DNA of 64,000 nucleotides. Origin: Blastocatellia bacterium. GTDB taxonomy: Bacteria > Acidobacteriota > Blastocatellia > HR10 > J050. The notes below the pieces were generated by a model. That model saw nothing but the letters and a program-made list of their open reading frames with translations. It ran no database searches and was not told where the DNA came from. The stretch spans positions 10,601 to 74,600 of the forward strand of contig JALSQX010000071.1 in NCBI GenBank assembly GCA_026985075.1. The letters are read 5' to 3'. Within the stretch, counting starts at the first letter, position 1. The number at the start of each line of letters is the position of its first letter. Made by a program: the position numbers and the translations under genes. Below, one piece after another: positions 1-64,000 of the stretch.

Positions 1-1
1 G

Positions 2-640
2 CCCCGTTTCGACGCTGCCGGTAAAACAGACAGCGTCGACGAGTTCGATGAGAGCAGCTCCCGTCTCTCCGGCTCCCGCGATGACCGCCAGCACGTCATG
101 GAGTGGCGGGACGGCCTCGATACTCCGTGAGAGTGGTTCAATGAATCGCGGCGTCACCTCGCTCGGCTTGATGACCACAGCGCATCCGGCCAACAGAGCG
201 GGGATGGCATCAATGAGGGAGAGGAGGAGAGGGAAATTCCAGGGACTGATCACGCCCACCAGAGGATAGGGAATCACCTCTCCCCTCACCCTGACGAACG
301 GAAGGGAGGTGGGCTGTTCGTCTCCCGCCGAGAGCAGGGCGGGCGCCTCGCGCGCCCATCGACGGAGACCGGCGATGATCAGGTTGAATTCGACTTCCGA
401 TTCCGCTCGTCGCCCCGTATCGGTGGTGAGCGCGGCAATGAGAGGCTCCCGCTCGGCCAGCAGCGCTTCCTGCCACCGCTCCAGCGCTGCGATTCGCCGA
501 TCCAATCCTCCCTTCCACCAGTGGACCTGCTCTCGTCGAAGCCGGGCGCACAGATCGGCGAGTTCATCGCGTTCCGGGGGGGTAATCCAGTAGTCGCGCT
601 GGCCCGTTCGTGGATTGCGCACGCCGATCCGCTCGCCCAT
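2..640 (-). CDS. Aldehyde dehydrogenase family protein (3' part outside window)
   Basis: Manual translation from ATG 640: MGERIGVRNPRTG...GVISPWNFP...AGCAVVIKPSEVTP...VCFTGSVETG, which are ALDH motifs. Missing from the ORF track because it runs off the edge. Confidence 0.92.
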   Translation of the reverse strand, partial: MGERIGVRNPRTGQRDYWITPPERDELADLCARLRREQVHWWKGGLDRRIAALERWQEALLAEREPLIAALTTDTGRRAESEVEFNLIIAGLRRWAREAPALLSAGDEQPTSLPFVRVRGEVIPYPLVGVISPWNFPLLLSLIDAIPALLAGCAVVIKPSEVTPRFIEPLSRSIEAVPPLHDVLAVIAGAGETGAALIELVDAVCFTGSVETG

Positions 641-643
641 GAC

Positions 644-1687
644 TCAAATCACCCCCGCGTCTATTAATCGGCGAATGGTCTCCTGCTGTGTCCGGAGGAA
701 ATGGGAACGCTCGGGCACTTTATCGAGAAGCGTGTTGGCCGGATAAAACGTATGCTGGCGGTAACTCTCAGCGTATGCCTCGAAGCGCTGTCGGGAGAGC
801 ACATTGTCCATCCCCGGTCGCCGACGATATCGCCGAAGAGCGTCCAGATGGATCTCGGCATGCGCGACGATGCTCTCGCCCGGTCCCGCTTCGGCCAACA
901 CTTGCCCTCGATAGTCAACGATCATCGAGCCACCATCGGAAGACCCGCCGGGGATATCGATATCCTCCAGGCCAGCCGTGTTCGCCGAGACAACGTAGAC
1001 GAGGTTTTCGATGGCTCGGGCCACTTTGGCGACAGCCTTGGGCGTGGGGCGCGGGCTGGCAACCTCACAGGTGGAATGAACGAGGATCTCAGCTCCCCGC
1101 ATGGCCAGACAGCGAGCGATCTCTGGATAGAGGATCTCCTCGGACGCCACGGCCGCCAAGCGGCCGATCTCGGTTGACGCCACGGGGAAGACGCCATCCA
1201 ATCCGTAAATATCCAGATAGCGATCCCACACGTCATGAGGCGTGGGCGCGTACATGGAATTCAATCGTCGATAGCGTAAAATCACGTCGCCGGCGGGATC
1301 GATGATGAAGCTCGTCTGAAAATATAACCCCGGAAAGTGAGCGTCCAGCTCATAGGCATTACCCGCCAGGAAGATATTGTTTTCCCGAGCAATCTCGCCC
1401 AGCAGTTCATACTCTGGACCATCGGCCTCCAGGCAAGCTTTATGAGCCCATTCCTCGATGCTCTCGCCCATAGGAAAACCGGTGAGGAAATATTCTGGCA
1501 GTACGACCAATCGCGTCTCTTTCCCCAGCCAAGCGATACTGGCCGCCACCTGCCGCCGCAATCGATCGATCGTCGCGCGCATCCGGGCTCGAGCATCCTC
1601 GCGATGTTGCGCTCGATTCACGGCACGACAGACGATCTGCAGCGCGAGCGCTCGAAAAGCACGCGTTTCATTTTCATTCTCCGTCAT
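644..1687 (-). CDS. Nitrilase/carbon-nitrogen hydrolase family protein (non-canonical triad)
   Basis: VVLPEYFLTG, AVASEEILYPEIARCLAMRGAEIL, ARAIENLVYVVSAN, GGSMIVDYRG. Start taken at MTENE. Confidence 0.9.
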   Translation of the reverse strand: MTENENETRAFRALALQIVCRAVNRAQHREDARARMRATIDRLRRQVAASIAWLGKETRLVVLPEYFLTGFPMGESIEEWAHKACLEADGPEYELLGEIARENNIFLAGNAYELDAHFPGLYFQTSFIIDPAGDVILRYRRLNSMYAPTPHDVWDRYLDIYGLDGVFPVASTEIGRLAAVASEEILYPEIARCLAMRGAEILVHSTCEVASPRPTPKAVAKVARAIENLVYVVSANTAGLEDIDIPGGSSDGGSMIVDYRGQVLAEAGPGESIVAHAEIHLDALRRYRRRPGMDNVLSRQRFEAYAESYRQHTFYPANTLLDKVPERSHFLRTQQETIRRLIDAGVI

Positions 1688-1728
1688 CGTTCCCTCTCCC
1701 GCATCACTGATCGGGCCTCCCCGTGAGG

Positions 1729-2154
1729 TCAACCCGATGTCAACCAATCACCGATGCCATACGGATCAGGGGCCGGCTGAGAGAAGTGCTCGTGCACGAT
1801 GCGCCACTCATTCGCCTCATTTCGAGTGAGTACGAAGGTGCCCCGGAAGCGAACCATTCGCTCCTCGCCCTTCACTCGGACCTTCACCTCGACGATGCCC
1901 GCGATCCAGCCCATATCCCCGGAGACTTGACTGTACGGCCCCTCGACCCAACGACAGGAAATCATATCCAGCGGCGCATTCACGAAGGCTCGCCAGCCGC
2001 GGGCGATGCGGTCGAATCCGATCGTTGACCAACGCGGCCCCTCGACGAAGACGTACGTCGTATCCGACTCGGCATATCGACCAATGATATCGTCGATGCG
2101 CTTTTCGATAACCGCTTGGAAGTGTTGTTCGGAGATGTCCTTGAGTGCTGTCAT
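1729..2154 (-). CDS. SnoaL/NTF2-like (YybH-type) protein
   Basis: C-terminal RGTFVL...WRIVHEHFSQP typical of SnoaL_3 proteins. Confidence 0.85.
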   Translation of the reverse strand: MTALKDISEQHFQAVIEKRIDDIIGRYAESDTTYVFVEGPRWSTIGFDRIARGWRAFVNAPLDMISCRWVEGPYSQVSGDMGWIAGIVEVKVRVKGEERMVRFRGTFVLTRNEANEWRIVHEHFSQPAPDPYGIGDWLTSG

Positions 2155-2219
2155 CAATCACGTCCTCCGGCCAGATCAAGGGGGGCTCACTGAGGGGGAG
2201 CGCATCCATCCCGTGATGG

Positions 2220-3515
2220 TCATCGCAACGACAGAGGTTCGACGCGAGGGATCATCCACATGACGATCGCCGCTGAGAGGATGTGCATCACCGAGACGAT
2301 GACGAAGACCGGCGTGTAGGATACATGATCGACGAACCATCCCACCAGAGGCTGAAACAACATTCCCCCGAAGCTCCCCGCCGCTCCTGACACCCCCCAC
2401 ACCGACGCCACATGCCGCGAGGCGAACAAGTCGGCGGGGAGCGTGAACAACGAAGACGATTTCACCTGAATGGCGAACATGGCCACAGCGATCACCATCA
2501 AGGCCCAGAAGGCCGATCTCGCCGAGACGGCGAATAACACCAGAGGCACCAGCAGAGCACCTATCCAGATGACCAGTTTCCTGGAAGCATTCAATGACCA
2601 TCCACGAGCGATCAATCGACCTCCCAACCATCCTCCACTCAAGCTCCCCACGTCAGCCGCCAAGAACGGGATCCAGGCCAACAACCCGATCTCGGCGAGA
2701 TTGAAGCCGCGTTCATCGGACAGATATTTAGGCAACCAAAACACAAAGAAGTAGAACGCACCATCGCAAACGAACCGAGCGAGCATCACCCCCCAAACTT
2801 CTTTATAGCGGAAGTAGTCAACCCACCGCATCCCATCGTTGGTGGACGACGGCTGGTACCGCTCCCTGAGAATGAGCTCGGCTTCCTCCGGCGTAATACG
2901 GGGATGACATTCCGGACTCCTATAGAGTTTCTGCCAACCCACGAGCCAGAGGAGCCCGATGACGCCCGTGGCCACAAAGGCTAACCGCCACCCTACGGTG
3001 AGAACGAGCGTGGCGACCAGAGGGGGAGCGATAATCGCGCCCAGCCCAGGGCCCACATTCAAAATACCGACGGCCATCGACCGTTCTGATCGGGGGAACC
3101 ACTCGGAAATCGCCTTGAGCGATGCCGGATAATTCCCCGCCTCTCCGAGACCGAGAAGAAAACGGAACAGCGAGAAACTCCACACTCCCGTTCCCACGGC
3201 GTGAAGCATATTGGCCAGCGACCACCATACGACGGCCAATGAAAATCCTCGTTTCGTTCCCATCCGGTCGATGAGGCGACCAGCCAGAATCTGCATGAGG
3301 GCATAAGCGAACAGAAATGATGACACGATCCAGGAGTAGTCGCTCGCCGTGAAGCCGAACTCCTCACTGAGCACGGGCGCGGCCACCGAGATGGCCTGGC
3401 GGTCAATATAGTTCACCGTCGTGGCCAGAAAGAGTAAACCGATGATGATCCATCGGAGGTGGCGAATCGGTCGGATCGATTGCCCCACGCTCAGATCGGA
3501 TGAGAGTGTCCCCAT
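2220..3515 (-). CDS. MFS transporter, ExuT/ACS-like
   Basis: NYIDRQ, GRLIDRMGTKRG, RFLLGLGEAGNYP, EWFPRSERS; about 12 hydrophobic segments. Confidence 0.92.
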   Translation of the reverse strand: MGTLSSDLSVGQSIRPIRHLRWIIIGLLFLATTVNYIDRQAISVAAPVLSEEFGFTASDYSWIVSSFLFAYALMQILAGRLIDRMGTKRGFSLAVVWWSLANMLHAVGTGVWSFSLFRFLLGLGEAGNYPASLKAISEWFPRSERSMAVGILNVGPGLGAIIAPPLVATLVLTVGWRLAFVATGVIGLLWLVGWQKLYRSPECHPRITPEEAELILRERYQPSSTNDGMRWVDYFRYKEVWGVMLARFVCDGAFYFFVFWLPKYLSDERGFNLAEIGLLAWIPFLAADVGSLSGGWLGGRLIARGWSLNASRKLVIWIGALLVPLVLFAVSARSAFWALMVIAVAMFAIQVKSSSLFTLPADLFASRHVASVWGVSGAAGSFGGMLFQPLVGWFVDHVSYTPVFVIVSVMHILSAAIVMWMIPRVEPLSLR

Positions 3516-3581
3516 ACGTCGGTCTGAGATCTCAGAGACGAGCGATCACCTCGTCAAGATCACCGATGAATAATAAAAGCC

Positions 3582-4736
3582 TCACCATCTGGCTTTCTTC
3601 TTGAAATACTTCAATGCGTCTTCCAAGCTCTCCGGGAGATATTCGAGAAAGGCATTAGGGGGATAACGGGATTGATACTGCTCCATGACGTGAGCATACA
3701 ACGCCGTGTGCACATCGGGAATGCGATGGTGCTTCCGGAAGGCGGCCAGCGGGAGACGAGCCGTGATGATCGTCTCATGAGGTGATGCGGCCTGAGCGAT
3801 GACCTCGCCACGAGGACCGAAGATCGCGCTTCCCCCTGTTCCACCCGGGTCCTCCACGAAATGAGGGTTGCCCGGCGACAGGGCATTATTGACGGCCATC
3901 CCATACACCCCGTTTGTCCGACAGATCACGATCATATCGGCGCGCCCAAATCCGCCCGTCGACGTTCGAATGATGATCTCGGCCCCTTTGATGGCCAGCG
4001 CGCGATAGAGTTCCGGTTCCCACTGAACTGAGGACACGGCAATATTGCCAATATCGGTACGGGCCACGGGGAGTACGGCATCCCATCCGTACAACTCGAC
4101 ATATCGATCTAATACGTCGTACACGGTCGTGGTGAACAACTCGAAGCCGGGAAAGACGCCATGTATATTACGAGCCTTCCACTGCTTGGAGACGATCTTC
4201 CCGTCAGGACCGATGATCACCGAGATGCTCATGATATGACGCGGCCAGTCTTTGTCTTTGGCGTAGGTGCCAAACGTGATATAGCAGTTGTACTGCTTGG
4301 CCTTCTCTCCGATGGCCTCGGCCTCGGCGCCAGGGAGCTCCAGAGCGAGGTTGAGGATCTCTTTTCGCGTCCACCGATCCCAACCCGTGATGGGGAACTC
4401 ATGAAAAGCGATGAGATCCTTTCGCCCGCCGAAGTACTGCGCTTTGTCAATGAGATCGAGCATGTGCTTGAGGTTCTCCCGCTTCCCCGGCGCCGGATTT
4501 CGTCCATCTACCGCTCGAACGCGAGATTGGACGACGCTGACGGTGATCTCCTCGCGGCGCAAGGGAACGACGTCATACGTCCCATCGTGCTGAGGCGCAG
4601 ATGGTGCGGATCTCGACGCGAATGCCCGGCCCGCCTCAGGGACGACTCCTACGGCGACCGCGCCAGCCGTAAACCGAAGAAACTCGCGGCGCGACGGACC
4701 TCGTCGCTTCCGCGGCCATGTCCTCCGTGTCATCAT
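3582..4736 (-). CDS. Tat-exported nitrilase-family protein
   Basis: SRREFL twin-arginine signal; FHEFPITG, WKARN, EPELYRALAIKGAEII, GGSAIFGPRG. Confidence 0.85.
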   Translation of the reverse strand: MMTRRTWPRKRRGPSRREFLRFTAGAVAVGVVPEAGRAFASRSAPSAPQHDGTYDVVPLRREEITVSVVQSRVRAVDGRNPAPGKRENLKHMLDLIDKAQYFGGRKDLIAFHEFPITGWDRWTRKEILNLALELPGAEAEAIGEKAKQYNCYITFGTYAKDKDWPRHIMSISVIIGPDGKIVSKQWKARNIHGVFPGFELFTTTVYDVLDRYVELYGWDAVLPVARTDIGNIAVSSVQWEPELYRALAIKGAEIIIRTSTGGFGRADMIVICRTNGVYGMAVNNALSPGNPHFVEDPGGTGGSAIFGPRGEVIAQAASPHETIITARLPLAAFRKHHRIPDVHTALYAHVMEQYQSRYPPNAFLEYLPESLEDALKYFKKKARW

Positions 4737-4816
4737 CGCTCTCCGGGCCGACCGACCGCTGTTCGATGGTTCAGAGGAATGGTCGTCGGCGCTTCTTGAA
4801 GGCGTCTCATCGACCA

Positions 4817-5392
4817 TCACCGAAGCAACGGTGTAATGATCGCTTCGAACTCTTCGTATGTCTTCCGACCGACGAGTTTCTTCCTCACCTCACCCGTTCG
4901 ATCGATGAGATAGGTGGTGGGTAGAATTCCCTCGAACCCCTCATCCACAACGCCCACGAAACCGTCCAGGTCGGTCTCCTTTCGGAGATACACGGAGAAG
5001 CTAGGAGCCCGGTCCCGCACATAGGGTCGGACCTTCGTCTCCAGCTCATCGGGTTCATCCACCGACACGGCGATGATCGTCAATCCGCGATCTCGGTACG
5101 CCTCCTGCAATTTGGAGAGGTCGGGGAATTCCTTGAGACAGGGAACGCACCACGTCGCCCAGAAATTCAACAAAATGACGCGACCGCGATAGTGATGAAG
5201 GAGTTGCCGCAACTGCTCTGCACTGATGAGCTCGACCGACTTGGGATTGAGCAGATGCGACGGGAGAGAAGCCCTCGCCGCCTGAGAGAGACCCCTTCTC
5301 CCACCGTCAACCATCGCGGGTATGGCGATGAAGAACGCGATCATCCAACCAACGAGGCATCGACCCGTTAGATGCTTTTTCTCTCTGTCCAT
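4817..5392 (-). CDS. TlpA-family thiol-disulfide oxidoreductase
   Basis: LLNFWATWCVPCLKEFP, LPTTYLIDR; N-terminal membrane anchor. Confidence 0.92.
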   Translation of the reverse strand: MDREKKHLTGRCLVGWMIAFFIAIPAMVDGGRRGLSQAARASLPSHLLNPKSVELISAEQLRQLLHHYRGRVILLNFWATWCVPCLKEFPDLSKLQEAYRDRGLTIIAVSVDEPDELETKVRPYVRDRAPSFSVYLRKETDLDGFVGVVDEGFEGILPTTYLIDRTGEVRKKLVGRKTYEEFEAIITPLLR

Positions 5393-5510
5393 GCGATCAT
5401 CACCTCAGCAATGAGAATGGATGGGAGAAATGCTCTACCGACATCTTCGTCAATAGGCTCCCTGCCAGGTTCTATCGGGTGGAGGAGGATGTTCCCTCAC
5501 GAGCCGCTGA

Positions 5511-6857
5511 TTACTTTTTGGCGATGAGCGGCTCCAGGGCTTGAAACAGAATTTTGTTGTCCTGCTGCCAAGCGACAAAAACTGTCCCATCGGACGCAAC
5601 AGCGACAGTGGGAAACATCGACGCCGTCTCTCCTGATCCTAACGCCCGAATAGGCCCAAAGGTTTTTCCGTGATCGTAGGAGATGCGAAGGTAGGCTCGA
5701 CGTGGGCCCGAGACCTTGGCATCCCACACAACATACACGCCGCCCTTCGGCCCGACGGCGAGTTGTGGATGGTCGGAGATCTTGGCTCCCGGATGAATGG
5801 CTCGTGGTTCGGCGAACGTCTTGCCGCCGTCCTCGGAGACAGTGAAATACACGCCCGGAGGCGTTTCCGCCGCCGTGAACCAAGCCGCATAGACCCATTT
5901 CTCCTGATCCGTGGCCAGGATCGCCGGTTTCAGAGGACATCCATTGATCATCCACTTCTTGGAAGTCAACCGTACCGGTGCGCTGAACGTTTTTCCTCCG
6001 TCATCAGATCTCAGCACGACGCTGTTACGGAACCCCTCCGGATAAACATGCCGCATGGAGAGGAACAGCGTCCCTCGAGGCGAGAAAGCCGCGTCCAACT
6101 GACAACACGGGCAGGCCGTGTCGCGACTGATGAGTCGATCGGGCTCGAACGTCTTTCCTCGGTCCCAAGAGACGGCTCCATAAATGGAACCATTCGCTCC
6201 CGGGGCGTTCATATGTCGCGTATCGATCCAAAATGCGTGCACCGATCCGTCTGGCCCCACGGCCATTGTTCCGAAGCAATGCGCCTCGCTCAGCCCGCCT
6301 CCGACAATCTTGCTCTGGTCTTCCTTCAAGATCGTATTCAATGTGCGCTCGCGCTCGAAAGTGCGCCCCCCATCAGTGGAGCGGGTGTATCGGGCATCAG
6401 TGGCATCTTTATCCGCCGTGGCGGTGGCTCGATTACCGGAGAAGAACACATGAATGACGCCCGAGTCATCGACCACGATCTTGGGTCGACTGGTGCTGAA
6501 TCCCCAAACCGATCCCTCCACGCTATTCACGCGGATGGGCTCAGTGAACGTGCGCCCTCCATCGGTGGAGCGCGCAAAATACAGATTGGTGTAGATGCGA
6601 TGGGTGTGAGTCTCCCCCGCGGGAATCTTGGCCTGCACGGGTAGCTTCTCCACCCAGATGAGGTTGATGCTTCCATCGGGACCAAGGGCCATGGTGGGCG
6701 TACTGGCTTTGTTCTCCGGTGCGCTGAGCACGATGACCCGTGATTTCTCCCCTTGATCGGGCGCGCCGGGATGTCCTCCCGCGGCAACCAGGGTGATTCC
6801 TCCCGTTGCTAATGCCAAACTGAACGCGTAGGCGAATTTCACCATGCCTTTATTCAT
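5511..6857 (-). CDS. Secreted BNR/Asp-box (sialidase-fold) repeat protein with CPCC motif
   Basis: Repeated SxDGGxTF Asp-boxes, signal peptide, ACPCCQ and WMINGCP. Confidence 0.85.
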   Translation of the reverse strand: MNKGMVKFAYAFSLALATGGITLVAAGGHPGAPDQGEKSRVIVLSAPENKASTPTMALGPDGSINLIWVEKLPVQAKIPAGETHTHRIYTNLYFARSTDGGRTFTEPIRVNSVEGSVWGFSTSRPKIVVDDSGVIHVFFSGNRATATADKDATDARYTRSTDGGRTFERERTLNTILKEDQSKIVGGGLSEAHCFGTMAVGPDGSVHAFWIDTRHMNAPGANGSIYGAVSWDRGKTFEPDRLISRDTACPCCQLDAAFSPRGTLFLSMRHVYPEGFRNSVVLRSDDGGKTFSAPVRLTSKKWMINGCPLKPAILATDQEKWVYAAWFTAAETPPGVYFTVSEDGGKTFAEPRAIHPGAKISDHPQLAVGPKGGVYVVWDAKVSGPRRAYLRISYDHGKTFGPIRALGSGETASMFPTVAVASDGTVFVAWQQDNKILFQALEPLIAKK

Positions 6858-7091
6858 GACGATCCTCCTTTGCGATTCTAGCCGTTCGAGGCGTTGCTGT
6901 ACAGCTCATGGCAGAAAAAGCGAAAAAAACTTACAATGAGGACAGCAGCTTGAGACTTCACACGGGCTCTGGTTCGACCCGGCGCACCCCCGAATGCAAA
7001 CAGATGACCGCGTTCTGCTCCTCTTCCACCGGGCGGTGCAGTGAAACTCACAGAGAGTCTCCCGAAAAGAACATGGTCCCGGTCATTCCGT

Positions 7092-8555
7092 TCACCGAGA
7101 CGCTCGTTCGCCGTGCAATCCAATGGGTCGTTTGATGTACTGGCCGATTCCCGGCTTGGCCACGATTTGACCCTCAGAGAAGACGCGCCGACCACGCAAT
7201 ACAGTATGGACTGGCCATCCATGGAGTTCCATGCCTTCGAAAGGAGTGAAGTCCTGTGCCGAATGAAGGATCTCCGGCGTCACCGATTGTCGCTTCTCCA
7301 TATCGATGATGGCGAAATCGGCATCAGCGCCGACCATGAGCGTCCCTTTCTTCGGATACAAGCCAAAATTGATCGCCGGATTGGCGGCCACGAGTTCGGC
7401 CACTCGCGTGAGCGAGAGTCCACGTTTATGGCTACCCTCTGACAGGAGCACCGGATAGAGCAGCGATGATCCTCCAAATCCAGGAAGCGCCGTCCAGAGG
7501 TCCTCGCCTTTATTCTCCTCAAAGCAACAGGCATGATCGCTGACCACGCTATCGACTTCCCCATCGAGGATCCCCTGCCATAGGAAATCGGCATCCGCTC
7601 GCGTTCGAATCGGGGGATTGACTTTCCCTTTGATTCCACCCGCCGTATCATAAGTCAGCGCCAGATGGTGGAGCGTCGTCTCCAGCTTGATATCCAGATG
7701 CGGATATCGGCGTCGCGCCTCGATGCCCGACTGGAGAGCCGCCTGACTGCTCAGATGGAGAAGATTGAGCGGGCAACCGGTAGCGTCAGCCAGGACGACG
7801 GCTTCCCGGATGGAGAGACTCTCAGTGAGCGGAGGACGCGCCCGACTATAGGCTTCCAGGCCTCTCACCCCCTCGGTCTTCACTTTTTCGATGAAGACGC
7901 GAATGAGTTCCGGGTTCTCACAGTGAAGACTCAGCGCGATACGTCCAGCCGCCCGATGCCTTCGGGCGACCTCGGCCACGCGCTCCATCAACAAGTAGAG
8001 ATGGCCGAGATCGTAATTCTCGGCCATGGTATACTCCGCCCCCCGAGTGGAATCGGCAGCCAGCGTGAGGCCCTTGTAGAACATGTAGAACTTGAACGAC
8101 CCCACGCCATATTGCTCGACGAGCATGCTCACCTCATCGAGCTGCTGGCCGGTCATGATCGCAATATGGTAGCCATAGTCGGTGTAGAAATGCCCCGAGG
8201 ACAGCTCCAGGACTTCGGGAAATATCTGCTCATAAGGGCCCGACTTGTTCAAATAATGGTGACCGGTCCGGAAGTAGCTCAAGATCGTGGTCACGCCGCC
8301 CACTGCCGAGGACGCCGATTCACTCTCGGCATCCTCCGATAATGGCCGATAAATGCCCACGTGATAGTGCGAATCCACGGCTCCCGGAAAAACGAATTTC
8401 CCCGAGGCATCGAGGACGTCATCTCCCTCAGTGGCGGCAATGAGATCGCTCACATTGGCGATACGCCCATCCCGGACGCCGAGATCAGCACGTATCACAC
8501 CAATGTAAGGGATCACTAAAGTCCCATTTTTGACGACGAGATCATACCGAGACAT
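7092..8555 (-). CDS. Cyclic amidohydrolase (dihydroorotase/allantoinase/hydantoinase-like)
   Basis: PGAVDSHYH, AVGGVTT, SFKFYM, HCEN, HLSS, KVNPPIR, SDHA, KGTLMVGADAD. Confidence 0.9.
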   Translation of the reverse strand: MSRYDLVVKNGTLVIPYIGVIRADLGVRDGRIANVSDLIAATEGDDVLDASGKFVFPGAVDSHYHVGIYRPLSEDAESESASSAVGGVTTILSYFRTGHHYLNKSGPYEQIFPEVLELSSGHFYTDYGYHIAIMTGQQLDEVSMLVEQYGVGSFKFYMFYKGLTLAADSTRGAEYTMAENYDLGHLYLLMERVAEVARRHRAAGRIALSLHCENPELIRVFIEKVKTEGVRGLEAYSRARPPLTESLSIREAVVLADATGCPLNLLHLSSQAALQSGIEARRRYPHLDIKLETTLHHLALTYDTAGGIKGKVNPPIRTRADADFLWQGILDGEVDSVVSDHACCFEENKGEDLWTALPGFGGSSLLYPVLLSEGSHKRGLSLTRVAELVAANPAINFGLYPKKGTLMVGADADFAIIDMEKRQSVTPEILHSAQDFTPFEGMELHGWPVHTVLRGRRVFSEGQIVAKPGIGQYIKRPIGLHGERASR

Positions 8556-8621
8556 GTCTTCCTCCCTTCACTCTCATGAACGCAGATCATATGGCGGAGA
8601 TGCGCCGGGGCCTCACCACGT

Positions 8622-10016
8622 TCATCGGTTATCCAGTGTATCGGCCGTCAACTGATTCATGAGCTCGCCAATGTCATCTAAGGATTCCAGGTCATCGATG
8701 AGCTGGTGGATGAGCTGTTGCCGCTCATCGGAGATGATGCCATCGGCCAGCGCGGCGAACTTCCGCCTCAATTCCCCATCGCTCAATGGATCGCGCGGAT
8801 CTCCCTTAGGATAATCGATTCGGCAGGTGAGCGTTTGACCAGATGTCGTTCGAATATCCACCCGGCATGGTTGCATCTCGGGAAACATTCGCTCGAACGC
8901 GTCATCAGCACGCACTTTCACTTTGCTCACCAGGCCCAAAATCCGGGGATCGCGCAACCTGTCCGGTTGAAATTGTCGTGGAGTGACCTCTCGATCGACG
9001 ATGGCGGCGGCAATACAGTATGGGAGACTATGGTCGGCCGTCTCCTTGGATGTGATATCGTACTTGGACGGATCGGCTAGGATTTCTGCGGCGCGACCGA
9101 TGCTGGTGATCATCACTTCTCCGATGTCCTCCGGCGTAAGGCGGTGATCGTGGACCAGCCGGAGCGTCGCGGTGATGGGCGAATGGGTGAGCGCTTCGCT
9201 CGGATAGGGTTTCATCGAGCAGTGCATGATGCGAAATTCAGAGCCCAGCCCTTCGGTCAGCTTCTCGGGCCGCCATTCCCGGCCCACTTCGGCGAACAAT
9301 CCTTCTCGCCCCTCGAAAATCGTTTCCGGACCGACGAATCCCCGTCGCGCCAACAGGGCGGCCATGACGCCGCTTTGGGTCGCCATGGGATCGACCGTAT
9401 TCTTCATCATCGTCAACTTGCCCGCCGTGACCACGCCCAACGTTCCATTGTGAGCACCGGAGATGCCGATGGCATGAACGAGCTGGTCGACGGTGAGCCC
9501 CAGCATTTTACCGGCCACGACCGGTGAGGCGAATTGCGTCAACGTGGCATGATGCCAGCCCAGTTCGCGAATGCCCGGGACGGCGGCTTCGCAGAGACGC
9601 ATTTCGAGGTCATAGGCGATGACAAGGGCCGTGATGAGGTCTCGCCCCGACCGATGTTCCCGCTCCCCGATCGCCAGAGCGGCGGGAATGAGATCGCTCG
9701 GGTGACAAGGGTCCTGCTTCCAATACACATCATTATAATCCATGACGCGGACCATGAGACTGTTGACGAATGAGGCATTGACTGCTGACGTTTTATCGCC
9801 GAATCCGATGATCGTCGCTTCTCTTCGTCCACCTAATTCCCGAGTCACTTCATGGGCGATGCGACAATCTTCGATATGGTACCCACCGAAGGCACACCCA
9901 ATCGCGTCGAGCAAGAATCGCTTGGCCTCTCGAACAACGTCGGGCGGGAGATCGTCATACTGGAGTGCTACGGCATATTCAGCCCACTGACGCGAGATCG
10001 CTTTGGTCATCGGCAT
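8622..10016 (-). CDS. MmgE/PrpD family (2-methylcitrate dehydratase-like)
   Basis: RFLLDAIGCA, DYND...CHPSD, GWHH, KPYP, TADHSLPY, PKGDPRDP. Confidence 0.92.
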   Translation of the reverse strand: MPMTKAISRQWAEYAVALQYDDLPPDVVREAKRFLLDAIGCAFGGYHIEDCRIAHEVTRELGGRREATIIGFGDKTSAVNASFVNSLMVRVMDYNDVYWKQDPCHPSDLIPAALAIGEREHRSGRDLITALVIAYDLEMRLCEAAVPGIRELGWHHATLTQFASPVVAGKMLGLTVDQLVHAIGISGAHNGTLGVVTAGKLTMMKNTVDPMATQSGVMAALLARRGFVGPETIFEGREGLFAEVGREWRPEKLTEGLGSEFRIMHCSMKPYPSEALTHSPITATLRLVHDHRLTPEDIGEVMITSIGRAAEILADPSKYDITSKETADHSLPYCIAAAIVDREVTPRQFQPDRLRDPRILGLVSKVKVRADDAFERMFPEMQPCRVDIRTTSGQTLTCRIDYPKGDPRDPLSDGELRRKFAALADGIISDERQQLIHQLIDDLESLDDIGELMNQLTADTLDNR

Positions 10017-10081
10017 CCTCCACAGGTGTTGAGAACGTGAGCCATGGGGAGAGGGATAATCGAAGGCACGAACACCGATTG

Positions 10082-10627
10082 TCAGAATGGACGCTTCTTG
10101 CTCACCAGATCGAAATCGATGAAGTCAGCGTGGTGAAAGATGATCGACTCTGGCGATCGCGTGACGTGATCCCCTTCTTTAGAGTGCGTGGCGACCACAT
10201 GCATGACGCCTTCGGGCAACCCTCGGCGATAGCACATCCCGACGCCGACGAATGGATGACGCAGATAATGCCCTTTTTGGCTTCGGATGAACCGACCGTC
10301 TTTCTTCTCGTATTCGATGAGTTTCCCCACGTCGGCCAACAGTGCGCCGGCGATGAGGTGATCTCGATTGATCGGCATGCGGTCTCCATAGGCTTCTCGC
10401 AAAACGCCCTCCACGGCCATACACATGCGACAGACAGTGCGCACGTGCTCAATGAAATTGATGCTCACATCATCCGCCCACAACGTGAACGGCATCTGGA
10501 GAAGATCATCGAGCGTCCACCCCCCATCTCGAAGGGCATCCTCCCAAACAGCGAGCGTCTTCTCGCGCAACTCCTGATCCTGGATTTCATCGAATTCGGG
10601 GATGAGTGTCCTGATCCGCTCTCTCAT
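10082..10627 (-). CDS. HD/HDIG-domain protein
   Basis: EHVRTV, GALLADVGK (HD appears as AD), RHPFVG, VATHS, HHADF. Confidence 0.8.
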   Translation of the reverse strand: MRERIRTLIPEFDEIQDQELREKTLAVWEDALRDGGWTLDDLLQMPFTLWADDVSINFIEHVRTVCRMCMAVEGVLREAYGDRMPINRDHLIAGALLADVGKLIEYEKKDGRFIRSQKGHYLRHPFVGVGMCYRRGLPEGVMHVVATHSKEGDHVTRSPESIIFHHADFIDFDLVSKKRPF

Positions 10628-10680
10628 CGTTCCACATTCCTCCGCAAGGTGAAAGAGTGCAATAGCGGACATCTCGTCCA

Positions 10681-11475
10681 CTACTCCACTCTTTCACCCT
10701 TCCACTGTCTCTCTTCGGGACCATCGTATGCGATATCTGTGGGATGGATGCGGCGCATGGGTTTCTGGCGGCTCTTCTCTTCGTAGATATGCGCGACGAG
10801 CCCCGGTATTCGAGCCATCATGAAGAAAGCATCAGCCAAGATGGGCTCGAATTTCAGTTCGCAGAGCAGAGCGGCGATGGCGCCATCGGCGTTGATGGGA
10901 ACCGGCCTCTGGAGTCGCTCGCTCAATGCGCGTTCGATGGCCCGCGCCATGGCTACGAAGTCACCCGCGATACCCCACGTCGCCGCCAGCTCGAATAATC
11001 GGATCGTACGGGGATCCCGCGTATGCAGGCGATGTCCGAATCCATGAATGCGCGCACCACGATCGTGAAACTTTTTGACCACCCAGTTGGCCGCTTCTTC
11101 CGGCGAAGTCGATTGCTGACGTTGATAATGGACGCCTTCGGAGAGGACGTTCATGCACTCCTCGATGGCTCCGCCATGATACTGAGAGATGGCCAGGATG
11201 CCTCCCGCCACGGCGGCGCTCAACTCCGCCCCCGTCGACGCAATCGTACGGGCGGCCAGCGTCGAAGGCGGCGACCCTCCATGATCGATCACCGAGACGA
11301 GTATGGCCTCGATGACCTTCCCCTCGTTCCCCTTGGGAAGCTCTCCCTTCAACGCCAGATAAATGGCCTCCCCGTAGGAGATGCGCCCGATGAGCTCATC
11401 GAGGCGATATCCCCGCAACAGGATCTTATTGGGCTCGACCTTTGTAATTGCCGTTTTCCATCGCAAATCAGTCAT
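10681..11475 (-). CDS. Citryl-CoA lyase-like (citrate synthase fold, stand-alone)
   Basis: WKTAIT..EPNKILLRGY, IDHG, HGGAIE, GFGHRLH.RDPR, INADGAIAA. Confidence 0.88.
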   Translation of the reverse strand: MTDLRWKTAITKVEPNKILLRGYRLDELIGRISYGEAIYLALKGELPKGNEGKVIEAILVSVIDHGGSPPSTLAARTIASTGAELSAAVAGGILAISQYHGGAIEECMNVLSEGVHYQRQQSTSPEEAANWVVKKFHDRGARIHGFGHRLHTRDPRTIRLFELAATWGIAGDFVAMARAIERALSERLQRPVPINADGAIAALLCELKFEPILADAFFMMARIPGLVAHIYEEKSRQKPMRRIHPTDIAYDGPEERQWKGERVE

Positions 11476-11544
11476 GACTCATCCGTCCTGGAACTGGCGT
11501 CCACTGCCGAGATGACCTCTCGATTCATCGCCACGTGATTCGCC

Positions 11545-12453
11545 TCAGAGCGAGATGGCCCCATCGAGAATGCGCCGAGTAACTTGGGGGACGTCATTGA
11601 AGGTTTCCACCAGATAAGCGCCCACTTGCCTGAGCCGCCTCACCTTTCCCTCATAGGTTCCGCGATTCCCCTCGACGATGGCACCGGCGTGGGAAAAGCG
11701 CGTTCCCGATTTGGCGGCGCGCCCGCCAATGTAGGCGATGAGCGGTTTGGTGAATTCTCCCCGTTCGATCAATTCGGCAACGCGTTCCTCCTGAGAGGTC
11801 CCAATCTCTCCAAACATGACTACGGCCTTCGTCTCCTCATCGGCCTGGAAGAGTTTCAAGACATCCGGCAAGGGCATACCCACGATAGCGTCTCCACCCA
11901 CATGGACAATCGTGCTCGTGCCCATCCCCTGTTTGCCGAGATAATAGGCGGTCGACGCGCTCATTCCTCCGCTTCGGGAGACGATTCCCACAGGACCCGG
12001 TTTGAACCAAGCGCGGGCTGATTCTGCCGTTCCCCCCATCATTCCCAGAACGCCTTTGCCCGGGCTGAGAACACCAACCGTATTCGGTCCGATGAATTGT
12101 GCCCCTCGTTTCTCCGCCGCTCGAATGATCTCCAGCACATCGTACAACGGGACGCGATCGGGGATGAGCACTAACAGCTTAATACTCGCCTCGATGGCCT
12201 CCAACGCCGCTTCTTTCACCAGGGGAGCGGGGACGAATATGACGCTGATGTCGATCGGACCGACATTCTCTTGAGCTTCAGCGACCGTGTCGAATACGGG
12301 AACTCCATGAACGACGCGTCCTCCCTTTCCCGGAGTACATCCAGCCACCACACGCGTTCCATATTCCATCATGAGTCGAGTGCGCACCGAGCCCTCCCGC
12401 CCGGTGATCCCCTGAACGAGTACCCGCTTCGTTTGATCGATGAGAATGGCCAT
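11545..12453 (-). CDS. ADP-forming acyl-CoA synthetase alpha subunit (SucD/citryl-CoA synthetase-like)
   Basis: VQGITGREG, IGPNTVG, SRSGG, GEIG, FSHAGAI phospho-His. Confidence 0.9.
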   Translation of the reverse strand: MAILIDQTKRVLVQGITGREGSVRTRLMMEYGTRVVAGCTPGKGGRVVHGVPVFDTVAEAQENVGPIDISVIFVPAPLVKEAALEAIEASIKLLVLIPDRVPLYDVLEIIRAAEKRGAQFIGPNTVGVLSPGKGVLGMMGGTAESARAWFKPGPVGIVSRSGGMSASTAYYLGKQGMGTSTIVHVGGDAIVGMPLPDVLKLFQADEETKAVVMFGEIGTSQEERVAELIERGEFTKPLIAYIGGRAAKSGTRFSHAGAIVEGNRGTYEGKVRRLRQVGAYLVETFNDVPQVTRRILDGAISL

Positions 12454-12471
12454 GGCGCCAGATGATGTGCA

Positions 12472-14073
12472 TCACTGTTCAACAGGTACGACACTCTCTA
12501 CGGCTTCGCTCGTTCGCTTGACTTTTTGGCGATACTCATCGAGCCCCTCGATGGGCAAGTCAATCCTGGCCCCGTTCTGGCCATGAAACCAGCACTCCAC
12601 CTCGCACGCCAGGCATTCTATACAGCCCCCGCGTTGGGCCTCCTCTCGAGTGATTGCCAGTACGGGAAGGTCATTCTCTAGTTTCAAGATCTGAGGAACG
12701 CAGGCCTGGACACAGATCTTCGTCTCGCAATGCGCGCACTTGGCATGATCGAAGGTGATCGTTCCCGTACGAATGTCGAACGCATACGGCTCGTGAGGTG
12801 GGGCATCTTCGGCCGGGGTCGAAGGGATTCCGACCGGCGTTCGCTCAGTGGATCGATGGGCGTCGACCAGTTGGCGAAGCCGTTGAGCACAAAAATCAGC
12901 CGAATCATCCTTCCGGTAAACCTCGACGGGAGCGGGGAGATCTCGAGTGTAAGCTTGTATGATGTGCGCCGCGAGGTCCTCTCCATTTCCACCCAATCGA
13001 AGCACCGCGGGAATGGAAAGGTTTTCCTCCCGAAACGCCTTCACCAGCGCCCGCGCGATGTGAAATTGCTCCTGGCTGGCCACGCCGGATCCGGACTCGA
13101 AGTAGGCGTCGATGTTGGGCTGGGAGAGGATGATCTTTGCCGCACGGTAGAACTTAGAGGCGGGAGGATTCCCGCTCGTATCACAAAAATTGGCCACCTT
13201 GAATCCCCATCGCGTCACGGCATCCATAGACATCATCGAGCCACCACCGCCAGCCCCGTGGAACCCGATGTATCCCTCCCCGGCCCGGAACCCCTGGGCC
13301 AATTGGATGAAATAAAAAGTTCCCCGATAGTCATTTTTCTCGACGTGATAAGCGATACGCTCCAGCTCCGTGGGCGGATGATTCAACTCCCGAGCGATCT
13401 CGATCCCCAACTCGGGATGCCGATAGACGGCATAATCATCCACCGTGATGCGACAGTCGGCGGCGACGACCTCCCCATCGGCCGTCAGCACCAGCGGATT
13501 GATCTCGGCCGCGCGCGCCTCCACTCCTCGTGCGACGAGGTAGAGCTTTTCCAGCACCTCAGCCAGCTGTACCTGCAATCGTCCGCGGATGCCTGTCCGG
13601 CGAACGATATTCCGCGCCTGATAAGCGTGGAGGCCTTCAATCACATCGATGGCCTCACGAGCCACCTTGTCTGGATGGTGCTGCGCGATGTCCTCCACGC
13701 CCGTTCCTCCCACGGAACTGAACAGCATGACGGGTCGGCGCTCGCTATCATCGATGATGAACCCCAGATAGAACTCCCGCTCGACGTCGAGCTTCTCCTC
13801 CACGAGGACGTATTCGACGGGGAAATTCTCGACCCTCATGGAGAGGATGTCGGCTGCTGCCGCCCGCGCTTCTTCAGCCGTTTCGGCGAAGCGAATGCCT
13901 CCTATTCCCGCTCGACCCGTGGTCCAGACCTGAGCCTTGATGACCACGGGCAGTCCAATCTCTTCGGCGGCATTCGCGGCCCCCTGGGGAGTCGCGACGA
14001 CCGCTCCCCGTGGAATACGGATTCCCTGCTGCCTGAGCAACTCTTTCCCCTGATACTCATGTAATCGAGCCAT
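12472..14073 (-). CDS. ADP-forming acyl-CoA synthetase beta subunit (ATP-grasp) with C-terminal ferredoxin-like domain
   Basis: LHEYQGKELL, VIKAQV..GR...GG, EINPLV, GAGGGG, ANFCDTSGNP; C-terminal CAHCETKICVQAC / CIECLACEVEC. Confidence 0.88.
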   Translation of the reverse strand: MARLHEYQGKELLRQQGIRIPRGAVVATPQGAANAAEEIGLPVVIKAQVWTTGRAGIGGIRFAETAEEARAAAADILSMRVENFPVEYVLVEEKLDVEREFYLGFIIDDSERRPVMLFSSVGGTGVEDIAQHHPDKVAREAIDVIEGLHAYQARNIVRRTGIRGRLQVQLAEVLEKLYLVARGVEARAAEINPLVLTADGEVVAADCRITVDDYAVYRHPELGIEIARELNHPPTELERIAYHVEKNDYRGTFYFIQLAQGFRAGEGYIGFHGAGGGGSMMSMDAVTRWGFKVANFCDTSGNPPASKFYRAAKIILSQPNIDAYFESGSGVASQEQFHIARALVKAFREENLSIPAVLRLGGNGEDLAAHIIQAYTRDLPAPVEVYRKDDSADFCAQRLRQLVDAHRSTERTPVGIPSTPAEDAPPHEPYAFDIRTGTITFDHAKCAHCETKICVQACVPQILKLENDLPVLAITREEAQRGGCIECLACEVECWFHGQNGARIDLPIEGLDEYRQKVKRTSEAVESVVPVEQ

Positions 14074-14098
14074 GGTCCTTTCCGCCCCTCAACAATAA

Positions 14099-14125
14099 GT
14101 GGCGCAAGCCGTCAGCTCGCGTTAC
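14099..14125. repeat. REP-like palindrome (degenerate copy)
   Basis: gtggcgcaag-ccgtcag-ctcgcgttac, similar to the copies at 45020 and 45117. Confidence 0.55.
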
Positions 14126-14215
14126 TTCATTCTTGCGGTGTGGCTTACGAGGCTATGGTTGGCCTCTTCGGGTCATCACAATGGTCGCCGGCGATGAGGC
14201 CTCATAGTGACCACC

Positions 14216-14968
14216 TCACAAGCTCCCGCCCCCATTGGCCATCAGGATTTGCCCTCTCAACCAATATGCATCCGGGCTGACCAGGAAGGCGACGACCTTG
14301 GCAATGTCCTCCGGCTCGCCCAATCGTCCCACCGGCGTCCGATTGAGGGCGGCTCGGCGAATTTCATCATTCTCGATGAACGGGCGACCCATATCGGTGT
14401 GCGTCAATCCCGGCGCGACGCCATTGACGACGATGCCTAGCGGAGCCAATTCCACGGCCAGAACCTTGGTGATCATCTCCAGCGCCGCCTTGGAAGCAGA
14501 ATAGATCAAGCCGCCGGGGAACGCCCGATGGGCGACTTCCGACGAGATGTTCACCATCGCTCCCCCGCGATCTTTCATCAGAGGCACCGCCGCCCGGGCA
14601 CACAGCCAGACCGCCTTGGCGTTCACATCCAGGATGCGATACCACTCCTCTTCGGTCATCACCATGAGGGGAGCGACCGTGATCTGTCCGGCGTTGTTCA
14701 CCAGGATGTCGAGCCGACCGAACTGCTCTTTGATCGCGGAGAACATCTTCTCGACCTGATCGGCCCGGGAGACGTCGGCCTGGAGGGCTATGGCTCGCCC
14801 TCCGTTGGACCGGATTTCATCGACGACCTGCTGGGCGCCCTGAGCGCTTCGATGGTAATTGACGATGACGTGAGCGCCGCGATGGGATAATTCCAGGGCG
14901 ATGCTCCGTCCGATTCCCCGCCCCGCCCCGGTGACGAGGGCGATCTTATCTTTTAACACTCCATCCAT
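14216..14968 (-). CDS. Short-chain dehydrogenase/reductase (FabG-like)
   Basis: TGAGRGIG, LVNNAG, YSASK. Confidence 0.95.
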   Translation of the reverse strand: MDGVLKDKIALVTGAGRGIGRSIALELSHRGAHVIVNYHRSAQGAQQVVDEIRSNGGRAIALQADVSRADQVEKMFSAIKEQFGRLDILVNNAGQITVAPLMVMTEEEWYRILDVNAKAVWLCARAAVPLMKDRGGAMVNISSEVAHRAFPGGLIYSASKAALEMITKVLAVELAPLGIVVNGVAPGLTHTDMGRPFIENDEIRRAALNRTPVGRLGEPEDIAKVVAFLVSPDAYWLRGQILMANGGGSL

Positions 14969-15050
14969 GCGTCCTCCAGGATGCGGCGTAGGATGCCGCC
15001 TCAGCGAAAGATGCGATCACTCGGCATAGGGAGCGCCGGCCGCTGAGCGT

Positions 15051-15812
15051 TCACTTATGCAGCCACCCGTTGCCGATATCCTTTTTCCCGCGCGTGAGTC
15101 GCACGGTGTAGGAGTACATATCCGTGCGATAGAGGGTCTTGACGTATTCGACGGGTTCACCGTCACGACTGAAGACGGTGCGCTCAATGGAGAGCAACGG
15201 CGCGCCAATATTGACTTCGAGCAGGCCAGCCACATATCCATCGGCGAGCGCTGCTGAGATGACCTGAATGGCTTCACCCAACCGAATGTGATACTTATCC
15301 TCGAGGATCTTCAACAACGAGCCTTCGGCGAAATCTTCTCGGCTCAACCGACGCCCAATCGACTCGGGCAGGTAGTTGATCACGTAGCTATAAGGCGTCC
15401 CTCGAAACGAACGAACCTTTTTCGCCCTCAATACCCGCTGGCCAGGTTTCATGCGGAGCTGCTCAGCCTCAGGCTCAGCAGCCTCGATCATCGAAACATC
15501 CAGCACCTTCACCGTTGTCTCAATGCCCATGGCCATCAGATCTTCGATGAATCCCGTCAAGCGAATGGATCCTTTCGCCGGCTTCCGTTGCGTGACGAAG
15601 GTGCCCAAACCTTGCCGACGCTCAATCAGTCCCTCCTCGACCAGAGACGCCAGCGCTTGGCGCACGGTGATGCGGCTGACGCCATATTGCTTACTGAGCT
15701 GGGCCTCGGTGGGGAGCCGCTCACCCTGAGCGAGTTCGCCAGAGTTAATCTTCTCCCGCAGGATACTCTCCAGCTGGTAGTAAAGAGGTACTTTTTTATT
15801 CTCGAACGGCAT
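15051..15812 (-). CDS. GntR (HutC/UTRA) transcriptional regulator
   Basis: PLYYQL, LPTE..L..YGVSRITVRQAL, GLGTFV; UTRA C-terminus. Confidence 0.95.
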   Translation of the reverse strand: MPFENKKVPLYYQLESILREKINSGELAQGERLPTEAQLSKQYGVSRITVRQALASLVEEGLIERRQGLGTFVTQRKPAKGSIRLTGFIEDLMAMGIETTVKVLDVSMIEAAEPEAEQLRMKPGQRVLRAKKVRSFRGTPYSYVINYLPESIGRRLSREDFAEGSLLKILEDKYHIRLGEAIQVISAALADGYVAGLLEVNIGAPLLSIERTVFSRDGEPVEYVKTLYRTDMYSYTVRLTRGKKDIGNGWLHK

Positions 15813-15874
15813 CGACGTCCACCTCAGTTCTCAACGTCTCGCTCGGAGAGCCTTCATACAATCATACCTCGAGC

Positions 15875-18520
15875 TCAGAAATATTTCAAATTCAATCCGA
15901 TGGTGAAACTCCGCCCGCGCGCGGGCGCGAATTGAAATTGCTCTCGATAAAATTTGTTACCCAGATTCTCCACCGCCAGCGTGAGGCTCACCCTGGAGTT
16001 ATCCCGGTCAACCAGATTGATGCCTCCTCTCACCGTGTGGACGGTGAACCCCAACAGGCCCCAAAGGTCGGCGGCCTGCAGGAGAGGAGACTGCCTCAAC
16101 AACGGGGATACACGGTGTACGTGGGTCTGGGATCGAGCCGAGTATTCCCACCAGAGGCGATTGGCACGATCATTCCAGCGCAGTCCGGCTACGATCTTAT
16201 ACGGTGTGATGCCCCCGGCGGGGACGTCTCGCAGAGGGTGTTCGCGATCCAGAGGATTGATGGCCTCCTTGACGACCCCGTACAGATAGCTGAAGTTCCC
16301 AAACAGCGAAAAGATCGACTTCGGCGCCCGGATGGGTACTTCCCAGTCCGCTTCCACGCCCTTGATGCGCACGCGAGAAAAGTTGAGCGTCTGGAAGATG
16401 GGGCCTCCCGCCTCGGCAGAGAAAGAGACCTGTTCGCGGGTCAGGAAATCTTTGTACCAACTGTGGAAATAACTCAGCGAGCCGCTGAATCGAGCCGTCC
16501 TGACCTTCACGCCCACGTCCAGCGTCGTGCCCTTCTCCGGCTTGAGCTTGATGTTGGGGACCAGCGCGCCCGCCTCCGCCGGACCAGAGAAGAATAACTC
16601 CGCTAAGTTAGGATGGCGAAAGCTCCTCCCCACACGTGCCGTGAGGCTGACGCTCTCCAGCGGGTGATAGACCACCCCGACATCGCCCGTGATGCTCGAT
16701 CGATTGAACTTGATCCCATCGACGGGTGGCACCGTGCTCAGGTCGAGGGGAGGATCAGCGCTCTCTAGTTCCGGTGGCCGCGGATTATAGAGAGGCGTCT
16801 TGCGGGCATCGATGTCGAATCGGTCAACGCGCAAGCTCCCGATCAGGCGAATGGAATGACTCACCTCGTGCTCATCTTGAAAGAAGACGGCGAAGTTCTG
16901 AAAATTGGAGATGGGAAGCCGCAAGTCGTGACTGACGGCACCTTCGACAATCGGCGCATCAAGAGGAAAGAAATCCGGAGGCAACGGAGGACGCCCAATG
17001 GCCCCCACCAGCCGGACGCTCACCACCGTCTCGCGAAAATCCTTATTGTGATCCCGGAACAAACTGCTCCCCACGGTGAGGACGTTTTTCGTGCCCAGGA
17101 GGAAGTTCGCCTGCACATCGTAGCCAAATGTTTTCACATTCTGCCCCGTGCTGCTCTGAATATCGACGCGAGCCACGGAAGCGAACGGAGGATCTCCCGG
17201 CTCCGGCTCGCTCAATCCGAACACAAAGAAGTCATTGAACAGCCGCCGATCCTGATGCTGCCAGTATCCTCCAATGGCCAGGCGACTGAACCACGTGGTC
17301 AGCGCCGTCACTTGATAGCGAAGGCTCGCCTTGTCCAGCTTACTCAACGGAAGCTTGAAGGTCTCAAAGATTTGATAGGGGAGGGCGAAATCGGGAAACC
17401 CAATGTCCAGAGCCCGCCGGCGCATCCAGCTCACCTTGAGGGACTGATTTTCGGTGAAAAAGTATCGGCCCACGACATTGATATTATTGCCATGCTCTTG
17501 GGAATTGGGGATCTCCGAACTCGAGCGCACAAACGGTTCGTTGAACACATCGGAAATCGGACCGAACTGCTTGTGTTCGATGACCCCCGCTTCAATCATC
17601 GGAATATTGGACTCACTGAAGGGCTCGCCCGCCGAATAATTAGGGAAACGCTCCAGCATTCCCGACACCCGTACGGCGAATCGCCGACCGGCGACATCCA
17701 CCCGCGCCGTGCCCCGCCGCCCCGGCTCATTACTGCTGAAGTACCCGGTGAAACTCCCTCCCCATCGAATCGCTTCATCCACCGTCCGCGGCATCTGCGT
17801 GATGATGTTAATCGTGCCCGAGAGGGCATCCGTGCCGTACAGCGCCGAACCCGCCCCGTGAACGACCTCTACGGCCTCGATGATCCCGGGATCGATGAGT
17901 CCCACTTCCACGCCGGCGGCTCCTGTCGACGTACGGGAGTTGTTCAACCGCTCTCCATCGACGAGAATCAACAGTCGCGTCGAATCCAGTCCCCGCAATC
18001 GAGGTCGCACGAGATACGGCCCGCTGTTGACCGGCGTCACGCTGGGAACGTTTAACAAGACATCGCCCGTCCCTGCCGGATTCTGCCTAGCCAACACCGT
18101 CTGCGTAATCGCTTGCGTGCGCACGGGGACATTGAGCACATCCCGCTGACCACGAGTGGCGGTCACCGTCACCTGCTCGGTAATGCCACCGGGCATGAGA
18201 TCGAAATTGACTTCGACGGACTCACCCAGCTCGGCGATTTCCAGGTTACGGCTGATTTCCGAGAATCCAGCCTTCTGGACCCGAAGTCGATAGATGCCAA
18301 TAGACAATCCGGTGAACTGGTAAGACCCGGACTCGTCTGAGGTTGTCGTCCGTTCTGTCCCCGTAGCGATATTCAACAGGGTCACCGTTGCACCCACCAC
18401 GGCAGCACCACTCTGATCGACGATATGCCCGTAGATTCGGCTCTCGATTTGAGCTTCGGCACCCGCCACCAGTGTCAAGGTGAGGGTCAAGCTGACGATA
18501 CACACCCGGTGAAACGCCAT
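15875..18520 (-). CDS. TonB-dependent receptor with N-terminal carboxypeptidase-regulatory-like domain
   Basis: Plug motifs LRGLD, LVDGERLN, GAGSALYGTDALSGTINIIT; FRHPNL; ENLGNKFY; C-terminal F. Confidence 0.95.
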   Translation of the reverse strand: MAFHRVCIVSLTLTLTLVAGAEAQIESRIYGHIVDQSGAAVVGATVTLLNIATGTERTTTSDESGSYQFTGLSIGIYRLRVQKAGFSEISRNLEIAELGESVEVNFDLMPGGITEQVTVTATRGQRDVLNVPVRTQAITQTVLARQNPAGTGDVLLNVPSVTPVNSGPYLVRPRLRGLDSTRLLILVDGERLNNSRTSTGAAGVEVGLIDPGIIEAVEVVHGAGSALYGTDALSGTINIITQMPRTVDEAIRWGGSFTGYFSSNEPGRRGTARVDVAGRRFAVRVSGMLERFPNYSAGEPFSESNIPMIEAGVIEHKQFGPISDVFNEPFVRSSSEIPNSQEHGNNINVVGRYFFTENQSLKVSWMRRRALDIGFPDFALPYQIFETFKLPLSKLDKASLRYQVTALTTWFSRLAIGGYWQHQDRRLFNDFFVFGLSEPEPGDPPFASVARVDIQSSTGQNVKTFGYDVQANFLLGTKNVLTVGSSLFRDHNKDFRETVVSVRLVGAIGRPPLPPDFFPLDAPIVEGAVSHDLRLPISNFQNFAVFFQDEHEVSHSIRLIGSLRVDRFDIDARKTPLYNPRPPELESADPPLDLSTVPPVDGIKFNRSSITGDVGVVYHPLESVSLTARVGRSFRHPNLAELFFSGPAEAGALVPNIKLKPEKGTTLDVGVKVRTARFSGSLSYFHSWYKDFLTREQVSFSAEAGGPIFQTLNFSRVRIKGVEADWEVPIRAPKSIFSLFGNFSYLYGVVKEAINPLDREHPLRDVPAGGITPYKIVAGLRWNDRANRLWWEYSARSQTHVHRVSPLLRQSPLLQAADLWGLLGFTVHTVRGGINLVDRDNSRVSLTLAVENLGNKFYREQFQFAPARGRSFTIGLNLKYF

Positions 18521-18719
18521 ATTACCTCCTCTCCCCCGGCATGACCTCCCCGAAGATGCTCGTCACGATGCTATTATGTTGACCCCACCGTTCGCCCACC
18601 CCGGCCGGCGACTCCCCCTGATGAGAGATGGCACGGCTGCTGGCCCTGAGCGGAAAGGGCATCTCTCCTCGCTCCCGGAGAGCCAGCGTTCCCCTCGCCC
18701 GTTCACATCCCTATTCATC

Positions 18720-19847
18720 CTACTTCACGCGCTTGAGCCAGGCAAATCTCAAATCGGCATCGGTCACATAAAAGTAGCTGATCCTCGGATTCCCCGCGGC
18801 ATCAAAGGCCAGCGACGTATAGTTTCCAGCCATCTCAGTGGCATCCACAATCTGAATGTGCCAGCGCTTTCCATCCCACCAGGCCAGTCTGAGATTGCCG
18901 TTACCAAAATAACTGATCGCCGGTCGTCCATCTCGATCGAACGCCAGCGAGCATCTCAGCCCCACCGTGCCTTCAGCATCAACCGTCTGAACCTCCCACC
19001 GGGAACCGTTCCATCGAGCGAATTTGAGATCGTCGTGCGTTCGATCGAAATAACTGATGGCCGGGTGTCCCGCGGCATCAAAGGCCAGCGAACTGAACAA
19101 CCCCACATCGCCTTCTGCGTCAACCGTTTCGATATGCCACTTCCCCTGGCGGGCATCCCACCGGGCAAATCTCAAATCGCCGGTTTCCCCCACATAATAG
19201 CTAATGGCTGGCTGCCCTGACCGCGTGAAGGCGAGTGAGGTGTGATTGCCCACGTCTCCGGCCGAATCCACCGTCTGGATGAGCCAGCGCTTCTTGACCG
19301 GATCCCAACGGGCGAATTTGAGATCGTCATTGGTATCGTCATAATAGCTGATGGCTGGATTCCCTGCAGCGTCGAACGCCAGCGAGGTGTGCAGCCCCAC
19401 GTTCGCCGAACGATCGACGATCTCCGTTTGCCACGTGGACCCCGTCCACCGGGCGAACTTCAAGGCCTGATTCTTGCCATCGTAATAACTGATGGCCGGA
19501 TTCCCCGCGGCATCAAAAGCGATGGAACTCGACCAACCGACATCGCCACTGGCATCGACCGTCTCGACCTTCCACGAGGATCCCGTCCAGCGCGCGCATT
19601 TGAGCGAAAAATTGGTATAGTCTCGATAACTGATCGCCGGTCGTCCCGACCGGTCGATAGCCAGAGAGGTGAAGAATCCCACATTTCCATCGGCATCCAC
19701 GGTCTCAATTTTCACAACGCGATATTGCTTGGCCGTTCTCGACGGTGACGATGTGGCTTGCGCCGAAAGAGCCGCCTCACCGGCGGCGCAGACGATCGCT
19801 AAACTCGAACACAGGATGAGCATGGGAGCGAGTCGAATTCTACTCAT
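18720..19847 (-). CDS. Secreted repeat protein, probable 7-bladed beta-propeller
   Basis: Signal peptide and 7 repeats of ETVDAxGxVGxxxSLAFDxxGxPAISY...LKFARW. Confidence 0.8.
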   Translation of the reverse strand: MSRIRLAPMLILCSSLAIVCAAGEAALSAQATSSPSRTAKQYRVVKIETVDADGNVGFFTSLAIDRSGRPAISYRDYTNFSLKCARWTGSSWKVETVDASGDVGWSSSIAFDAAGNPAISYYDGKNQALKFARWTGSTWQTEIVDRSANVGLHTSLAFDAAGNPAISYYDDTNDDLKFARWDPVKKRWLIQTVDSAGDVGNHTSLAFTRSGQPAISYYVGETGDLRFARWDARQGKWHIETVDAEGDVGLFSSLAFDAAGHPAISYFDRTHDDLKFARWNGSRWEVQTVDAEGTVGLRCSLAFDRDGRPAISYFGNGNLRLAWWDGKRWHIQIVDATEMAGNYTSLAFDAAGNPRISYFYVTDADLRFAWLKRVK

Positions 19848-19998
19848 GATGTCCCTCCGCATTCTGCCCCCCTTGTTGCCGAGCCGACTGACGCGATTCA
19901 GGACCGAGACATCTCGCTTCCCACAGGGAAGGAGACCGAGAGAGGTCGCACTTCGTCATCAGAGATCCTGTGCGCCAGAGCGCTCGGGCCAGCCGGTT

Positions 19999-20562
19999 TC
20001 ATTTCACCATCTGTTCGATGGCTCGGACGAGCTTTTGAAAGGTCTTCTCGACATAACCGAGCTGAAGCACGGCTACCCGGTGATCGCGATCCAGCAAAAT
20101 CGTTCGAGGGATCACTCCTACCTTAGCATACGACTTGAATACTTTCTGTCGCTCATCCACGAGCTGGAGGTAGGTCAACCCTCGTCGTTTCGCGTATTGC
20201 CGAATGCGTTGCGGCGAGTCGCTCACCGAAATGCCGATGACCACCACGCCACGATCTTTGAACCGCTGCCAGACCTCTTTCTCTAGATGCGGAGCCTCCG
20301 CCATGCAGACTCCTCACCAGCTCCCCCAGAAAAAGAGCACCACGGGTTTCCCGGCAAATTGCGCTAACGTCCAGACCTTTCCATTCACGTCCTTCAGTTC
20401 GAACGGAGGAGCGACTTCGCCCACACTCACGGCCCAATTCCCCTCGGCGGGTGAGTCCAGCCTGGGAGATGGGGGAGCCGCGAACAGAGTCGCTGTCCAT
20501 ATGAGTAACAGCACATGAGATGCGAAAAGGCGACGAGACCGTCCTTTCCCTTGTTGCATCAT
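19999..20562 (-). CDS. TlpA/AhpC-like redoxin, selenoprotein (W-U-G-V-C), in-frame UGA at 20314-20316
   Basis: Two adjacent ORFs are in one frame joined by TGG-TGA-GGA-GTC-TGC; APPFELKD..GK..L..F.GKPVVL.FWGSW(U)GVC..E.P; RBS GGAGGT. Confidence 0.88.
20287..20304 (-). promoter_or_regulatory. Candidate bacterial SECIS hairpin
   Basis: GCGGA-GGC-TCCGC stem-loop within ATGGCGGAGGCTCCGCAT, which begins 10 nt after the UGA. Confidence 0.6.
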
Positions 20563-20676
20563 ACTCACCTCCAATGATGAATCGACTTGGAGAGGACTTA
20601 TATACCCGCCCTTCGCACACAGAGCCGGAGTGCGGGCGAGCAGTGAAGGAATGGTGTTCATCGACGTTGGGCGCCC

Positions 20677-22098
20677 TCACTGTTGACGTCTTCTGGGCGG
20701 TCGACTCAGATGCGATTGGACGATGAGCCACTGTCCATCGCGCTTCTCCAAGACGAGCGTCCCTGTCCCCTGACCGGTGACATGACGCTCTCCGACATCA
20801 GCTTCGAAATGATAGTTGAACGCCGCCCAAGCGGCATTGCCCCTGACTTTCACGTGAAGATTGCCCAGCCGATAGACGACATTTTTCAACAGGTCCAGTT
20901 CGGGTTTGAGATGCTTCTGGCTGAACTCCTCCCAGCCCACTTCCATACGCCCGGATTCGATCACCACGACGTCGTCATCATGGGCCCAAATGTTGGCCAG
21001 CGCATCGAAATCGCCTCGCTCGAAAGCCAGCGCATTCGTCAAGACGACCGTTCTCACCTGGGCCACATCGTCATCGAACGTTGGAGTTCCCCCGGCGGTC
21101 GAGTGGATCACTGGGCTGAGATCCATGAGATAAATGGCTGGCGCCCCCTCCCGAGTCGATGTGAAAGCCAAGGTCTTCCCATCCGGCGAGATGACCGGGT
21201 AAGAATCGAACGCCGGATTGTAGGTCAGTCGCACGGTCTCCCTGGTCTCGATGTTGAGCATATAGACCTCGAAATCACCAGTTTCATTATGCGCGAACAC
21301 AACGTGCTTGCCATCTGGGTGGGGATAGGGCGACCAGTTAAAATAGGGCGTATTGGTGAGCTGCACCAGTTCCGTCCCATCATCTCGAATCAAATAGAGT
21401 TGAGAAATGCGCTTCTTCTGTCCTTCGTTGCCCTTCTTCCAGGCGCGGAAGATGATGTGTTTTCCATCGGGCATGTAGAATGCGCCGCCCTCTTGAAGAT
21501 CCGGCGTGTGGGTAATTCTGACCTTCTTCTTCCCATCCAGCGTCATCCGGTAGAGCTCGAGATTTCCGTCGACATTCGATGTGTAGAGGATCCACCGCCC
21601 ATCGGGAGAGAACGAGGTTTCCGCCTCATAGGCCGTGTTGAACGTGAGTCGGCGAATGCCCGAGCCATCGGGATGAGCGATATACACCTCCGATCCCGCC
21701 GGATAATTGGCACTGTTGGCATAATCGCCAGGGGGCATTTTATCGGCATCGCGCGTGGAGGAGAAAACAATGTATTGACCGTTGGGCGCGAAAAAGGTGC
21801 AGGCATCTTTCCCCTTATCCGTGATGCGGCGGACATTGGTTCCATCAATGTTCAAGATATATACGTTGTGGTTTTTTTCTCCCTCCATACGAGCGGTCAC
21901 AATGAGCTGCTGACCATCCGGAGAAAAATACGCTTCAGCAGCGGAAGCGAAATGGCCCACTTTTCGGACCGGCAACTCACGCGGGTCCTTCGATGCTGAT
22001 TTCCCCGATTGGTTTTCATGTTGCATCGCTCCACCCAGGGAAGCGACGATCAGAAGCGACAATCCAGTACAGAGATACTTGTTCATCATCATCATCAC
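20677..22098 (-). CDS. TolB-like PD40 beta-propeller fused to a SnoaL/NTF2 domain
   Basis: Repeated FSPDG / RRLT / LY.M motifs; C-terminal GTGTLVLEKRDGQWLIVQSHLS. Confidence 0.85.
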   Translation of the reverse strand: MMMMMNKYLCTGLSLLIVASLGGAMQHENQSGKSASKDPRELPVRKVGHFASAAEAYFSPDGQQLIVTARMEGEKNHNVYILNIDGTNVRRITDKGKDACTFFAPNGQYIVFSSTRDADKMPPGDYANSANYPAGSEVYIAHPDGSGIRRLTFNTAYEAETSFSPDGRWILYTSNVDGNLELYRMTLDGKKKVRITHTPDLQEGGAFYMPDGKHIIFRAWKKGNEGQKKRISQLYLIRDDGTELVQLTNTPYFNWSPYPHPDGKHVVFAHNETGDFEVYMLNIETRETVRLTYNPAFDSYPVISPDGKTLAFTSTREGAPAIYLMDLSPVIHSTAGGTPTFDDDVAQVRTVVLTNALAFERGDFDALANIWAHDDDVVVIESGRMEVGWEEFSQKHLKPELDLLKNVVYRLGNLHVKVRGNAAWAAFNYHFEADVGERHVTGQGTGTLVLEKRDGQWLIVQSHLSRPPRRRQQ

Positions 22099-22214
22099 AC
22101 CCCTCCCAATAATGACGGTGACCTCCTGTCTCTGGTTGAGCGACCCGAGTGCTGGTCTGCCTGAGGCGACTCACGCGCACCAGGTTCCCATGACGCCAGA
22201 GCAGAACCAGGAGC

Positions 22215-23621
22215 CTACTTCATCACTCGATGATTCGAAAACTCGATCACCAGCTTTCTCGTCTTCCCCCGGCTGGTCTCCGTTTTCATGCGTCTTTTCG
22301 GCAACCAAACACCATCCACTTGAACATACTCATCGGCGAAGTCGATCCGCCCGATTTCATTTCCCGTCTCGTTCGAATAGTACGTGATGCGGAAAACCGT
22401 GGCGATGAGTCGCCCGTCGCCGGCATCCATGAAATGCGTATTGCTGACCACGAACCGAACCCGCCCATACGAATGAGCGATCTGCAGGATCTTACCATCC
22501 TTGATGCGATAGGCCGTCCCCATGGTGTTAGGAGCCGAAACGGTGATCCGGATGCCCTGGGATGATGTCCGGTCTTCAACCGAGAACATGGCCTCGCCGA
22601 ATTCACTGTCGAAGGGCTTGCTCTTCAGGTGAGTGATGAACTGGCTCATCTCGCTCTCGATTTGTATGGCCGCCTCCTTATTGGCACCACGCACCTTGAT
22701 CTTCAGGCCGGGCGAGACCACGATGCTCCCTTGGACGAGATCGTCAGGATCCGTCGCCGGAGATTCCTGCTTCATGGTGAAGTGGGCCTCAAAGCCGGGG
22801 AATTTCGCCGGCCAGAAATACAACCGTTCATAGGCCTGACGAAACAGCTTTCGGGCCTCCGGATCATCAAATGTGGTCATCCCACTGGCGAGTTCCGCCT
22901 TCCATTCGCTCAACTGGGCCACGCTGGTGAATGTCTTCCCGCCAACTTGGGTCAACTTCAAGCGCGCATCAACGGTGACCTCGGGCGTCGCCTGCCCCTT
23001 CTCCCACGCCGTATATTGATAGGCGACCAGGCCCACGTGCTGAGCATAGTAATAGATGGCTTTCGAACGAGCGTTGGCACTGTCCATCTCCAAGCGGATT
23101 TTTAAGCAATGATCGAATCGCCCCATCGGCGTATCGACAGCCTCGAACCCATCCACAATGGTCGACCACGTCCGAACGCCCGCCTCGTCGCCGGACTGCT
23201 GAGTCGTCTTATAGGCTCGACCAACAACCATATTGGGCGCATACAAGACTACCGGAGGATCGAACATGAATCGATTCCCCCGATGTGGCTCCACCGTCCC
23301 ATGAAGGCGCAATTCACCATTCTCGATGGATAACAAGGAGTAATCGCCCAGGTCGCTGACGAACTTGTAGGCGTAGCCCGTGGGAATGAACTCGGGTCCT
23401 TCGAAGCTCTTGGTCCGGGTGATGATGTGTTTCTCTCCCCCCCTGATCCGGATTTCCCACTTGTACGTCCAGACGCGCCCGTTATCCAACGGAACATAGG
23501 TGGAGATGTCCAGTGGCGTGACGCCCTGCGCGTGACCTGCTGTCATAATCCCGCTGATGAGACCGGCCACGACCAGGGCTACACCACGATGCCATATCCA
23601 GTATGGCTCTCTCCTTCTCAT
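22215..23621 (-). CDS. Secreted protein with C-terminal DUF3386-like domain
   Basis: Signal peptide; N-terminal TPMGRFDHCLKI...YYAQHVGLV domain; C-terminal ARKLFRQAYERLYFW..FPGF...DEYVQVDGVWLP. Confidence 0.7.
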   Translation of the reverse strand: MRRREPYWIWHRGVALVVAGLISGIMTAGHAQGVTPLDISTYVPLDNGRVWTYKWEIRIRGGEKHIITRTKSFEGPEFIPTGYAYKFVSDLGDYSLLSIENGELRLHGTVEPHRGNRFMFDPPVVLYAPNMVVGRAYKTTQQSGDEAGVRTWSTIVDGFEAVDTPMGRFDHCLKIRLEMDSANARSKAIYYYAQHVGLVAYQYTAWEKGQATPEVTVDARLKLTQVGGKTFTSVAQLSEWKAELASGMTTFDDPEARKLFRQAYERLYFWPAKFPGFEAHFTMKQESPATDPDDLVQGSIVVSPGLKIKVRGANKEAAIQIESEMSQFITHLKSKPFDSEFGEAMFSVEDRTSSQGIRITVSAPNTMGTAYRIKDGKILQIAHSYGRVRFVVSNTHFMDAGDGRLIATVFRITYYSNETGNEIGRIDFADEYVQVDGVWLPKRRMKTETSRGKTRKLVIEFSNHRVMK

Positions 23622-23690
23622 GGCTCCCTCCACAATGGAATGTAGGCAAAAAAACGCGCCGGCGCAACCACATCCGGAGAGGCACACGAA

Positions 23691-26417
23691 CTAAAAGAAT
23701 CGGACGTTAATCCCCAGCGTGAAGCTGCGCCCCCGTGCTGGCGCGAATTGAAATTGCTCTCGGTAAAACTTATTACCCAGATTTTCTAAGCCCACTGTGA
23801 GGCCCACAGTATAGTGTTCAGTGTGGAAGTTATAACCGCCGCGGAGCGTGTGAACGCTGAATCCATACAGGCCGAACAGATCCTGCGGAATGAGGAACGG
23901 AGAGTCGGCGAGCAGAGGCGAAACACGGTTGACGTGGGTTTGACTCCGGACATTATAGTCCCACCATAAGCGATTGGCATGATCGTTCCAACGGAGACCC
24001 ACGACGGACTTGAAGGGCGTGATATTATCCGCCGGTTGATGGGAGACGTCGACGACGCCAATGCCTTCGCGCGTTCTCAGCACCGCTTCACCGTTCAAGA
24101 TCTCGCCGCGCAGATAGGAGAGATTGCCATACCATGTGAACGTCGTTCCTCGCAAGGGGAGCGGATACTCCCAACTGGCTTCTACTCCCTGAATGCGAAG
24201 CCGTCGGAAGAAGTTCCCCGCCTGGGAGATGGGTTGGGCGTCTCCGAACTCTGGATCGTTATTGGACACGGTGGTGATCTCCGTGGAAATGAAGTTCATG
24301 AAGGTATTGTTGAAATAGCTCAGTTCGCCAGCGAAACGAGAGGTTCTCACCTTGACGCCAACATCCACGTTGACGCCCGTCTCCGGTTTGACCTTGGTGT
24401 TGGGAACAATGGCTCCAATGGTCGCCGGCCCAAAGAAGAACAATTCTTCCAGATTGGGATGACGGAAACTCCGGCCAATACGGGCCGTGATGCTCATCAC
24501 CGGAGTGGGACGAAAGACGAAGCCCAGACTTCCCGTCGTGGCCGTCCGTTTCAAAGTGATCCCAGACGGCGCGGGGAATGCCGAAGGATCTAACGGAGGA
24601 TCGCTCACCGGAATGCGAGGCTCATAGCCGGGAGTGGGAACCGTCTCGACGCTGATGCGATCCACACGAATGCTGCCCAGGATACGCATCCAACGGAAGA
24701 TGTCAAACTCGTCTTCGGCGAAGAAGGCCACATTCTGGAAATTGGAGATGGGAACCCGCTGAGGGTGACCAACCACCCCCGTGACCACGGGGGCATTGAG
24801 CGGGAAGAACGCTCCCGTCTCTCGATTGGCCGCGCCAATAATGGTCACATCGACCAGGGTGAACCGCGAGTCGCGACTATGATCCCGGAAGTAATCGACG
24901 CCGAGCGTTAACATGTTTTTCAGCCCCAACAGAAGCCCCACATTGGCGTCAAACCCGAACGATTTCACATCCTGACGCGTTCGACTGAGAATGTCTACCC
25001 GCGTCAGCGTGTCAAAATTCGGAATATCGGACTCGCTCACCCCCCGTACCGAGATATCGTTTTGCAACATCCGGTCCTGATCTTGCCAATATCCACCGGC
25101 AGAGACACGGGCGAGCCACGACGCGAGTCCCGTTCCCTCATACCGGAGACTCACCTTATCCAGGTCGCTGAACGGTAGATTGATGATCTGGAAGAAGAAG
25201 GGCTGTTTGAAGTCGGGAAAGCCGGTCAGCGCCGTCCGTCGTTGGGTCAACTTCAGGCGCAAGGACTGCCCTTCCACCGGGAAGAACCGAGCCGTGAGAC
25301 TGAGATTGCTCCCATGCGATTGCGAGTTGGCGATTTCAGACGAGGTCCGCGTGAATGGCTCGTTGAACGGATCGGGAACCACGCCGAAGAACACCTGCTG
25401 GATGACGTGACCAGGAGGCGGCTTCAAAACATCCGGATTCGTCCTCGGCGTATTGCTGAACACCGTCACCGGGATGACGACTGGCTCGCTCGTCTCGTTG
25501 AACGGTTTGCCCGCATGATAATTGGGATAGCGCTCCAGCATGACCGATCCGCGAACGGCGAACTTGCGTCCCGCTACATCCAATTTGGCCGTGCCCCGTC
25601 GTCCCGTCTCATTGGAACTGAAGAACCCGTTCACACTCCCCCCGATGTGGAGCCCATCATCCACCGCCTCGGGCATATCGGTGATGATGTTGATCGTGCC
25701 CGAGAGAGCGTCGGTCCCATAGAGAGCAGATCCGGCACCATGAACGACTTCCACAGCCTTGATCTGGCTGGGATCGACTAACCCAATCTCCGGTCCAGCC
25801 CGGTCGGTCGCCACGCGCGATGTGTTGAGCCGCTCTCCATCCACCATGAGAATGAGTCGCGTGGAATCTAATCCCCGCAATCGAGGCCGAACCAGATAGG
25901 GGCCGCTATTGACGGGCGTCAGGCTGGGCAATCGGAGGAGAGCGTCTCCCGTGGTAGTGGGATTCTCTCGCTGGAGGAGTTCCTCGGTCATCACCGCCGT
26001 TCGCGCCGGCACTTCCAGCACATCGCGTTCGCCACGACTGGCCGTCACCGTCAGGACTTCAGCAATGCCTCCCAGACTCAACTCGAAGTTCACCTGTAAG
26101 ACCTCGCCGGGTTCAGCGATGGTGACGCTCCGGAAAGCGTCCGAAAATCCCGGGCTCTGTACCTTAATGCGGTATATCCCAATCGATAAGCTGGGAAACT
26201 CATACTCCCCTTCTCCATTGGTGACTGTTGCCCGCTCGGCTTCGGTGGCTACATTACGGATGGTGACCGTGGCTCCCGCCAACGCCGCACCCGTCTGATC
26301 AGTGACCCGACCCACCACTCGTCCAGTCAGCTGAGCCCAGACCGGCTGACTGAGCACGCTCAATGAACAGAAGAGCCCAGCCACCATCACTTTCATGCGC
26401 GTTGAGTTCCGATCCAT
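23691..26417 (-). CDS. TonB-dependent receptor (paralog of 15875-18520)
   Basis: Shares VNSGPYLVRPRLRGLDSTRL and ENLGNKFYREQFQFAPARGRSF exactly with the paralog. Confidence 0.95.
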   Translation of the reverse strand: MDRNSTRMKVMVAGLFCSLSVLSQPVWAQLTGRVVGRVTDQTGAALAGATVTIRNVATEAERATVTNGEGEYEFPSLSIGIYRIKVQSPGFSDAFRSVTIAEPGEVLQVNFELSLGGIAEVLTVTASRGERDVLEVPARTAVMTEELLQRENPTTTGDALLRLPSLTPVNSGPYLVRPRLRGLDSTRLILMVDGERLNTSRVATDRAGPEIGLVDPSQIKAVEVVHGAGSALYGTDALSGTINIITDMPEAVDDGLHIGGSVNGFFSSNETGRRGTAKLDVAGRKFAVRGSVMLERYPNYHAGKPFNETSEPVVIPVTVFSNTPRTNPDVLKPPPGHVIQQVFFGVVPDPFNEPFTRTSSEIANSQSHGSNLSLTARFFPVEGQSLRLKLTQRRTALTGFPDFKQPFFFQIINLPFSDLDKVSLRYEGTGLASWLARVSAGGYWQDQDRMLQNDISVRGVSESDIPNFDTLTRVDILSRTRQDVKSFGFDANVGLLLGLKNMLTLGVDYFRDHSRDSRFTLVDVTIIGAANRETGAFFPLNAPVVTGVVGHPQRVPISNFQNVAFFAEDEFDIFRWMRILGSIRVDRISVETVPTPGYEPRIPVSDPPLDPSAFPAPSGITLKRTATTGSLGFVFRPTPVMSITARIGRSFRHPNLEELFFFGPATIGAIVPNTKVKPETGVNVDVGVKVRTSRFAGELSYFNNTFMNFISTEITTVSNNDPEFGDAQPISQAGNFFRRLRIQGVEASWEYPLPLRGTTFTWYGNLSYLRGEILNGEAVLRTREGIGVVDVSHQPADNITPFKSVVGLRWNDHANRLWWDYNVRSQTHVNRVSPLLADSPFLIPQDLFGLYGFSVHTLRGGYNFHTEHYTVGLTVGLENLGNKFYREQFQFAPARGRSFTLGINVRFF

Positions 26418-26543
26418 GGTTGAAACTCCTCCCTTCGCAGTCAGTTGATCGAGGCAAGCTGCCGCCGTCCGAAGTTCTCATCAAAACTTCGCCTCGACTT
26501 CAGCCCGGTCCATCGTTACCTCGTCAGGACCTTCTTGATTTGG

Positions 26544-26580
26544 TTGTTATAACTTTATGACATTTAATTTTGAAAGTCAA
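26544..26580 (-). promoter_or_regulatory. sigma70 promoter with overlapping GTTATAAC palindrome (candidate GntR operator)
   Basis: TTGACT-17-TAAAGT on the minus strand; TTGTTATAAC at 26544-26553. Confidence 0.65.
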
Positions 26581-26695
26581 GAAAAAATTCTCCTCGGCGA
26601 TGGAGGGCAGGAGGCCAGTTAGTGCAACTTCTCTCAAATGAATGGCTTAAACAACGGAGACCCGGGAACCGATTGCTTCAGGAGAAGCCAGGGCA

Positions 26696-27490
26696 TCATC
26701 TCGGCGTTTTCTCCGATGGGTTCTCCACCGACGTGATATGGTATCGCCATCCGCGCGAGTGACCAATGAGGCTGTGGGTGAGTTGAATCTTGAACCGGTA
26801 GAGATCGCTTCTGTAGAATCCCCTCACGAACTGAACGGGCCGGCCATGCACATCACAGAAGGTCGTCTCAATGAGTAACAGGGGCGCTCCCACTTTGGTT
26901 GAAAGCAACGCGCCGATGGACGCGTCGGCCAGTGCTCCGGTGATGAGGGCACTGGCTTCTCCCAGAGAGATTCTTCCTCTCTCCTCCAACAGCCGCAGAA
27001 GTGGCAAGGAGAGATCCTCGCCGATCAACCGGTTGCCGATGTCCTCGGGCAGATAGCTCTCCGTGTAAGCATACGGAATCTCCTGGGCATATCTGATTTT
27101 CTTGAGGCGCCACACCCGATCACCCTGGCTGATGTGCAAAGGCTGCGCCTCTTTGGCCGTGGCCTGGATGAATCGGGCATCGAGGATCTCAGTCTTGGTC
27201 TCAACCGAGCTACTCAACCCGTCGATGAAGCCGGTCAGTCGGATAGTCTCGTCCGACGGGGGGATCTGCTTCACAAATGTCCCTCGTCCGGCCACGCGCT
27301 CCAGGAGGCCCTCTTTCACCAGAGCGGCCAGCGCCTGTCTGACCGTTGTGCGACTCACCCCATACTGCTCGATGAGCTCGTTCTCGGTTGGCAGCTTCTC
27401 ACCCCGAGATAACTCGCCCGAGCGGATTTTCTCCCTGAGGATATTCTCTAGCTGGTAGTAGAGTGGAATCTCTCGATGTTGAAACTCCAT
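26696..27490 (-). CDS. GntR (HutC/UTRA) regulator (paralog of 15051-15812)
   Basis: PLYYQLENILREKI, LPTE, YGVSRTTVRQAL. Confidence 0.95.
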   Translation of the reverse strand: MEFQHREIPLYYQLENILREKIRSGELSRGEKLPTENELIEQYGVSRTTVRQALAALVKEGLLERVAGRGTFVKQIPPSDETIRLTGFIDGLSSSVETKTEILDARFIQATAKEAQPLHISQGDRVWRLKKIRYAQEIPYAYTESYLPEDIGNRLIGEDLSLPLLRLLEERGRISLGEASALITGALADASIGALLSTKVGAPLLLIETTFCDVHGRPVQFVRGFYRSDLYRFKIQLTHSLIGHSRGWRYHITSVENPSEKTPR

Positions 27491-27525
27491 AACCGACCTC
27501 AGCTCGGTTTCATCAGGATGAGATG

Positions 27526-27554
27526 AGTATGTGACAATTTCCCTTCCCCGTCAA
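27526..27554 (-). promoter_or_regulatory. sigma70-like promoter of gntR
   Basis: TTGACG-17-CATACT. Confidence 0.5.
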
Positions 27555-27707
27555 TACTGACAGAGGCAGTCATCCTCATGATCCCAGGCCCCAGCCACCG
27601 TCGCCACAGGCCCGAGCCGGACGCTGAGGGAGACCATCAGCCGATGATCATACCGCCGGGCGTTCACAGGGGCCGATGGCTGATAGTCTCCGCCCGCCCG
27701 AGATGGG

Positions 27708-28244
27708 CTATGGAGCGACACATGGCGAGTCGGCTCGTTCCAGAACGAATGTCCCCAAGTTCACGTCATACCCGACATTGGGGTCGAAGTCGCTGGCCGA
27801 CGCATTGGTGTTATCCCCAATGATGATGGCTGTTCCTTCAATGCGATTGGGGGTCATGAAATCGCCACGAAGCACAATGGTCGACGGCGTCCGACTGCTG
27901 GGGACCTCAAAAGTGAGGCTCACCCCGGTAGCATCGGCACCTGATAACGGCGTGCCGCGCCACGTCATCCCACTGGCCCGACCGAGCGGGCCAAACTGGC
28001 AGGGCCCGATAACCAACCCGCCACCAAAATTGTCATTGGGCTGAATAGCCAGATCCAGAAATCCCGGCGAGGCCTCCGCCACCACTCCATAATTGAAGGT
28101 CGGCGCGCCAGGGCCAAAGTTTAATGTCAGGTACCATGTCCCCTTGAAGTCGAAACTCACCTGCGACTGAGATACGGGTGCGGTGAGCAGGGACATGACC
28201 AAGAGGCTCGCGACAGCGAGAATGCGGGTTTTTTTGCTCATCAT
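27708..28244 (-). CDS. Secreted hypothetical protein
   Basis: RBS AAGGAGG, signal peptide MMSKKTRILAVASLL..., beta-rich sequence. Confidence 0.7.
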   Translation of the reverse strand: MMSKKTRILAVASLLVMSLLTAPVSQSQVSFDFKGTWYLTLNFGPGAPTFNYGVVAEASPGFLDLAIQPNDNFGGGLVIGPCQFGPLGRASGMTWRGTPLSGADATGVSLTFEVPSSRTPSTIVLRGDFMTPNRIEGTAIIIGDNTNASASDFDPNVGYDVNLGTFVLERADSPCVAP

Positions 28245-28463
28245 CTCCTCCTTACTTGCGGTAGTTTGAACTCCATGGAGTCTCGGCAATGGTTGCCTTG
28301 CCAAGGGTTACCGGGCTCATGAGAAATGCACCACCTCAGATGAAGTGGTGCCCCCAGCATACTATATCTACAGGTGTGGCATCAAGGTCCCGACCGAACT
28401 CCGTTGCCGCGGTCATTCCGTGCTCGTCACTCACGGGGCAGGCTTCTACCGTGGGTGGCCTTG

Positions 28464-29027
28464 TCACTGAGCGAATTCTCGAACGAAGTTGACCATGGCC
28501 TTGATCTGCTCATCATTCAACTTCTCATCCCACGCCGGCATCGCCCCCCGGCCGTTCTTGATCGTCTCGGCCAACTGGGCGTTGGTCCTGCTCTGTTGCC
28601 AGCTTGCATCAGAGAAATCAGGGACGTTCAGGGCCGCTGCCGCCGGTCCCCCCTTGCCGTCCTCCCCATGACAGGCGGCACAGTTCTCCACGTAAAAGGC
28701 CTTGGCATCGAATTCAACGGCCGCGGCATCCGACTCGGCGTTCTCTCCACCGGCGAAGAACTGAGGATAAGCCTGCCGTAACTCGGATGTGAACCGGTAG
28801 CCCTGGTCAGCGAATGCTTCCCCAAATTCCGTCAGCGGGCCGAAGCCGTCCTGCCGGACGTGACATATCGTGCATCGCCCCTTCAACTCCGCTTTGGCAT
28901 ACGGACTGGCCTCGTACCACTCCATGAATCGAGGCATGGCCCGAAGAACCGGACAGTGAAAGAGCCCATCGATCAGGCAAAGTGAAACTGCACAGAACAC
29001 CAACTTAATACCCCTCATCTTACGCAT
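28464..29027 (-). CDS. c-type cytochrome with two CxxCH motifs
   Basis: CTICH and CAACH; GAMPAW distal Met; signal peptide. Confidence 0.88.
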   Translation of the reverse strand: MRKMRGIKLVFCAVSLCLIDGLFHCPVLRAMPRFMEWYEASPYAKAELKGRCTICHVRQDGFGPLTEFGEAFADQGYRFTSELRQAYPQFFAGGENAESDAAAVEFDAKAFYVENCAACHGEDGKGGPAAAALNVPDFSDASWQQSRTNAQLAETIKNGRGAMPAWDEKLNDEQIKAMVNFVREFAQ

Positions 29028-29095
29028 ATATTCCCTCCTAATTGGCCCTGGGCTGAGGCCGGCGGCCCGACCAACCTCGAGCCCAGGGTCCACCA

Positions 29096-31108
29096 TCACT
29101 TCAAGTATTCCAGTCGGGTGATTTTCATTTCCACCCGCGCCGGTTGGCCGGGCATCGTGGAGAGATGGAGCCTGCCTTTCGGCACCCAGTAGGGACCTTT
29201 CTTCACATACTCATCGACGAACTCGTCCTTGCCGACGACTTGCTTGGTCCCTTTCTTATAGTACGTCACGCCGTACTCGGTGGCGATATACCGCCCATCC
29301 TCCACTAGGAAGCTTTTCTTGTTGTGGATGGTGAAATCGAACCGGCCAATATTCCGACTGAGGTATTTTATCATCTTATCAGCGACGATGTAGCTGGAAC
29401 CCATCGCGTCGCCCTCAACATAAATCTCTTGCCCTTCTGGCCGTTTCTTGCCCAGCTTGAATTTCGCCTTGTCCGGGCCATACCAGTCATCGAACGGCTT
29501 ACGGGGCTGACGATGGGTCACAAACTGGCTCCATTCGGTGTGGGCAAGCACCCGGGCTTTGGGATCGGGAAGGTCGACCGTGATCTTCAAGTTCGGATCA
29601 CACCGCATGTGACCCTGGAGAGGTTCTCCTCCCTCGATGCTGATCGTAAAATCGGCTTCGAAGCCGCGGAATCCCAGGTCCTTGTCCCATACGTACCGGT
29701 TCAAGCTCGCTTCCTTGAAAATGCGGCGGGCCTCCGGATCTTCTTCAGCCGCGCGCAATTCGGCGACCATCCGATCCCACAGGTCAGCCGCCTCCTTGGC
29801 CGAGGCGACGCGATGACCGTTAATCAGCGCCTCCTTCAACTCTCCATGGGAAGCGATGGCCAGCTGACGCGTCCGCTTGTTGAAGTTCTCATAATCATAG
29901 GCCACAATACCCACGCCGCGGGCCATATAATAGGTGCTGCGGACGGAGTTCGTCCCCGTCTCCCAGTTGACACATACGCGGAGGCACTTTTCGAATCGCC
30001 CCATCGGCGTCGTCACCGGCTGAAACCCATCCAAGATGGTCGTGAAGTGAACGAAGTACTTCCCGAGATCCTGGCTATACTTGTACTCGCGGCCCAACAC
30101 CAAGTCATCTCGACCGAGTAACATTGGCGGATCGTAGTTGAACTCAACGCCCTGAGCCCGCATACCTCGTTCGTGCGAAGAGACAATGCGCAGCCCAGTT
30201 CGTCGATCGAGCATGTAGTATTGGTACTCCTCACCGGTATCGTCGACGAGCTTGAACGCCGCACCAGCGTCGAAGAATTTCGTCCCTTCAAAGCGCCGGG
30301 TCCGCTCAAACCGCTTCACGGTCCCATTGGGAAGGCGGAATTCCCAATCATAGGTCCATTTATCGCCCTGGTGGAATGGGAAATACTCCGCAATCTTCAC
30401 CGTCTGAGCCGCATCGCCGCCAATCTTTTTTCCACCCACTGTTCCATGGAGCAGTTCTCGCTCGACGCGAAGCGTCTGGTTGGCGATGGGAGAGTAGATC
30501 TCATGAATCTCTTTGACCACGCCCACTCCCTTAGCCAAAAACGACGTGATCGAATGCGTCGTCCCGGACGGCCGTTCGAATCGAAATGTCGCCTTCAGGC
30601 AATCCTTGAATGCGCCCGCCGGGACTTCCACGCTCTCGAATCCGTAGTACGCCGCTTCGGAGAAGACCGGCTTGCCTTTCGAGGGAGCATGAGGAACGCG
30701 ATACACCTTCCCCGGCTCATATGTCACATTGAGAAAAGTGAAGGGCGGGTTATAGGTTACATCCCCATAGCCCGCATTGTGTCCATAAATGACCAGACGC
30801 TGTTGATCAACCGACACCAGGTAGTAGGCGCCCGTGTCATCAACGAGCTTCTTAGCCCTGATCCGTCCATCGAGCCGAGCTTCCCCTTTGACCGTCTGCG
30901 TCCGCAAGCGATAGAATACCCGGCCATCAGCCCGGAACTCCTTTTCCTGGTACGTCCAACTATTCTTTTCCTGCAATGGATAATAATCAGCCACATCCAC
31001 TTCGGGCTGATTCCCATCGGTCCACTGAGCCGCAAATGCCGGCGTGCCAGCACACACCACCAGCACCAGCGTGAACAGCGTGAATCTGAAGTTGTGTCTC
31101 GTCGTCAT
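29096..31108 (-). CDS. Secreted protein with duplicated N-terminal domain plus DUF3386-like domain (paralog of 22215-23621)
   Basis: Two YxPxxxxxxWTY...xPxGxFxxCL...xAxGVGxV repeats; ARRIFKEASLNRYVW..GFRGF. Confidence 0.7.
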   Translation of the reverse strand: MTTRHNFRFTLFTLVLVVCAGTPAFAAQWTDGNQPEVDVADYYPLQEKNSWTYQEKEFRADGRVFYRLRTQTVKGEARLDGRIRAKKLVDDTGAYYLVSVDQQRLVIYGHNAGYGDVTYNPPFTFLNVTYEPGKVYRVPHAPSKGKPVFSEAAYYGFESVEVPAGAFKDCLKATFRFERPSGTTHSITSFLAKGVGVVKEIHEIYSPIANQTLRVERELLHGTVGGKKIGGDAAQTVKIAEYFPFHQGDKWTYDWEFRLPNGTVKRFERTRRFEGTKFFDAGAAFKLVDDTGEEYQYYMLDRRTGLRIVSSHERGMRAQGVEFNYDPPMLLGRDDLVLGREYKYSQDLGKYFVHFTTILDGFQPVTTPMGRFEKCLRVCVNWETGTNSVRSTYYMARGVGIVAYDYENFNKRTRQLAIASHGELKEALINGHRVASAKEAADLWDRMVAELRAAEEDPEARRIFKEASLNRYVWDKDLGFRGFEADFTISIEGGEPLQGHMRCDPNLKITVDLPDPKARVLAHTEWSQFVTHRQPRKPFDDWYGPDKAKFKLGKKRPEGQEIYVEGDAMGSSYIVADKMIKYLSRNIGRFDFTIHNKKSFLVEDGRYIATEYGVTYYKKGTKQVVGKDEFVDEYVKKGPYWVPKGRLHLSTMPGQPARVEMKITRLEYLK

Positions 31109-31343
31109 AGGCCCCTCCACAAAGTGGATTAAAAACCTTCGCCGAGCCCATCCCCATTCAGGGATGCCAGCAGGAGGTCGAGCATTACGTCTTTCTGAGG
31201 ACAGAGTGGACCCTCCCCTCTCTTTCCCTTCCACATCATTACACCGCGAGAGGAAGGAGCGATCCGCTTATCCCTTCGTGCGTCCGAATTCATCGTTTTC
31301 AACTCTCGTCCTTCGTTCAGCAACTGGTTCACCACCGAACCAG

Positions 31344-31381
31344 TTGTTCTATTTTTATAACAATAATAGATTTTTTGTCAA
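31344..31381 (-). promoter_or_regulatory. sigma70 promoter with TTGTTATAA-containing imperfect palindrome
   Basis: TTGACA-16-TATAAA with extended TG; TTGTT-N10-AACAA; shares TTGTTATAA with the 26544 site. Confidence 0.6.
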
Positions 31382-31660
31382 GCAAAAAGTTTCTCGGAGG
31401 TCGCCGGGCGACCTCTCTCCAGTCACAGCCAAACACAGCATGGTCAGAAGATCGTGGGGTTACCCCAGGCGAGGATGAAGCCCCTCATTCGGTTCGAATG
31501 AGTAGGGCCGACAGGCATAAGGAGGAGGGCGCGAGTGTGAATGTAACTTCTTCTGAAACAAAGAGAACCGGAGACATCACCGTGAGCAGAACCGCACCTG
31601 TGTCGGCCCAGAGTGAAGGATCCTTCCTCCCCAAGCTCACAGCACTGCGGATTGACGGTT

Positions 31661-31830
31661 AAAAAAGGTAGACTTCTCCCTCACAGGGCCTTTGGCGTCT
31701 CTCCTAACCAATGATACTAATTTTCTGAGTGGACCGAGACCGCCGTACCACTAGGTGTGTGGGAATGAGGCGTGACTTCGCTCCTCATTTGAACTCGCAG
31801 GTCACCCTGCAACTCCAAGCCAGGAGCTGC
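31661..31830 (-). ncRNA. Unassigned structured RNA candidate
   Basis: Nested helices with two GUGA (GNRA) loops, enclosing stem CTCCTGGC/GTTAGGAG, 3' three-way junction and U6 tail; no ORF. Confidence 0.6.
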
Positions 31831-31843
31831 TTCTAAGAACCAA

Positions 31844-32680
31844 TCAAGCGGTCTTACGCTTCAGGCCTTGCTGGCGCGTCGAGATCCTGCGCCCTCGTCT
31901 GCGGCTCGCCGCTGCATGAGTGTCCTTCGCATTACCCACTCTGGGAACCAGTAAGTAGCCAAATCCCCGCCGTCTCAATTCCCTGAACAGAGCAGGGAGG
32001 TTCTTGTAGCCAAGCTTTTGACCAAGCTTCCACGCGCTCAGTGAAGGATTTCGATTGTAGAGCTTGATGGCCTCAATGATTCGTTCGCTCCGAAAGTGAC
32101 CAAAGTGTGGCGGCACGAGATCCCTGGCCCGGAGCTTGTTCAGGTGCCAATATACCTTCCAGGTCGGAATACCAAGCGTCCGCGCGATGTTCCGCGTGGT
32201 CATGAGAGGTTGTCGAGCCGCCAGTTTTCTCATCTGCTGGCAGATACTGCACCGCTCAATCCAATGTCCAAGCGTCGGCTTTCGACGAGCAACTTCGAGA
32301 CCCTTCTCTCGAGCCTCCTTCAGAATCTGGTGAACTCGCTGTCGCGTCAACCCGAACTTCCGACCGATCTCCTCGAGCGTTGGTGCCCGCTCAGAATTGT
32401 ACATCTGCACGATCTTGATCATGCGCTGGTCCACGTCTTTGATTGAAGCCAGCTTCTTTTCGATCTGCCTGATCTCGGGAAGCGAGCGTCTCCGTTTGAC
32501 CTCATCGTAGCTCATTCCGAATGCTTTCGTTGCGTTAATCACCGTAGCTGGAGAGACGCCAAAGTGCCTGGCCACAGAGACAAGTCCTTCCTTCTTGCCC
32601 TGGGCGTACTTGATAATTTCTATGTACCTCTTGACCGTTTGTGGTCGTCGAGGCAACTTCAGGATTTTTGCTGTACCCAT
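31844..32680 (-). CDS. Basic multi-HTH DNA-binding protein with sigma70 region-4-like HTH
   Basis: SVARHFGVSPATV, TLEEIGRKFGLTRQRVHQI, NIARTLGIPTWKV, KLGQKLGY; CxxC. Confidence 0.75.
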   Translation of the reverse strand: MGTAKILKLPRRPQTVKRYIEIIKYAQGKKEGLVSVARHFGVSPATVINATKAFGMSYDEVKRRRSLPEIRQIEKKLASIKDVDQRMIKIVQMYNSERAPTLEEIGRKFGLTRQRVHQILKEAREKGLEVARRKPTLGHWIERCSICQQMRKLAARQPLMTTRNIARTLGIPTWKVYWHLNKLRARDLVPPHFGHFRSERIIEAIKLYNRNPSLSAWKLGQKLGYKNLPALFRELRRRGFGYLLVPRVGNAKDTHAAASRRRGRRISTRQQGLKRKTA

Positions 32681-32780
32681 AGTTTTCTTATCGTGACCTC
32701 AAAGTTAAGTTTACACTACTTTGATGCTAAATGCCCAGATGAAGTTTACTACCGGCGTCAATCGTCTTCTGCTGGGACGC

Positions 32781-33626
32781 TCACCGACTCTCGTTGGCGC
32801 TCCGCTCCCAGGAATGATCCAAGACCGGATGGCCCAGTCCCACCCGGTAAGATCGCCTAATTGCCTCAGTAATATAACTCTTGGCCCGGGACACTGCATC
32901 GACGAGACTGTGTCCTTGTGCTAACCCAGCCGCTATGCCCGAGGCAAAAGCGCACCCAGTCCCGTGAACGCCAGTAGGGGTGGCGATTCGCTCAGAGGAG
33001 AACTCGTGGAACTTGTTTCCTATCAGTAGGATATCGACAGCCGTACGGCCCACCCTCAGGTGGCCGCCTTTGATGAGAACGGCCTCGGCGCCCATTTGCT
33101 GAATGACTCGGGCAGCTTTCTTCATCTCCTCCTCGGACTCGATTCGTAATCCAGTGAGTCGTTCCGCTTCCGGGATATTCGGGGTGACCACTGTAGCCTG
33201 AGGAATGATCTTCTCCATCAGGGCTCGCTCCGCCTCGGGGGCCATCAGGGGATCACCTGACTTGGCTCGCATAACTGGATCAACGACCAATGGCCGGAGA
33301 TGGTATGTCTCCAATGCCCTGGCCACCGCCTCGATGATTTCCCGGCTTGACAGCATTCCCGTTTTCACCGCGCGGATCTCGATATCTTCGACAACTGCCC
33401 GCAGTTGTTGGATGACGAGTTCGGCAGGGAGATCAAACACATGGCGTACTCCCCGGGTATTCTGCGCTGTGATGGAAGTCACTACCGAGAGACCATAGAC
33501 CCGAAATGCCTCCAAGGTCTTGAGATCACCCTGAATACCCGCCCCTCCACCAGAATCTGAGCCAGCAATGGTGAGCACGGCCGGCCTGGCCACCCGATCC
33601 CTTGTTGAATGCCTTGGACCGCTCAC
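32781..33626 (-). CDS. thiD: Hydroxymethylpyrimidine/phosphomethylpyrimidine kinase
   Basis: LTIAGSDSGGGAGIQGDLKT, VKTGML, VVDPVM, TPNIPEA, HGTGC; start uncertain. Confidence 0.95.
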   Translation of the reverse strand: MSGPRHSTRDRVARPAVLTIAGSDSGGGAGIQGDLKTLEAFRVYGLSVVTSITAQNTRGVRHVFDLPAELVIQQLRAVVEDIEIRAVKTGMLSSREIIEAVARALETYHLRPLVVDPVMRAKSGDPLMAPEAERALMEKIIPQATVVTPNIPEAERLTGLRIESEEEMKKAARVIQQMGAEAVLIKGGHLRVGRTAVDILLIGNKFHEFSSERIATPTGVHGTGCAFASGIAAGLAQGHSLVDAVSRAKSYITEAIRRSYRVGLGHPVLDHSWERSANESR

Positions 33627-33631
33627 CACTT

Positions 33632-35317
33632 CTACATCCTCACCCAATCAGGCCCACCGCCTCCCTCGGGGGGGACCCAATCAATGATCTGATAGGGATC
33701 CATGATATCGCAGGTCTTGCAGTGAACACAGTTTGAGGCATTGATCTGCAGCGCCTTCTGGCCATCCCCGGTTTCGACCATCTCGTACACGTTGGCCGGA
33801 CAAAAGTACTGGCAGGGGTTCCCATACTCGATCGTGCATCGTTCCGTACAAATATTGAGGTCGCGCACCCGCAAATGGCAGGGCTGATCCTCCTCATGGG
33901 CCGTCCGGGAGTAATAGACATCCGTGAGTTTGTCGAACGTCACTCGTCCATCGACGACGACATCCTCGTCCGGCTGTTTCGATGGCGCGAGGACGCGTCG
34001 TCCATCACTGAGCTTCTTCATCATCGTGTGGCCCGGGTGACTCGGCATGGGGTCTTTCAATCCCCTTCCCCCGGTCAACATCTGTATGGCCGCATTCACC
34101 ATCCCGAAAAGGAAACCCCGCTCGAAGCTTTGATGAAAATTCCGCGCCTTATAGAGTTCAGTTTCTACCCAACTCTCCCGCAGGAGCCTCTCGTAGTGGC
34201 TGAGCTGGTTGGCTGAATAGTCGCCCTTGAGCAGGGCCTGAAAGATGGCCTCAGCGGCCAACATCCCCGATTTCATGGCTAGGTGAATTCCCTTCAATCG
34301 CATCGAATTGAGGAATCCGCCCGAATCTCCAATAATCACCGCACCATCCACATAAGGCCTTGGAATCGCATAGTATCCTCCCTCAGGAAGGCACTTGGCG
34401 CCATAGCGAATGAGCTGACCGCCCTCCAGGAGGCGGTAAATCGCCGGGTGGGCTTTGAATCGTTGAAATTCCCGATGGGCATCGAGTGTGGGGTCCCGAT
34501 AGCTCAACCCCACCACCAGCCCGACACTCAGTAACGTCTCCGATAGCGCGTAAATGAATCCTCCCCCAAAGGCTCGGCCATCCAGGGGGTACCCCATGGT
34601 ATGGATGACCGTGCCTGATCCCAATCTTCCTGGAGGCACTTCCCACAATTCCTTTATGCCAACCGAATAGAGTTGGGGATTCTTCCCTCGATCCAGATGG
34701 AATTTCTCGATCAACGTCTTGGTCAGTGAGCCCCGAACCCCTTCCCCCAGAACAACGACCTTACTCCGAATGTCCACGCCCGGCTCGTAATTCGGCTTCG
34801 GATGTCCATGTCGGTCGAGGCCTCTATCCCCGGTCCGGACGCCGACGACCCGCCCATTGTCATAGAGAAGTTCTGCTCCGGGAAACTCAGGGAAAATATC
34901 GATCCCTGCCGCTTCCGCCTGAGTCGCCAGCCATTTCACAAACTGCCCCAGCGAAATGATGTAATGACCATGATTGCTGAGCGGCGGCGGGATGATCGGC
35001 GACGCCAGTCGGCGCTTTCTGGTCAGAAACCATACCCGATCTTCTGTAACGTTCACCCGAACTGGAGCTCCTCTTTGTTGCCAATCGGGCAGGAGCTCGG
35101 TCAATGCTCGGGGATCGAGGATAGCCCCCGATAGGGTGTGGGCCCCTACTTCTTTCCCTTTCTCAATGATAGCAATCTCGACATGGAGAGGAGACTGGTT
35201 CGTCGTGCGATTGTGCGATTCGATGAGATGAGCCAGATGCAGAGCCCCGCTCAGACTCGCCGGCCCTGCCCCCACGAACAGGACGTCAATATCCAGTGTC
35301 TCTCGCTCTACTGCCAT
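33632..35317 (-). CDS. Electron-transfer flavoprotein:quinone oxidoreductase
   Basis: GAGPA, EKGKEVGAHTLSGA, KGIHLAMKSG, HEEDQPCHL, CPANVYE, NCVHCKTCDI, WVPPEGGGGP. Confidence 0.95.
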   Translation of the reverse strand: MAVERETLDIDVLFVGAGPASLSGALHLAHLIESHNRTTNQSPLHVEIAIIEKGKEVGAHTLSGAILDPRALTELLPDWQQRGAPVRVNVTEDRVWFLTRKRRLASPIIPPPLSNHGHYIISLGQFVKWLATQAEAAGIDIFPEFPGAELLYDNGRVVGVRTGDRGLDRHGHPKPNYEPGVDIRSKVVVLGEGVRGSLTKTLIEKFHLDRGKNPQLYSVGIKELWEVPPGRLGSGTVIHTMGYPLDGRAFGGGFIYALSETLLSVGLVVGLSYRDPTLDAHREFQRFKAHPAIYRLLEGGQLIRYGAKCLPEGGYYAIPRPYVDGAVIIGDSGGFLNSMRLKGIHLAMKSGMLAAEAIFQALLKGDYSANQLSHYERLLRESWVETELYKARNFHQSFERGFLFGMVNAAIQMLTGGRGLKDPMPSHPGHTMMKKLSDGRRVLAPSKQPDEDVVVDGRVTFDKLTDVYYSRTAHEEDQPCHLRVRDLNICTERCTIEYGNPCQYFCPANVYEMVETGDGQKALQINASNCVHCKTCDIMDPYQIIDWVPPEGGGGPDWVRM

Positions 35318-35449
35318 ATGGATCCCCCGGTGTCAAGAGCTTGCTATGTTAACACATAACTTCCTCAAACCGAAAGCGTTTCAACTCCAGGGACACTGCT
35401 CCCCCTCTCGTCTTCGTCGCCGGTTGATACACGCCTGATCAACTTTCTC

Positions 35450-35489
35450 TTGACTTTGTTCCCCCAATTTCATAAACTGGGGAAGTCAA
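35450..35489 (+). promoter_or_regulatory. sigma70 promoter embedded in an inverted repeat (probable autoregulatory operator)
   Basis: TTGACT-17-TAAACT; arms TTGACTT..CCCC / GGGG-AAGTCAA. Confidence 0.7.
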
Positions 35490-35517
35490 AAACGGTCAAT
35501 GGAGGTTGCCACTGGAT

Positions 35518-35715
35518 ATGTTGGCGAATGATGAGGTCCTGACGTCAAAAGAGGTGATGGCGTATCTGCGAATCAGCAAGCCTACTCTGTATCGGATGAT
35601 CCGACTCGGTGATCTGAGAGCCGTGAAGATTGGAAAAAACTATCGTTTCTTGAAAAAAGACGTCGAACGCCTTCTGCGGGCAGACTCCGAATCGGTCAAT
35701 GTGAGGAGTAAATGA
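35518..35715 (+). CDS. Small HTH_17/excisionase-like DNA-binding protein
   Basis: LTSKEVMAYLRISKPTLYRMIRLGDLRAVKIGKNYRF. Confidence 0.9.
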   Translation: MLANDEVLTSKEVMAYLRISKPTLYRMIRLGDLRAVKIGKNYRFLKKDVERLLRADSESVNVRSK

Positions 35716-35718
35716 GCT

Positions 35719-36492
35719 ATGGCCAATGTCATTGCTGTGGCAAACCAGAAAGGAGGAGTAGGAAAGACCACCGTCGCCGTTAATCTGGCCATTGCCGCCG
35801 CACGAAATGGGTTGCAGACGCTCCTTGTCGACGCCGATTCCCAAGCCAATGCCACGAGCACGTTCTTTCCCAAGGAGGGGATCGGTCAATCACTGTATAA
35901 CGTTTTAGAGGAAGGACTTTCGGCTAAGCGGGTCATCCTCCAGACCAACATCATCAACCTTGATTTACTCCCCTCCACCATTCAACTGGCTCGCGAGGAG
36001 ACGAACTTCAATCCGGATACCTTCTTCAGACTGGAGGACGCCCTGCTCGGCTTGGATTACGATCTCATTTTCATCGATGCCCCTCCGAGTCTGGGCGTTT
36101 GCTTCACCCAAGCGTTAGTGGCCGCCGATTACCTCCTCATTGTCACTGTGGCTGGAAAGTTTGCAGCCGAGGGCATTGAAGACCTCAACGATTCCTATGA
36201 ACGCATCAAACGCCGGTTCAACCACAATCTTCAACTTCTGGGATGTGTCCTCAATAAGTTTGATGGGCGGGTGACGGGACACAAGGAGTCCAAGATGTGG
36301 TTGCGCGGCGTATTCGGCAAAAAGGCGTTCAACACAATCATTCCAACACATGCTGCCCTTGAGACAAGCCCTATTGCCGTTCCGGGGACCAAGAGCGATA
36401 TCGCTTTTCAGCAATTGTTCGAAGAAATCGCCCCTCGAATTGGCATCCCATTGGAAGGCAAGGAGGAGATCAGTGGCGAAAAGGAAAAATAA
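35719..36492 (+). CDS. ParA/Soj-family ATPase
   Basis: NQKGGVGKTT, VDADSQANAT, IDAPPSLG, ALVAAD. Confidence 0.93.
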   Translation: MANVIAVANQKGGVGKTTVAVNLAIAAARNGLQTLLVDADSQANATSTFFPKEGIGQSLYNVLEEGLSAKRVILQTNIINLDLLPSTIQLAREETNFNPDTFFRLEDALLGLDYDLIFIDAPPSLGVCFTQALVAADYLLIVTVAGKFAAEGIEDLNDSYERIKRRFNHNLQLLGCVLNKFDGRVTGHKESKMWLRGVFGKKAFNTIIPTHAALETSPIAVPGTKSDIAFQQLFEEIAPRIGIPLEGKEEISGEKEK

Positions 36493-37630
36493 GTTACCCT
36501 TACGCGAGGGAACCAAACTCTCCCCACTGACTGAAGAGGAGCGTCTCGCCAGACGAGCCCGGGGGCATCCACTGGATGCTTTTCCCATCCAGCCACGAAT
36601 GTCTCAATGGCGGGAGGTTGATCCCGGTGAGAGCGCGGCGACCGCTGTCCCGGAAAAGGTTATTGAACGTTCAGTTGAACGTTCAATTGAACGTTCAGCG
36701 AAACGTTCAATTGAACGTTCACTCTCATCCGTAGACGATAGACAAATAAAAGAGGCCTACGTCGCTCTGGACGCCACCCATACGGCATCAGAAGCCAAGA
36801 TCTATGGCTACCTCTATCGACTCTCCATTGCCAAAGGCCAGTCGACGTGCCGCGCTTCTCTGGCCGATTTCCAGAACCGCCTTGGCCTCGCTAAGAACAC
36901 TATTATCAGGGCGTTGCGTGGACTAGCTGAGAAACTCTCCATCGATGTCATCGAGCGCCGCCCAGGTTCTCGCATTGGCTCACTTTACCGGGTGTACAAC
37001 GTTAAGGAGATCCTGAGCCGGCGCAAAGAGGCTGGAATCGAGATCGATGAGCTCAAGCGAATCGTCAGAAAAGGTTCAATTAAACGTTCAGTTGAACGTT
37101 CAATTGAACGTTCGAAAATTGAACGTTCAATGGTTCAAAAATTGAACGTTCAATTGAACGTTCAAGATGAACATAAATCACAAAATAACAGTGACTTAGA
37201 GCTAAAGGTTCAAACGCCTAAGAATTTATATTTAAGAAATGACGATGATGTTGACACATCATCGTCATATAGCGACGATGACGATGATGCTCAAACCCGC
37301 ATCCGTCAGATCTACTGCCATCTCACGGGAAATCCCTGGCGATCCTCTGATTCCAACGCGGCTCAGGAGATTATCCACATTCCGATCGCTCACATCATCC
37401 TTGGCATTTGCTACTCGCTGGACCGCGCAACAAGCCACCGGGTGGGCAGTCTCAAATATTGCGTGCCGTCAATCCTGGACCATTATGAGGCGATGAAGGC
37501 CTTTCCACAAAAAGAGCTGACGGAAATTGCCTATACCCACATGTTGAGAGTCAAACAGGCGCAAAAAACCGGGAACTGGGAACCAGGCAAGCGTTCTCAC
37601 AAGCCCAGAGTGGAGAGCAAAGATCAATGA
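36473..37630 (+). CDS. Putative replication initiator (wHTH) with internal iteron-like repeats
   Basis: GTG start with AGGAGG RBS; SEAKIYGYLY...SLADFQNRLGLAKNTIIRALRGL HTH; acidic linker; C-terminal SLKYCVPSI. Confidence 0.65.
   Translation: MAKRKNKLPLREGTKLSPLTEEERLARRARGHPLDAFPIQPRMSQWREVDPGESAATAVPEKVIERSVERSIERSAKRSIERSLSSVDDRQIKEAYVALDATHTASEAKIYGYLYRLSIAKGQSTCRASLADFQNRLGLAKNTIIRALRGLAEKLSIDVIERRPGSRIGSLYRVYNVKEILSRRKEAGIEIDELKRIVRKGSIKRSVERSIERSKIERSMVQKLNVQLNVQDEHKSQNNSDLELKVQTPKNLYLRNDDDVDTSSSYSDDDDDAQTRIRQIYCHLTGNPWRSSDSNAAQEIIHIPIAHIILGICYSLDRATSHRVGSLKYCVPSILDHYEAMKAFPQKELTEIAYTHMLRVKQAQKTGNWEPGKRSHKPRVESKDQ
36663..36722. repeat. Tandem array of five 12-bp palindromes (TTGAACGTTCAA consensus)
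   Basis: ttgaacgttcag ttgaacgttcaa ttgaacgttcag cgaaacgttcaa ttgaacgttcac. Confidence 0.95.
37071..37165. repeat. Second array of six full plus partial TTGAACGTTCAA palindromes, followed by an AT-rich tract
   Basis: Units at 37080, 37092, 37104, 37119, 37142 and 37154; AT-rich 37166-37240. Confidence 0.95.
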
Positions 37631-37774
37631 TTGGAGCCCCCAACCAAGAAAACCCTGCTTCAGGAACTGATGTGGCCCATCATCTGTCACAGAACTCAAC
37701 CGAGACCACACCACGAAAAAGAGGCCTTGGGCGTATCCTAACCCCATGGAGCGTGTAATGAGGAGAGAGCCATC

Positions 37775-38410
37775 ATGAGTGAAATCGTCATGGCAGCAGT
37801 GGAGCAGTACATGAACGATTTAATCCCCGACCGGGACCCTGTCCTCCGGGAGATGGAGACGTATGCCGAAGAAAACAACATCCCCATCGTTGGTCCGGCC
37901 GTGGGCCGCTTGCTTTTTCAACTCGCTCTCGCGCTTCGAGCCCGTCGCATTTTTGAAATGGGATCGGCGATCGGATATTCGACCATCTGGCTCGCCCGAG
38001 CGGTTACCGATGATGGCGTTGTCTACTATACGGACAGCAATCCCGATAATCTCGATCGGGCCGAGGCGTATTGTCGTCAGGCGGGGGTTTTGAACCGGGT
38101 CACATTCCTGCTGGGGAACGCCCTGGAACTCATTGATCAAGTGGAAGGTCAGTTCGATATCATTTTCAATGACGTGGACAAATATCAATATCCGCAGGTG
38201 TTTTACAAAACGGCGGCGAGGGTCCGCCAAGGCGGATTGCTCATTTCTGACAATGTGCTCTGGAGCGGTCGCGTCGCCAGCGAAGAGAAAGATCACTGGA
38301 CAGAAGCAATTCGTCAGTTCAATCGTTTGATCTATGAGGCTCCTGACTTCTTTACGACGATCATTCCTTTGCGCGATGGAATTTCGCTGAGCTTAAAGCT
38401 CTACAGTTAG
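37775..38410 (+). CDS. O-methyltransferase (Methyltransf_3)
   Basis: IPIVGP, EMGSAIGYSTIW, FDIIFNDVDK, GGLLISDNVLWSG. Confidence 0.92.
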   Translation: MSEIVMAAVEQYMNDLIPDRDPVLREMETYAEENNIPIVGPAVGRLLFQLALALRARRIFEMGSAIGYSTIWLARAVTDDGVVYYTDSNPDNLDRAEAYCRQAGVLNRVTFLLGNALELIDQVEGQFDIIFNDVDKYQYPQVFYKTAARVRQGGLLISDNVLWSGRVASEEKDHWTEAIRQFNRLIYEAPDFFTTIIPLRDGISLSLKLYS

Positions 38411-38798
38411 TGACGAGCGGGTCATTCTTCGGAGAAGGGAAAATCCGAATAAAAGCATCACCAGGCCATTCGTGGCAAGACCTTCTTTGATGAAGGGACA
38501 ATCCTATCGCGCCCTGCTTCATTGATGTGGACACACTGGAGATAGCCGAATACAGGGAGAGCGACTTCCAATCACTCATCGGCTGATTCTTTCGGGCAAC
38601 GAGTAGCATTTTCCTCATTCTGGCTGCGAACTCGGCCGTGATCCACCTCACCGAATATTGCTGCATCTTCGAGAGCGTAACAATCGAGTGGGACGAGGCG
38701 GGAAACGAAAATCCCCATTGCCGCGCCGCCCTTACACATAAGCCGAGTGGCGACGAATCCTCCCCGCCGGGAGATGCCAATCGATGCTGAGGCCGCTT

Positions 38799-39206
38799 TC
38801 AGATCTTGAATAAACGATCAAAAGCCTGTCGAGGATCTTTAATCTGCGATGGCGAGGTGGACGTCTCCCGCTCCACTGTAATGCGCGCACGAAAATACTC
38901 GCACTGATTCGGCTTGTCTTTGGGAGTGACGCGAGCGGGAATCGGTTGAGAGCACTCGAACCGACTACCGGTGTCAAAATAGACGCAATTTTTACAACAG
39001 TGGAGATAGGCCTGGCACTTCGGACATTGACTATCATACGTAATCCCAAATTGCACCGGCATGACATACCCGCACAAGGCACAGCGAAACACCTCGCGCA
39101 CGCCAGGGAGCTTCGGCGCACGGGTGCCTTGACGACGCTGAGGAGGACGACGTTTCTCCTCTTCGTAATCTTCCATATATCCGCGTTGTTTATATTTTCT
39201 GCTCAT
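38799..39206 (-). CDS. Cys-rich putative zinc-binding hypothetical protein
   Basis: CALC, CPKC, HCCKNC.YFD, C..., NQCEYF, AFDRLFK. Confidence 0.8.
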   Translation of the reverse strand: MSRKYKQRGYMEDYEEEKRRPPQRRQGTRAPKLPGVREVFRCALCGYVMPVQFGITYDSQCPKCQAYLHCCKNCVYFDTGSRFECSQPIPARVTPKDKPNQCEYFRARITVERETSTSPSQIKDPRQAFDRLFKI

Positions 39207-39410
39207 GAGAAATTCCTTCCTCGCTGTTTGGTGTGTCAACGACGCACTTGGTGGAGAAACAGCTTCTCATTATAGCCTTTCAATCGCCGTTTGAACAAAT
39301 GATAAACGATTTCTTCATGCTCCTCAGAACCTGTCATGGCGCACAGCCCTGGGTTTTCTCATCTCCGCCTTCACTGTCGACCGAAGGCCTGAGATCGCAG
39401 AGATACTGGA

Positions 39411-40241
39411 CTATCGATTAGGGAGGGCTGATCGGGTGATCACTTTTTTGACCCCTTTCACCCCTCGCGCGAGAGCCGCCGCGCGCTCGAGTTCTGATTC
39501 GCTCCCCTCGGTCAAGGTCAGAGTCACCACGCCGTCGGTGACGCCGATCGCAATGTGAGAGAGTTCTACGTCGGGATCAGCCCTCAAGACGTCCTGGATA
39601 TCGTAAAGGATCTGTTGATCGGAACGGCGTTTGGTGAAAGCGTGCTTGATGGCTTTCCCGGTTGCTTTCACGCCCTTTCCTGTTGCTTTGCCCGCTGTGG
39701 CTGTCGCCTTTCCAGTTGCTTTCCCGGCGGTGGTGGCTCCAGAGGCCGTCGCTTCAGCTCCGGTAACAGCCCCTTTCTTGGTCGCCTTGGCAGCTGTCGT
39801 CCCTGCTTTGGCCGTGGCTTGGGCGGCTGTGGTCGCCCCCTCAGCAACGGCGCCCCCAGTCTTTTTGATGGCCGATCCGAATTTTCCGAGGATGCCTTTG
39901 CGCCTGGGTTTCGTCTCTTCCTCCTCGAGTGGAATCCCTAACGCGGCTATCGTCGCTTCATCAAGGTGACCGGTCACCGGGAGACGATGCGCTCGCTGGA
40001 AATTGCGCAGCGCCTCGCGCGTTTGTGGACCGATGATGCCATCGATCGCACCACCATAATAACCTTGCTCGGCTAACTTCCGTTGGATTTTTTTAACGAG
40101 ATCGCGGCTCAGCCGCAGTTCTGGTTCCTGCCACGCCGATCCAGTTGGACGAACGGCCGCATTCGATCCGACCGGCCTGGCGAGAACGAGACCTGTGAAG
40201 AAAAACAAGCCGACGAGCGCAAAGATCGTTGATTTCATCAT
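39411..40241 (-). CDS. Peptidoglycan-binding protein with Ala/Thr/Lys-rich linker and BON domain
   Basis: IQRKL..GYY.G.IDGIIGPQTREALRNFQ; C-terminal V.DGVVTL...GVKGVKKV. Confidence 0.85.
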   Translation of the reverse strand: MMKSTIFALVGLFFFTGLVLARPVGSNAAVRPTGSAWQEPELRLSRDLVKKIQRKLAEQGYYGGAIDGIIGPQTREALRNFQRAHRLPVTGHLDEATIAALGIPLEEEETKPRRKGILGKFGSAIKKTGGAVAEGATTAAQATAKAGTTAAKATKKGAVTGAEATASGATTAGKATGKATATAGKATGKGVKATGKAIKHAFTKRRSDQQILYDIQDVLRADPDVELSHIAIGVTDGVVTLTLTEGSESELERAAALARGVKGVKKVITRSALPNR

Positions 40242-40367
40242 CTCCGTAATCCCTCGGTTCGTGGTTAGAGTCCCGGCATGAGCGATGCCATGTCTGATGC
40301 TACGTTTCCCGTGAGTTGGCCACCAACAAGTGGCTTCCGGTATCAACTTGCTCTCCGGCCGGAGAGC

Positions 40368-40925
40368 TCATGTCTTGCGCTTCGAGAACGTTGCCAACTT
40401 TTCCGGTTTTCCCTGGCGAGCGTTCGTTACTCGAGCGAGAACGAACAGTAAATCGGACAACCGGTTCACGTATGGTAACAGCACCGGGTTGATCGCTTCC
40501 TGGTGACTGAGTTGAACGATGCGTCGTTCGGCGCGACGAGCGACGGCTCGGGCCAGGTGCAGAATCGCTCCTCCCCGGCTCCCTCCAGGGAGGATGAATT
40601 CCTCGAGCGGAGGGAGTTCCCGATTACATTCATCGATCGTGCGCTCCAATTGGGACACCCACTCATCCTTCACCCGAGGCGCGTCAACGTCCAGCGGACT
40701 TGCCAGATCGGCGCCCACGGTGAAAAGTTCGTTCTGGAGCCGCTCGAGGGTGGCGTCAATCGATGCGTCGCTGATCTCAGCACGGGCGATGCCCAGGAGA
40801 GAATTCAGCTCATCGATCTCCCCATAGGCTTCTACGCGCAATGATCCCTTGCTCACGCGCCGGCCACCAACCAGCATCGTTTGTCCCTGATCACCGCTCC
40901 GAGTGTAAACCTTCGTTATGCGCAT
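40368..40925 (-). CDS. ATP:cob(I)alamin adenosyltransferase (PduO-type)
   Basis: KVYTRSGDQG, AYGEIDELNS, FILPGG, ARRAER, NRLSDLLF. Confidence 0.93.
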   Translation of the reverse strand: MRITKVYTRSGDQGQTMLVGGRRVSKGSLRVEAYGEIDELNSLLGIARAEISDASIDATLERLQNELFTVGADLASPLDVDAPRVKDEWVSQLERTIDECNRELPPLEEFILPGGSRGGAILHLARAVARRAERRIVQLSHQEAINPVLLPYVNRLSDLLFVLARVTNARQGKPEKLATFSKRKT

Positions 40926-41733
40926 GACTTTCGCCTGTTTGATGCTCCTGCTCCTCGCGCCAGATCTCTTCGAGCTTCTGATAACTGGGAGGGAATTGAC
41001 CGGTGTACCGCAGAAAGGCTGGAATCGGGTATCGAATACCCCCTTGATAAGTTCCTTTGAGTCCTTCGATGAAGTCCCCGGCCAAACGAGCCGGTAATGA
41101 AAATGCCATTTCGTGGTCCTCGGTTTGACCGAAAACACGATCTCCGTAACAAGGCAAAATGACCTGATAATCTTGCGTATTCATCGTGCGAATGATCTCA
41201 TCAGAGCAGTCGAGTCGACCAGTAAAACTGGAAGTGATCGCTCCTCCTCGCTTGTAGAGGGCGGCCGCCACCATACGCATGACTTGGGCCGGATTGGCGT
41301 ACACCAGGTAAACGTGAGGCTCGAAGCGGGCCGTCGATGCCGGCCCAACGAGGATGCGCTCGTAGCTCCGATAGGGAAAGCGATCAGTGGCAGCTTCGGA
41401 TTTTGCGCCCGCCTCCAGTGTTTCTGTGTACATGCCGCAGGCGCAGTGACCTTCTGTGTAATAGGGCACCTCTTTCTCCAGGCCAAAAACGACCTTGGTC
41501 AGGACACAATTCAAATCGGCGCGCCCCACAGCGATGGTCCACCCATAACGTCGGGCCATGGAGATCGCTTGACAGGTGGCGATTTGAAGGTTCCAGTCCT
41601 TCTTGGGTTGTTTCGTTTTTGGTGGAAGGGGTTCGCCCGGCGACAACATGCGAATGGCCAGAGGGAAGCTCTGTGGTCGAACGTATGTCTCCACTTGTCG
41701 AGCGAATGTTTGTGGATCTACCATGCCCACCAT
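40891..41733 (-). CDS. DUF169 family protein
   Basis: CQAISMARRYG, NPAQVMR, LPCYGDR. Confidence 0.8.
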   Translation of the reverse strand: MVGMVDPQTFARQVETYVRPQSFPLAIRMLSPGEPLPPKTKQPKKDWNLQIATCQAISMARRYGWTIAVGRADLNCVLTKVVFGLEKEVPYYTEGHCACGMYTETLEAGAKSEAATDRFPYRSYERILVGPASTARFEPHVYLVYANPAQVMRMVAAALYKRGGAITSSFTGRLDCSDEIIRTMNTQDYQVILPCYGDRVFGQTEDHEMAFSLPARLAGDFIEGLKGTYQGGIRYPIPAFLRYTGQFPPSYQKLEEIWREEQEHQTGESHAHNEGLHSER

Positions 41734-42179
41734 TTTACACCAGGCTGATCAGCGTCGTAAATAGCTGGTTCTCCATAGGTACGTTACACCACTGCCGAGT
41801 GTACATAGAATGTCCCCGCTTCATCCCTTACCGGTCAGCAAGAGGAGGGAAAATCCCCATCAAGAACTCATGATGGGAGCTTGACGATGGTCGCCCACCA
41901 ACCACGAAGCGACGCGAGAGAGTAAAATGTGAGATCTCAACAGGGCCGGCTTGGATTCTTGATGTCCAGGATCTGAGGAACAGGAAGAGTTCGTCGGACA
42001 GAACCGAGCGAACGAAACCAGGATACCGGAAATCCAAATCTCATGGGAAATGCGTGGCGATAATGTACGAGGACTGATGAGCGCGACGAGGAGCGAAAAT
42101 TCATTATCCATCGCCAGGCTTACGCTCAAAAGAGCGAGGCGATGTTCATGAGCCGTCGTCTGGATTCTGATGAAAGGAG

Positions 42180-43442
42180 ATGCCGATGATCGAGGGAACG
42201 AAGCTTCGGAGCTTCCTCTTTACATTCGCCTGGGGGATGATGATCGCAGGGGTTGCGGGAAGCCAGAATAGTTCGCCCCACTTTGCTGACATAGGGGGTG
42301 ACGAAGGACGATACCTCAATGCACTGTCAGCCACTCATCGGGGCAGGGCTCACGGGGCGCACCGAAAGATTCAGGAGTTCGGATTCATCAGACCTCCGAG
42401 TAAAGATCCTGCGCCAGCCGCCAGGATTCGTTCCGATCCATGTTCTCCGCAGCGAGAACCGTCAGCGGTTCGAGAATCCGGCGATGAGCGGGGGCGGCCC
42501 AGCTCACGCGATCAAGCCGGCGCTCATGACCACTGGCGAAGTACAATCATGGAGATACACTTCATGTCCGGACAGGGCCGGCCACTCTATCGATTGGGCC
42601 AGGCGGCATTCGAGTTATGGTGCCGGCAATACTCTCCACAGGGAGCTCTCCGGTTTAATGGGGGCTGTCCTCAGAGCGCACAAGAGGGCACATACTATAC
42701 AGAATACTTTGTCGCCTATAGCGGGGGAAAGAAAGTGTTTGAATCCGACGGGGTGTATAAACCGGGCTCGATCTGTGCCATCTGCGAGATATTCCTCTTC
42801 GAGTACAGGAACGCGAAGTACATCATTGTCTCCGATTGGACCGGGGGACAGAAGTGTTGTGGCCAGTGGTACATGTTCCGATTGGCCCGGGGCGAGCTTA
42901 AGCCGATGGAGCAGGTTGTCGTGGATTCGCTCAACGGGTTTCCTTCGGGGGTCAATCTCGAGATGAGAAAGGGGCAATTATATCTGGTGCTGCGCGATGC
43001 CATACGCTGGTTTTATGGACAGGTTGGCCTTTACGGATACGAATATCCCCTGTTCTCTTTTCATCAACATTATGCGATTAAGGGAGACCAGTTATTGAAG
43101 CGGGATATTGACTTCCAAGATGAATACCGACAGCGGGCACAACAGGTGAGCGTGGAATTAGAAGCTTTAGCCGAAAAGCTCCAGGAAAGCAACGAGGAGG
43201 ATAAACCGGTGCTCCGGCCTGCCGGTCGGTGGATCTCTCTCCTTGGTGAAAAGACGGTGAATCTCATCCTCGCCGGAGAGGCAGAGAGAGCGTGGGAGGA
43301 ATTCGACCAAACTTTCAATTGGTTTTCAACCCTCTCACCGCCCCTCAACAACGAAGGGGAAGAGATTGATCCTGAGAGGGTCAGAGAAGAAATTTTGAAA
43401 GCACTCCACAGAGATCTTCTCCGGGGGCATCGTCATCGATGA
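42180..43442 (+). CDS. Hypothetical exported protein
   Basis: RBS AAAGGAG and signal-like N-terminus; C-terminal ~300 aa look globular (WTGGQKCC); N-terminal third is doubtful. Confidence 0.55.
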   Translation: MPMIEGTKLRSFLFTFAWGMMIAGVAGSQNSSPHFADIGGDEGRYLNALSATHRGRAHGAHRKIQEFGFIRPPSKDPAPAARIRSDPCSPQREPSAVRESGDERGRPSSRDQAGAHDHWRSTIMEIHFMSGQGRPLYRLGQAAFELWCRQYSPQGALRFNGGCPQSAQEGTYYTEYFVAYSGGKKVFESDGVYKPGSICAICEIFLFEYRNAKYIIVSDWTGGQKCCGQWYMFRLARGELKPMEQVVVDSLNGFPSGVNLEMRKGQLYLVLRDAIRWFYGQVGLYGYEYPLFSFHQHYAIKGDQLLKRDIDFQDEYRQRAQQVSVELEALAEKLQESNEEDKPVLRPAGRWISLLGEKTVNLILAGEAERAWEEFDQTFNWFSTLSPPLNNEGEEIDPERVREEILKALHRDLLRGHRHR

Positions 43443-43482
43443 GAAACTCTGGAGTCGGCCAGCGCTCCGCCGTTGCCACCAC

Positions 43483-43511
43483 TTGACATGCCGTAAAGGG
43501 CTTCTTATAGT
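43483..43511 (+). promoter_or_regulatory. sigma70 promoter
   Basis: TTGACA-17-TATAGT. Confidence 0.7.
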
Positions 43512-43544
43512 GGCCTGCTGATCCTCTTTTGAACGGAGTGTGAG

Positions 43545-44531
43545 ATGTCATCTTCGGCCGAAGCGAGTTACATCATCGGGATCGATATTGGCGGGACAAA
43601 AATTGCCACTGGTTTGGTCACCCAGCAATTTCATATCATCAAACGGACAATTCTCCCAACACCTCGGAATTCCGATGCCGAACGCGTCCTTGAGCAGATC
43701 TACCGTTCCGTGGAGGCAACTCTTGAAAAGACGAACGTGACCAAAGATCAAATCAGCGGCGTTGGTGTTGTCGCCCCAGGACCGCTCAATCCCGATGCAG
43801 GAGTAGTGATCTCAGCACCCAACATCCCCGCATTCAAAGATGTCCCCATTGTCAAACATCTCCAAAGACGTTTCGGTCTCCCCACGCGATTGGAGAACGA
43901 CGCCAACGCCGCCGGGCTCGCTGAAGCGTTGTTCGGGGCCGGTGTCGGTCACGACCACGTTTTCTACATCACGGTGAGCACAGGCATCGGGACCGGCATT
44001 ATCCTCCATAGACAAATTTATCACGGCAAAAACGGGACGGCGGCCGAGGGCGGGCATGTCACCATCGATTTCCGTGGTCCGGTGTGTCATTGCGGTCGGA
44101 GAGGCTGTATCGAAGCCTATGCATCAGGACCGGCGCTCGCTCGGCGGGCAAAAGAGCGGTTGGCCGGCTTTGCCGGACGCTCGCGGATACTGGATCTGGT
44201 CGACGGGGATCTGGAACGGGTGACGCCGGTCGAAATCTCACGGGCAGCAGAAGAAAATGACCGACTGGCCATCGAGCTCATCAACGAGACGGGAGAATAC
44301 CTGGCCATCTGGCTCGGCGGCATGGTGAGTCTCCTCGATCCCGATATCGTGGTCATCGGTGGAGGACTCTCATTAATGGGAGAGCGACTGTTCTCCGCGA
44401 TCCGCGAGCGCCTCCCGGTTTACTCGATAAACCCATTCGCCGGAGACGTTCCCATCGTTCCGGCCAGGCTTCAACGTGACGTCGGCATCCTGGGAGCAGC
44501 AGCGCTCTTTCTGGAGGCGAAGGCCGAATAA
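43545..44531 (+). CDS. ROK-family sugar kinase (glucokinase-like)
   Basis: GIDIGGTK, ENDANAA, STGIG.G, EGGH, CHCGRRGCIE. Confidence 0.93.
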   Translation: MSSSAEASYIIGIDIGGTKIATGLVTQQFHIIKRTILPTPRNSDAERVLEQIYRSVEATLEKTNVTKDQISGVGVVAPGPLNPDAGVVISAPNIPAFKDVPIVKHLQRRFGLPTRLENDANAAGLAEALFGAGVGHDHVFYITVSTGIGTGIILHRQIYHGKNGTAAEGGHVTIDFRGPVCHCGRRGCIEAYASGPALARRAKERLAGFAGRSRILDLVDGDLERVTPVEISRAAEENDRLAIELINETGEYLAIWLGGMVSLLDPDIVVIGGGLSLMGERLFSAIRERLPVYSINPFAGDVPIVPARLQRDVGILGAAALFLEAKAE

Positions 44532-45019
44532 ATTCCCGGTTTGCTCTCACTCTGCATAAGGACGAGAGTTCCCCTCACGACATCAGGTGCATCTTGACGG
44601 TGAGTTGTGGGACGGTGGTCACCCGATTGGAGAGTGATTGCGCGGATGCCTGTAAGAAACACGTCCATCGGATGGTGTACCGTTGCTCGAATGGTGTGGG
44701 CGAGTCACTTTCTCTCCCGGAAGGACGCCAACGGTGGGACGAGCGTCCCGAAGTCTCGTGCTCCAGATCGCGGCATTCGCTGTCCGGTCGCCCGACCAAT
44801 GGTAGGCTGGTCCGTCAGAGACCCGCGCTTCGGGTCATCGGCGCCGCGTTCTGACCGGGTCAGACAGGATGCGCAGTATTGTCGCCGGGCTTTCCATCAC
44901 GGCTGTGAGACTTCTCCTCTGAAAAGAGCCACAGATTTCACCGATGCGCACAAATCAAACCTCTTCTGTGAATCGGCGACTCCCCGTTCATCCTCGCGGT
45001 GTGGTCCTAGGCCATAGAT

Positions 45020-45144
45020 GTGGCGCAAACGGACAGCTTGCGCTACTTCCCCTAACCAATCCCTTTTCGTCCTTGCCGTATGGCCCATAGGCCATGGATG
45101 ACTCCGTTGAAAAAGGGTAGCGCAAGATGGGATCTTTGCGCTAC
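45020..45144. repeat. Pair of REP-like palindromes
   Basis: gtggcgcaa..cttgcgctac (45020-45046) and gtagcgcaa..ttgcgctac (45117-45144). Confidence 0.65.
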
Positions 45145-45436
45145 GCGTGTTCATCCCCTCGGTGCGGCTCGCCAGTCACTCCCTTGACTTGCGTCCGAGA
45201 TGGAGTGCTCCTATAATGCCCGGCGAGCTGGAGCGTGTGTTGGCGTTGCCCTTCCGACCTTGGGAGGAGGAGAAACTGGTGAGCTGTGAGACGAAATAGG
45301 GTGACGATTGGTATTTTCCCCCTCCTGGAGCGGAAGAGAACGTCCTTCCGGCCGGAGAGCCAGGGCTGACGCCCGGTGGTGGACATCGCGTCGCGGCAGG
45401 TCATGAGCCGCTTTTGAGGTCTCTGTGGGAGGAGGC

Positions 45437-46132
45437 ATGGGACGTCCGAACGATCTGTCGCCCTGTGGAGAGAATCCATCCTGCGCGCTCTGTCACCGAC
45501 TGTCCGACCTCTGGTTGCGAATCGAGGAGTTGTCCCTCCCGGTGGCCTATCCAGCCCGGCGCCGCATCTTTAAACAGGGCGAGACTCCTGCTCATCTTGT
45601 GGTCGTCTGCTCGGGAGCGGTGCGGCTCTATGGGGCTCATCCTGGTGGTCGACCGATGACTTTTCGCGTCGCCCAACCGGGTGATCTGCTCGGTCTGGCG
45701 GCGGTCGTCACCCGGCAACCTTATGCCTTTTCCGCCGACACCATTTTCCCCTGCAGCTTGCGCCTGGTGCCTGGGCGCGCCTTCCTCCGCGCGCTGGAGG
45801 CCGAGCCGACATTATGGGCTCATGTGGCCGAGGAGATCGCCCGCCGACACTACGACATGGCCGAGCAGTTGAAGCAGCCACCACGCCAGCGCTTGATTCG
45901 ACTGCTGCTGGCGTTCAGCGTCCTGGTGGGTTCATCGCCGCGGCGTGCGCCTCGCCATGTTGTCCGATTGACTAATGAGGAGCTGGCCGATCTGGTGGGT
46001 CTGTCCGAGCGCCGGGTGCGGCAGTATCTGGCCGAGTTGAGGGGGCAGGGGGTGATTACGCGCCGTCGGGGGTGGCTGGAGATTGCCGACCGGGAGCGGC
46101 TGCGAGGCATGATCGGGAAGGGTCGGCGATGA
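45437..46132 (+). CDS. Crp/Fnr-family regulator
   Basis: IFKQGE, SGAVRL, PGDLLG cNMP domain; LTNEELADLVGLS HTH; N-terminal C..CxxC. Confidence 0.9.
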   Translation: MGRPNDLSPCGENPSCALCHRLSDLWLRIEELSLPVAYPARRRIFKQGETPAHLVVVCSGAVRLYGAHPGGRPMTFRVAQPGDLLGLAAVVTRQPYAFSADTIFPCSLRLVPGRAFLRALEAEPTLWAHVAEEIARRHYDMAEQLKQPPRQRLIRLLLAFSVLVGSSPRRAPRHVVRLTNEELADLVGLSERRVRQYLAELRGQGVITRRRGWLEIADRERLRGMIGKGRR

Positions 46133-46186
46133 GGAAGGGGAGGATGGGGCGGGCTATGGAGGGAGCATCTGGAGTGAGTCGAAACC

Positions 46187-46244
46187 GGAAACGTTTCCGC
46201 CTTGGAGGCGGCAACATTTCCGGTTTTTGGGGGGAAACGTTTCC
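46187..46244. promoter_or_regulatory. Three 12-bp palindromes GGAAACGTTTCC at 23-bp period
   Basis: Copies at 46187, 46210 (GGCAACATTTCC) and 46233. Confidence 0.7.
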
Positions 46245-46375
46245 TGGTAGGGATGGGGATTGGGGATTAATATGGTGGCGTGGCGATATTGTTGGTACGC
46301 CATCACGGCAGTTGGGCGAGTCCGGAGGAGGACCACAGCCGAGGTGTTCTCCGAGGGGCTCGGGGAGGGCGTCTC

Positions 46376-49236
46376 ATGAGGCGATGGAGGAGCGTGCTGC
46401 TCATCTGTGGTGGGATTCTGGTCATTGGGGTGATGTGGTTGGCAGGGAGCGGGTGGGGGGCGTCTGGGGCGGCGGTGCAGTTTGTGCTGCGGGAGGAGAT
46501 TCGGGGGCCGTACTGGACGGTGGATGAGGGGTTCCAGGCCCGGCTGATGTTGAGCAACACGACGGATGAGCCGATACGGGTCTATCCGGAGGTGTATGCG
46601 GCGACTGGGGAGGGGGTAGTGTTGCCCTGGTTGGCGTTGCGGGAGCACGAGCGGCGGGAGGTGGATCTGGGGGCGTGGCTCAGCGAGCAGGGGGTGGAGT
46701 TCACCTCGGGGAGTTTGCGGTTGCGGCACACGGGAGGGTTTTATGCGCTGGCCGCGCAGGTGACCCTTGTCAACACGGCGAGGAGCTGGTCGTTCGATCT
46801 GCCGGTGGAGCCGCCGGGGCTGTTTCATCGGTCGCGGGTGCTGGAGGGGGTGTGGTGGGTGCCGGGTGACGGCGGTGAGGCGCGGCTGGTGGTGAGCAAC
46901 ACGCTGGAGGCGCGGCTGCCGGTGGAGGTGACGGCGCCGACGCCCTGGGTGCAGATCACCAGCACGACGGTTGATCCTCCGTTCGATCTGGATCCGGCGG
47001 CGATGGGGGAGACCGTGCCGCTGCGCGTCCGAGTGCATCACTCGGCAGGGATGTCGGGGCAGGCGGTCACCGTGTCGATTCGGCGGGTGGAGCCGGCGCT
47101 GGACAGTTGTCTTGTCACAGCGCCTCTCGGCGGCGAGCCCGAGGCTCAGCAGACCCGGGTCATTGCGTCCACTCAGACGGGCGAGAGGGACCTGGAGTTC
47201 GCGTTCGACGTGGTGGTGGGGCTGGACTCCTGTGACGGGCTGGTGAGGTATCAAGCCATGGTCTCTGGTGCCGTGGAGGTGACCGTGCGGCCGCCAGTAC
47301 AAGATGAGGCACTGTTTCAGGTCGAGCGAGCCAAGTTGCAGATCAAGGAGACGAGTTTTCCGGCGCAGAGTGTCGCCCCGGGCGAGACGGTTCAACTGAC
47401 CGTGCGCGTACATCATTCCGCGGGGGTACATGAGTTGGTCGGCGTGCGCATTGCGCGTGCCGATGCCGATGCCTGTGTGCTGACCACGCCATTGGAGGCC
47501 ACGCAACAGCAGGCCATCGATGTCGTAGGGTCAGGCGATCTGCTGTTTGTCTTCGACATCACCGTGGGGGTGGACACCTGTCAGGGGAATTTCATCTATG
47601 CCGCCGAGTTGCTTCCCTTGCCGGGACATGTGGTTTACCTCAGGCCGGCGGAACCGGACGATGGGGAAGGGGGGTGTGCTGTTTTACGGAGTATATGGAT
47701 TGAGAGCGCGGAGTTTCTGCCTCCCGGCCGAGAGCCGGGGCAATCATCGGCGCTGACCGTCGTCGTCCGCAGTGATCCGGGCGTGCCGTTGGGTACGGCG
47801 ATAACGGTACGGGTGGAGATGCGTTCTACGCAGCCGGCGGCGGGATGTCCGGTGGTGGTGAGGCCGACGGTGGCCGAACTCTCCCATGTCCTCAATCCCG
47901 GGGATGGCACCGGGGGGAGCACCACATACGTGTTCACCATCACCGTGGACTCGGGATCGTGTGCCGGGACGGTGACCTATCATGCCAGCATCACCACTGC
48001 ATCGAGCGAGTCCTTCACGGTAGTCGAGACGCCGCATCAGGACGCGACCCTCACCGTCTCGGCGGCGGCCTCGGGGGAGTTGCGGCTGTTTCTTGATGTG
48101 GAGGATAATTTCGATGTGAGCCGGCCGCGGAGCGATATTGACGAGTATCTGCCGGGGGCGAAGCTGGACGGCAGGAGTGTGAGTTTGCCGCAGAGGGTGA
48201 AGCTGATTGCCGCGTTTGTGGACTCCAGCACGGGCGCCATCGTGGCGCCGCCGAGCGGGGTCGATCAAGTGAGCTTCGCGCTGCAGGGGACGTCGGCGTT
48301 CAAGGGGATAGCGATGAACTCTGGGAGTGAGACGACGGCGGATTTCAGTCTGTCAGCCACCACGGCTTCATTCTCGGCAGATCACACGGCGCGGGTGGAC
48401 TTGGTGTGTCACGATTATGGGGGATTCACGACGGTGCGGGCGAGTGCGGGAGGGCAGACGGTCGAGATGCGCGTGCCGAAAGATGACAACGGCAACTGGT
48501 TGCCGGATGGGGTGTGGAGGGTGATCGCGAATGGACGGGTGATCGGCGAAATCATGGATACAGGTTTGGCGACCGATGCGGACGAGGATGTGAATCCGAT
48601 GGGGAACGGGGTAGATGGGGATGGGTTGGTGAATTTCGAGGAGTTTCGTGGCTTCATGGTGCGGGGGGAGCACCGGAGAACGAATCCTTTCCAGAAAGAT
48701 TTGTTTATCTCTAGTGACTTGCCTCAGAACATTGGGGATGTCATCAACCTTCCTGTGACGAAGCATTGGATTTTCAAAATCAGATGGATGCGAACAGGAT
48801 CATTAACTTCAATCGTTCGAATTCCGGATTCGGAGGCTCGATTCCAACGATCTTTGATCAACATGCATTGATGGTAATTGATATGGGTCGTGGCCCAGGG
48901 GGTATATTTGGTCAGGTCACTGCTGTAGGATCCCCAAACGTGCAGACAGGGCCGATAGAGATTTATACTCTATATATCCGGTTCGCCAGTCCTCCGCATA
49001 ATGATTTCATCAACGAGGATCCTTTTGATGATGAGAAGACGCGGCAGACGATCGGACACGAAGTGGGACATGGAGTGAACATTGTCCATCGCTTCCCCAG
49101 CCAATACCCACCAGGACCATTATCAGTGATGGTCACCGGATATTTCATGGTCACCAGCAACATCAATGATCCGGCGTGGAACAATATTCCACATAACTAC
49201 GATGCAACTGATGAACAACAAATTCGAGTGAGGTGA
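46376..49236 (+). pseudogene. Large secreted Ig-like repeat protein with C-terminal metzincin domain; frameshift at 48771-48774
   Basis: Signal peptide, three Cys-pair Ig-like repeats, DGDGLVNFEEFRGF; one extra T joins it to ...HEVGHGVNIVH...SVM. Confidence 0.75.
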
Positions 49237-49246
49237 AGACTTATGA
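48922..49246 (+). repeat. ~325-bp direct repeat, copy 1
   Basis: Near-identical to 50408-50732 (two mismatches seen). Confidence 0.95.
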
Positions 49247-50145
49247 CACAGCCAACGTGCATACTTCTGGTTAGTTTAGCAATTGGCGGTATTTTTTTGC
49301 CGCAAGATGAGCATCTTTATTCTTTTGTTCGCGTAGGCGAGAGCTACGGGACAACATATACTCCGCCACCAGCCGAGGGAGCCTACTTCGTATTTTTCCA
49401 AGGTGAACCCATCACGGTTCGATTGGATATTCTCAATGAAGGCTCCAAAAAGGCGATGGTCGTTGCAAATGAGCTGAGACCCGAGGAAGCTTTCCGGATG
49501 ACGGTCCTAAAAGCTCCCACGCCGGAAGTGAAAGGTCGCCTTGGTATTGAAGTTTCTCCCTCCGTCAAACTGATACTTCCAAAGACCGCCATTTCGGCTG
49601 AGTGGTCGGAGCGAATCGAGTTGCCCCCGCGGTCCAGACTGTATTTCGAGGCGAGGGTGACAAGTGAACAAGAGGCCTTACCACCAGGCATCTACCACTT
49701 GAAGTTTCGATGCCGACTGAAGAGTGCATCGGGAAAGGAGATTCCGGCGCACAGCGAGATTTTTCAATTCGAGATCAGAGCGGTCGAGACGTTCGAGGAT
49801 CGCCTCGAAGTTCTCAGGAGGCAGGCGGCGCGGCTCTCTACCAGGGGTGAATATGAAGAAGCCGAGAAGAAGCTGGATGAATTACTGTTATTATACCCGA
49901 ACAGTTCTCATAGTTACATAGAGAAAGGCAACATGGCCATGGTTCAGGGGAAAAAAGACGAGGCAGCCAAGGCGTACCAAAGAGCCCTTGATCTCCTTCA
50001 ATCGAGGATGGACACGATTTATTTGTCCTATGCTCATGATGTATCGATCGAACATACTATTGGTTTTCTTCTGGCGACGCTTCGATCTCTTCAAGGTGAG
50101 CTTGAGGGTGAGAGCCACCGCAAAGGGCACAGGGAGCCACGGTAG
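49243..50145 (+). CDS. Exported TPR-containing protein (partner/immunity-like) 1
   Basis: Hydrophobic N-terminus, beta domain, then GEYEEA...YP...KG...GKKDEA..AY..AL TPRs. Confidence 0.8.
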   Translation: MTQPTCILLVSLAIGGIFLPQDEHLYSFVRVGESYGTTYTPPPAEGAYFVFFQGEPITVRLDILNEGSKKAMVVANELRPEEAFRMTVLKAPTPEVKGRLGIEVSPSVKLILPKTAISAEWSERIELPPRSRLYFEARVTSEQEALPPGIYHLKFRCRLKSASGKEIPAHSEIFQFEIRAVETFEDRLEVLRRQAARLSTRGEYEEAEKKLDELLLLYPNSSHSYIEKGNMAMVQGKKDEAAKAYQRALDLLQSRMDTIYLSYAHDVSIEHTIGFLLATLRSLQGELEGESHRKGHREPR

Positions 50146-50231
50146 ATATCACAATGGTTTGCCTGTTAATCAAAATGGGACCCGCAATGAGAGCCAAGAG
50201 GGATGCTGGTTCCGTTGTGTATCAAGTCAGC

Positions 50232-50722
50232 ATGAGGAGAGTGACGCGAAGAACAGGTCGGTTGTTGGGCATTCTGATCCTGAGTGGGTCCATCCTGGTC
50301 TCCCTTCAACTCCATGGGATTCACGCTCAATCCTCGACCTACACGGTCACGTCCGTAGTTCAGGTGGGAGCCCTGCCGCCGGGTGAGGAGGGTGGTGCGG
50401 CTTCAGCGCTGTAGGATCCCCAAACGTGCAGACAGGGCCGATAGAGATTTATACTCTATATATCCGGTTCGCCAGTCCTCCGCATAATGATTTCATCAAC
50501 GAGGATCCTTTTGATGATGAGAAGACGCGGCAGACGATCGGACACGAAGTGGGACATGGAGTGAACATTGTCCATCGCTTCCCCAGCCAATACCCACCAG
50601 GACCATTATCAGTGATGGTCACCGGATATTTCATGGTCACCAGCAACATCAATGATCCGGCGTGGAACAATATTCCACATAACTACGATGCAACTGATGA
50701 ACAACAAATTCAAGTGAGGTGA
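50232..50722 (+). pseudogene. Signal-peptide fragment fused out of frame to an orphan metzincin C-terminus
   Basis: MRRVTRRTGRLLGILILSG...HAQ joined at 50408 to repeat copy 2; stop at 50414. Confidence 0.7.
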
Positions 50723-50732
50723 GGACTTATGA
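50408..50732 (+). repeat. ~325-bp direct repeat, copy 2
   Basis: Offset 1486 bp from copy 1. Confidence 0.95.
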
Positions 50733-51598
50733 TACAACAAATGTGTATGCTTTTAGCTTGCCTGGTGATTGGCTCTCCCTTTTCACTGCAATTCGGATAT
50801 GAGCATATTTCCCTCTTCGTGCGGGTGGGAGAACACTTCGGAACAGTGTATACTCCGCCACCGACAGGGGGAGCTGATTTCGTCATTTTCCAAGGCGAGC
50901 CAATCAAGATCGAACTAGAGATTTTCAATGAAGGCTCTAAGGAGGCAGTGGTTGTTACTCGTGGGATAGCGCCAAAAGATGCTTTTCACATGGTGGTAGT
51001 AGAAGCCCCAATGTCTAAGGTGAAGCCCCAACTCAGCCTGGAAGTTTCTCCCTCCGTCAAGTTGAGGCTCACAAATGCAGAAATATTGGCTCACTGGTCC
51101 GAGCAAATCGTCTTGCCTCCCCAGTCAGGACTCAAGTTCGAGGCAGTCGTGGTGAGCGGATTGGAACGCTTGCCGACCGGGATCTACAAGTTGAAGTTCC
51201 GTTCGCTTCTTAAGAGTGCTTCAGGAAAAGACATCCCAGCAAACAACGATACATTCACATTCGAGATCAGAGCGGTAGAGACGTTTGAAGATAGATTGGA
51301 GGTGCTCGGAAGGCAGGCGATGCGCCTTTTTGTGAGAGAGAAATACCAGGAGGCGGAGAAGAAGCTGAATGAGGTGCTTCTGTTATATCCGAACAGTTCG
51401 GGCAGTTACACAATGAAAGGGCACATAGCCATGGCTTTGGGAAAAAAAGATGAAGCAATTAAGGCCTATAGAAAAGCGCTCGATTTACTTCAGTCAAAAA
51501 TGGATACACTGTACTTATCCCATGCGAGCAGCGTATCAGTAGAGCACAGCATTGGTTTTCTTTTGGCGACGTTGAGCGCACTGCAAAAATCCCGATAA
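50729..51598 (+). CDS. Exported TPR-containing protein (partner/immunity-like) 2
   Basis: Clear but diverged paralog of 49243-50145 (FVRVGE, FQGEPI, FEIRAVETFEDRLEVL). Confidence 0.85.
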   Translation: MIQQMCMLLACLVIGSPFSLQFGYEHISLFVRVGEHFGTVYTPPPTGGADFVIFQGEPIKIELEIFNEGSKEAVVVTRGIAPKDAFHMVVVEAPMSKVKPQLSLEVSPSVKLRLTNAEILAHWSEQIVLPPQSGLKFEAVVVSGLERLPTGIYKLKFRSLLKSASGKDIPANNDTFTFEIRAVETFEDRLEVLGRQAMRLFVREKYQEAEKKLNEVLLLYPNSSGSYTMKGHIAMALGKKDEAIKAYRKALDLLQSKMDTLYLSHASSVSVEHSIGFLLATLSALQKSR

Positions 51599-52209
51599 AG
51601 TGCGCAGCCGAGGGTACCACCGATATGGGGAGATAGAGCCCTTATACCAGAATGCCGATGGGAGTATGCCTCAAGGAGTGCTGGGGCGGACGATACCGGT
51701 GGTGGGGGGCCCAATCAGGTGACCACGATTCAGACCTCCGTGGATCAGATCACACCGAACGAAGGGAGAGGCGATGCCCTTGACGTTCAAGCGCGGCATT
51801 CAACGGCTTGGATTCCATCACGCTGAGCAACAGGAGAGCGGCGCCCCGCCTAAGAACATCATCTTGGGAAGCCGACGCTGACCATGTCCGCGGCTCAGCT
51901 TGATTCTTGCTGCCAGCATGAGCTGGCACGAGATTCCAGCGGAATGGTATCGTCATGAGTTCGGACCGGTTCCTGCTGGCCAGCACGAGCTATTCCCTTC
52001 GATCAGACTGAGTTTCCCGTGAGAGAGGTTTTTCCTCGACTCGTGAGGCTCGGTGGATTGGGCACACTCCTCCCGCAGGTGAAGGCTGCAACGGGCTCCG
52101 TCATGCTCTCACGCGCAGATATTGCATGCATCCGGTTGATTGGCAAGCTGACTCGGGCCCCGTTGTGCTCTCACCGTGGTGGGAGTAATATCCTCGCTTT
52201 TCAAATTCG

Positions 52210-52238
52210 TTGACGGGCCATTTCGCTTTTGGTAAACT
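52210..52238 (+). promoter_or_regulatory. sigma70 promoter
   Basis: TTGACG-17-TAAACT with extended TG. Confidence 0.65.
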
Positions 52239-52290
52239 AACGACAGACGAGTCACAACTTTTTGGAATGTAGCTGGAAAGGAGGGTTGTT

Positions 52291-52470
52291 ATGAAGAGAT
52301 TCATGATGGGATTAGTTCTTACGATGGCGCCGGTCATCTTATTGCTCTCGACGTTGGCCGCTTTGCCCGACCTTTGTCTCATTCTTTTCCTGATCTTTCC
52401 TCCGCTGGTCCTGATTTGTCTTCTGCCAGTGGCCGGATTGCTTCCGCTTGATTTTCAGACCTTCCTGTGA
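52291..52470 (+). CDS. Small hydrophobic protein (59 aa)
   Basis: RBS AAGGAGG; MKRFMMGLVLTMAPVILLLSTLAALPDLCLILFLIFPPLVLICLLPVAGLLPLDFQTFL. Confidence 0.6.
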   Translation: MKRFMMGLVLTMAPVILLLSTLAALPDLCLILFLIFPPLVLICLLPVAGLLPLDFQTFL

Positions 52471-52605
52471 TGACCCAAGCCCGAACAGGCTTGGTAGAGA
52501 CGAAGGCCGAAATGGGTTAACCGAAGGATAACCTCTCGCTGTTGGTTGAGCGTACCGTGAGATCAACAGCCGATTAGCCATAGACTGAGGAGGCTTCACA
52601 CGGCT

Positions 52606-54000
52606 ATGCTGAGAAAAATCGCCTGTCCGGCCGTCGGGATGTTAGCGTGGTTTTTTATTCAGGTCGCTCCAACACCCGCGCAATTGGATCTCGCTTCGCC
52701 TCTCGTCCTTCAATCTCCCAACGCCCAGGTGGGATTCGGATTCGGCCTGGCCAGTGGCGATATCAATGGAGACGGCTATGGCGATGTCGTCGTCGGCTCG
52801 GTCCTCTCCTCGGTGAACAATATGAAGAATGCTGGACGCGTCTTCGTTTTCTTCGGCGGGCCAGCCCCGGATAGCGCGCCCGATCTCGTGCTCCAATCGC
52901 CGCAACCGGAAGCCGAAGCGCGATTCGGCTGGAGCATTGCCGTGGGCGATATCAATGGGGATGGTTACGGCGACGTTGTGGTGAGCGCGCTCCTCGCCCA
53001 AGGCGGTGCCAGAAGTGGAAGAGGGGCGGCCTATGTCTTTTTCGGCGGACCCGAGCCGGATGCACAGGCCGACGTCACGCTGGCGAGGCCGGCTGACTTG
53101 AACGCCAATGCGCGATATGGCTGGGCGCTGACCACAGGGGATCTCAACGGCGACGGACTGGATGAGGTCATCGTCGGTGGGCAGAATGTTCGCGTATTGG
53201 GAACCGAGGGGGCGGGCCAAGTGTTTGTCTACTTCGGCAGTCGATCGTTTCAGGGAGCGTTGGGGATGACCTTGATCTCGCCCCGTGTGGAACGGGCCGG
53301 TGAGTTTGGCAACGCCGTGATCAGCGCCGATTTCAACGGCGATGGCTATGACGATGTGGCCGTAGCTGCAACCGGTCAGTCCGTTGGGAATGCAGCTAAT
53401 GCTGGTCAGGTTTTTCTCTTCTTCGGCAGTCCAGCATTCGATGCCACGAGCGACCTCGCTCTCCAGCAGCCTTCCCCCACGCGCACCGCGCGTTTTGGCT
53501 TCGCCCTGGCGGCCGGCGATATCAATGGAGATGGGTTCCAGGACGTGATCGTGGGTGTCACCAAACCTCCACGCAATCCGCTGGGACGGACCAATCAGGG
53601 GGAGGTACACGTTTTCCCGGGAGGAGAACAGATGAGCGCGACGGCGGCGTTCATCTGCTCTCAACCCTCAGTCGATGGGTTTGGATCGGCGCTCGCTTCT
53701 GGCGACGTGAATCGCGACCAGCGAGACGACGTGATCGTTGGCGTGCCGACGCCCGATCTGCGGGCCAATAGTCCGGGCATTGCCCTGATTTTCTTCGGCG
53801 GTGCCGCTCTGGATTGTGCCTCTGATCTCACGCTGGAATCTCCCGAGCCGGCATCGGGGGATCAATTCGGATCGATCATCGCCACCGGTGATGTGAACGG
53901 TGATGGCCGACTCGATGTCATCATCGGAGCTCCTCACCCACCATCGATTCTGGGGGGCGGCGGAGCTCCGGGCAGGGTATTCATCTACTTTGGTCAGTGA
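52606..54000 (+). CDS. FG-GAP (integrin-alpha-like) repeat protein
   Basis: Seven FG..A.GDxNGDGxxDVIVG...G.V.VFFG repeats; signal peptide. Confidence 0.93.
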   Translation: MLRKIACPAVGMLAWFFIQVAPTPAQLDLASPLVLQSPNAQVGFGFGLASGDINGDGYGDVVVGSVLSSVNNMKNAGRVFVFFGGPAPDSAPDLVLQSPQPEAEARFGWSIAVGDINGDGYGDVVVSALLAQGGARSGRGAAYVFFGGPEPDAQADVTLARPADLNANARYGWALTTGDLNGDGLDEVIVGGQNVRVLGTEGAGQVFVYFGSRSFQGALGMTLISPRVERAGEFGNAVISADFNGDGYDDVAVAATGQSVGNAANAGQVFLFFGSPAFDATSDLALQQPSPTRTARFGFALAAGDINGDGFQDVIVGVTKPPRNPLGRTNQGEVHVFPGGEQMSATAAFICSQPSVDGFGSALASGDVNRDQRDDVIVGVPTPDLRANSPGIALIFFGGAALDCASDLTLESPEPASGDQFGSIIATGDVNGDGRLDVIIGAPHPPSILGGGGAPGRVFIYFGQ

Positions 54001-54026
54001 TGGGAATCGAGTTGCCGTTGCACCCC

Positions 54027-55016
54027 TCAAGCTAAAGACAACATGCGCTCGATGGCTCGCCGAGCCCGCCGGGCGATCTCCTCGGGCACGCGCACTTCGT
54101 GGACCATGTCCTCGAGAGAAGTGAGCACCTTCTCCAGAGTGATCATCTTCATGTATTGACACACGGCCTCGGGGTCCACGGGGATGAACCGCTTATCGGG
54201 ATTCTCCTTTTTCAGCCGATGAAGGATGCCCACTTCGGTGGCCACGATGAACTCCCTGGCCGATGACTGGCGAGCATGCTTGATCATCCCGCCAGTGGAC
54301 AGAATATGGGTTCCATTTGATGGGATGTCCCCATCGGCAATATAGTACATGCACGAGGTGACGCATCCGCATTCCGGATGGATGAGGAACTCGGCGGCGG
54401 GGTACCGCTGCCGAATGGCTTTGATGTCAGCCGGAAGAATACCCGCGTGAACGTGACACTCTCCCATCCACAAGTGAAGCTTTCTGCCAGTGATCTTCTG
54501 GACATAGGCGCCAAGGTACATATCGGGAAGGAAGAGGATCTCCCGATCTTCGGGGATCGACCGAACGACGTTCACGGCGTTACTCGATGTGCAACAATAG
54601 TCGGCTTCTGCCTTCACTTCGGCTGACGTGTTGACGTACGCCACGACCACCGCTTCGGGATGCTGAGACTTCCAGCGCCGAAGCTGCTCGGCGGTCACCG
54701 TCTCGGAGAGCGAGCATCCGGCGTGAGGATCGGGGATGAGGACCTTCTTGTCGGGACAGAGAATGGCCGCCGTCTCGGCCATGAAGTGGACGCCACAGAA
54801 GACGATGACGTCGGCCTCGGTCCTCGCCGCGGCCTGAGAGAGTCCCAGCGAATCGCCGACGAAATCGGCCAAATCCTGAATGGGGCCGATTTGATAGTTG
54901 TGCGCCAGAATGACGGCATTTCGCTTTCTTTTGAGATCGAGGATGCGCTCGACGAGTTTCGCCTGATCAGACCCGTTTCTCTTTCGGGATTCGGATGATG
55001 TATTGAGCATATCCAT
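54027..55016 (-). CDS. nadA: Quinolinate synthase A
   Basis: ILAHNYQ, GDSL, FCGVHFMAETA, AGCSL, YVNTSA, CTSSNA, HPEC, MKMITL. Confidence 0.97.
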   Translation of the reverse strand: MDMLNTSSESRKRNGSDQAKLVERILDLKRKRNAVILAHNYQIGPIQDLADFVGDSLGLSQAAARTEADVIVFCGVHFMAETAAILCPDKKVLIPDPHAGCSLSETVTAEQLRRWKSQHPEAVVVAYVNTSAEVKAEADYCCTSSNAVNVVRSIPEDREILFLPDMYLGAYVQKITGRKLHLWMGECHVHAGILPADIKAIRQRYPAAEFLIHPECGCVTSCMYYIADGDIPSNGTHILSTGGMIKHARQSSAREFIVATEVGILHRLKKENPDKRFIPVDPEAVCQYMKMITLEKVLTSLEDMVHEVRVPEEIARRARRAIERMLSLA

Positions 55017-55534
55017 TACTCCACTAAATAACCGCGGAGCTTCAGTGCCTGGCGAGCCTTTTCCAGTAGATCTTCTCTGGGCGCTTCGATCGTATGAAGA
55101 TGAACGCCCCCGGTCAACTCACAAAGGAGCTCCGCGCCGGTATGATTTATTTTCTCGATGAATTCGCTCACATCCTGACGTGACTGGATCATCAACGGAC
55201 GCCGGATCTCACCATAGATCGGATGTTCGATGACCACGTCGATGACTTTGACGCCCAGATCAACGAGGAGTTGAAGTTCATCTTCGCACTGATCCTTCGT
55301 GTGCTTGGACGCAATGACCGACTGGAATCGCTGCTCTCCGGGAGCCCGCCAGAGCACATAGCCTCGAGGCGTTGATATGACCGGTTGGCCCGAGGCGCGG
55401 AGCACGGCGATATCCTGAACGATGATTTGTCGGCTCACTCTCAGGCGACGGGCCAGACTGGCTCCCGAGATTGGTCGATTCCGTTGTTGCAGAATTCGGA
55501 GAAGGCGCTTCCGTCGACGCTCAGTCCGTTCCAT
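55016..55534 (-). CDS. niaR: Niacin-responsive repressor (HTH_11 + 3H)
   Basis: VSRQIIVQDIAVLRA, STPRGY, EHPIYGEI, GVHLH; upstream of nadA. Confidence 0.92.
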   Translation of the reverse strand: MERTERRRKRLLRILQQRNRPISGASLARRLRVSRQIIVQDIAVLRASGQPVISTPRGYVLWRAPGEQRFQSVIASKHTKDQCEDELQLLVDLGVKVIDVVIEHPIYGEIRRPLMIQSRQDVSEFIEKINHTGAELLCELTGGVHLHTIEAPREDLLEKARQALKLRGYLVE

Positions 55535-55562
55535 TACACCTCTTTATATCACTCGGAGAATC

Positions 55563-55582
55563 GTCTTGTCAACTGTCAAGAC
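55563..55582. promoter_or_regulatory. Candidate NiaR operator overlapping the -35
   Basis: GTCTTGTCA-AC-TGTCAAGAC imperfect palindrome containing minus-strand TTGACA. Confidence 0.6.
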
Positions 55583-56082
55583 AGAAGTTCGATGAGAGAC
55601 GACGGGCGTCCGAACTGGATACCATGAGGGCTCGGCCAACGCTCCAGGAGGTGATCTCTTCTCGGTGAATCTCCGAAACAGTGGATCTTTGAGAAGGGAG
55701 GTGTTCCCGCAGCGTCTCAATGATGTATCCCATGGTGTGGTCAGAGTGGCCAGCAACCGCATCGGAGAGTGAATCGTCCGGGCTCTTCATCGCGCGGAGT
55801 GTCCTGTTGCATGGCAGCCGGGGCTCTGGTCTTCGGGAGATGGCGACGCTCGACTCATTTGCCGAATGCCGGGACTGGTCGTCACGGACAGCTTCCCGTG
55901 AAGGATTGAAGGCCCGATGTTCAGTTTTGACTTGACGTCTTGCCCTTGAAAAAGAAACGGGGACGCCGCATAATAGGAGGGTATACGAGCGAAAAGGGCT
56001 AGAGAGCGCGAGGACAAGGACCATTGCCTGGGGGGTGGGGCCCTTCGTCAGCATGGCGACCATGGAATAGGAGATCTCACAT

Positions 56083-58041
56083 ATGGCAGCGGAGAAAATC
56101 CTCATCATCGATGACTCTCCCATCGACGCGCGATTTGCGTCAAAACTCCTCACCGAAGCCGGCTACCAAACGACCATCGTCCACGATAGTCTGGAGGCCC
56201 TGGGGACGGCGAGAGAATTGCGTCCGGATCTCATTCTCCTGGATGTGACCATGCCCAAGATGGACGGATATCAGGTCTGTCGGCAACTGAAGGCCGATCC
56301 TCAGACGCGGAATATCCCCACCGTGCTTTACACGATTCGGGATCAGTTCATCGATTGTCTGCGGGGGATCGAGGCTGGGGCCGATGATTTCATCATCAAA
56401 TCGCTCAGCGGCGAAGATTTTCTCAATCGGGTCAAGAGAATTCTATCGGAGTGGGAGATTGGATTGGGTAGTTCGGTAGAAGGCGTTGATCTGGAATTGC
56501 TCAAACCTTTACAGGAGATCGAAGACCGGAAGGCGCTGGTCAATGCGCTCTACAGCGCGTTCAATAAGCACGTCCGTGAAACGATGAACGTCTTCTTGGG
56601 CTCCCATGTCACCAGCGTGCTCGTCGACCGGGCCATCGAGAAGACGGCAGTAGAACACCCAGTCTTTCGCCACTTGGATAGCAGTCAGTTGATGGGCATG
56701 TTACTTGATCCCCGGATGATCGAAGGGACCTCGACCGAAGAGATCATCGGGGCGTTCATCCGGTTCAACCGGGAATTAATTCAACTGGTGACCAAGCTGA
56801 CCAGAACGCGCCCCAGCGGGCCGAAAGAGGCGCGCGGCATTCTCAAGGGCGTCTCCGATATGGTTCGCGAATTGGGCGCCCAATATGAGGAGTTGAAAGC
56901 GCGAGCGGTACCGCCGCCTCCAACCGAAGAAGCCTCCCCCACGCCGGTGGCCGAACCCGCACCGGTGGCCATCTCCGAGCCCATGAACGCCGATTGTACG
57001 ATTGATGGCCAGGGGCATTTGATTTACGCCAATGACGACCTGGTTCGCGTCCTCGGCTATAGCAAGGAGGAGTTGCTGGGACGGCGGATCAGTGAACTCG
57101 TCGATGAGCAGAGTAAACCAATGCTCAATCGAGCGCTGGGCCAAGTCCGGGATGAAGGGTCGGGGGCGACCAAGTTGATTCTGAGGAGCAAGTCGGGAGG
57201 GATCGTGCACGCCGAGGCTCGGATGACCGCCCTCTACGACGCTCAGGGCCAATTCGCCATGACCCGCTGCAACCTCCTGATCATTCCGACTACACAGTTG
57301 CTTCAGGAGCGAGATCGAGAAGTGGAACGGCTCAAGCACGCCCTTCAGGAAATGAGCGAGGAATTCGGAGTCCTGGCGTCCACCATCTCGCATGATTTAC
57401 GTCAGCCACTTCACGCCATCCTGGTGCTCTGTCAGTTCCTCAGGGATGAGTACCTCCATCATCTCGACGAACAGGCTCAGGGCTATATTCGCTCCATCGA
57501 ACAGGCGGGCACCAGGATGAAGGAAATGATCGAGGACCTCGTCCACTATGCGCGGATCACCTCAGCAACGAATGCTTACGAAGACGTTCCTCTCGATGCA
57601 TTGCTGGGACAGGTCAGGGATGAGTTGAGCGAGATGATCCAGCAGCGGAACGTTCGCCTCCAGGTGATGGGCGAATGGCCTACAGTGACCTGTGACCGGG
57701 AGCGCATCAAGGAATTGTTCAAGGAGCTCATCACCAATGCCATCAAGTTCAATGACCAGGCCGAGCCGCGGGTGGAGATCGCCTTGGCGAAGGTCGATCC
57801 CGAGGGATATACCTTTTCAGTCAAGGACAATGGCATTGGTATTGAGGAGACCGAGCATGAGAATGTCTTTCGTCTGTTCTATCGGCTTCACAAACCAGAG
57901 GAGTATGGAGGAACGGGTGCCGGTCTGGCCATCTGCCGCCGAATTGTTGAGGCTCATGGAGGAAAGATCTGGGTCCGATCCCGACCGGGAGAGGGGACGA
58001 CCGTGCTCTTCACTCTCCCTCGGGAACTCCCTACCGCTTGA
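56083..58041 (+). CDS. Soluble hybrid sensor kinase REC-(unknown domain)-PAS-HisKA-HATPase
   Basis: ILIIDD, LLDVTMPKMDG, LGYSKEELLG, SHDLRQPL, NAIKF, DNGIGI, GTGAGLAI. Confidence 0.93.
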   Translation: MAAEKILIIDDSPIDARFASKLLTEAGYQTTIVHDSLEALGTARELRPDLILLDVTMPKMDGYQVCRQLKADPQTRNIPTVLYTIRDQFIDCLRGIEAGADDFIIKSLSGEDFLNRVKRILSEWEIGLGSSVEGVDLELLKPLQEIEDRKALVNALYSAFNKHVRETMNVFLGSHVTSVLVDRAIEKTAVEHPVFRHLDSSQLMGMLLDPRMIEGTSTEEIIGAFIRFNRELIQLVTKLTRTRPSGPKEARGILKGVSDMVRELGAQYEELKARAVPPPPTEEASPTPVAEPAPVAISEPMNADCTIDGQGHLIYANDDLVRVLGYSKEELLGRRISELVDEQSKPMLNRALGQVRDEGSGATKLILRSKSGGIVHAEARMTALYDAQGQFAMTRCNLLIIPTTQLLQERDREVERLKHALQEMSEEFGVLASTISHDLRQPLHAILVLCQFLRDEYLHHLDEQAQGYIRSIEQAGTRMKEMIEDLVHYARITSATNAYEDVPLDALLGQVRDELSEMIQQRNVRLQVMGEWPTVTCDRERIKELFKELITNAIKFNDQAEPRVEIALAKVDPEGYTFSVKDNGIGIEETEHENVFRLFYRLHKPEEYGGTGAGLAICRRIVEAHGGKIWVRSRPGEGTTVLFTLPRELPTA

Positions 58042-58126
58042 ATATCGGATGGGTCGCTCCAATACCCATTCGGCATCATCGCTCGTCGATTAATCGCACG
58101 ACAAACCACGATTCGATATCACGGGC

Positions 58127-59899
58127 ATGGATCTCCGAAGTGAATGGTTGAATCGCGCGTGGAAGCGGAGCAAGAGCGTCTTAATGGCGGCCGACTTTTC
58201 CCGGCGATTCAACCGGTTCATGATCGCGGTGACGCTCGTCGCACTGGGCGTTGTGCTCATTGGTCAGGGATATCGCCTCCCCCTGGAGCCTGGTCAGAAG
58301 GTCCTCCGATGGCCCATTGACATTGCTCTCATCGTCGTCTTCCTCATCGATGGAGCGCGTTACCTCGCCCGTGGCCGTGAAAGATGGCCGGTCTGGTTGC
58401 GTTCGTGGCTGACATGGGTGGTGGGCGGAACGATCAGCCTGGTGGTGCTGGCGTCTGGTCTCCTCACCGTTCATGGGATCGCTACGATCATTCTCTATCG
58501 ACAGATTGTCGTCCTGCTGAGAATGATCGGGCGATCGCGAGTTGCACGAACCGTATTGGCAGAAGTGCGCCTGAAGCCGGCGCAGATGCTGGCGCTCAGC
58601 TTTTTATTCACCATTGGCGTGGGGACCTATTTCCTCACCTTGCCCGCGGCTACTGCTGATCAGCAGGGGGCTTCACTGCTGAACGCCTTGTTCACAGCGA
58701 CGTCGGCCACCTGTGTGACCGGACTCATCGTCGTCGATACGAGCACCTATTGGTCGCGCTTCGGGCAAACGGTGATCCTCATTCTCATCCAGATTGGCGC
58801 TCTCGGCATCATGACGATATCCACGTCGGCGGGGTTGCTCTTAGGCCGTCGATTAGGGCTCCGGGAACGCGTGGTGCTCCACGAAATCTTCGATGAGGCA
58901 ATGGCCGAGGAACTCATCCGGCTCATTCGAAATATCGTGAAGTTGACGATAGTGATCGAGCTGGTGGGATTCGCCCTTCTCGTGGTGAAGTTTGCGGGGC
59001 GTATGCCGCGTTGGACGGAAACCCTCTATCAAGCGGTGTTTCACTCCGTGTCGGCTTTTTGCAATGCTGGTTTTTCACTCGCTTCGGATAGTCTGATGAA
59101 GTTCGTCGATGACCTCGGCGTGAACCTCATCATCAGCACGCTGATCATCCTGGGAGGATTAGGATATGCAGTGCTCGGGGGACTCTCGTCGCTGTGGCCG
59201 ATGAAGCGGTCCATCCGGTTGGGGTGGAAGGCGCTGTCGCTGCACGCGAAGTTGACGCTGGTCACATCGCTCGTGCTCATCAGCCTGGGGACGGTTCTGT
59301 TTTTCTTCTTTGAATTCGACAACACGCTCCTCCATTTGCCCTTGAAGGATCAGATCGTGGCGGCCTATTTTCAGTCCGTGACGGCGCGCACTGCCGGTTT
59401 CAATACGGTGGACATCGGTCAGTTGAAGCCAACGACGTTATTCGTCCTCATGATTCTCATGTTCATCGGGGCGTCGCCGGGCTCGACGGGAGGGGGGATC
59501 AAGACGACGACGGTTGCTGTTCTGATCTTGTCGGTTCGATCGATTGTGCGCCAGCGCGAGGAGGTGGAAGCCTTTGGCCGCACCATCTCGCGAACGATGA
59601 TCTACAAGGCGGCGGCCATCGCCGTCATCTCCCTCGGCGTGGTGCTCACCCTGTTCCTCATACTTCTTGCTGTCGAGCAAGGTGATTTTCTGGCGCTCGC
59701 CTTCGAGGCCGTTTCTGCCTTTGGGACAGTGGGATTGAGCATGGGCATCACTCCGCAATTGACGGTATGGGGCAAGCTGATCATCATTACCATGATGTAC
59801 GTTGGTCGGATTGGACCGTTGACTCTGGCCTTGGCGATCGGGGAACCGGAGCGCCGGCTCCGCATCGCTTATCCTCAGGGTCGCGTATGGATCGGGTGA
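58127..59899 (+). CDS. ktrB: KtrB/TrkH K+ uptake membrane subunit with N-terminal extension
   Basis: SATCVTGL, AFCNAGF, RTAGF, FGTVGLS, GSTGGGIKTTT. Confidence 0.9.
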   Translation: MDLRSEWLNRAWKRSKSVLMAADFSRRFNRFMIAVTLVALGVVLIGQGYRLPLEPGQKVLRWPIDIALIVVFLIDGARYLARGRERWPVWLRSWLTWVVGGTISLVVLASGLLTVHGIATIILYRQIVVLLRMIGRSRVARTVLAEVRLKPAQMLALSFLFTIGVGTYFLTLPAATADQQGASLLNALFTATSATCVTGLIVVDTSTYWSRFGQTVILILIQIGALGIMTISTSAGLLLGRRLGLRERVVLHEIFDEAMAEELIRLIRNIVKLTIVIELVGFALLVVKFAGRMPRWTETLYQAVFHSVSAFCNAGFSLASDSLMKFVDDLGVNLIISTLIILGGLGYAVLGGLSSLWPMKRSIRLGWKALSLHAKLTLVTSLVLISLGTVLFFFFEFDNTLLHLPLKDQIVAAYFQSVTARTAGFNTVDIGQLKPTTLFVLMILMFIGASPGSTGGGIKTTTVAVLILSVRSIVRQREEVEAFGRTISRTMIYKAAAIAVISLGVVLTLFLILLAVEQGDFLALAFEAVSAFGTVGLSMGITPQLTVWGKLIIITMMYVGRIGPLTLALAIGEPERRLRIAYPQGRVWIG

Positions 59900-59943
59900 A
59901 CCAGCTCGTCGATTGTGGAGCACAGTGACGGAGGGGAAGACAG

Positions 59944-60645
59944 ATGGAGTTATTTGCCGTCATTGGACTGAAGCGGTTCGGTTATCGGGTGGCCCGATCG
60001 CTGACCGAAAAGGGCGGGGAAGTGATCGCCATCGATATCGATCCGCAACTCGTCGAAGCCGCCAAGGATTATGTGACTCAGGCCATCTGCCTGGATGCCA
60101 CTGATGAACAGGCCATGCGGGCGGCCGGACTGGCTGACGTGACCACGGCCGTGGTCGCCATCGGCGGGAATCGAGAGGCCTCTATTCTCTCGACGGCCAT
60201 CCTGCATCGGTTGGGCGTGGGTCGGATCATCGCGCGCGCCGGATCGCTTCTCCATGCCCAGATATTGGAGGCCGTGGGGGCGCACGAGGTGCTCATCATC
60301 GAAGACGAGATGGGCGAGGAGCTGGCGCGAAAGATCATTCACCGGGATATCGTCGAGCGAACGCGACTGGCCCTGGATACGGAGATCATCCAGATACAGG
60401 CGCCTCACTGGATGGTCGGCAAGACGCTGGCGGCGCTGGATCTGCGGAAGCAGTATCGGCTCAACGTCATCGGGTTGAAGCGACGAGTGCCCGTCGTCGA
60501 TGATTATGGGGAAACTCACTATGAGACCCAGTTCATCAATCTGCCCGATCCCTATGATGAGATCAACCGCGATGACATTTTGATTCTCACCGGGTCGACG
60601 GAATCCATCGAACAGTTGCTTCGCGAGAGCGAGGAGGGAGCGTGA
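59944..60645 (+). CDS. ktrA: KtrA/TrkA RCK regulatory subunit
   Basis: AVIGLKRFG, VIAID.D, DATDE; TrkA_C GKTL..LDLR. Confidence 0.9.
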   Translation: MELFAVIGLKRFGYRVARSLTEKGGEVIAIDIDPQLVEAAKDYVTQAICLDATDEQAMRAAGLADVTTAVVAIGGNREASILSTAILHRLGVGRIIARAGSLLHAQILEAVGAHEVLIIEDEMGEELARKIIHRDIVERTRLALDTEIIQIQAPHWMVGKTLAALDLRKQYRLNVIGLKRRVPVVDDYGETHYETQFINLPDPYDEINRDDILILTGSTESIEQLLRESEEGA

Positions 60646-62021
60646 GACGCCTGAGCGTGATGCCCTTACGGAGAGTCGTTCAGAGCTATTCGATTCGAAC
60701 GCGCATCTCGCTGGGATTGATGTTGGTCGTGGCCATATTCATTCCCATCACGGCGGCCTCACTCTATTACGTCAACGAGTTATTCGCCGACATCGAACGG
60801 GCCGAATATCACGCCAATGTGGCTCGGGCCGCGGAAGATGTGGAAGTGGGCATCGTTCGCCTCCGCCAGTTGGAGAAGAGTTTCCTGCTCGCTCCCGGCG
60901 TCGAGCCGCAACGGGCGCACGCCGACCAACTGAACAAGGTTCGTCAGATTCTGGCCGATCTTCGGCGTCGAGTTCGACAAGAAGACGCTCCAGATCTGAA
61001 CGATCTCGACGACCAGTTGACGCTCTACGAATCGACGGCTCGGGTGCTCTTTGCCCGCGCCCGGCAATACGAGACATCGTTGACTGCCTCGGCCAAGGAA
61101 CGCGTGTTGGAATTTCGCCGCCGGTTGGACGAGCTGCTGAAGGAAGCGCGCCGTCAGGAACGACGTGAGCGCTCCCCGGCCGGCTCGCCGATCAATGCGT
61201 CGCCTCCCGATCCCTACCAGCAAATCGTCGACTCCATGGAGACGTTCGAAAAGTTCATTCTCTCTGTCCGAGAGCGACAAAATCCCGAGATGACGCAATT
61301 AGTCGCCAATCTCAGGCGCATCAGCGATCGCATGATTCGATCTGCAGAAACGGTGGCCGCGCGTCACTGGGACCTCTTGGAAAAGAGTCGCCACCGAGCC
61401 GAACTGTTGCGCGCGCGCGCCCGCCGAAACGTGATCACCGGCTTGATGATCACTCTGTTGGCCGCTGCCGTGCTGCTCGTCACCTTACCCAATCGCATCG
61501 TCGCCCCCGTACAGCGATTGACTGGCATGGCCCAGCGCATTCGTCGCGGTGAAGTCGTCGCCGTGAGCGAAATCCGGCTCGCTGACGAAGTGGGCCGGCT
61601 CGCCGAAGCTCTCGATGAGCTGGTCAAGCATTTCCATCGGCTGGATCGAACCAAGTCGGCCAAGATCGCCGAGCGAACGCGAGCCATTCAAATTCTCCTC
61701 GATCAACTCTCGACGCCGACGGTCGTTGTTGATACTACGGGAGCAATTCATCAATGGAACGAAGCATTCCGCAACCTGGTCACTCGGGAAGAAAAAGCCC
61801 TCGCTGGACGCTCGATATACGATCTGCTCGGTCTGTCCCCGGAGGAAACCGCTGAATTCAGCGAACGCCTGCATGTGGGGGCGCGCCGGAGCTGGTCCAT
61901 TCGGGCCAAGCCAGGGAGCGAGGAGTCGCTGAAATTAGAAGTGAAAGCCGTTCCCACCACGGAAGAGATTCATCCGGCTCGCATCATCTTATTTTTCCAT
62001 CGATCGAAGGTGAAGGGATGA
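60642..62021 (+). CDS. Membrane sensor-like protein (2 TM, HAMP, PAS) without kinase domain
   Basis: Two TM helices, PVQRL..DEVGRLA HAMP, VVD..G.I..WN.AF PAS; no H/N/G boxes. Confidence 0.75.
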   Translation: MRRLSVMPLRRVVQSYSIRTRISLGLMLVVAIFIPITAASLYYVNELFADIERAEYHANVARAAEDVEVGIVRLRQLEKSFLLAPGVEPQRAHADQLNKVRQILADLRRRVRQEDAPDLNDLDDQLTLYESTARVLFARARQYETSLTASAKERVLEFRRRLDELLKEARRQERRERSPAGSPINASPPDPYQQIVDSMETFEKFILSVRERQNPEMTQLVANLRRISDRMIRSAETVAARHWDLLEKSRHRAELLRARARRNVITGLMITLLAAAVLLVTLPNRIVAPVQRLTGMAQRIRRGEVVAVSEIRLADEVGRLAEALDELVKHFHRLDRTKSAKIAERTRAIQILLDQLSTPTVVVDTTGAIHQWNEAFRNLVTREEKALAGRSIYDLLGLSPEETAEFSERLHVGARRSWSIRAKPGSEESLKLEVKAVPTTEEIHPARIILFFHRSKVKG

Positions 62022-62073
62022 TGAGGCGGTAGTCGAACCGGGGCCTCATCGCGTTCTGATGGCCGATCACCCT

Positions 62074-63576
62074 TCATCGGCGGCGAACCGAACGCCACAC
62101 TTGCGGATGAAAGAGAACGAGAACGGTCATCACTTCCAATCGACCAATCCACATGTTGATGAACAGGAAGAACTTGCTGATCGGGTGAAGATGCGCGTAA
62201 TTGACCATTGGGCCGACGGCGTTGAATCCCGGACCGATATTACCCAGTGTGGCGATGCTCGCCGTTATGCCGGTGAGCAGATCAGTTCCCAACGAGATCA
62301 CAACTGTCGTACTGAAGATGAAGGCGAGAAGGTAGAGCAGGAGAAAGGCGATGATGGAGCGCATGATCTCGGGGGCGACGAGGCGGGTGCCGAGGCGAAT
62401 CGGTTTCACAGCATGAGGATGAATGGCTTTGAACAGCTCGCGGTAGGCGTATTTGGCGATGAGCAGAAGGCGAACGACTTTGGGGCCGCCAGCGGCCGAT
62501 CCGGCGCAACCGCCAATGAACATGAGCATCAGGAGGACGATCTTGGCCTGATCGCTCCACAGATTGAAATCATCAGTGGCGAAGCCGGTGGTGGTCAAAA
62601 TGGTCAGAACCTGAAACAGCGCCAACCGCACGAGCGTGAATGGCGAGGCTCCATCCAGGGGGGCATTCGTTTCAGCAGAGAGATAGCTCGGTGGCAGATG
62701 GTGGGAGAATCGATACAACGCCATCCCCAATATAACGGCGCCTCCCAGGACGAAGAGACTATACAAGCGAAATTCCTCGTCTCGGAGGAGTCGTTGGGGC
62801 TCCCCACGAAGCGCGCGATAGTGAAGCGAGAAGTTCGATCCGGCGAGGAACATGAACACGATGACGATCCATTCTGCGGCGGGATTGCCGTAGCCACCGA
62901 TACTCTCGGGATGGGGCGAGAATCCTCCCGCGGCCAGCGTGGTGAAGGAATTGCAGATGGCGTCGTAGAGGGGCAGACCGGCCAGCACGAGCAAAAGGAC
63001 TTCCGCTCCGGTGAGCCCCGCATAGAGCGTCCACAGCGCAATGGCCGTGTGGCGAATGCGGGGCGTGAGACGCTCTTCGTCCGGGCCCGGCGCCTCGGCG
63101 AAGAAGAGCTGACGACCGGCAATGGCCAGCTTGGGAAGAATGGCGATGAACAGAGCGATGACGCCCATTCCTCCCAACCATTGAGTGAGCCCGCGCCAGA
63201 AAAAGAGGCCCCGCGAGTAGGCATCGAAGTGTTGAAGAACGGTAGCGCCGGTCGTAGTGAATCCGGACATTGATTCGAACAAGGCATCCATCACTCCCAG
63301 GCCCGCCCAGATGTAGGGAATGGCCCCGAATATGGCGACGACCAGCCAGGAGAGAGCGACGACGGCCAATCCTTCGACTCGCGTCAATTCTTCGCCACCG
63401 GGATGACACCGTCTGGCCATCTCGCCGATGAGGCTGGCGCTCACGCCGGCGATGATGAACCCACCGCTGGCTTCTCCCTGCCCGGAGGTCCATTCGACGA
63501 GCAGAGGAAGCACCATCACGGCACCGAAGTACCGGAGAATGAACCCCACTGTATGAGTGACGAGGGCGAGGCGCAT
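62074..63576 (-). CDS. trkH: TrkH potassium uptake protein
   Basis: FESMSGFTTTGAT, WLGGMG, GGFSP, TTTGF, GGPKVVR, LGNIGPG, GRLE. Confidence 0.95.
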   Translation of the reverse strand: MRLALVTHTVGFILRYFGAVMVLPLLVEWTSGQGEASGGFIIAGVSASLIGEMARRCHPGGEELTRVEGLAVVALSWLVVAIFGAIPYIWAGLGVMDALFESMSGFTTTGATVLQHFDAYSRGLFFWRGLTQWLGGMGVIALFIAILPKLAIAGRQLFFAEAPGPDEERLTPRIRHTAIALWTLYAGLTGAEVLLLVLAGLPLYDAICNSFTTLAAGGFSPHPESIGGYGNPAAEWIVIVFMFLAGSNFSLHYRALRGEPQRLLRDEEFRLYSLFVLGGAVILGMALYRFSHHLPPSYLSAETNAPLDGASPFTLVRLALFQVLTILTTTGFATDDFNLWSDQAKIVLLMLMFIGGCAGSAAGGPKVVRLLLIAKYAYRELFKAIHPHAVKPIRLGTRLVAPEIMRSIIAFLLLYLLAFIFSTTVVISLGTDLLTGITASIATLGNIGPGFNAVGPMVNYAHLHPISKFFLFINMWIGRLEVMTVLVLFHPQVWRSVRRR

Positions 63577-63761
63577 GAGACATCACTGTGATGCTCAGCC
63601 TACCGTGTATGGTCCGGGACCGGCCGCTCTCCATCCTGTCGATCGGGCAGCGAAGCTTCGGAGATAGGCGGAGATCCCGCCTCTCCGGTGGGGACGCTCA
63701 CTGCCCGGCTGTGACCGCTCGCTGCTCCGCGACCGATGGAGCATGGAGGCCGAGACATATG

Positions 63762-63998
63762 TCATGTTTCTGACCGAAGGAAGAATTTTCGTACCGCTTG
63801 GCTCGCTTCTTGAGTGCAAAAGATGAACAGTCTATCCCCCGGTTGAATGGTGTCCTCTCCATGAGGCACAATGGTTCGATTCCCGCTCTGGACGGCGGCG
63901 ATGATGGCGTCATGAGATCTGGGCAGGTGTTTGATTCTGGTCGCAGGGAAGTCCTCCGGCAGAACCAGCTCCAGGACGTCACCTTTCCCCTGTTCGAT
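63762..63998 (-). CDS. trkA: TrkA C-terminal fragment (gene continues beyond window)
   Basis: Manual translation ...GKGDVLELVLP...AIIAAV...IVPHGEDTIQPGDRLFIF. Confidence 0.8.
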   Translation of the reverse strand: MEQGKGDVLELVLPEDFPATRIKHLPRSHDAIIAAVQSGNRTIVPHGEDTIQPGDRLFIFCTQEASQAVRKFFLRSET

Positions 63999-64000
63999 CG

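Follow-up and report, generated by a model that had tools for sequence, protein, structure and literature searches.

A mosaic gene row in a Blastocatellia bacterium, tentatively read as a catabolic island for pyrrole-pigment fragments

The window analysed here is a 64,000-nt stretch of contig JALSQX010000071.1 from a Blastocatellia bacterium, probably a soil acidobacterium. In Pfam and NCBIfam scans, every gene from position 35317 to the window start lies on the minus strand (Table 1). The sequence-only reading had described a 31-kb co-oriented island; all genes it listed were found, all in this orientation, but the last one ends at 31234 and not at 31108, and the row runs on for at least 10.6 kb beyond the left edge of the window, where the contig begins. 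That part holds the rest of the aldehyde dehydrogenase (ALDH), DUF3598, a second MFS carrier (MFS2) and an unknown ORF; further left come the alpha subunit, chaperone and beta subunit of a Tat-exported type II DMSO-reductase-family molybdoenzyme, an AMP-ligase and Amidohydro_2. From GntR/HutC regulator 1 down to Amidohydro_2, intergenic gaps range from overlaps to about 230 nt. Window genes absent from the first list are those for the HD protein, a SnoaL protein, two DUF3386/DUF3108-like proteins and three family-less ORFs.

Table 1. Genes of the row inside the window
Positions	Strand	Feature	Basis
2..640	-	ALDH, N-terminal 213 of 479 aa, unit B; cut by window start	Pfam Aldedh
644..1747	-	CNhyd1, nitrilase-fold, unit B	Pfam CN_hydrolase, 113 bits
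1729..2157	-	SnoaL_3/NTF2-like protein, unit B	Pfam, 43.5 bits
2220..3515	-	MFS1, anion:cation-symporter-type importer	Pfam MFS_1, 207 bits
3582..4820	-	CNhyd2, second nitrilase-fold	Pfam, 73.4 bits
4817..5392	-	TlpA/ResA-type membrane-anchored thiol-disulfide oxidoreductase	Pfam AhpC-TSA/Redoxin
5511..6857	-	BNR-repeat propeller with signal peptide	Pfam BNR_2
7092..8555	-	Cyclic amidohydrolase (hydantoinase/dihydropyrimidinase/allantoinase superfamily)	Intact metal site
8622..10016	-	MmgE/PrpD-family protein, unit A	Pfam N and C domains
10082..10681	-	HD-domain protein	Pfam HD, 23 bits
10681..11475	-	Citryl-CoA lyase, short citrate-synthase-like	NF004866, 279.2 bits (cut-off 245)
11545..12453	-	ADP-forming acyl-CoA ligase alpha, SucD-like	Pfam CoA_binding/Ligase_CoA
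12472..14073	-	ADP-forming acyl-CoA ligase beta, SucC-like	Pfam ATP-grasp_2
14216..14968	-	SDR, short-chain dehydrogenase	Pfam adh_short_C2, 226 bits
15051..15812	-	GntR/HutC regulator 1	Pfam GntR + UTRA
15875..18520	-	TonB receptor 1, CarboxypepD_reg N-terminus	Pfam
18720..19862	-	BNR_4-like protein (propeller)	Pfam
20153..20731	-	Unknown 192-aa ORF	
20677..22098	-	PD40 propeller fused to SnoaL	Pfam
22215..23687	-	DUF3108-like/DUF3386 protein	Pfam
23691..26417	-	TonB receptor 2, CarboxypepD_reg N-terminus	Pfam
26696..27490	-	GntR/HutC regulator 2	Pfam
27708..28304	-	Secreted 198-aa protein	
28464..29099	-	Cytochrome c	Pfam
29096..31234	-	DUF3108-like/DUF3386 protein, 712 aa	Pfam

The row is not conserved as a whole; it combines three units, each conserved on its own. 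Unit A consists of the succinyl-CoA-synthetase (SCS)-like ligase, citryl-CoA lyase, HD protein and PrpD-family protein. Unit B, whose gene set is conserved across phyla, consists of the cyclic amidohydrolase, a nitrilase-fold protein in which Ser replaces the catalytic Cys, the ALDH and the DUF3598 barrel. Unit C, the TonB receptors with periplasmic proteins, is confined to this family.

The uptake block of unit C (15875..26417) keeps its order upstream of ligase genes in G291 (48-74% identity), where a homologue of regulator 1 (65%) stands between the receptors. The trio of DUF3386 protein, cytochrome c and 198-aa protein is also present in G291 (46-71% identity); a search of 401 phylum genomes found the DUF3386b type in two. 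Both receptors miss the cut-off of the haem-receptor model TIGR01785 (171 and 187 bits vs 317). G171, G271 and G211 have further regulator 1 homologues (50-56%) in unit B, next to the amidohydrolase. MFS1 scores 283.9 against TIGR00893, under the cut-off of 395, and has copies within unit A at L006 and L011 (63% identical) and in unit B of G291 (67%). The redoxin is below the cut-off of NF002854 (88.4 bits), and homologues of the BNR_2 propeller (56%) are found in L002 and G291.

In unit B, we propose the cyclic amidohydrolase as a candidate ring-opening enzyme. Among PDB entries it matches D-hydantoinase 1nfg best (205.8 bits), and the alignment pairs HxH, Lys, His, His and Asp; it stays below the cut-off of every NCBIfam equivalog, the best being allantoinase (262 vs 631). 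An alignment of eight nitrilase-fold orthologues retrieved 80 metagenome loci, ten of which carry a homologue of the amidohydrolase; in L002, one (78%) directly follows the PrpD-like gene. CNhyd1, with 5601 relatives at E<=1e-60, likely starts at residue 21, where its Atlas record begins. PDB alignment places Glu-Arg-Ser where the Glu-Lys-Cys triad is expected, and the motifs LPEYF, YRRLNS and ASEEILYPE are invariant in 8/8 orthologues. CNhyd2, aligned to 3ivz, has Ser for Cys too; it carries a twin-arginine leader (SRREFLRF), is predicted to be periplasmic and has no orthologue in any fetched locus. Since the catalytic Cys and Lys are missing from both proteins in these alignments, the two may not be hydrolases, which speaks against the deamidation formerly assigned to them. 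The nearest NCBIfam model of the ALDH is succinic semialdehyde dehydrogenase (365.5 bits vs cut-off 521), and in 36 of the 80 loci an ALDH orthologue (57-66% identity) comes after the nitrilase-fold gene. Relatives have homologues of the SnoaL_3/NTF2-like protein (52-65%) in unit B, either next to the nitrilase-fold gene or at another place.

The sequence-only reading had drawn a link to chlorophyll breakdown by placing similar genes for a Cys-less nitrilase and an ALDH near cyanobacterial genes for red chlorophyll catabolite reductase (RCCR). This proved true: in six of the 80 loci, an RCC_reductase gene (PF06405, 71.8 bits, cut-off 24.9) directly precedes the nitrilase-fold gene and ALDH, in some followed by DUF3598; the gaps measure -13 to 60 nt. 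The six RCCR proteins are just 56-86% identical to one another, their named relatives belong to Nostoc, Calothrix, Scytonema and similar genera, and the loci, apparently cyanobacterial, also carry the amidohydrolase (42-44% identical). The adjacency is confined to this one group and was seen in 0 of 185 other loci. The host genome (98.7% complete) contains neither RCCR, by Pfam and by an HMM from the six proteins, nor a canonical haem oxygenase; the Pfam search alone is weak, since it matched 0 of 14 control genomes.

The protein of unit A first named PrpD belongs to the MmgE/PrpD family at large: it passes none of three PrpD equivalog cut-offs (NCBIfam) and, against PDB, is nearer to IDS-epimerase (128 bits) and cis-aconitate decarboxylase (about 100) than to true PrpD (55-61). 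We propose it as a candidate (methyl)homocitrate/cis-homoaconitate hydro-lyase. It has at least 593 genome relatives, and its commonest neighbour elsewhere is a homoaconitase-like gene (52/80 PrpD-like loci; Iso_dh 34/80); two such neighbours score 834 and 703 bits against TIGR00139 (cut-off 530). This partnership points to C7 (homocitrate-type) acids, an independent fit to the earlier guess of a "homo" tricarboxylate. The copies adjoining homoaconitase share 52-75% identity with the PrpD-like protein, whose substrate may therefore also be ordinary homocitrate of other origin.

The HD protein is a constant partner, adjoining the PrpD-like gene in 52 of the 80 loci; alignment shows Ala-Asp (LLADVGK) for the usual His-Asp doublet, and no match was found among PDB sequences. 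The citryl-CoA lyase aligns over its full length with the Hydrogenobacter enzyme 6hxp (195 bits), and the same genome encodes two ordinary citrate synthases. The ligase, linked with the lyase in 10-12 of 80 loci, is below the succinyl-CoA-synthetase equivalog cut-offs (294 vs 336 and 268.6 vs 370, NCBIfam). Its 533-aa beta subunit, extended at the C-terminus by about 150 aa, is nearer in PDB to SCS beta (3ufx, 238.8 bits) than to citryl-CoA synthetase CcsA (6hxq, 118.9 bits), which weakens the comparison with citryl-CoA synthetase drawn in the sequence-only reading. Five acidobacterial loci have a CpeT/CpcT-domain protein (115.8 bits) next to unit A.

Units A and B adjoin in the window, an arrangement confined to this lineage. 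The window's PrpD-like orthologue, lyase, ligase and HD gene are found in 0 of the 80 nitrilase-fold loci, and the amidohydrolase in just 1 of the 80 PrpD-like loci. Among the 401 phylum genomes, ten have CNhyd1 orthologues, 37 the PrpD-like gene and five both; in the host class all four PrpD-like holders fall within the seven CNhyd1 holders, these genomes being kin and not independent. In relatives the two units lie on different contigs, each with its own TonB receptor, so that service of separate substrates also fits.

We nevertheless suggest, with a probability of about 40%, that the row forms a catabolic island of an undescribed kind, whose substrates are most likely fragments of pyrrole pigments. 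These would most likely stem from the oxidation of chlorophyll, haem or bilin (pyrrolinones, phyllobilin fragments or maleimides such as hematinic acid); both hematinic acid and maleimides have been reported in leaves and sediments (PMC7318184). Judging from families and leaders, the two TonB-dependent receptors would import a molecule exceeding porin size. In the periplasm it would be acted upon by the DUF3386/DUF3108-like proteins, propellers, cytochrome c and TlpA-type redoxin, as well as by the Tat-exported nitrilase-fold protein and molybdoenzyme, and MFS carriers would move acidic fragments into the cell. There the metal-dependent amidohydrolase might open an imide or lactam ring of five members. 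Removal of nitrogen and oxidation of an aldehyde would fall to the Ser-type nitrilase-fold protein, the succinate-semialdehyde-dehydrogenase-like ALDH and the nitrobindin-like DUF3598, with a 2-methyl-3-substituted maleate as the product. In unit A, the PrpD-family protein would hydrate a propionate-bearing (methyl-)cis-homoaconitate to (methyl)homocitrate, the ligase would convert this to a CoA thioester, and the lyase would cleave it to propionyl- or acetyl-CoA and 2-oxoglutarate.

The tetrapyrrole/maleimide reading is in part supported. The Tat and signal leaders found at N-termini count for it; against it count the many island genes that it leaves unexplained, and the route as first put forward gave no role to the AMP-ligase, Amidohydro_2, ALDH, SDR, HD, SnoaL or molybdoenzyme. 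The exact hematinic-acid route is no more than a possibility. The bacterium may live on chlorophyll or haem fragments through an undescribed route.

Two further comparisons bear on this proposal. Firstly, the predicted DUF3598 structure is a barrel (pLDDT 93.7) whose nearest chains include the DUF3598 proteins 5yvf (Z 18.3) and 2o62 (Z 16.2). The model also resembles haem nitrobindins 3wjb (Z 14.8) and 3ia8 (Z 14.2), bilin lyases CpeS, CpeT and CpcT (Z 11.9, 10.8 and 9.1) and bilirubin-binding UnaG (Z 11.3); profile comparison with CpcT-domain proteins found no similarity. Secondly, the postulated order of ring opening, hydration, CoA activation and C-C lysis recurs with other enzyme families beside the nitrilase-fold-ALDH-DUF3598 trio. 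Among 35 nitrilase-fold loci of at least 12 kb, 13 have no partner set, and 14 have a ring-opener (amidohydrolase or ATP-dependent HyuA). LeuC-like genes occur in 11, HMG-CoA-lyase-like in seven, HpcH in four and CoA-transferase III in four; unit B of G101 has its own PrpD-family paralogue and a CoA-transferase. The LeuCD-type hydratases, CoA-transferases and HMG-CoA-lyase-like genes that accompany the trio elsewhere are functional analogues of unit A.

All credible ORFs between positions 2 and 35317 are encoded on the minus strand, and in the 10.6 kb left of the window (locus L001) the co-oriented row goes on along the same strand. Scans with Pfam and NCBIfam bore out all items of the gene list drawn up in the sequence-only reading, from TonB receptors to a citryl-CoA lyase-like protein, and extended it by an HD protein, a SnoaL protein, two DUF3108-like/DUF3386 proteins (DUF3386a and DUF3386b) and three ORFs without family. 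The left flank holds the remainder of the ALDH gene, a DUF3598 protein, a second MFS protein (MFS2), the alpha subunit, chaperone and beta subunit of a probable type II DMSO-reductase-family enzyme, with an unrecognised 258-aa ORF upstream of them, an AMP-forming acyl-CoA ligase, and an Amidohydro_2 protein truncated by the contig end. The beta subunit of this molybdoenzyme scores above its subfamily cut-off (528.9 against 480.7 bits), and the alpha subunit (858.8 against 984.75) and the NarJ-like chaperone between them (91.4 against 152.3) below theirs; no gamma subunit was recognised. The molybdoenzyme is missing from the corresponding genes of the same-family genome G291 and thus does not belong to the core.

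Inspection of N-termini showed that two proteins have twin-arginine leaders: CNhyd2, the second nitrilase-fold protein, with the motif SRREFLRF, and the molybdoenzyme, with TRRRFLKG. The propellers, the DUF3386 proteins, the redoxin, cytochrome c and a 198-aa protein carry signal or anchor sequences. Much of the island is therefore active outside the cytoplasm. At the right border, ThiD and the ETF-ubiquinone oxidoreductase recur (59% and 69% identity) some 6.6 kb upstream of the G291 receptor block, so that this border is conserved in the family. Rfam and tRNA scans across the window gave no matches. The features with coordinates are collected in the table.

Features of the island, its surroundings and related loci (L, fetched loci; L001 is the DNA left of the window)
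Feature	Coordinates	Remark
CNhyd1	window 644-1747	nitrilase-fold protein, unit B
CNhyd2	window 3582-4820	nitrilase-fold protein; leader and Ser at the nucleophile position; predicted periplasmic
Cyclic amidohydrolase	window 7092-8555	unit B
HD protein	window 10082-10681	unit A; Ala-Asp at the expected HD doublet (LLADVGK), several further invariant His residues
HTH protein, ThiD, ETF-ubiquinone oxidoreductase	window 31844-35317	follow the island
863-aa ORF	window 46280-48871	hydrophobic N-terminal segment, internally repeated stretches; possibly secreted; in the GC-richest stretch of the window (0.65), also its strongest GC skew (0.26)
Probable type II DMSO-reductase-family enzyme, Tat-exported	L001:2277-7622 = G000:C71:2277-7622	left of the window, inside unit B
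CpeT/CpcT-domain protein (bilin-lyase family)	L009:4038-5462	homologues in L006, L012, L014, L022
Distant PrpD-family paralogue	L083:7428-8843	in unit B of genome G101
Hydantoinase/oxoprolinase A subunit	L085:17132-19216	directly upstream of a Cys-less nitrilase-fold gene
Hydantoinase/oxoprolinase A subunit	L088:12512-14584	in unit B
Hydantoinase/oxoprolinase A subunit	L083:10807-12873	in unit B
Hydantoinase/oxoprolinase A subunit	L092:434-2485	in unit B

The island is not one conserved unit: three units are conserved separately, and the island is a lineage-specific mosaic of them. Unit A comprises a ligase similar to succinyl-CoA synthetase (SCS), a citryl-CoA lyase, the HD protein and a PrpD-like protein. 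Unit B comprises the cyclic amidohydrolase and a trio of CNhyd1, ALDH and the DUF3598 barrel, and unit C the TonB receptors with periplasmic proteins. The genome is 5.2 Mb in size and 98.7% complete, and the named close relatives of the window's proteins are Acidobacteriota. Each protein was searched in 401 genomes of the phylum. DUF3386b is of a type found in 2 of these 401 genomes, namely the island's own and G291. The order in G291 is receptor 2, DUF3386a, GntR, PD40-SnoaL, receptor 1, 198-aa protein and then the ligase genes; because the receptor block runs into the ligase genes, C plus A are syntenic within the family. The set of DUF3386b, cytochrome c and 198-aa protein lies at a separate site in G291. 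For the secreted 198-aa protein, the predicted model was poor (pLDDT 55, 4 sequences).

In unit A, the PrpD-like protein is a member of the MmgE/PrpD superfamily (PF03972, 251.1 bits; PF19305, 149.7 bits, against a gathering score of 32.1). A true PrpD was rejected, as the scores are 110.1 against 950 bits for NF042438, 91.6 against 575 for NF006943 and 74.2 against 458 for TIGR02330. Among PDB entries the protein scores 128 bits with IDS-epimerase, around 100 with cis-aconitate decarboxylases and 55-61 with true PrpD. The lyase exceeds the cut-off of NF004866 (279.2 against 245 bits) and matches Ccl of Hydrogenobacter thermophilus (6hxp) over its full length (195 bits, residues 5-257). By family it is a clear citryl-CoA lyase; its substrate is a prediction from sequence. 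Citryl-CoA synthetase does not fit the partner ligase well, since its beta subunit is closer to SCS beta (3ufx, 238.8 bits) than to CcsA (6hxq, 118.9 bits). The Citrate_bind family of Pfam scores only 23.4 bits, under its cut-off, and the subunit carries an extra tail of about 150 aa. Succinyl-CoA synthetase itself was rejected as well, both subunits falling short of the NCBIfam equivalogs (alpha 294 against 336, beta 268.6 against 370). A PDB sequence search with the HD protein gave no match. The genome has one PrpD-family gene and two ordinary citrate synthases. No homoaconitase scored above cut-off in it (best 183 against 530 bits), so that unit A is here without its usual feeder.

One-per-species genomes contain at least 593 relatives of the PrpD-like protein, spread over Acidobacteriota, Ignavibacteria, Zixibacteria, Gemmatimonadota, Calditrichota and others. 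Of 80 loci, 52 have a fused LeuCD-type protein beside the HD/PrpD-like pair, 34 an Iso_dh protein and 33 a CitE-ACP protein. With 834 and 703 bits, two of the LeuCD-type neighbours exceed the cut-off of 530 for the NCBIfam homoaconitase equivalog; the dehydrogenases come closest to homoisocitrate dehydrogenase but stay under its cut-off. In the island's own class, unit A consists of five genes (ligase beta, ligase alpha, lyase, HD, PrpD-like) with an adjoining TonB receptor, and one such locus (genome G394) has LeuCD-type genes too. The earlier guess of a C7 ("homo") acid gains independent support from the homoaconitase partners of the PrpD-like family. Judging from these homoaconitase-like neighbours, the acid of unit A is probably C7 and not citrate.

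When 33 island proteins were compared by tblastn with the best 80 PrpD-like loci, many of them short, HD was found in 52, the citryl-CoA lyase in 12, the ligase subunits in 10-11, SDR in 8, TonB receptors in 7-8 (27-31% identity), ALDH and MFS1 in 3 each, and the amidohydrolase, BNR1, SnoaL, MFS2 and AMP-ligase in 1 each. The nitrilase-fold, DUF3386, cytochrome c, molybdoenzyme and GntR proteins and all other island proteins were found in 0 of the 80. The only amidohydrolase-bearing locus is L002, in which the gene (78% identity) directly follows the PrpD-like gene. Unit A is flanked by a DUF1838 protein in 8 loci, an amine oxidase in 6 and a CpeT/CpcT-domain protein in 5. In Pyrinomonadaceae-type genomes, CpeT/CpcT proteins and a flavin amine oxidase stand on the receptor side of unit A.

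Turning to unit B, the amidohydrolase is a member of the cyclic amidohydrolase family (hydantoinase, dihydropyrimidinase, allantoinase, dihydroorotase), and by sequence it looks most like the D-hydantoinases. All its metal ligands (HxH, Lys, His, His, Asp) align with those of D-hydantoinase 1nfg (205.8 bits), and no NCBIfam equivalog cut-off was reached. Both CNhyd1 and CNhyd2 have the CN_hydrolase fold by Pfam and both are devoid of the Glu-Lys-Cys triad, so the label "Cys-less" given to them previously was right. In CNhyd1 the triad is replaced by Glu85, Arg161 and Ser202, with motifs invariant in 8/8 orthologues; in CNhyd2, Ser takes the place of the Cys and Asn that of the Lys. With the catalytic triad missing, the assumption that they act as plain amidases is unsafe. 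In the ESM Atlas, CNhyd1 falls only into clusters named "nitrilase-related", and among all fetched loci no orthologue of CNhyd2 was seen.

At the orthologue level (E<=1e-100), orthologues of CNhyd1 (49-73% identity) occur in 10 of the 401 genomes, the own included, orthologues of the PrpD-like protein in 37, and both in 5. In relatives, just as in the window with its left flank, CNhyd1 is found beside the amidohydrolase (45-68% identity), GntR (50-56%), Amidohydro_2 (71-79%), AMP-ligase (54-79%), DUF3598, ALDH, SnoaL and MFS. Further companions are an A subunit of ATP-dependent hydantoinase/oxoprolinase, CoA-transferase III, DUF1838 and a DUF4437 cupin. In L083, L085, L088 and L092 no HyuB turned up next to the A subunit, whose partner might instead be the nitrilase-fold protein. 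Unit B of G101 has a distant PrpD-family paralogue of its own (29% identity to the window's), adjoined by CoA-transferase III. The bare trio, in the order ALDH-DUF3598-CNhyd1, is present in the one orthologous record that a plasmid search gave, from the actinomycete Nonomuraea, with an ABC transporter and a flavin monooxygenase as neighbours; this record has no red-chlorophyll-catabolite reductase (RCCR).

An alignment of 8 CNhyd1 orthologues retrieved 80 metagenome loci of at least 510 relatives. Their 774 ORFs were clustered and the clusters named by Pfam and NCBIfam. CNhyd1 was recovered in 69 of the 80 loci, ALDH in 36, DUF3598 in 20 and a Zn-ADH-type reductase in 15, followed by LeuC-like and MFS proteins (12 each), amidohydrolase, HMG-CoA-lyase-like and LeuD-like proteins (10 each), CoA-transferase III (7), HyuA (6), RCC_reductase PF06405 (6; 71.8 bits, cut-off 24.9), DUF4437 and DUF1838 (5 each), and HyuB and HpcH aldolase (4 each). 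The window's PrpD-like orthologue, lyase, ligase and HD protein were found in 0/80. Counts of partner sets were restricted to the 35 loci of at least 12 kb. A LeuC-type hydratase is present in 11 of these, an HMG-CoA-lyase-like or HpcH lyase in 9, either hydratase or lyase in 15 and both in 5; a ring-opener (amidohydrolase or HyuA) is present in 14, and 13 have neither hydratase, lyase nor ring-opener. The LeuC-type and LeuD-type proteins pass the cut-offs of the homoaconitate-hydratase and LeuD/DmdB families, the latter with 185 against 109 bits for the subunits accompanying the trio.

These loci would share a common logic: open a cyclic amide, lose nitrogen, oxidise an aldehyde, hydrate, activate with CoA and split the acid. 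A scheme of ring opening, hydration, CoA activation and splitting had been proposed for the island from its sequence, and the same logic recurs beside the trio. Because in other lineages it is a different hydratase, CoA-activating enzyme and lyase that stand beside the trio, unit B seems to need a unit of this kind.

This bears on the possibility that A and B are independent neighbours without a shared pathway, their adjacency reflecting island assembly in one lineage. Unit A would then handle a homocitrate-type acid of other origin (such as 2-oxoadipate formed in lysine degradation, or a tricarboxylate taken up by the cell), and unit B would degrade an unrelated lactam or imide. Such independence is suggested by B without A in genomes G101, G171, G251, G198 and G063, by A without B in 32 of the 37 PrpD-like holders, and by G271, G211 and G394, in which A and B stand on separate contigs and have a TonB receptor each. 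The company that A keeps in other phyla (homoaconitase, Iso_dh, CitE-ACP) points the same way. We nevertheless regard it as somewhat unlikely. No homoaconitase of the own genome exceeds the cut-off, both the window and L002 have the amidohydrolase adjoining the PrpD-like gene, and the trio is joined elsewhere by other enzymes for the same three steps. Further, within the same class (37 other genomes) CNhyd1 is present in 7, and these include 4/4 genomes that have the PrpD-like gene. In the same-class holders of both, units A and B lie on different contigs; as these genomes are kin, co-occurrence is a hint and not a statistical test.

The link to tetrapyrroles comes from RCCR. The sequence-only reading placed Cys-less nitrilase and ALDH genes near RCCR genes in cyanobacteria, and this is correct for 6 of the 80 CNhyd1 metagenome loci, which are apparently cyanobacterial. 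The order RCCR>CNhyd1>ALDH is kept in 6/6 of them, with gaps of -13 to 60 nt; DUF3598 comes next in 5/6, and the sixth contig stops shortly after. The RCCR proteins are mutually 56-86% identical, and their named relatives belong to Nostoc, Calothrix, Cylindrospermum, Tolypothrix, Scytonema and similar genera. Many cyanobacteria are also among the named relatives of CNhyd1, and Scytonema sp. PMC 1069.18 is named for both proteins. The same loci hold an amidohydrolase 42-44% identical to the window's, an Asp/Asn-hydroxylase-like oxygenase, a curcumin-reductase-like reductase, SnoaL_2, NmrA, DUF4437, HpcH, RidA, a beta-keto-acid cleavage enzyme and, in some, a Rieske oxygenase. Against the link, RCCR was found outside this apparently cyanobacterial group neither in other CNhyd1 loci nor in the remaining 185 fetched loci.

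The own genome and the receptors also speak against the link. In the own genome, an HMM of six RCCR-like proteins found no RCCR in six-frame translation; Pfam found none either, a weak result as the control matched nowhere. A canonical haem oxygenase was not found. Chlorophyll catabolism of the type involving pheophorbide a oxygenase (PAO) and RCCR was rejected for this genome, RCCR being present only in the cyanobacterial counterparts. Haem or haemoglobin TonB receptors were rejected too, with 171.3 and 186.9 bits against the TIGR01785 cut-off of 316.85.

The DUF3598 protein belongs to the DUF3598/nitrobindin-like barrels (DUF3598_N, 40.6 against 22 bits), and its predicted model (pLDDT 93.7) is a barrel. 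It resembles the DUF3598 chains 5yvf (Z 18.3, rmsd 2.6, 138 aligned) and 2o62 (Z 16.2, rmsd 3.3, 132 aligned), then the haem nitrobindins 3wjb and 3ia8 (Z 14.8 and 14.2), the bilin lyases CpeS, CpeT and CpcT (Z 11.9, 10.8 and 9.1) and bilirubin-binding UnaG (Z 11.3). By the fold of the model it is a nitrobindin-like barrel; such likeness alone shows no ligand. Profile comparison with the CpcT-domain proteins gave no similarity (probability 0.3%), a further point against the link.

The island is a catabolic one, made of known folds and with a core that crosses phyla. We suggest, with a probability of roughly 40%, that its substrate is a pyrrole-pigment fragment. After TonB-dependent uptake, the amidohydrolase would open a maleimide or pyrrolinone ring. 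The trio of Ser-type nitrilase-fold protein, ALDH and DUF3598 barrel might release ammonia and leave a methyl-substituted maleate. Hydration, CoA activation and splitting would fall to unit A in the window. Here the PrpD-like protein would hydrate a propionate-bearing maleate (a (methyl-)cis-homoaconitate to a (methyl)homocitrate), and ligase and lyase could yield propionyl- or acetyl-CoA and 2-oxoglutarate. This proposal gives no step to the AMP-ligase, Amidohydro_2, SDR, HD, SnoaL, the molybdoenzyme and those proteins of unit C that are of unknown function. As a part of the above figure, the exact hematinic-acid route is quite improbable. It would likewise be a long shot that the genes form a complete, undescribed bacterial route mineralising linear-tetrapyrrole debris (phyllobilins, bilins, oxidation products), with the same core behind RCCR in cyanobacteria. 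In that case oxidative fragmentation in the periplasm would precede ring opening in the cytoplasm, a new Ser-type nitrilase-fold enzyme with ALDH and a tetrapyrrole-type barrel protein would remove the nitrogen, and methyl-cis-homoaconitate would go via methylhomocitrate to propionyl-CoA and 2-oxoglutarate. Of the sequence-only reading, then, the gene list and the RCCR association hold, the C7 guess has support from context, and the substrate stays a proposal.

The units could serve one shared substrate that is not derived from tetrapyrroles, namely another N-heterocyclic or amide-linked polycarboxylate. Candidates are a pyridine-carboxylate degraded via a glutarimide-type intermediate (a route of isonicotinate/citrazinate type), a 5-substituted hydantoin or dihydropyrimidine, and a citrate/2-oxoglutarate-amide siderophore, with cyclic imide or lactam forms that only a ring-opening amidohydrolase would make accessible. 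The hydantoinase- and dihydropyrimidinase-like amidohydrolase, the HutC-like regulators and the genome's lack of RCCR and haem oxygenase suit this idea, and TonB receptors are the classic siderophore route. The amine oxidases flanking A in 6 acidobacterial loci are what polyamine-citrate siderophore breakdown would need. AMP-ligase, Amidohydro_2 and molybdoenzyme presumably recall pathways of N-heteroaromatic acids, but the molybdoenzyme, missing from unit B of the same-family genome, is not core. Against the idea, no cut-off for siderophore-type receptors or for hydantoin, pyrimidine and allantoin equivalogs was reached, neither nitrilase-fold protein can be a canonical N-carbamoylase, and RCCR is the sole pathway-specific neighbour found for the trio anywhere. 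A substrate of this kind is therefore unlikely in our view.

Lyase and hydro-lyase reactions are reversible in principle, and citrate-synthase-like and PrpD-like enzymes are paired in maleidride and tautomycin-type biosynthesis. Lyase and PrpD-family protein might thus run towards a dialkylmaleic-type product. We give this hardly any credence: two TonB receptors, two MFS importers, HutC-type repressors, ALDH, amidohydrolases and an ATP-using ligase make a catabolic signature, no synthase, tailoring or export genes were seen, and the PrpD-like family is widespread beside homoaconitase and dehydrogenase genes.

Turnover of chlorophyll and haem is very large, and the final consumer of the ring fragments in soil and water is not clear. 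Hematinic acid and maleimides are reported from leaves and sediments (PMC7318184). No description of their bacterial catabolism was found in the literature available, supplementary files aside, nor one of phyllobilin degradation by soil bacteria. On citryl-CoA lyase together with PrpD no related paper was found, and work on imidase and cyclic imides offered background only. Nothing was found under the name DUF3386, and the papers listed on DUF3598 concern, by title, plants and corals. The trio with the cyclic amidohydrolase presents a testable cross-phylum gene set, joined in heterotrophs to TonB uptake and acid-splitting units. If the pigment-fragment reading is true, several domains of unknown function would gain a function, nitrilase-fold chemistry would proceed without the canonical Cys, the widespread PrpD-like/HD pair would receive a substrate class and the cyanobacterial RCCR homologues a first physiological context. 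If it is wrong, the island still illustrates clearly how catabolic units are put together as modules.

Among known systems, chlorophyll breakdown by PAO and RCCR in plants, with its prokaryotic homologues (10.64898/2026.03.19.712979), is alike in the RCCR-family gene that heads the cyanobacterial unit B, whereas the own genome has no RCCR. In its available text this prokaryote-focused preprint ends at RCCR; supplements aside, maleimide, nitrilase and gene clusters are mentioned 0 times each, so the steps after RCCR are undescribed there. CcsAB and Ccl of Hydrogenobacter thermophilus (6hxq, 6hxp) likewise combine a two-subunit ADP-forming ligase with an adjoining short citrate-synthase-fold lyase. 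In the island, however, the beta subunit is nearer to SCS and bears its long tail, the acid is probably C7, and the setting is catabolic, with PrpD-family and HD proteins in a genome with two normal citrate synthases, and not the reverse TCA cycle. The 2-methylcitrate cycle (PrpC, PrpD, AcnB, PrpB) offers an enzyme of MmgE/PrpD fold, whose substrate is a tertiary alcohol or alkene resembling citrate, and a retro-Claisen step to acyl-CoA and a 2-oxoacid. The island differs in having neither PrpB nor PrpC, in its proposed reversed direction and in the partner family, which elsewhere is homoaconitase.

The operon of HD, PrpD-like, homoaconitase, HICDH-like and citrate-lyase-like genes in Acidobacteriota, Gemmatimonadota, Zixibacteria, Ignavibacteria and others, for which no paper was found, shares the PrpD-like protein (52-75% identity) and HD. 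Unlike it, the island lacks homoaconitase, dehydrogenase and CitDEF, ligase and citryl-CoA lyase supplying the lyase function, and its unit is joined to TonB receptors and unit B. D-hydantoinase or dihydropyrimidinase with N-carbamoylase likewise pairs a binuclear-metal cyclic amidohydrolase, all ligands present, with a nitrilase-fold protein; bacterial imidase with half-amidase is a further system hydrolysing cyclic imides. Here, in contrast, no equivalog is reached, the nitrilase-fold partners have Glu-Arg-Ser or Ser, and many unit B loci use ATP-dependent HyuA/HyuB instead of the amidohydrolase. Finally, nicotinate fermentation by Eubacterium barkeri involves enamidase, a LeuCD-type dimethylmaleate hydratase and dimethylmalate lyase: an amidohydrolase opens the N-heterocycle, and a dialkylmaleate is hydrated and split into propionate and a 2-oxoacid. 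The window differs from it in ring and enzymes, with a PrpD-family protein in place of LeuCD and with CoA-dependent cleavage; in other bacteria, LeuD/DmdB-family subunits do accompany the trio.

Follow-up and report, generated by a model that had tools for sequence, protein, structure and literature searches.

Gene setting of the stretch

The window, that is the whole stretch of DNA analysed here (64,000 nt), belongs to a 5.2-Mb acidobacterial genome that was assembled from a metagenome. Sequencing runs containing window DNA carry the label hydrothermal vent metagenome. The local gene order on the minus strand starts with ETF-QO (33632-35317), which is followed by ThiD (32781-33647) and then by a multi-HTH gene (31844-32680), recognised by its ORF and its Pfam matches and coding for 278 aa. 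Beyond it lies a noncoding stretch, 609 nt long by the ORF list and probably ~735 nt, reaching to an ATG at 31108, after which come a DUF3108-like/DUF3386 gene and a cytochrome c gene. The candidate (31661-31830, minus strand, 55% G+C) is the part of this noncoding DNA that follows the multi-HTH gene. The stop codon of that gene, a TGA, is at 31846-31844, and the candidate begins 13 nt past its last base, close to the ~15 nt given by an earlier, sequence-only reading of the same DNA.

The multi-HTH protein combines a sigma-70 region-4-like module with further HTH modules and a basic C-terminal tail. Pfam matches were to Sigma70_r4 (1.7e-9) and HTH_28 (2.8e-9), and further HTH families matched more weakly at residues 17-47 and 143-189. 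Matches in the PDB were to sigma region 4 only, and just one module of the protein is similar to sigma-70 region 4. The family is confined to one acidobacterial order: 10 of the order's 11 other genomes have a homologue, against 0 of 389 from the rest of the class. Its gene neighbours vary from genus to genus. At nine loci from other genera of the order, the DNA 3′ of the HTH homologue is unrelated in sequence to the candidate and, by eye, runs into different genes. Scanning a metagenome collection with the HTH protein returned one weak locus and no further relative, and a genome collection returned four loci, two of them contigs of a genome from the same genus (G001), again with no further relative.

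G001 is the sister species used for comparison below. Its assembly is broken inside the HTH gene, where two contigs (C274 and C434) overlap at codons 50-81. Third positions differ between the two species in 4 of the first 50 codons and in 71 of the remaining 228 (Fisher P = 0.0007). The proximal 5′UTR (~50 nt upstream of 32531-32680) appears by eye to be likewise highly conserved at the nucleotide level. The low divergence of codons 1-50 could reflect constraint on the RNA or a recent recombination tract.

Distribution and rate of change

The candidate is single-copy in its own genome. A DNA search of 60 other genomes of the class found it only in G001, where the first 90 nt are 74% and the last 58 nt 71% identical; the stretch is found in one acidobacterial genus only. 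Weak DNA matches to 31761-31798 in three further genomes (G054, G015 and G003, E = 4.9e-4 to 0.03) fall inside long ORFs and were set aside as chance. A contig from a close strain (X2) was also available, which differs from the window by 20 substitutions and 3 indels in 1601 nt. A contig from another run (X3) covers only 32005-32155, within the HTH gene, at a depth of 2.

Between the two species, the candidate is identical at 116 of 170 positions (68%), plus 12 gap columns. This is no different from the four-fold degenerate sites of the HTH gene (68/103, 66%; P = 0.30). The spacer further on (31401-31660) is 53% identical and the leader of the next gene (31235-31400) 77% identical. Differences to X2 number 5 in the 170 nt of the candidate and 10 in 837 nt of the gene (P = 0.15). 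As a whole, the stretch is without visible constraint. Its identity is clumped, though. Two runs of 13 invariant nt stand out in the flank (permutation, P = 0.0045). The 3′ part is weakly conserved, with 37 of 48 positions identical to G001, which is only marginally above the 66% level of synonymous sites (P = 0.07). The candidate also contains a poorly conserved spacer (31717-31779, minus strand); over positions 31709-31760 only 28 of 52 positions are identical, with 6 gap columns.

Test of a self-contained fold

The sequence-only reading had described the candidate as a ~170-nt RNA of seven helices with a U6 tail, unassigned to a family, and had proposed a novel ncRNA or ribozyme that might be a partner of the HTH protein. 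Much of the description holds. The sequence reads as given on the minus strand, which is the relevant one, all 36 of the 36 listed base pairs are standard pairs in the window, and the U6 tail is there as a run of six T (31666-31661). Nor does the stretch belong to a known family according to scans for Rfam families, tRNA and tmRNA. Covariance models of Rfam 15 gave 0 matches at gathering score in the 64,000 nt, a permissive Rfam search of 31100-32000 returned SNORD89 as its best match (16 bits vs a threshold of 41, E = 4.5), and ARAGORN found 0 tRNA or tmRNA genes.

The fold itself fared worse. The stretch, taken as 186 nt, folds at -58.4 kcal/mol vs -54.3 ± 4.5 kcal/mol for 200 shuffled sequences (z = -0.91), with 39 of the 200 shuffles folding as well; the plus strand gives a z of -0.83. 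The minimum-energy fold differs from the seven-helix fold. Aligned with this genome, G001 retains 24 of the 36 pairs and breaks 12, with a single compensatory change (in the closing pair of hairpin 2), and 255 of 500 column shuffles give as good a result; the comparison covers two species and one strain and is of low power. Of the two hairpins within the poorly conserved spacer, hairpin 3 has 3 of its 7 pairs broken in G001 and hairpin 4 has 3 of its 4. The AGAC/GTCT stem does not survive in G001, nor in X2, where a separate change at 31672 breaks it, and the GNRA loop reads GUGC in G001. A covariance model of the fold found just its two training sequences among 151 genomes (next best E = 0.01, 21.9 bits), leaving no structural homologue in the 149 other genomes.

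A few observations fit a self-folding RNA: besides the 36 pairs that can form in the window, only one of the 7 pairs of hairpin 2 is lost in G001, with the compensatory change among the 6 that remain, and the 5-bp core of the enclosing stem sits between two invariant blocks, with a G>A change at 31821 in X2 converting a G.U pair within this stem to A-U. Set against the ordinary folding energy, the broken pairs, the synonymous-rate divergence and the empty homologue searches, these leave the self-folding RNA or ribozyme, perhaps bound by the HTH protein, as the least probable of the readings considered here, and the comparison with G001 appears largely to refute it. Helices found by eye in 170 nt of sequence with 55% G+C are to be expected by chance. 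The most RNA-like part of the description was accounted for by a search for complementarity against the neighbouring gene.

An inverted copy of HTH codons 29-48

The last 56 nt of the candidate (31661-31716, minus strand), which take in the three-way junction and the U6 tail of the earlier description, match the inverse of nt 85-144 of the HTH ORF (codons 29-48) as a diverged copy. They are better read as an antisense image of these codons than as a junction with a tail, and the link between the stretch and the HTH gene made by the sequence-only reading is upheld in this form. The partner segment in the ORF is at 32538-32596 (minus strand). At the centre is a perfect core of 15 nt, located at 31690-31704 in the flank arm and at 32550-32564 (ORF nt 117-131) in the gene, where it encodes F-G-V-S-P of the first HTH. 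Detected as an inverted repeat, the arms are 31684-31704 and 32550-32570 (21 nt, 90% complementary) and enclose 845 bp; it is the sole inverted repeat of at least 12 nt within 31600-32800. The similarity is still legible as peptide, with the plus strand of the flank reading K-K-G-R-L-L-P-H-R-A-F-G-V-S-P and the gene K-K-E-G-L-V-S-V-A-R-H-F-G-V-S-P. It seems secure that the last 56 nt arose by inverted partial duplication of codons 29-48. The 5′ two-thirds of the flank have no similarity to the gene in either orientation (scores of 16-20 vs nulls of 18-21).

The core is the only complement of at least 9 nt between gene and flank, and a 15-nt complement was reached by 0 of 150 and 0 of 1000 shuffles of the flank. 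Local alignment of ORF nt 85-131 with the reverse complement of 31662-31704 scores 40, compared with 23.0 ± 3.1 for shuffled sequences (1 of 300 alignment shuffles reached a score of 46). When 2500 long ORFs sampled from the genome were compared with their own 200-nt flanks, a complement of at least 15 nt was seen for two, the HTH gene and an ORF on contig C52. The strongest inverted similarity of a gene to its own 200-nt 3′ flank in this genome belongs to a long ORF outside the window (contig C46, plus strand, 15016-17925), whose score is 72 vs a genome mean of 24.9 ± 3.7.

That the repeat is pure coincidence, with nothing under constraint, is highly improbable. It is true that about 0.5 15-mers would be expected in 2500 gene-flank pairs where two were seen, and that the score of 40 ranks 12th among the 4283 long ORFs of the genome, being matched or exceeded by 12 of them. 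The per-gene probability (~0.0008 to 0.003) is nonetheless the one that applies, because the gene was not chosen by a genome-wide repeat scan, and under chance alone the complementarity would not be expected to reach well beyond the core, nor the core to coincide with an invariant block.

At eight loci of the same family from other genera no significant complement between gene and flank was found, whether measured by the longest complement (P = 0.21-1.0) or by the duplex (P = 0.22-0.95); target-specific P values ranged from 0.042 to 0.93. Short complements to the same ORF site, a 9-mer at L040 (P = 0.042) and 8-mers at L039 and L041 (P = 0.19 and 0.18), were considered and none was robust. A further locus with the same ORF segment as L040 (L042) is without the 9-mer.

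Two arms of an inverted repeat, one of them inside a gene, might also be recombination sites. In that case an invertase would flip the ~850-bp segment and so switch between the full-length regulator and a 45-aa stub ending F-G-V-S-P-N-Q-stop, giving phase variation. The repeat pair with its 15-bp perfect core and its placement around 845 bp would suit such an element, as would the plus-strand frame, which stops two codons past the flank arm. A preprint on invertons describes inverted repeats overlapping with genes (10.1101/2023.03.11.532203). Strand-switching joints are, however, absent from the X1 and X2 contigs, a check made on contigs only, which a minority orientation could escape. Among 10 ORFs scanned in 23691-37630 none matched a recombinase family (two were without any family match), and an invertase can also act from a distant locus. 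Moreover, the complementarity spans ~56 nt and has G.U-type mismatches, as would be expected of RNA more than of a recombinase site, and the break between the G001 contigs (codons 50-81) is near a repeat arm, yet not at it. We regard inversion as quite improbable.

Proposed pairing of the flank with the HTH message

Since the 3′ third is an antisense image of HTH codons, its likely partner is the HTH mRNA or the DNA of the gene, rather than the HTH protein. A fold model of a 1066-nt read-through transcript predicts that 31715-31661 pairs with 32538-32596 in 48 pairs, a duplex that replaces the three-way junction and takes in the U-run. All 15 core pairs have a modelled probability of at least 0.997. 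The T6 run (31661-31666, minus strand) is predicted to pair with the A/G-rich codons 29-32; only four T stand at this position in G001. The Shine-Dalgarno and start region is not the target: the 5′UTR (-100 to +30) against the flank gives a z of -0.62, with 54 of 200 shuffles as good, and the same comparison in G001 gives a z of -2.1 (5/200).

Our preferred reading, held tentatively, is that the stretch is the 3′ flank of a multi-HTH regulator gene rather than a free-standing folded RNA, and that the 3′UTR pairs with its own coding region in a manner resembling icaR. The HTH transcript would read through the flank, and the segment 31716-31661 would fold back on the coding region, forming a 15-bp perfect core within an imperfect duplex of ~48 bp. 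This long duplex could then limit the regulator's own expression post-transcriptionally, by serving as substrate of a double-strand-specific RNase or by blocking translation.

A second feature of the putative 3′UTR is an imperfect strong hairpin at 31780-31827 (minus strand), which starts 17 nt 3′ of the stop and includes the GNRA hairpin of the earlier description. It is the one part of the candidate to stand out in folding energy, at -30.5 kcal/mol (z = -5.04, matched by 0 of 200 shuffles), and is retained in the fold model of the full-length mRNA. No U-run follows it. The homologous stretch of G001 has a different fold of -15.9 kcal/mol (z = 0.06), and the hairpin may be a 3′-UTR stem-loop specific to the lineage. 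Within it, a 13-nt block identical in G001 (31813-31825, minus strand) is not accounted for by the inverted repeat. The sigma-54 promoter consensus has its GG and GC elements exactly 10 bases apart; the block resembles such a site and was rejected as one, the GG-to-GC spacing being 9 bases in both species.

The same complementarity evidence would equally suit a separate small RNA of ~170 nt with its own transcription, whose 3′ third is antisense to codons 29-48 of the HTH mRNA. Its outline, a stable 5′ hairpin and a 3′ T-run, is sRNA-like. No promoter-like site was found in 31000-32100, although this is weak evidence, as the same scan missed an evident TTGACA/TATAAA nearby. A terminator scan found no site at the T-run (31661-31716) nor at the hairpin (31780-31827), its sole site being a weak one of 5 bp across the stop codon. 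With the hairpin not stable in G001, the T-run reduced there, and a stretch that is single-copy and limited to one genus, a separately transcribed RNA is unlikely.

A small-protein gene was also considered for the region. The leads were a series of synonymous changes over E-V-T-P-H-S-H and a shared tail of peptide sequence that ends at 31637. In the most favourable frame, 7 differences are synonymous and 11 non-synonymous, which is no better than column shuffles give (P = 0.33 by count, 0.14 by fraction). The candidate ORFs are 33 aa and 61 aa long with unrelated tails and no homologue beyond the same locus in 12 genomes of the order, and the idea was dropped.

Possible maintenance of the inverted copy

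Whether the copy is kept for a function can be addressed by how its arms have changed. The core is retained in both the sister species and the sister strain. In G001 it comprises 12 of the 15 nt (P = 0.001) and falls on one of the two invariant runs of 13 nt, and a second conserved block of 10 nt also falls within the duplex. Altogether 42 of 54 aligned positions are Watson-Crick pairs. Mismatches between the arms in this genome comprise 5 transitions of the G.U type vs 0 of the A.C type (P = 0.03), and in G001 7 of the G.U type vs 3 of the A.C type, a pattern in keeping with RNA pairing by the sense strand. One candidate compensatory change, which depends on the register of the pairing, joins ORF nt 113 (G here, A in G001; R38K) with flank position 31686 (C here, T in G001). 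In X2, an A>G change at 31693 (sense) turns an A-U pair into G.U and a G is inserted at the edge of the core. Other changes weaken the duplex: 31672 and its partner 32585 have both changed in X2 to give C.U, an A>C change at 31715 breaks an end pair there, and in G001 the helices at 31706-31715 are lost and a 4x4 loop lies beside the core.

These observations were weighed on both sides. Counted for self-pairing were complementarity above chance, the kept core, the G.U-type mismatches and the few synonymous differences in codons 1-50, together with the duplex of the mRNA model and the icaR precedent. Counted against it were the one-genus range, the loss of the outer duplex and the weak conservation. 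Furthermore, the target lies inside the ORF, where ribosomes would unwind a duplex, and away from the Shine-Dalgarno site. The low synonymous divergence also spans codons 1-28, which are outside the duplex, and could reflect recombination.

The main competitor is a neutral relic, in which an old inverted partial duplication without function is decaying and the remainder of the candidate is unremarkable intergenic DNA. We consider this quite possible, and a decaying relic to be nearly as likely as self-pairing of the 3′UTR. The plus strand of the flank still reads as a recognisable copy of the gene peptide, the candidate diverges as four-fold sites do, the outer helices have gone in G001 and X2, X2 differs more in the stretch than in the gene, and the repeat is absent at the eight loci of other genera. 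On the other hand, two invariant runs of 13 nt are unlikely under neutral divergence, and neither the 5:0 bias of the transition mismatches nor the candidate compensatory change would be expected of a relic. A relic would also have to be older than the divergence of the two species, now different at 34% of their four-fold sites, and still have kept its 42 Watson-Crick positions.

Should self-pairing or a related mechanism hold, the regulator gene may have made its own antisense, through an inverted duplication of 60 nt that acts in the 3′UTR, or in a small RNA from it, to set the level of the regulator. We put this forward as a tentative proposal. To our knowledge, such a route to a self-targeting 3′UTR by inverted duplication has not been described in bacteria. 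If functional, the locus would join the very few known bacterial mRNAs in which the 3′ end regulates the mRNA's own 5′ part, as an example from an uncultured acidobacterium of a hydrothermal vent, and would offer a simple evolutionary origin for such elements, namely the reverse duplication of a piece of the gene. If the copy is a relic, it is an ordinary finding.

The leader of the next gene

Further along the noncoding stretch, the ~240-nt leader upstream of the DUF3108-like/DUF3386 gene is 82% identical in G001 over 292 nt, vs 66% at four-fold sites. A promoter-like block, TTGACA-N17-TATAAA, lies within 31108-31380 (minus strand) and is nearly identical in G001. A leader hairpin at ~31346-31321 has 9 pairs kept in G001 through 3 double changes, and the leader (31108-31380) has no match in Rfam. 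By these features, the leader has a stronger claim to be a structured cis-regulatory RNA than the stretch at 31661-31830, although it too is seen in one genus only.

The ORF of this gene is listed with 712 aa and a GTG start at 31234, which probably extends it too far. An ATG at 31108-31106 behind a GGAGGGG site is present in both species, followed in G001 by what appears by eye to be a signal peptide, and X2 has a 1-nt deletion at 31214, within the extension (31106-31234).

Comparison with known systems

An intrinsic terminator consists of a G+C-rich stem with a U-run within 2 nt. The candidate resembles such a terminator, or a 3′ stem-loop, in having a stable hairpin soon after the stop and a T-run further on. 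It differs in that the hairpin has no U-run and the T-run no abutting G+C-rich stem, and the terminator scan flags neither. Small structured RNAs are known from acidobacteria through comparative genomics, among them the Rfam motifs Acido-1 and Acido-Lenti-1; the window differs in being without any Rfam 15 match at gathering score.

Invertons share with this locus a segment of a few hundred bases flanked by inverted repeats, with one arm inside a gene (10.1101/2023.03.11.532203). Here, in contrast, no flipped orientation was seen in the contigs, no recombinase was found among the ORFs scanned nearby, and the complementarity is long and imperfect, with mismatches of the G.U type.

Closer parallels come from mRNAs whose ends interact. 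In the hbs mRNA of Bacillus subtilis, an interaction between the 5′- and 3′-UTRs is reported to couple stability with translation (PMC5737220). The likeness is a long-range interaction between two ends of one bacterial mRNA that affects the action of ribonucleases; the difference is that hbs pairs UTR to UTR, whereas here the 3′ flank would pair with the coding region (PMC5737220).

The closest is icaR of Staphylococcus aureus. Its 3′UTR is reported to pair with the 5′UTR through a short UCCCCUG motif directed at the Shine-Dalgarno region, and the duplex blocks translation, is a substrate of RNase III and lowers the level of the regulator (PMC3868564). The two differ in that the putative target here is codons 29-48 within the ORF, with a 15-nt perfect core and ~48 model pairs, and in that pairing with the Shine-Dalgarno region, the icaR target, was not found. 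The flank arm here is, in addition, a recognisable inverted copy of its target. What the two have in common is a long 3′ untranslated segment of a regulator mRNA that is complementary to the mRNA's own 5′ part (PMC3868564).

Follow-up and report, generated by a model that had tools for sequence, protein, structure and literature searches.

The operon at positions 35450 to 37630 of the stretch of DNA analysed here (64 kb in all, referred to as the window) raises the question whether short palindromic repeats inside a coding sequence mark a replication origin, and what kind of molecule such an origin would serve. The initial annotation had read the operon, which codes for a small helix-turn-helix (HTH) protein, a ParA-type ATPase and a winged-helix protein (Rep), as a replication and partition module of a chromid, a megaplasmid or a domesticated element. 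The contig bearing the operon is called C71 and the source genome G000.

Layout of the cassette and its repeats

The features of the locus are given below in coordinates of the window.

35450..35489, plus strand: candidate operon operator, a sigma-70-like TTGACT-17-TAAACT site bracketed by inverted half-sites
35506..35715, plus strand: small HTH_17 (MerR/excisionase-type) protein, Pfam HTH_17 E=1.2e-16, 69 aa from TTG
35719..36492, plus strand: ParA-type partition ATPase, AAA_31 E=3.9e-43, CbiA E=1.4e-24, 257 aa
36473..37630, plus strand: putative initiator (Rep), 385 aa, GTG start behind AAGGAGGAG, 20-nt overlap with the end of parA
36662..36721, unstranded: putative iteron array 1, 5 units of 12 bp of the ATTGAACGTTCA type
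36770..37073, plus strand: part coding for the winged-helix DNA-binding domain (wHTH), about residues 100-200, predicted recognition helix AKNTIIRALRGL
37074..37165, unstranded: putative iteron array 2, about 7.5 copies of a 12-bp unit, two small spacers, reading frame changing from IERS to LNVQ
37166..37240, unstranded: AT-rich tract, candidate DNA-unwinding element, 28% GC, directly 3' of array 2
37277..37582, plus strand: helical C-terminal domain, residues 269-370, AlphaFold2 block with pLDDT 71-90
37000..41000, unstranded: zone in which GC skew changes sign, negative on the left arm and positive on the right, cumulative G-C minimum at about 40900

The TTGACT-17-TAAACT site (35450-35478) was the sole sigma-70-like site found between 35200 and 37900. 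As the initial annotation had proposed, it lies inside an inverted repeat: the half-sites TTGACTT (35450-35456) and AAGTCAA (35483-35489) flank it, and the pair TTGAC...GTCAA was present in 4/4 aligned orthologous upstream regions, the arms being short. For the small HTH protein the ATG at 35518, with GGAGG just before it, is a likelier start than the TTG. Relatives of this protein were found solely beside close orthologues (4 distinct loci), so that it is lineage-specific. Because of this restriction the proposed role as an adaptor of ParA is doubtful; the protein is probably the autoregulating regulator of the operon.

The ParA protein contains a deviant Walker A motif, KGGVGKT, at residues 11-17 and has no N-terminal HTH; with its small size it fits type Ib in these respects. 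A further type Ib trait, a small centromere-binding protein encoded directly 3' of parA, was absent: the gene located there codes for the 385-aa putative initiator, and the only small DNA-binding protein of the cassette is the lineage-specific one encoded upstream of parA. Five orthologues of ParA showed 86-96% identity, and the next relatives drop to 45%. The described composition of the operon, a small HTH protein and ParA without ParB, was confirmed by the Pfam matches to HTH_17 and AAA_31 and by the lack of a ParB_N match on C71 (the 3 matches of the genome are on other contigs). A tyrosine recombinase was not found on C71 either, as expected from the reported absence of an integrase; all 6 matches of the genome are on other contigs. 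The description of the flanks as housekeeping genes stood in part, as they contain metabolic genes and not classic housekeeping genes.

The Rep protein consists, in this order, of a conserved basic N-terminus, the segment coded by array 1, the winged helix, the segment coded by array 2, an acidic/Ser linker and the helical C-terminal domain. AlphaFold2 predicted the winged helix as a block with pLDDT 73-88 (residues 101-190; HTH_36 matches at residues 105-154) and the array-coded segments as disordered linkers. The C-terminal domain is probably DnaD-like and, judged from its sequence, a candidate recruiter of a helicase or helicase loader.

A search of the window for the palindrome TTGAACGTTCAA with at most one mismatch revealed 9 sites (5 exact, 4 with one mismatch), compared with a mean of 0.18 in shuffled sequences, and 0 of 100 shuffles reached 9. 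All 9 sites lie inside 36663-36722 and 37092-37165. Tandem Repeats Finder delimited two arrays with a period of 12, at 36662-36721 (5.0 copies) and 37074-37165 (7.5 copies), so that the original estimate of about 11 units in two arrays is reasonable. Across the 5.2-Mb assembly the exact 12-mer is present in 5 copies, all within the Rep gene, compared with one copy of a reversed control pattern. Array 1 is translated as IERS VERS IERS AKRS IERS; array 2 begins in the same frame (SIKRSVERSIERSKIERS) and then switches to ...KLNVQLNVQ, which confirms that the palindromic unit is read in two frames. The AT-rich tract already described directly behind the second array has a GC content of 28% versus 50% for the Rep gene, and among 60-nt windows of the gene the one at 37129-37189 has the lowest GC.

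A DnaA box (TTATCCACA) at 37371, the sole exact one in the window, was rejected as a chance match, being absent from four orthologous loci. DnaA boxes with at most one mismatch were not enriched in the window (7 versus 7.9 expected).

Selection on the arrays and repeats in related genes

Codon usage in the arrays is strongly skewed: arginine is encoded by CGT in 9/9 cases (genome usage 11%), serine by TCA in 9/10 (genome usage 7%) and glutamate by GAA in 7/7, compared with 6/23 in the remainder of the gene. For a comparison with four orthologues (61-83% protein identity) codons were scored where the residues are identical. Inside the arrays 43/44, 35/36, 34/35 and 36/37 of these residues had identical codons, whereas the corresponding values outside the arrays were 157/261, 82/189, 92/205 and 78/200 (39-60%). 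The peptide LNVQLNVQ was unchanged in 8/8 close homologues, and the length of array 1 differed among orthologues. Taken together, the two-frame reading and the frozen synonymous positions demonstrate strong purifying selection on the arrays at the level of the DNA, and not of the peptide, as had been supposed.

Repeats without any function in the DNA, which arose by slippage and serve as low-complexity peptide linkers, would agree with the predicted disorder of the array-coded segments and with the variable length of array 1. This explanation is highly improbable, since only within the arrays are the synonymous positions frozen, the perfect palindromic symmetry of the unit is meaningless for a peptide, the invariant LNVQLNVQ is read out of frame, and other lineages share the layout with different, mostly symmetric motifs.

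The cassette was also found in another, independent sample (X2), where 40 differences are listed for the three long pieces (Logan contigs). None of the listed differences is located within the palindromic units; the contigs break at both arrays, and cover there is therefore thin.

Inspection of homologues for internal repeats, which had been suggested as a check, showed that such repeats are present at the DNA level and change along with the predicted recognition helix. A 10-mer recurring at least 3 times inside the gene was detected in 34/36 related loci, and in 13/14 loci with a match to the D[AS]TH anchor the repeats flank the wHTH-coding part on both sides. The motifs are lineage-specific and mostly palindromic (TTGAACGTTCAA, TACGGGAGTA, TACCCCGGTA, TACAG[GT]AGTA, TGGGATACC and TTGATCAA), and across the 36 loci the motif follows the class of the predicted recognition helix. 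The AT-richest window adjoins array 2 in only about half of 20 family loci and lies in or beside array 1 in the others. ParA is encoded directly upstream of Rep in 18 of the 32 family loci with enough upstream sequence; the other 14 keep the arrays. Repeat and helix reside in one gene, and their co-variation is confounded by co-inheritance.

The initiator family is previously unnamed and missing from plasmid and phage reference collections. It has 279 representatives among 1.84 billion, and all relatives seen were unnamed. Searching PLSDB (72,556 plasmid records) by tblastn with three divergent family members gave no match, a phage collection (50,697 records) gave none with one family member, and one scan of viral contigs revealed no relative of Rep.

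Topology, skew and gene content of the contig

The first 201 nt of C71 recur at the end of the contig with 200/201 identical positions, corresponding to a circle of about 125.3 kb. An overlap of this kind was found for C71 alone among the contigs above 3 kb. Joining the ends restores a frame of 333 aa, of which residues 48-330 align with full-length paralogues about 300 aa in size. G000 was binned from a metagenome, and the evidence that C71 is circular consists of the terminal overlap and the gene restored by joining.

The skew signal that the initial annotation had expected on the contig was present as a minus-to-plus switch no more than about 4 kb from the cassette. Cumulative G-C is lowest at C71:51.5 kb, and the AT-rich tract is at 47.8 kb, so that the minimum lies 3-4 kb to the right of the arrays. 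The maximum at C71:94 kb is beside a dif-like 11-6-11 site, GCGTCCGATAA-N6-TTATGAAATAC, at C71:96,848. The genome contains only three dif-like sites, which lie near the skew maxima of C71, C22 and C35, and two tyrosine recombinases are encoded at C22:74.8 and 92.7 kb, beside the dif-like site of C22. From its sequence the site at C71:96,848 is a candidate Xer/dif resolution site. The dnaA gene is located on contig C83, which has a minus-to-plus switch of its own.

Partition sites also cluster near origins, and skew cannot tell an origin from a centromere at such a scale. An inversion or a gene-strand effect was considered for the minus/plus/minus skew of C71 and rejected: the skew in G000 follows the arm, whatever the gene strand, and circular closure explains the pattern.

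The same relation was observed in other genomes. On G039:C4 (270 kb) the skew minimum is at 175,000 and the Rep relative at 174,124-175,281; on G047:C31 (279 kb) the minimum is at 115,000 and the relative at 115,672-116,937. The relatives on G190:C41 and G002:C7 are also located at the skew switch, and in 5/5 genomes checked dnaA is on a different contig from the Rep relative. G002 belongs to another genus, the orthologous proteins on the G002 and G000 contigs being mostly 44-73% identical. Its dif-like site is only about 10 kb away from the cassette, which implies very unequal arms. In G012, with four short contigs carrying paralogues, the skew was not clear, and in G095 the sequence right of the gene fills only a single 4-kb window.

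If the module, domesticated or silent, belonged to a chromosomally integrated remnant of a plasmid or prophage, the reversal of the skew would be due to an inversion. The linear contig indeed reads minus/plus/minus with a plus block of only about 50 kb, the flanks are metabolic and mobility genes were not found. However, such a remnant does not account for the 201-nt end overlap and the gene restored by closure, and one minimum and one maximum are what a circle is expected to show. The switch at the cassette is shared with G002, of another genus, and the skew of an old inversion would presumably have decayed. In addition, the arrays are under strong purifying selection, and therefore the module is not silent. 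We regard an integrated remnant as very unlikely.

Chromids are reportedly characterized, in the criteria of Harrison et al. 2010, by plasmid-type maintenance, core genes and a chromosome-like base composition. C71 fits the first trait with its ParA-Rep cassette, dnaA being located on C83, and it fits the other two as well. It holds the sole NadA and the sole CtaA match of the 98.7%-complete genome and carries additionally a heme O synthase-type UbiA-family gene, COX3, a thiD-like gene and ETF-QO. Its GC content is 56.9%, compared with 58.8% for the genome and 56.2-59.8% for large contigs. The chromid definition of Harrison et al. 2010 is cited in PMC9671151. Because the circle closes and the only nadA and ctaA are aboard, C71 is chromid-like and not an element integrated in the chromosome, which narrows the choice among the kinds of replicon originally proposed.

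A domain scan covered 75 of the roughly 97 open reading frames of C71 with at least 120 aa, and no other replication, relaxase or conjugation domain was found among these 75 proteins. A phage-plasmid or prophage, with the cassette as its lytic or lysogenic replication module, would be in line with the kinship of Rep to phage O-like and DnaD-like initiator families described below. However, structural, lysis, integrase and terminase domains were absent from the 75 proteins scanned, the phage records and viral contigs mentioned above gave no match, and the circle bears the only nadA and ctaA of the genome. A phage nature of the circle is hardly credible.

Kinship of Rep and proposed mode of action

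The Rep protein itself showed only a weak Pfam match to HTH_36 (E=1.5e-3, under the Pfam cut-off). With phrog_7498, a 'DnaD-like helicase loader', it was aligned at E=2e-9, the match extending across residues 118-348 of 385 and profile positions 49-262 of 296; PHROG names are annotations and not tested functions. Among 26 family members, HTH_36 was matched by 7, phrog_678 ('replication initiation O-like') by 5 (best 4.2e-14), phrog_18020 by 3 (9.3e-12) and Phage_rep_O (PF04492) by 3 (best 1.4e-5), the last of which did not match Rep itself. Every match of the family in these libraries was a replication initiator or helicase loader, and none was a partition protein. Comparing the family profile with lambda O by hhalign gave E=0.15, the aligned stretch being the wHTH of both. 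A language-model lead from Rep to DnaB_2/PF07261 clusters was weak. A Foldseek comparison of the whole Rep model with the PDB, another check that had been suggested, did not advance the assignment: it returned only generic winged-helix regulators (CodY, MarR, FNR), none with E<=0.001. A sequence profile gave one chance-level match (E=0.57) to PDB chains. The two long disordered segments lower the Foldseek scores of the Rep model. From these remote similarities Rep appears to be a distant lambda-O/DnaD-like initiator, and the comparison with lambda O made in the initial annotation is backed by weak but consistent family matches.

Centromeres are often short-repeat arrays near origins. The arrays could accordingly be a centromere and Rep the centromere-binding partner of ParA in place of ParB, with replication starting elsewhere, for instance by the host DnaA. 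The 20-nt overlap of the Rep gene with parA, the contig without ParB_N, the frequent position of ParA directly upstream (18/32 loci) and the basic N-terminus conserved among orthologues all point in this direction. On the other hand, the library matches are exclusively initiators and helicase loaders, 14/32 family loci keep the arrays without an upstream ParA, no second initiator-like gene was found among the 75 proteins scanned on C71, and the sole exact DnaA box of the window is not kept in orthologues. A purely centromeric function is therefore unlikely. A dual role of Rep is also rather unlikely: the arrays would be iterons and centromere at once, the basic N-terminus would be a ParA-activating tail, and a two-gene ParA-Rep unit would replicate and segregate the chromid without ParB; the two arrays could also pair by looping or handcuffing and in this way set the copy number. 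Prediction of a complex of a ParA dimer, ATP and Rep residues 1-60 gave scores of 0.24 and 0.14, the mark being 0.32, and speaks neither for nor against binding.

The repeats inside the homologous genes, the skew switch, the circle and the matches to initiator families support the replication and partition reading of the initial annotation. We consider it likely that the cassette is the replication and partition module of a circular, chromid-like replicon of about 125.3 kb in a Blastocatellia-like acidobacterium of a hot environment.

An origin within an initiator gene is a known arrangement, as in lambda O. There, ori-lambda lies in the gene of its own initiator, as the skew suggests for the Rep arrays, and iterons with inverted symmetry just past the N-terminal winged-helix coding part are followed by an AT-rich tract. 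The lambda record is annotated with 4 iterons at nt 349-433 of the gene. In lambda the iteron-coded peptide links the DNA-binding N-domain to the C-domain that recruits the helicase loader. Unlike lambda O, the Rep gene contains two arrays, one on either side of the wHTH-coding part; its units are 12 bp long and arranged head to tail, whereas the lambda sites are 18-19 bp long and separated by spacers; and it is coupled to parA on a cellular replicon of 125 kb, with relatives on contigs of at least 270 kb. DnaD-like phage initiators (PHROG 7498, 186; PF07261) have the same order of a winged helix and a helical C-terminal domain. Pfam DnaB_2 (PF07261) was not matched by Rep or family members, and to our knowledge iteron arrays within the gene have not been described for DnaD-like proteins.

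RepA_N plasmids of Firmicutes (pAD1 and pSK41 types) contain iterons in the middle of the rep gene and an adjacent partition operon; their iterons form one block of direct repeats. The cassette resembles them in the in-gene repeats and the neighboring partition gene and differs in repeat type, hosts and protein family. Classical iteron plasmids (Rep_3/RepA-RepE-Pi; pPS10, F, R6K) have direct repeats of 17-22 bp outside the gene, which are bound by initiator monomers with two winged helices, repeat and protein co-evolving. Common to these plasmids and the cassette are a dedicated initiator and a short-repeat array beside an AT-rich unwinding element (a candidate in the present case), but the sites of Rep are 12-bp palindromes inside the gene. 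PF01051 (Rep_3) and PF06970 (RepA_N) did not match Rep at E<=0.1 and did not figure in the list of families matched by the 26 members at E<=0.05. Vibrio chromosome 2 (RctB/ori2) and repABC replicons are secondary replicons with plasmid-type origins. Like such chromids, C71 has an initiator other than DnaA, a ParA of its own, core genes and a chromosome-like composition; in contrast, its initiator family is unrelated, it is much smaller (125 kb), and ParB was not found on it.

For the binding of Rep, the site of unwinding, the recruitment of the helicase and the identity of the ParA partner we infer the following mode of action. The winged helix of Rep would bind the TTGAACGTTCAA palindromes of both arrays, probably as dimers with a spacing of 12 bp, and loading of Rep on the arrays would open the AT-rich tract just 3' of array 2. 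The helical C-terminal domain may then recruit the host helicase or helicase loader. Replication would be bidirectional, one fork covering about 49 kb rightward and the other 76 kb leftward before they meet near the dif-like Xer site. ParA, translationally coupled to Rep, would segregate the copies, while the small HTH protein would probably autoregulate the operon.

Within the family the wHTH-coding part lies between two arrays of a palindrome specific to the lineage, and this rule can be used to predict the cognate sites in every member. Because the family is absent from the plasmid and phage reference collections, plasmid-typing tools will miss its replicons. Acidobacteriota are abundant in soils and hot environments and belong to the least genetically tractable bacteria. 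A literature search yielded no description of an acidobacterial replication origin or plasmid replicon and nothing relevant on the 12-mer TTGAACGTTCAA. C71 is a small chromid-like circle of 125 kb with sole-copy genes for NAD and haem A biosynthesis, and its cassette of 2.2 kb, a candidate replicon that is self-contained and comprises a defined protein-DNA pair, could seed shuttle vectors.

The cassette and its repeat arrays

The cassette consists of three co-oriented genes, with two blocks of 12-bp palindromic repeats inside the gene of the putative initiator. Its features are located at the following window positions:

35506-35715, small HTH_17 protein, 69 aa (Pfam E=1.2e-16)
35719-36492, ParA, 257 aa (AAA_31, E=3.9e-43)
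36473-37630, initiator, 385 aa (sole Pfam match HTH_36, E=1.5e-3, below the cut-off)
36662-36721, array 1, 5.0 units with a period of 12
37074-37165, array 2, 7.5 units with a period of 12
37166-37240, AT-rich tract after array 2 (28% GC versus 50% for the whole gene)

The initial annotation had described the palindrome arrays, their two reading frames, the AT-rich tract and the operon; repeat counts, translation and GC content showed that this description was accurate. The unit TTGAACGTTCAA is a perfect palindrome and occurs at nine sites with at most one mismatch in the 64-kb window (0.18 expected; 0/100 shuffles reached nine). All nine sites are confined to the two period-12 arrays, as are all five exact copies within the 5.2-Mb genome. 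Array 1 and the beginning of array 2 are translated as I/V-E-R-S; beyond an irregular stretch of 23 nt the same repeat DNA encodes L-N-V-Q. The only exact DnaA box of the window, TTATCCACA at 37371-37379, lies within the initiator gene about 200 nt past array 2, and it was not kept in four orthologous loci. In a second, independent sample from another study the cassette (window 35400-37700) is present at about 97-99% identity. The assembly-graph contigs of the sequencing runs from both samples end exactly at the two arrays.

Within the arrays Arg is encoded by CGT in 9/9 cases (genome usage 11%), Ser by TCA in 9/10 (genome usage 7%) and Glu by GAA in 7/7 versus 6/23 elsewhere in the initiator gene. 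This bias is confounded because tandem copies share codons by descent, and for this reason a comparison across species is the stronger test. Using four orthologues with 61-83% protein identity, we counted the residues identical to those of the query. At these residues the codon was also identical in 43/44, 35/36, 34/35 and 36/37 cases inside the arrays, compared with 157/261, 82/189, 92/205 and 78/200 outside. LNVQLNVQ, the out-of-frame reading of the repeat, is invariant across 8/8 close homologues. Taken together, the frozen codons, the invariant LNVQLNVQ and the perfect palindrome show that selection acts on the DNA rather than the peptide, as had been proposed from the two frames.

The promoter is flanked by TTGAC and GTCAA half-sites in all four aligned orthologous loci. 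The small HTH protein had been considered as an adaptor of ParA. Since its relatives were seen beside close orthologues only, a general role as ParA partner is unlikely, and it is more probably a regulator of the promoter just ahead of its own gene. A same-strand ParA gene lies directly upstream in 18 of the 32 family loci with sufficient upstream sequence. Among orthologous replicons ParA is far better conserved (86-96% identity) than the initiator (56-85%). The next ParA relatives, chromosomal Soj-type ParAs among them, share at most 45% identity.

Contig C71 as a putative circular chromid

The window covers positions 10601-74600 of contig C71. The first 201 nt of C71 are repeated at its end with 200/201 identical positions, and no other contig >3 kb among the 105 of the assembly has ends that overlap in this way. 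Computational closure restores an open frame of 333 aa. Three paralogues encoded on other contigs, each full-length at ~300 aa, align with its residues 48-330. Judged from the end overlap and the restored frame, C71 most likely forms a 125,309-bp circle.

The GC-skew check proposed in the initial annotation revealed on this circle a single cumulative minimum at 51.5 kb, near the AT-rich tract at 47.8 kb, and a single maximum at 94 kb. A dif-like 11-6-11 site is located outside the window at C71:96848-96875. The pattern GCGTCYGATAA-N6-TTATGAAMTAM was found at three sites only in this genome (C71:96848, C22:95956 and C35:30749), each near a cumulative GC-skew maximum, and two tyrosine recombinase genes adjoin the site on contig C22, which suggests three Xer-resolved replicons. 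The dnaA gene is located on a further contig, C83, with a separate minus-to-plus switch. Skew in this genome tracks the replication arm and not the gene strand; for example, the ten minus-strand genes right of the cassette keep a positive top-strand skew. Gene orientation on C71 is strongly arm-dependent (30/32, 22/32 and 18/20 genes).

C35 (52.7 kb; features at 1111-1392, 12186-12518 and 30749) possibly belongs to a third replicon. It contains a ParB_N gene, the dif-like site at the skew maximum (30749) and an ORF akin to the C-terminal domain of the initiator with an in-frame TGA within the match.

A Pfam scan of 75 C71 proteins (from roughly 97 ORFs of at least 120 aa) detected no replication, relaxase, conjugation, integrase or phage structural domains outside the cassette; tyrosine recombinase and ParB_N searches likewise gave no match on C71. 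The other genes encode transporters, TonB receptors, amidohydrolases, regulators, a molybdoenzyme, a PIN-domain protein and core-type functions. The single matches of the genome to NadA (quinolinate synthase) and to CtaA/COX15 are both on C71 (window 54030-55118; C71:99873-100409), accompanied by a UbiA-family heme O synthase-type gene, COX3 and DUF420. The GC content of C71 is 56.9%, that of the genome 58.8%. By the usual criteria C71 is a chromid; the probable closure and the core genes narrow the earlier choice of chromid, megaplasmid or domesticated element to a small chromid-like circle.

The PIN-domain (VapC-like) gene at C71:95610-96086 lies ~0.8 kb from the dif-like site and may help to stabilise the replicon as part of a toxin-antitoxin pair. 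A block at window 45000-48900 stands out from the neighbouring DNA by its high GC content (64-65%) and GC skew (+0.2 to +0.26); the 866-aa ORF inside it (46271-48871) had no Pfam match at E<=1e-5. Six apparent paralogues, each about 270-350 aa long and with TPR repeats near the C-terminus only, are scattered over the right arm (window 49237-51598 and C71:80527-87332; about 49-51% GC).

The initiator family and its repeats

A word-index search across 5.8 billion proteins identified seven relatives, all 'hypothetical'. A profile search against 1.84 billion cluster representatives yielded 279 relatives at E<=1e-3, of which 33 reached E<=1e-30, and none of the ten representatives looked up has a functional name. 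An AlphaFold2 model built on a shallow 8-row alignment is confident for two parts, a winged-helix domain at about residues 100-200 and, at 269-370, a helical C-terminal domain; pLDDT is under 50 in the array-coded segments 40-98 and 202-268. Foldseek against the PDB found generic winged-helix regulators only.

When 26 family members were scanned individually, Pfam matches comprised HTH_36 in seven, Phage_rep_O in three (best 1.4e-5) and unrelated families in one member each at E>=0.007. PHROG 'replication initiation O-like' families matched 5/26 (best 4.2e-14) and 3/26 members (9.3e-12), and 'DnaD-like helicase loader' and 'replication initiation protein' families three to four members each. 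The query itself matches phrog_7498 at 2e-9 (residues 118-348). Every annotated PHROG match has a replication function; three further PHROG families are unannotated. Direct profile comparison with lambda O aligned the winged helices of both proteins, but not significantly (E=0.15). These weak but consistent matches, together with the lambda O result, indicate that the 385-aa protein is probably a distant O-like/DnaD-like initiator rather than a member of PF04492. Three divergent members had no match in a plasmid collection and one member none in a phage collection; a literature search found no description of such a system.

A 10-mer is repeated at least three times within the gene in 34/36 related loci from genomes and metagenomes. 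Of the 14 loci matched by the conserved D[AS]TH anchor, 13 have one repeat cluster before and one after the winged-helix coding part, mostly in 12-bp steps. Paired palindromic iteron arrays within the gene, bracketing the coding sequence of the DNA-binding domain, are the hallmark of the family. The proposed check for homologue repeats that co-vary with the HTH was run as well, and the lineage-specific motif follows the class of the predicted recognition helix.

Predicted recognition helices and repeat motifs (helix; motif; loci)
AKNTIIRALRGL; TTGAACGTTCAA; 5
SRNT[VI]HKALYGL; TGGGATACC; 9
SDRT.RRA.DGL; TACGGGAGTA or TACCCCGGTA; 8
SDKTVR[MI]A[VI]RGL; TACAG[GT]AGTA; 4
SRATVTKA[IL]AGL; TTGATCAA-like, clearest in genomes G047 and G039; 5

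Initiator-iteron pairs would be expected to show such a pattern, with the caveat that repeat and helix are inherited together.

Related replicons in other genomes

In G002, a genome of the same family and a different genus, the cassette is flanked, as on C71, by genes for ETF-QO and an O-methyltransferase, one on each side, and again lies at a minus-to-plus skew switch. A core of roughly 7 kb is inverted relative to the arms, with nadA adjoining. On contig C7 of G002 a dif-like site (25138) and a plus-to-minus switch are only ~10 kb from the cassette (35.1-37.2 kb), so the replication arms would be very unequal unless a barrier stops one fork or the region was rearranged recently.

Among eight further loci, a clear skew switch at the gene was found in G039, G047 and G190; G095 has one skew window only on one side of the gene, and four short contigs of G012 show no clear skew. 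The cumulative minimum of the 270-kb contig G039:C4 (175,000) falls within the gene (174,124-175,281), and that of the 279-kb contig G047:C31 (115,000) is 0.7 kb off the gene (115,672-116,937). On both, the arm effect on skew holds within each gene-strand class. The two contigs have little DNA in common; synteny with G039:C4 was seen for G071:C29. The dnaA gene was located on other contigs in 5/5 genomes checked. Only 78/203 ORFs of G039:C4 have a homologue in the source genome, dispersed over many contigs, and therefore the initiator family drives different large accessory replicons.

Some initiator match (E<=1e-10), mostly to one domain, is present in 42 of 201 class genomes sampled, including the unpublished G129. 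Full-length genes were found in 10 of the 201; the four paralogues of G012 are on separate 15-27-kb contigs (C131, C185, C136, C119), with ParA upstream in 3/4. In several other genomes (G079, G099, G103) there are many initiator fragments interrupted by stop codons, and these appear to be decayed copies.

The circle, its skew, the initiator-family matches and the co-varying arrays support and sharpen the initial view of a replication/partition module: as judged from sequence, the cassette probably provides both origin and partition functions for a small circular chromid and relies on an initiator from an unnamed O-like/DnaD-like family, and we infer binding, unwinding and replication by the cassette. 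An origin within the initiator gene, with iterons beside an AT tract, is a principle already known from lambda, as the features of its record show. The novelty lies in the two-part arrangement of the palindromes, in the coupling to a ParA that has no ParB, and in both the protein family and the phylum of the host.
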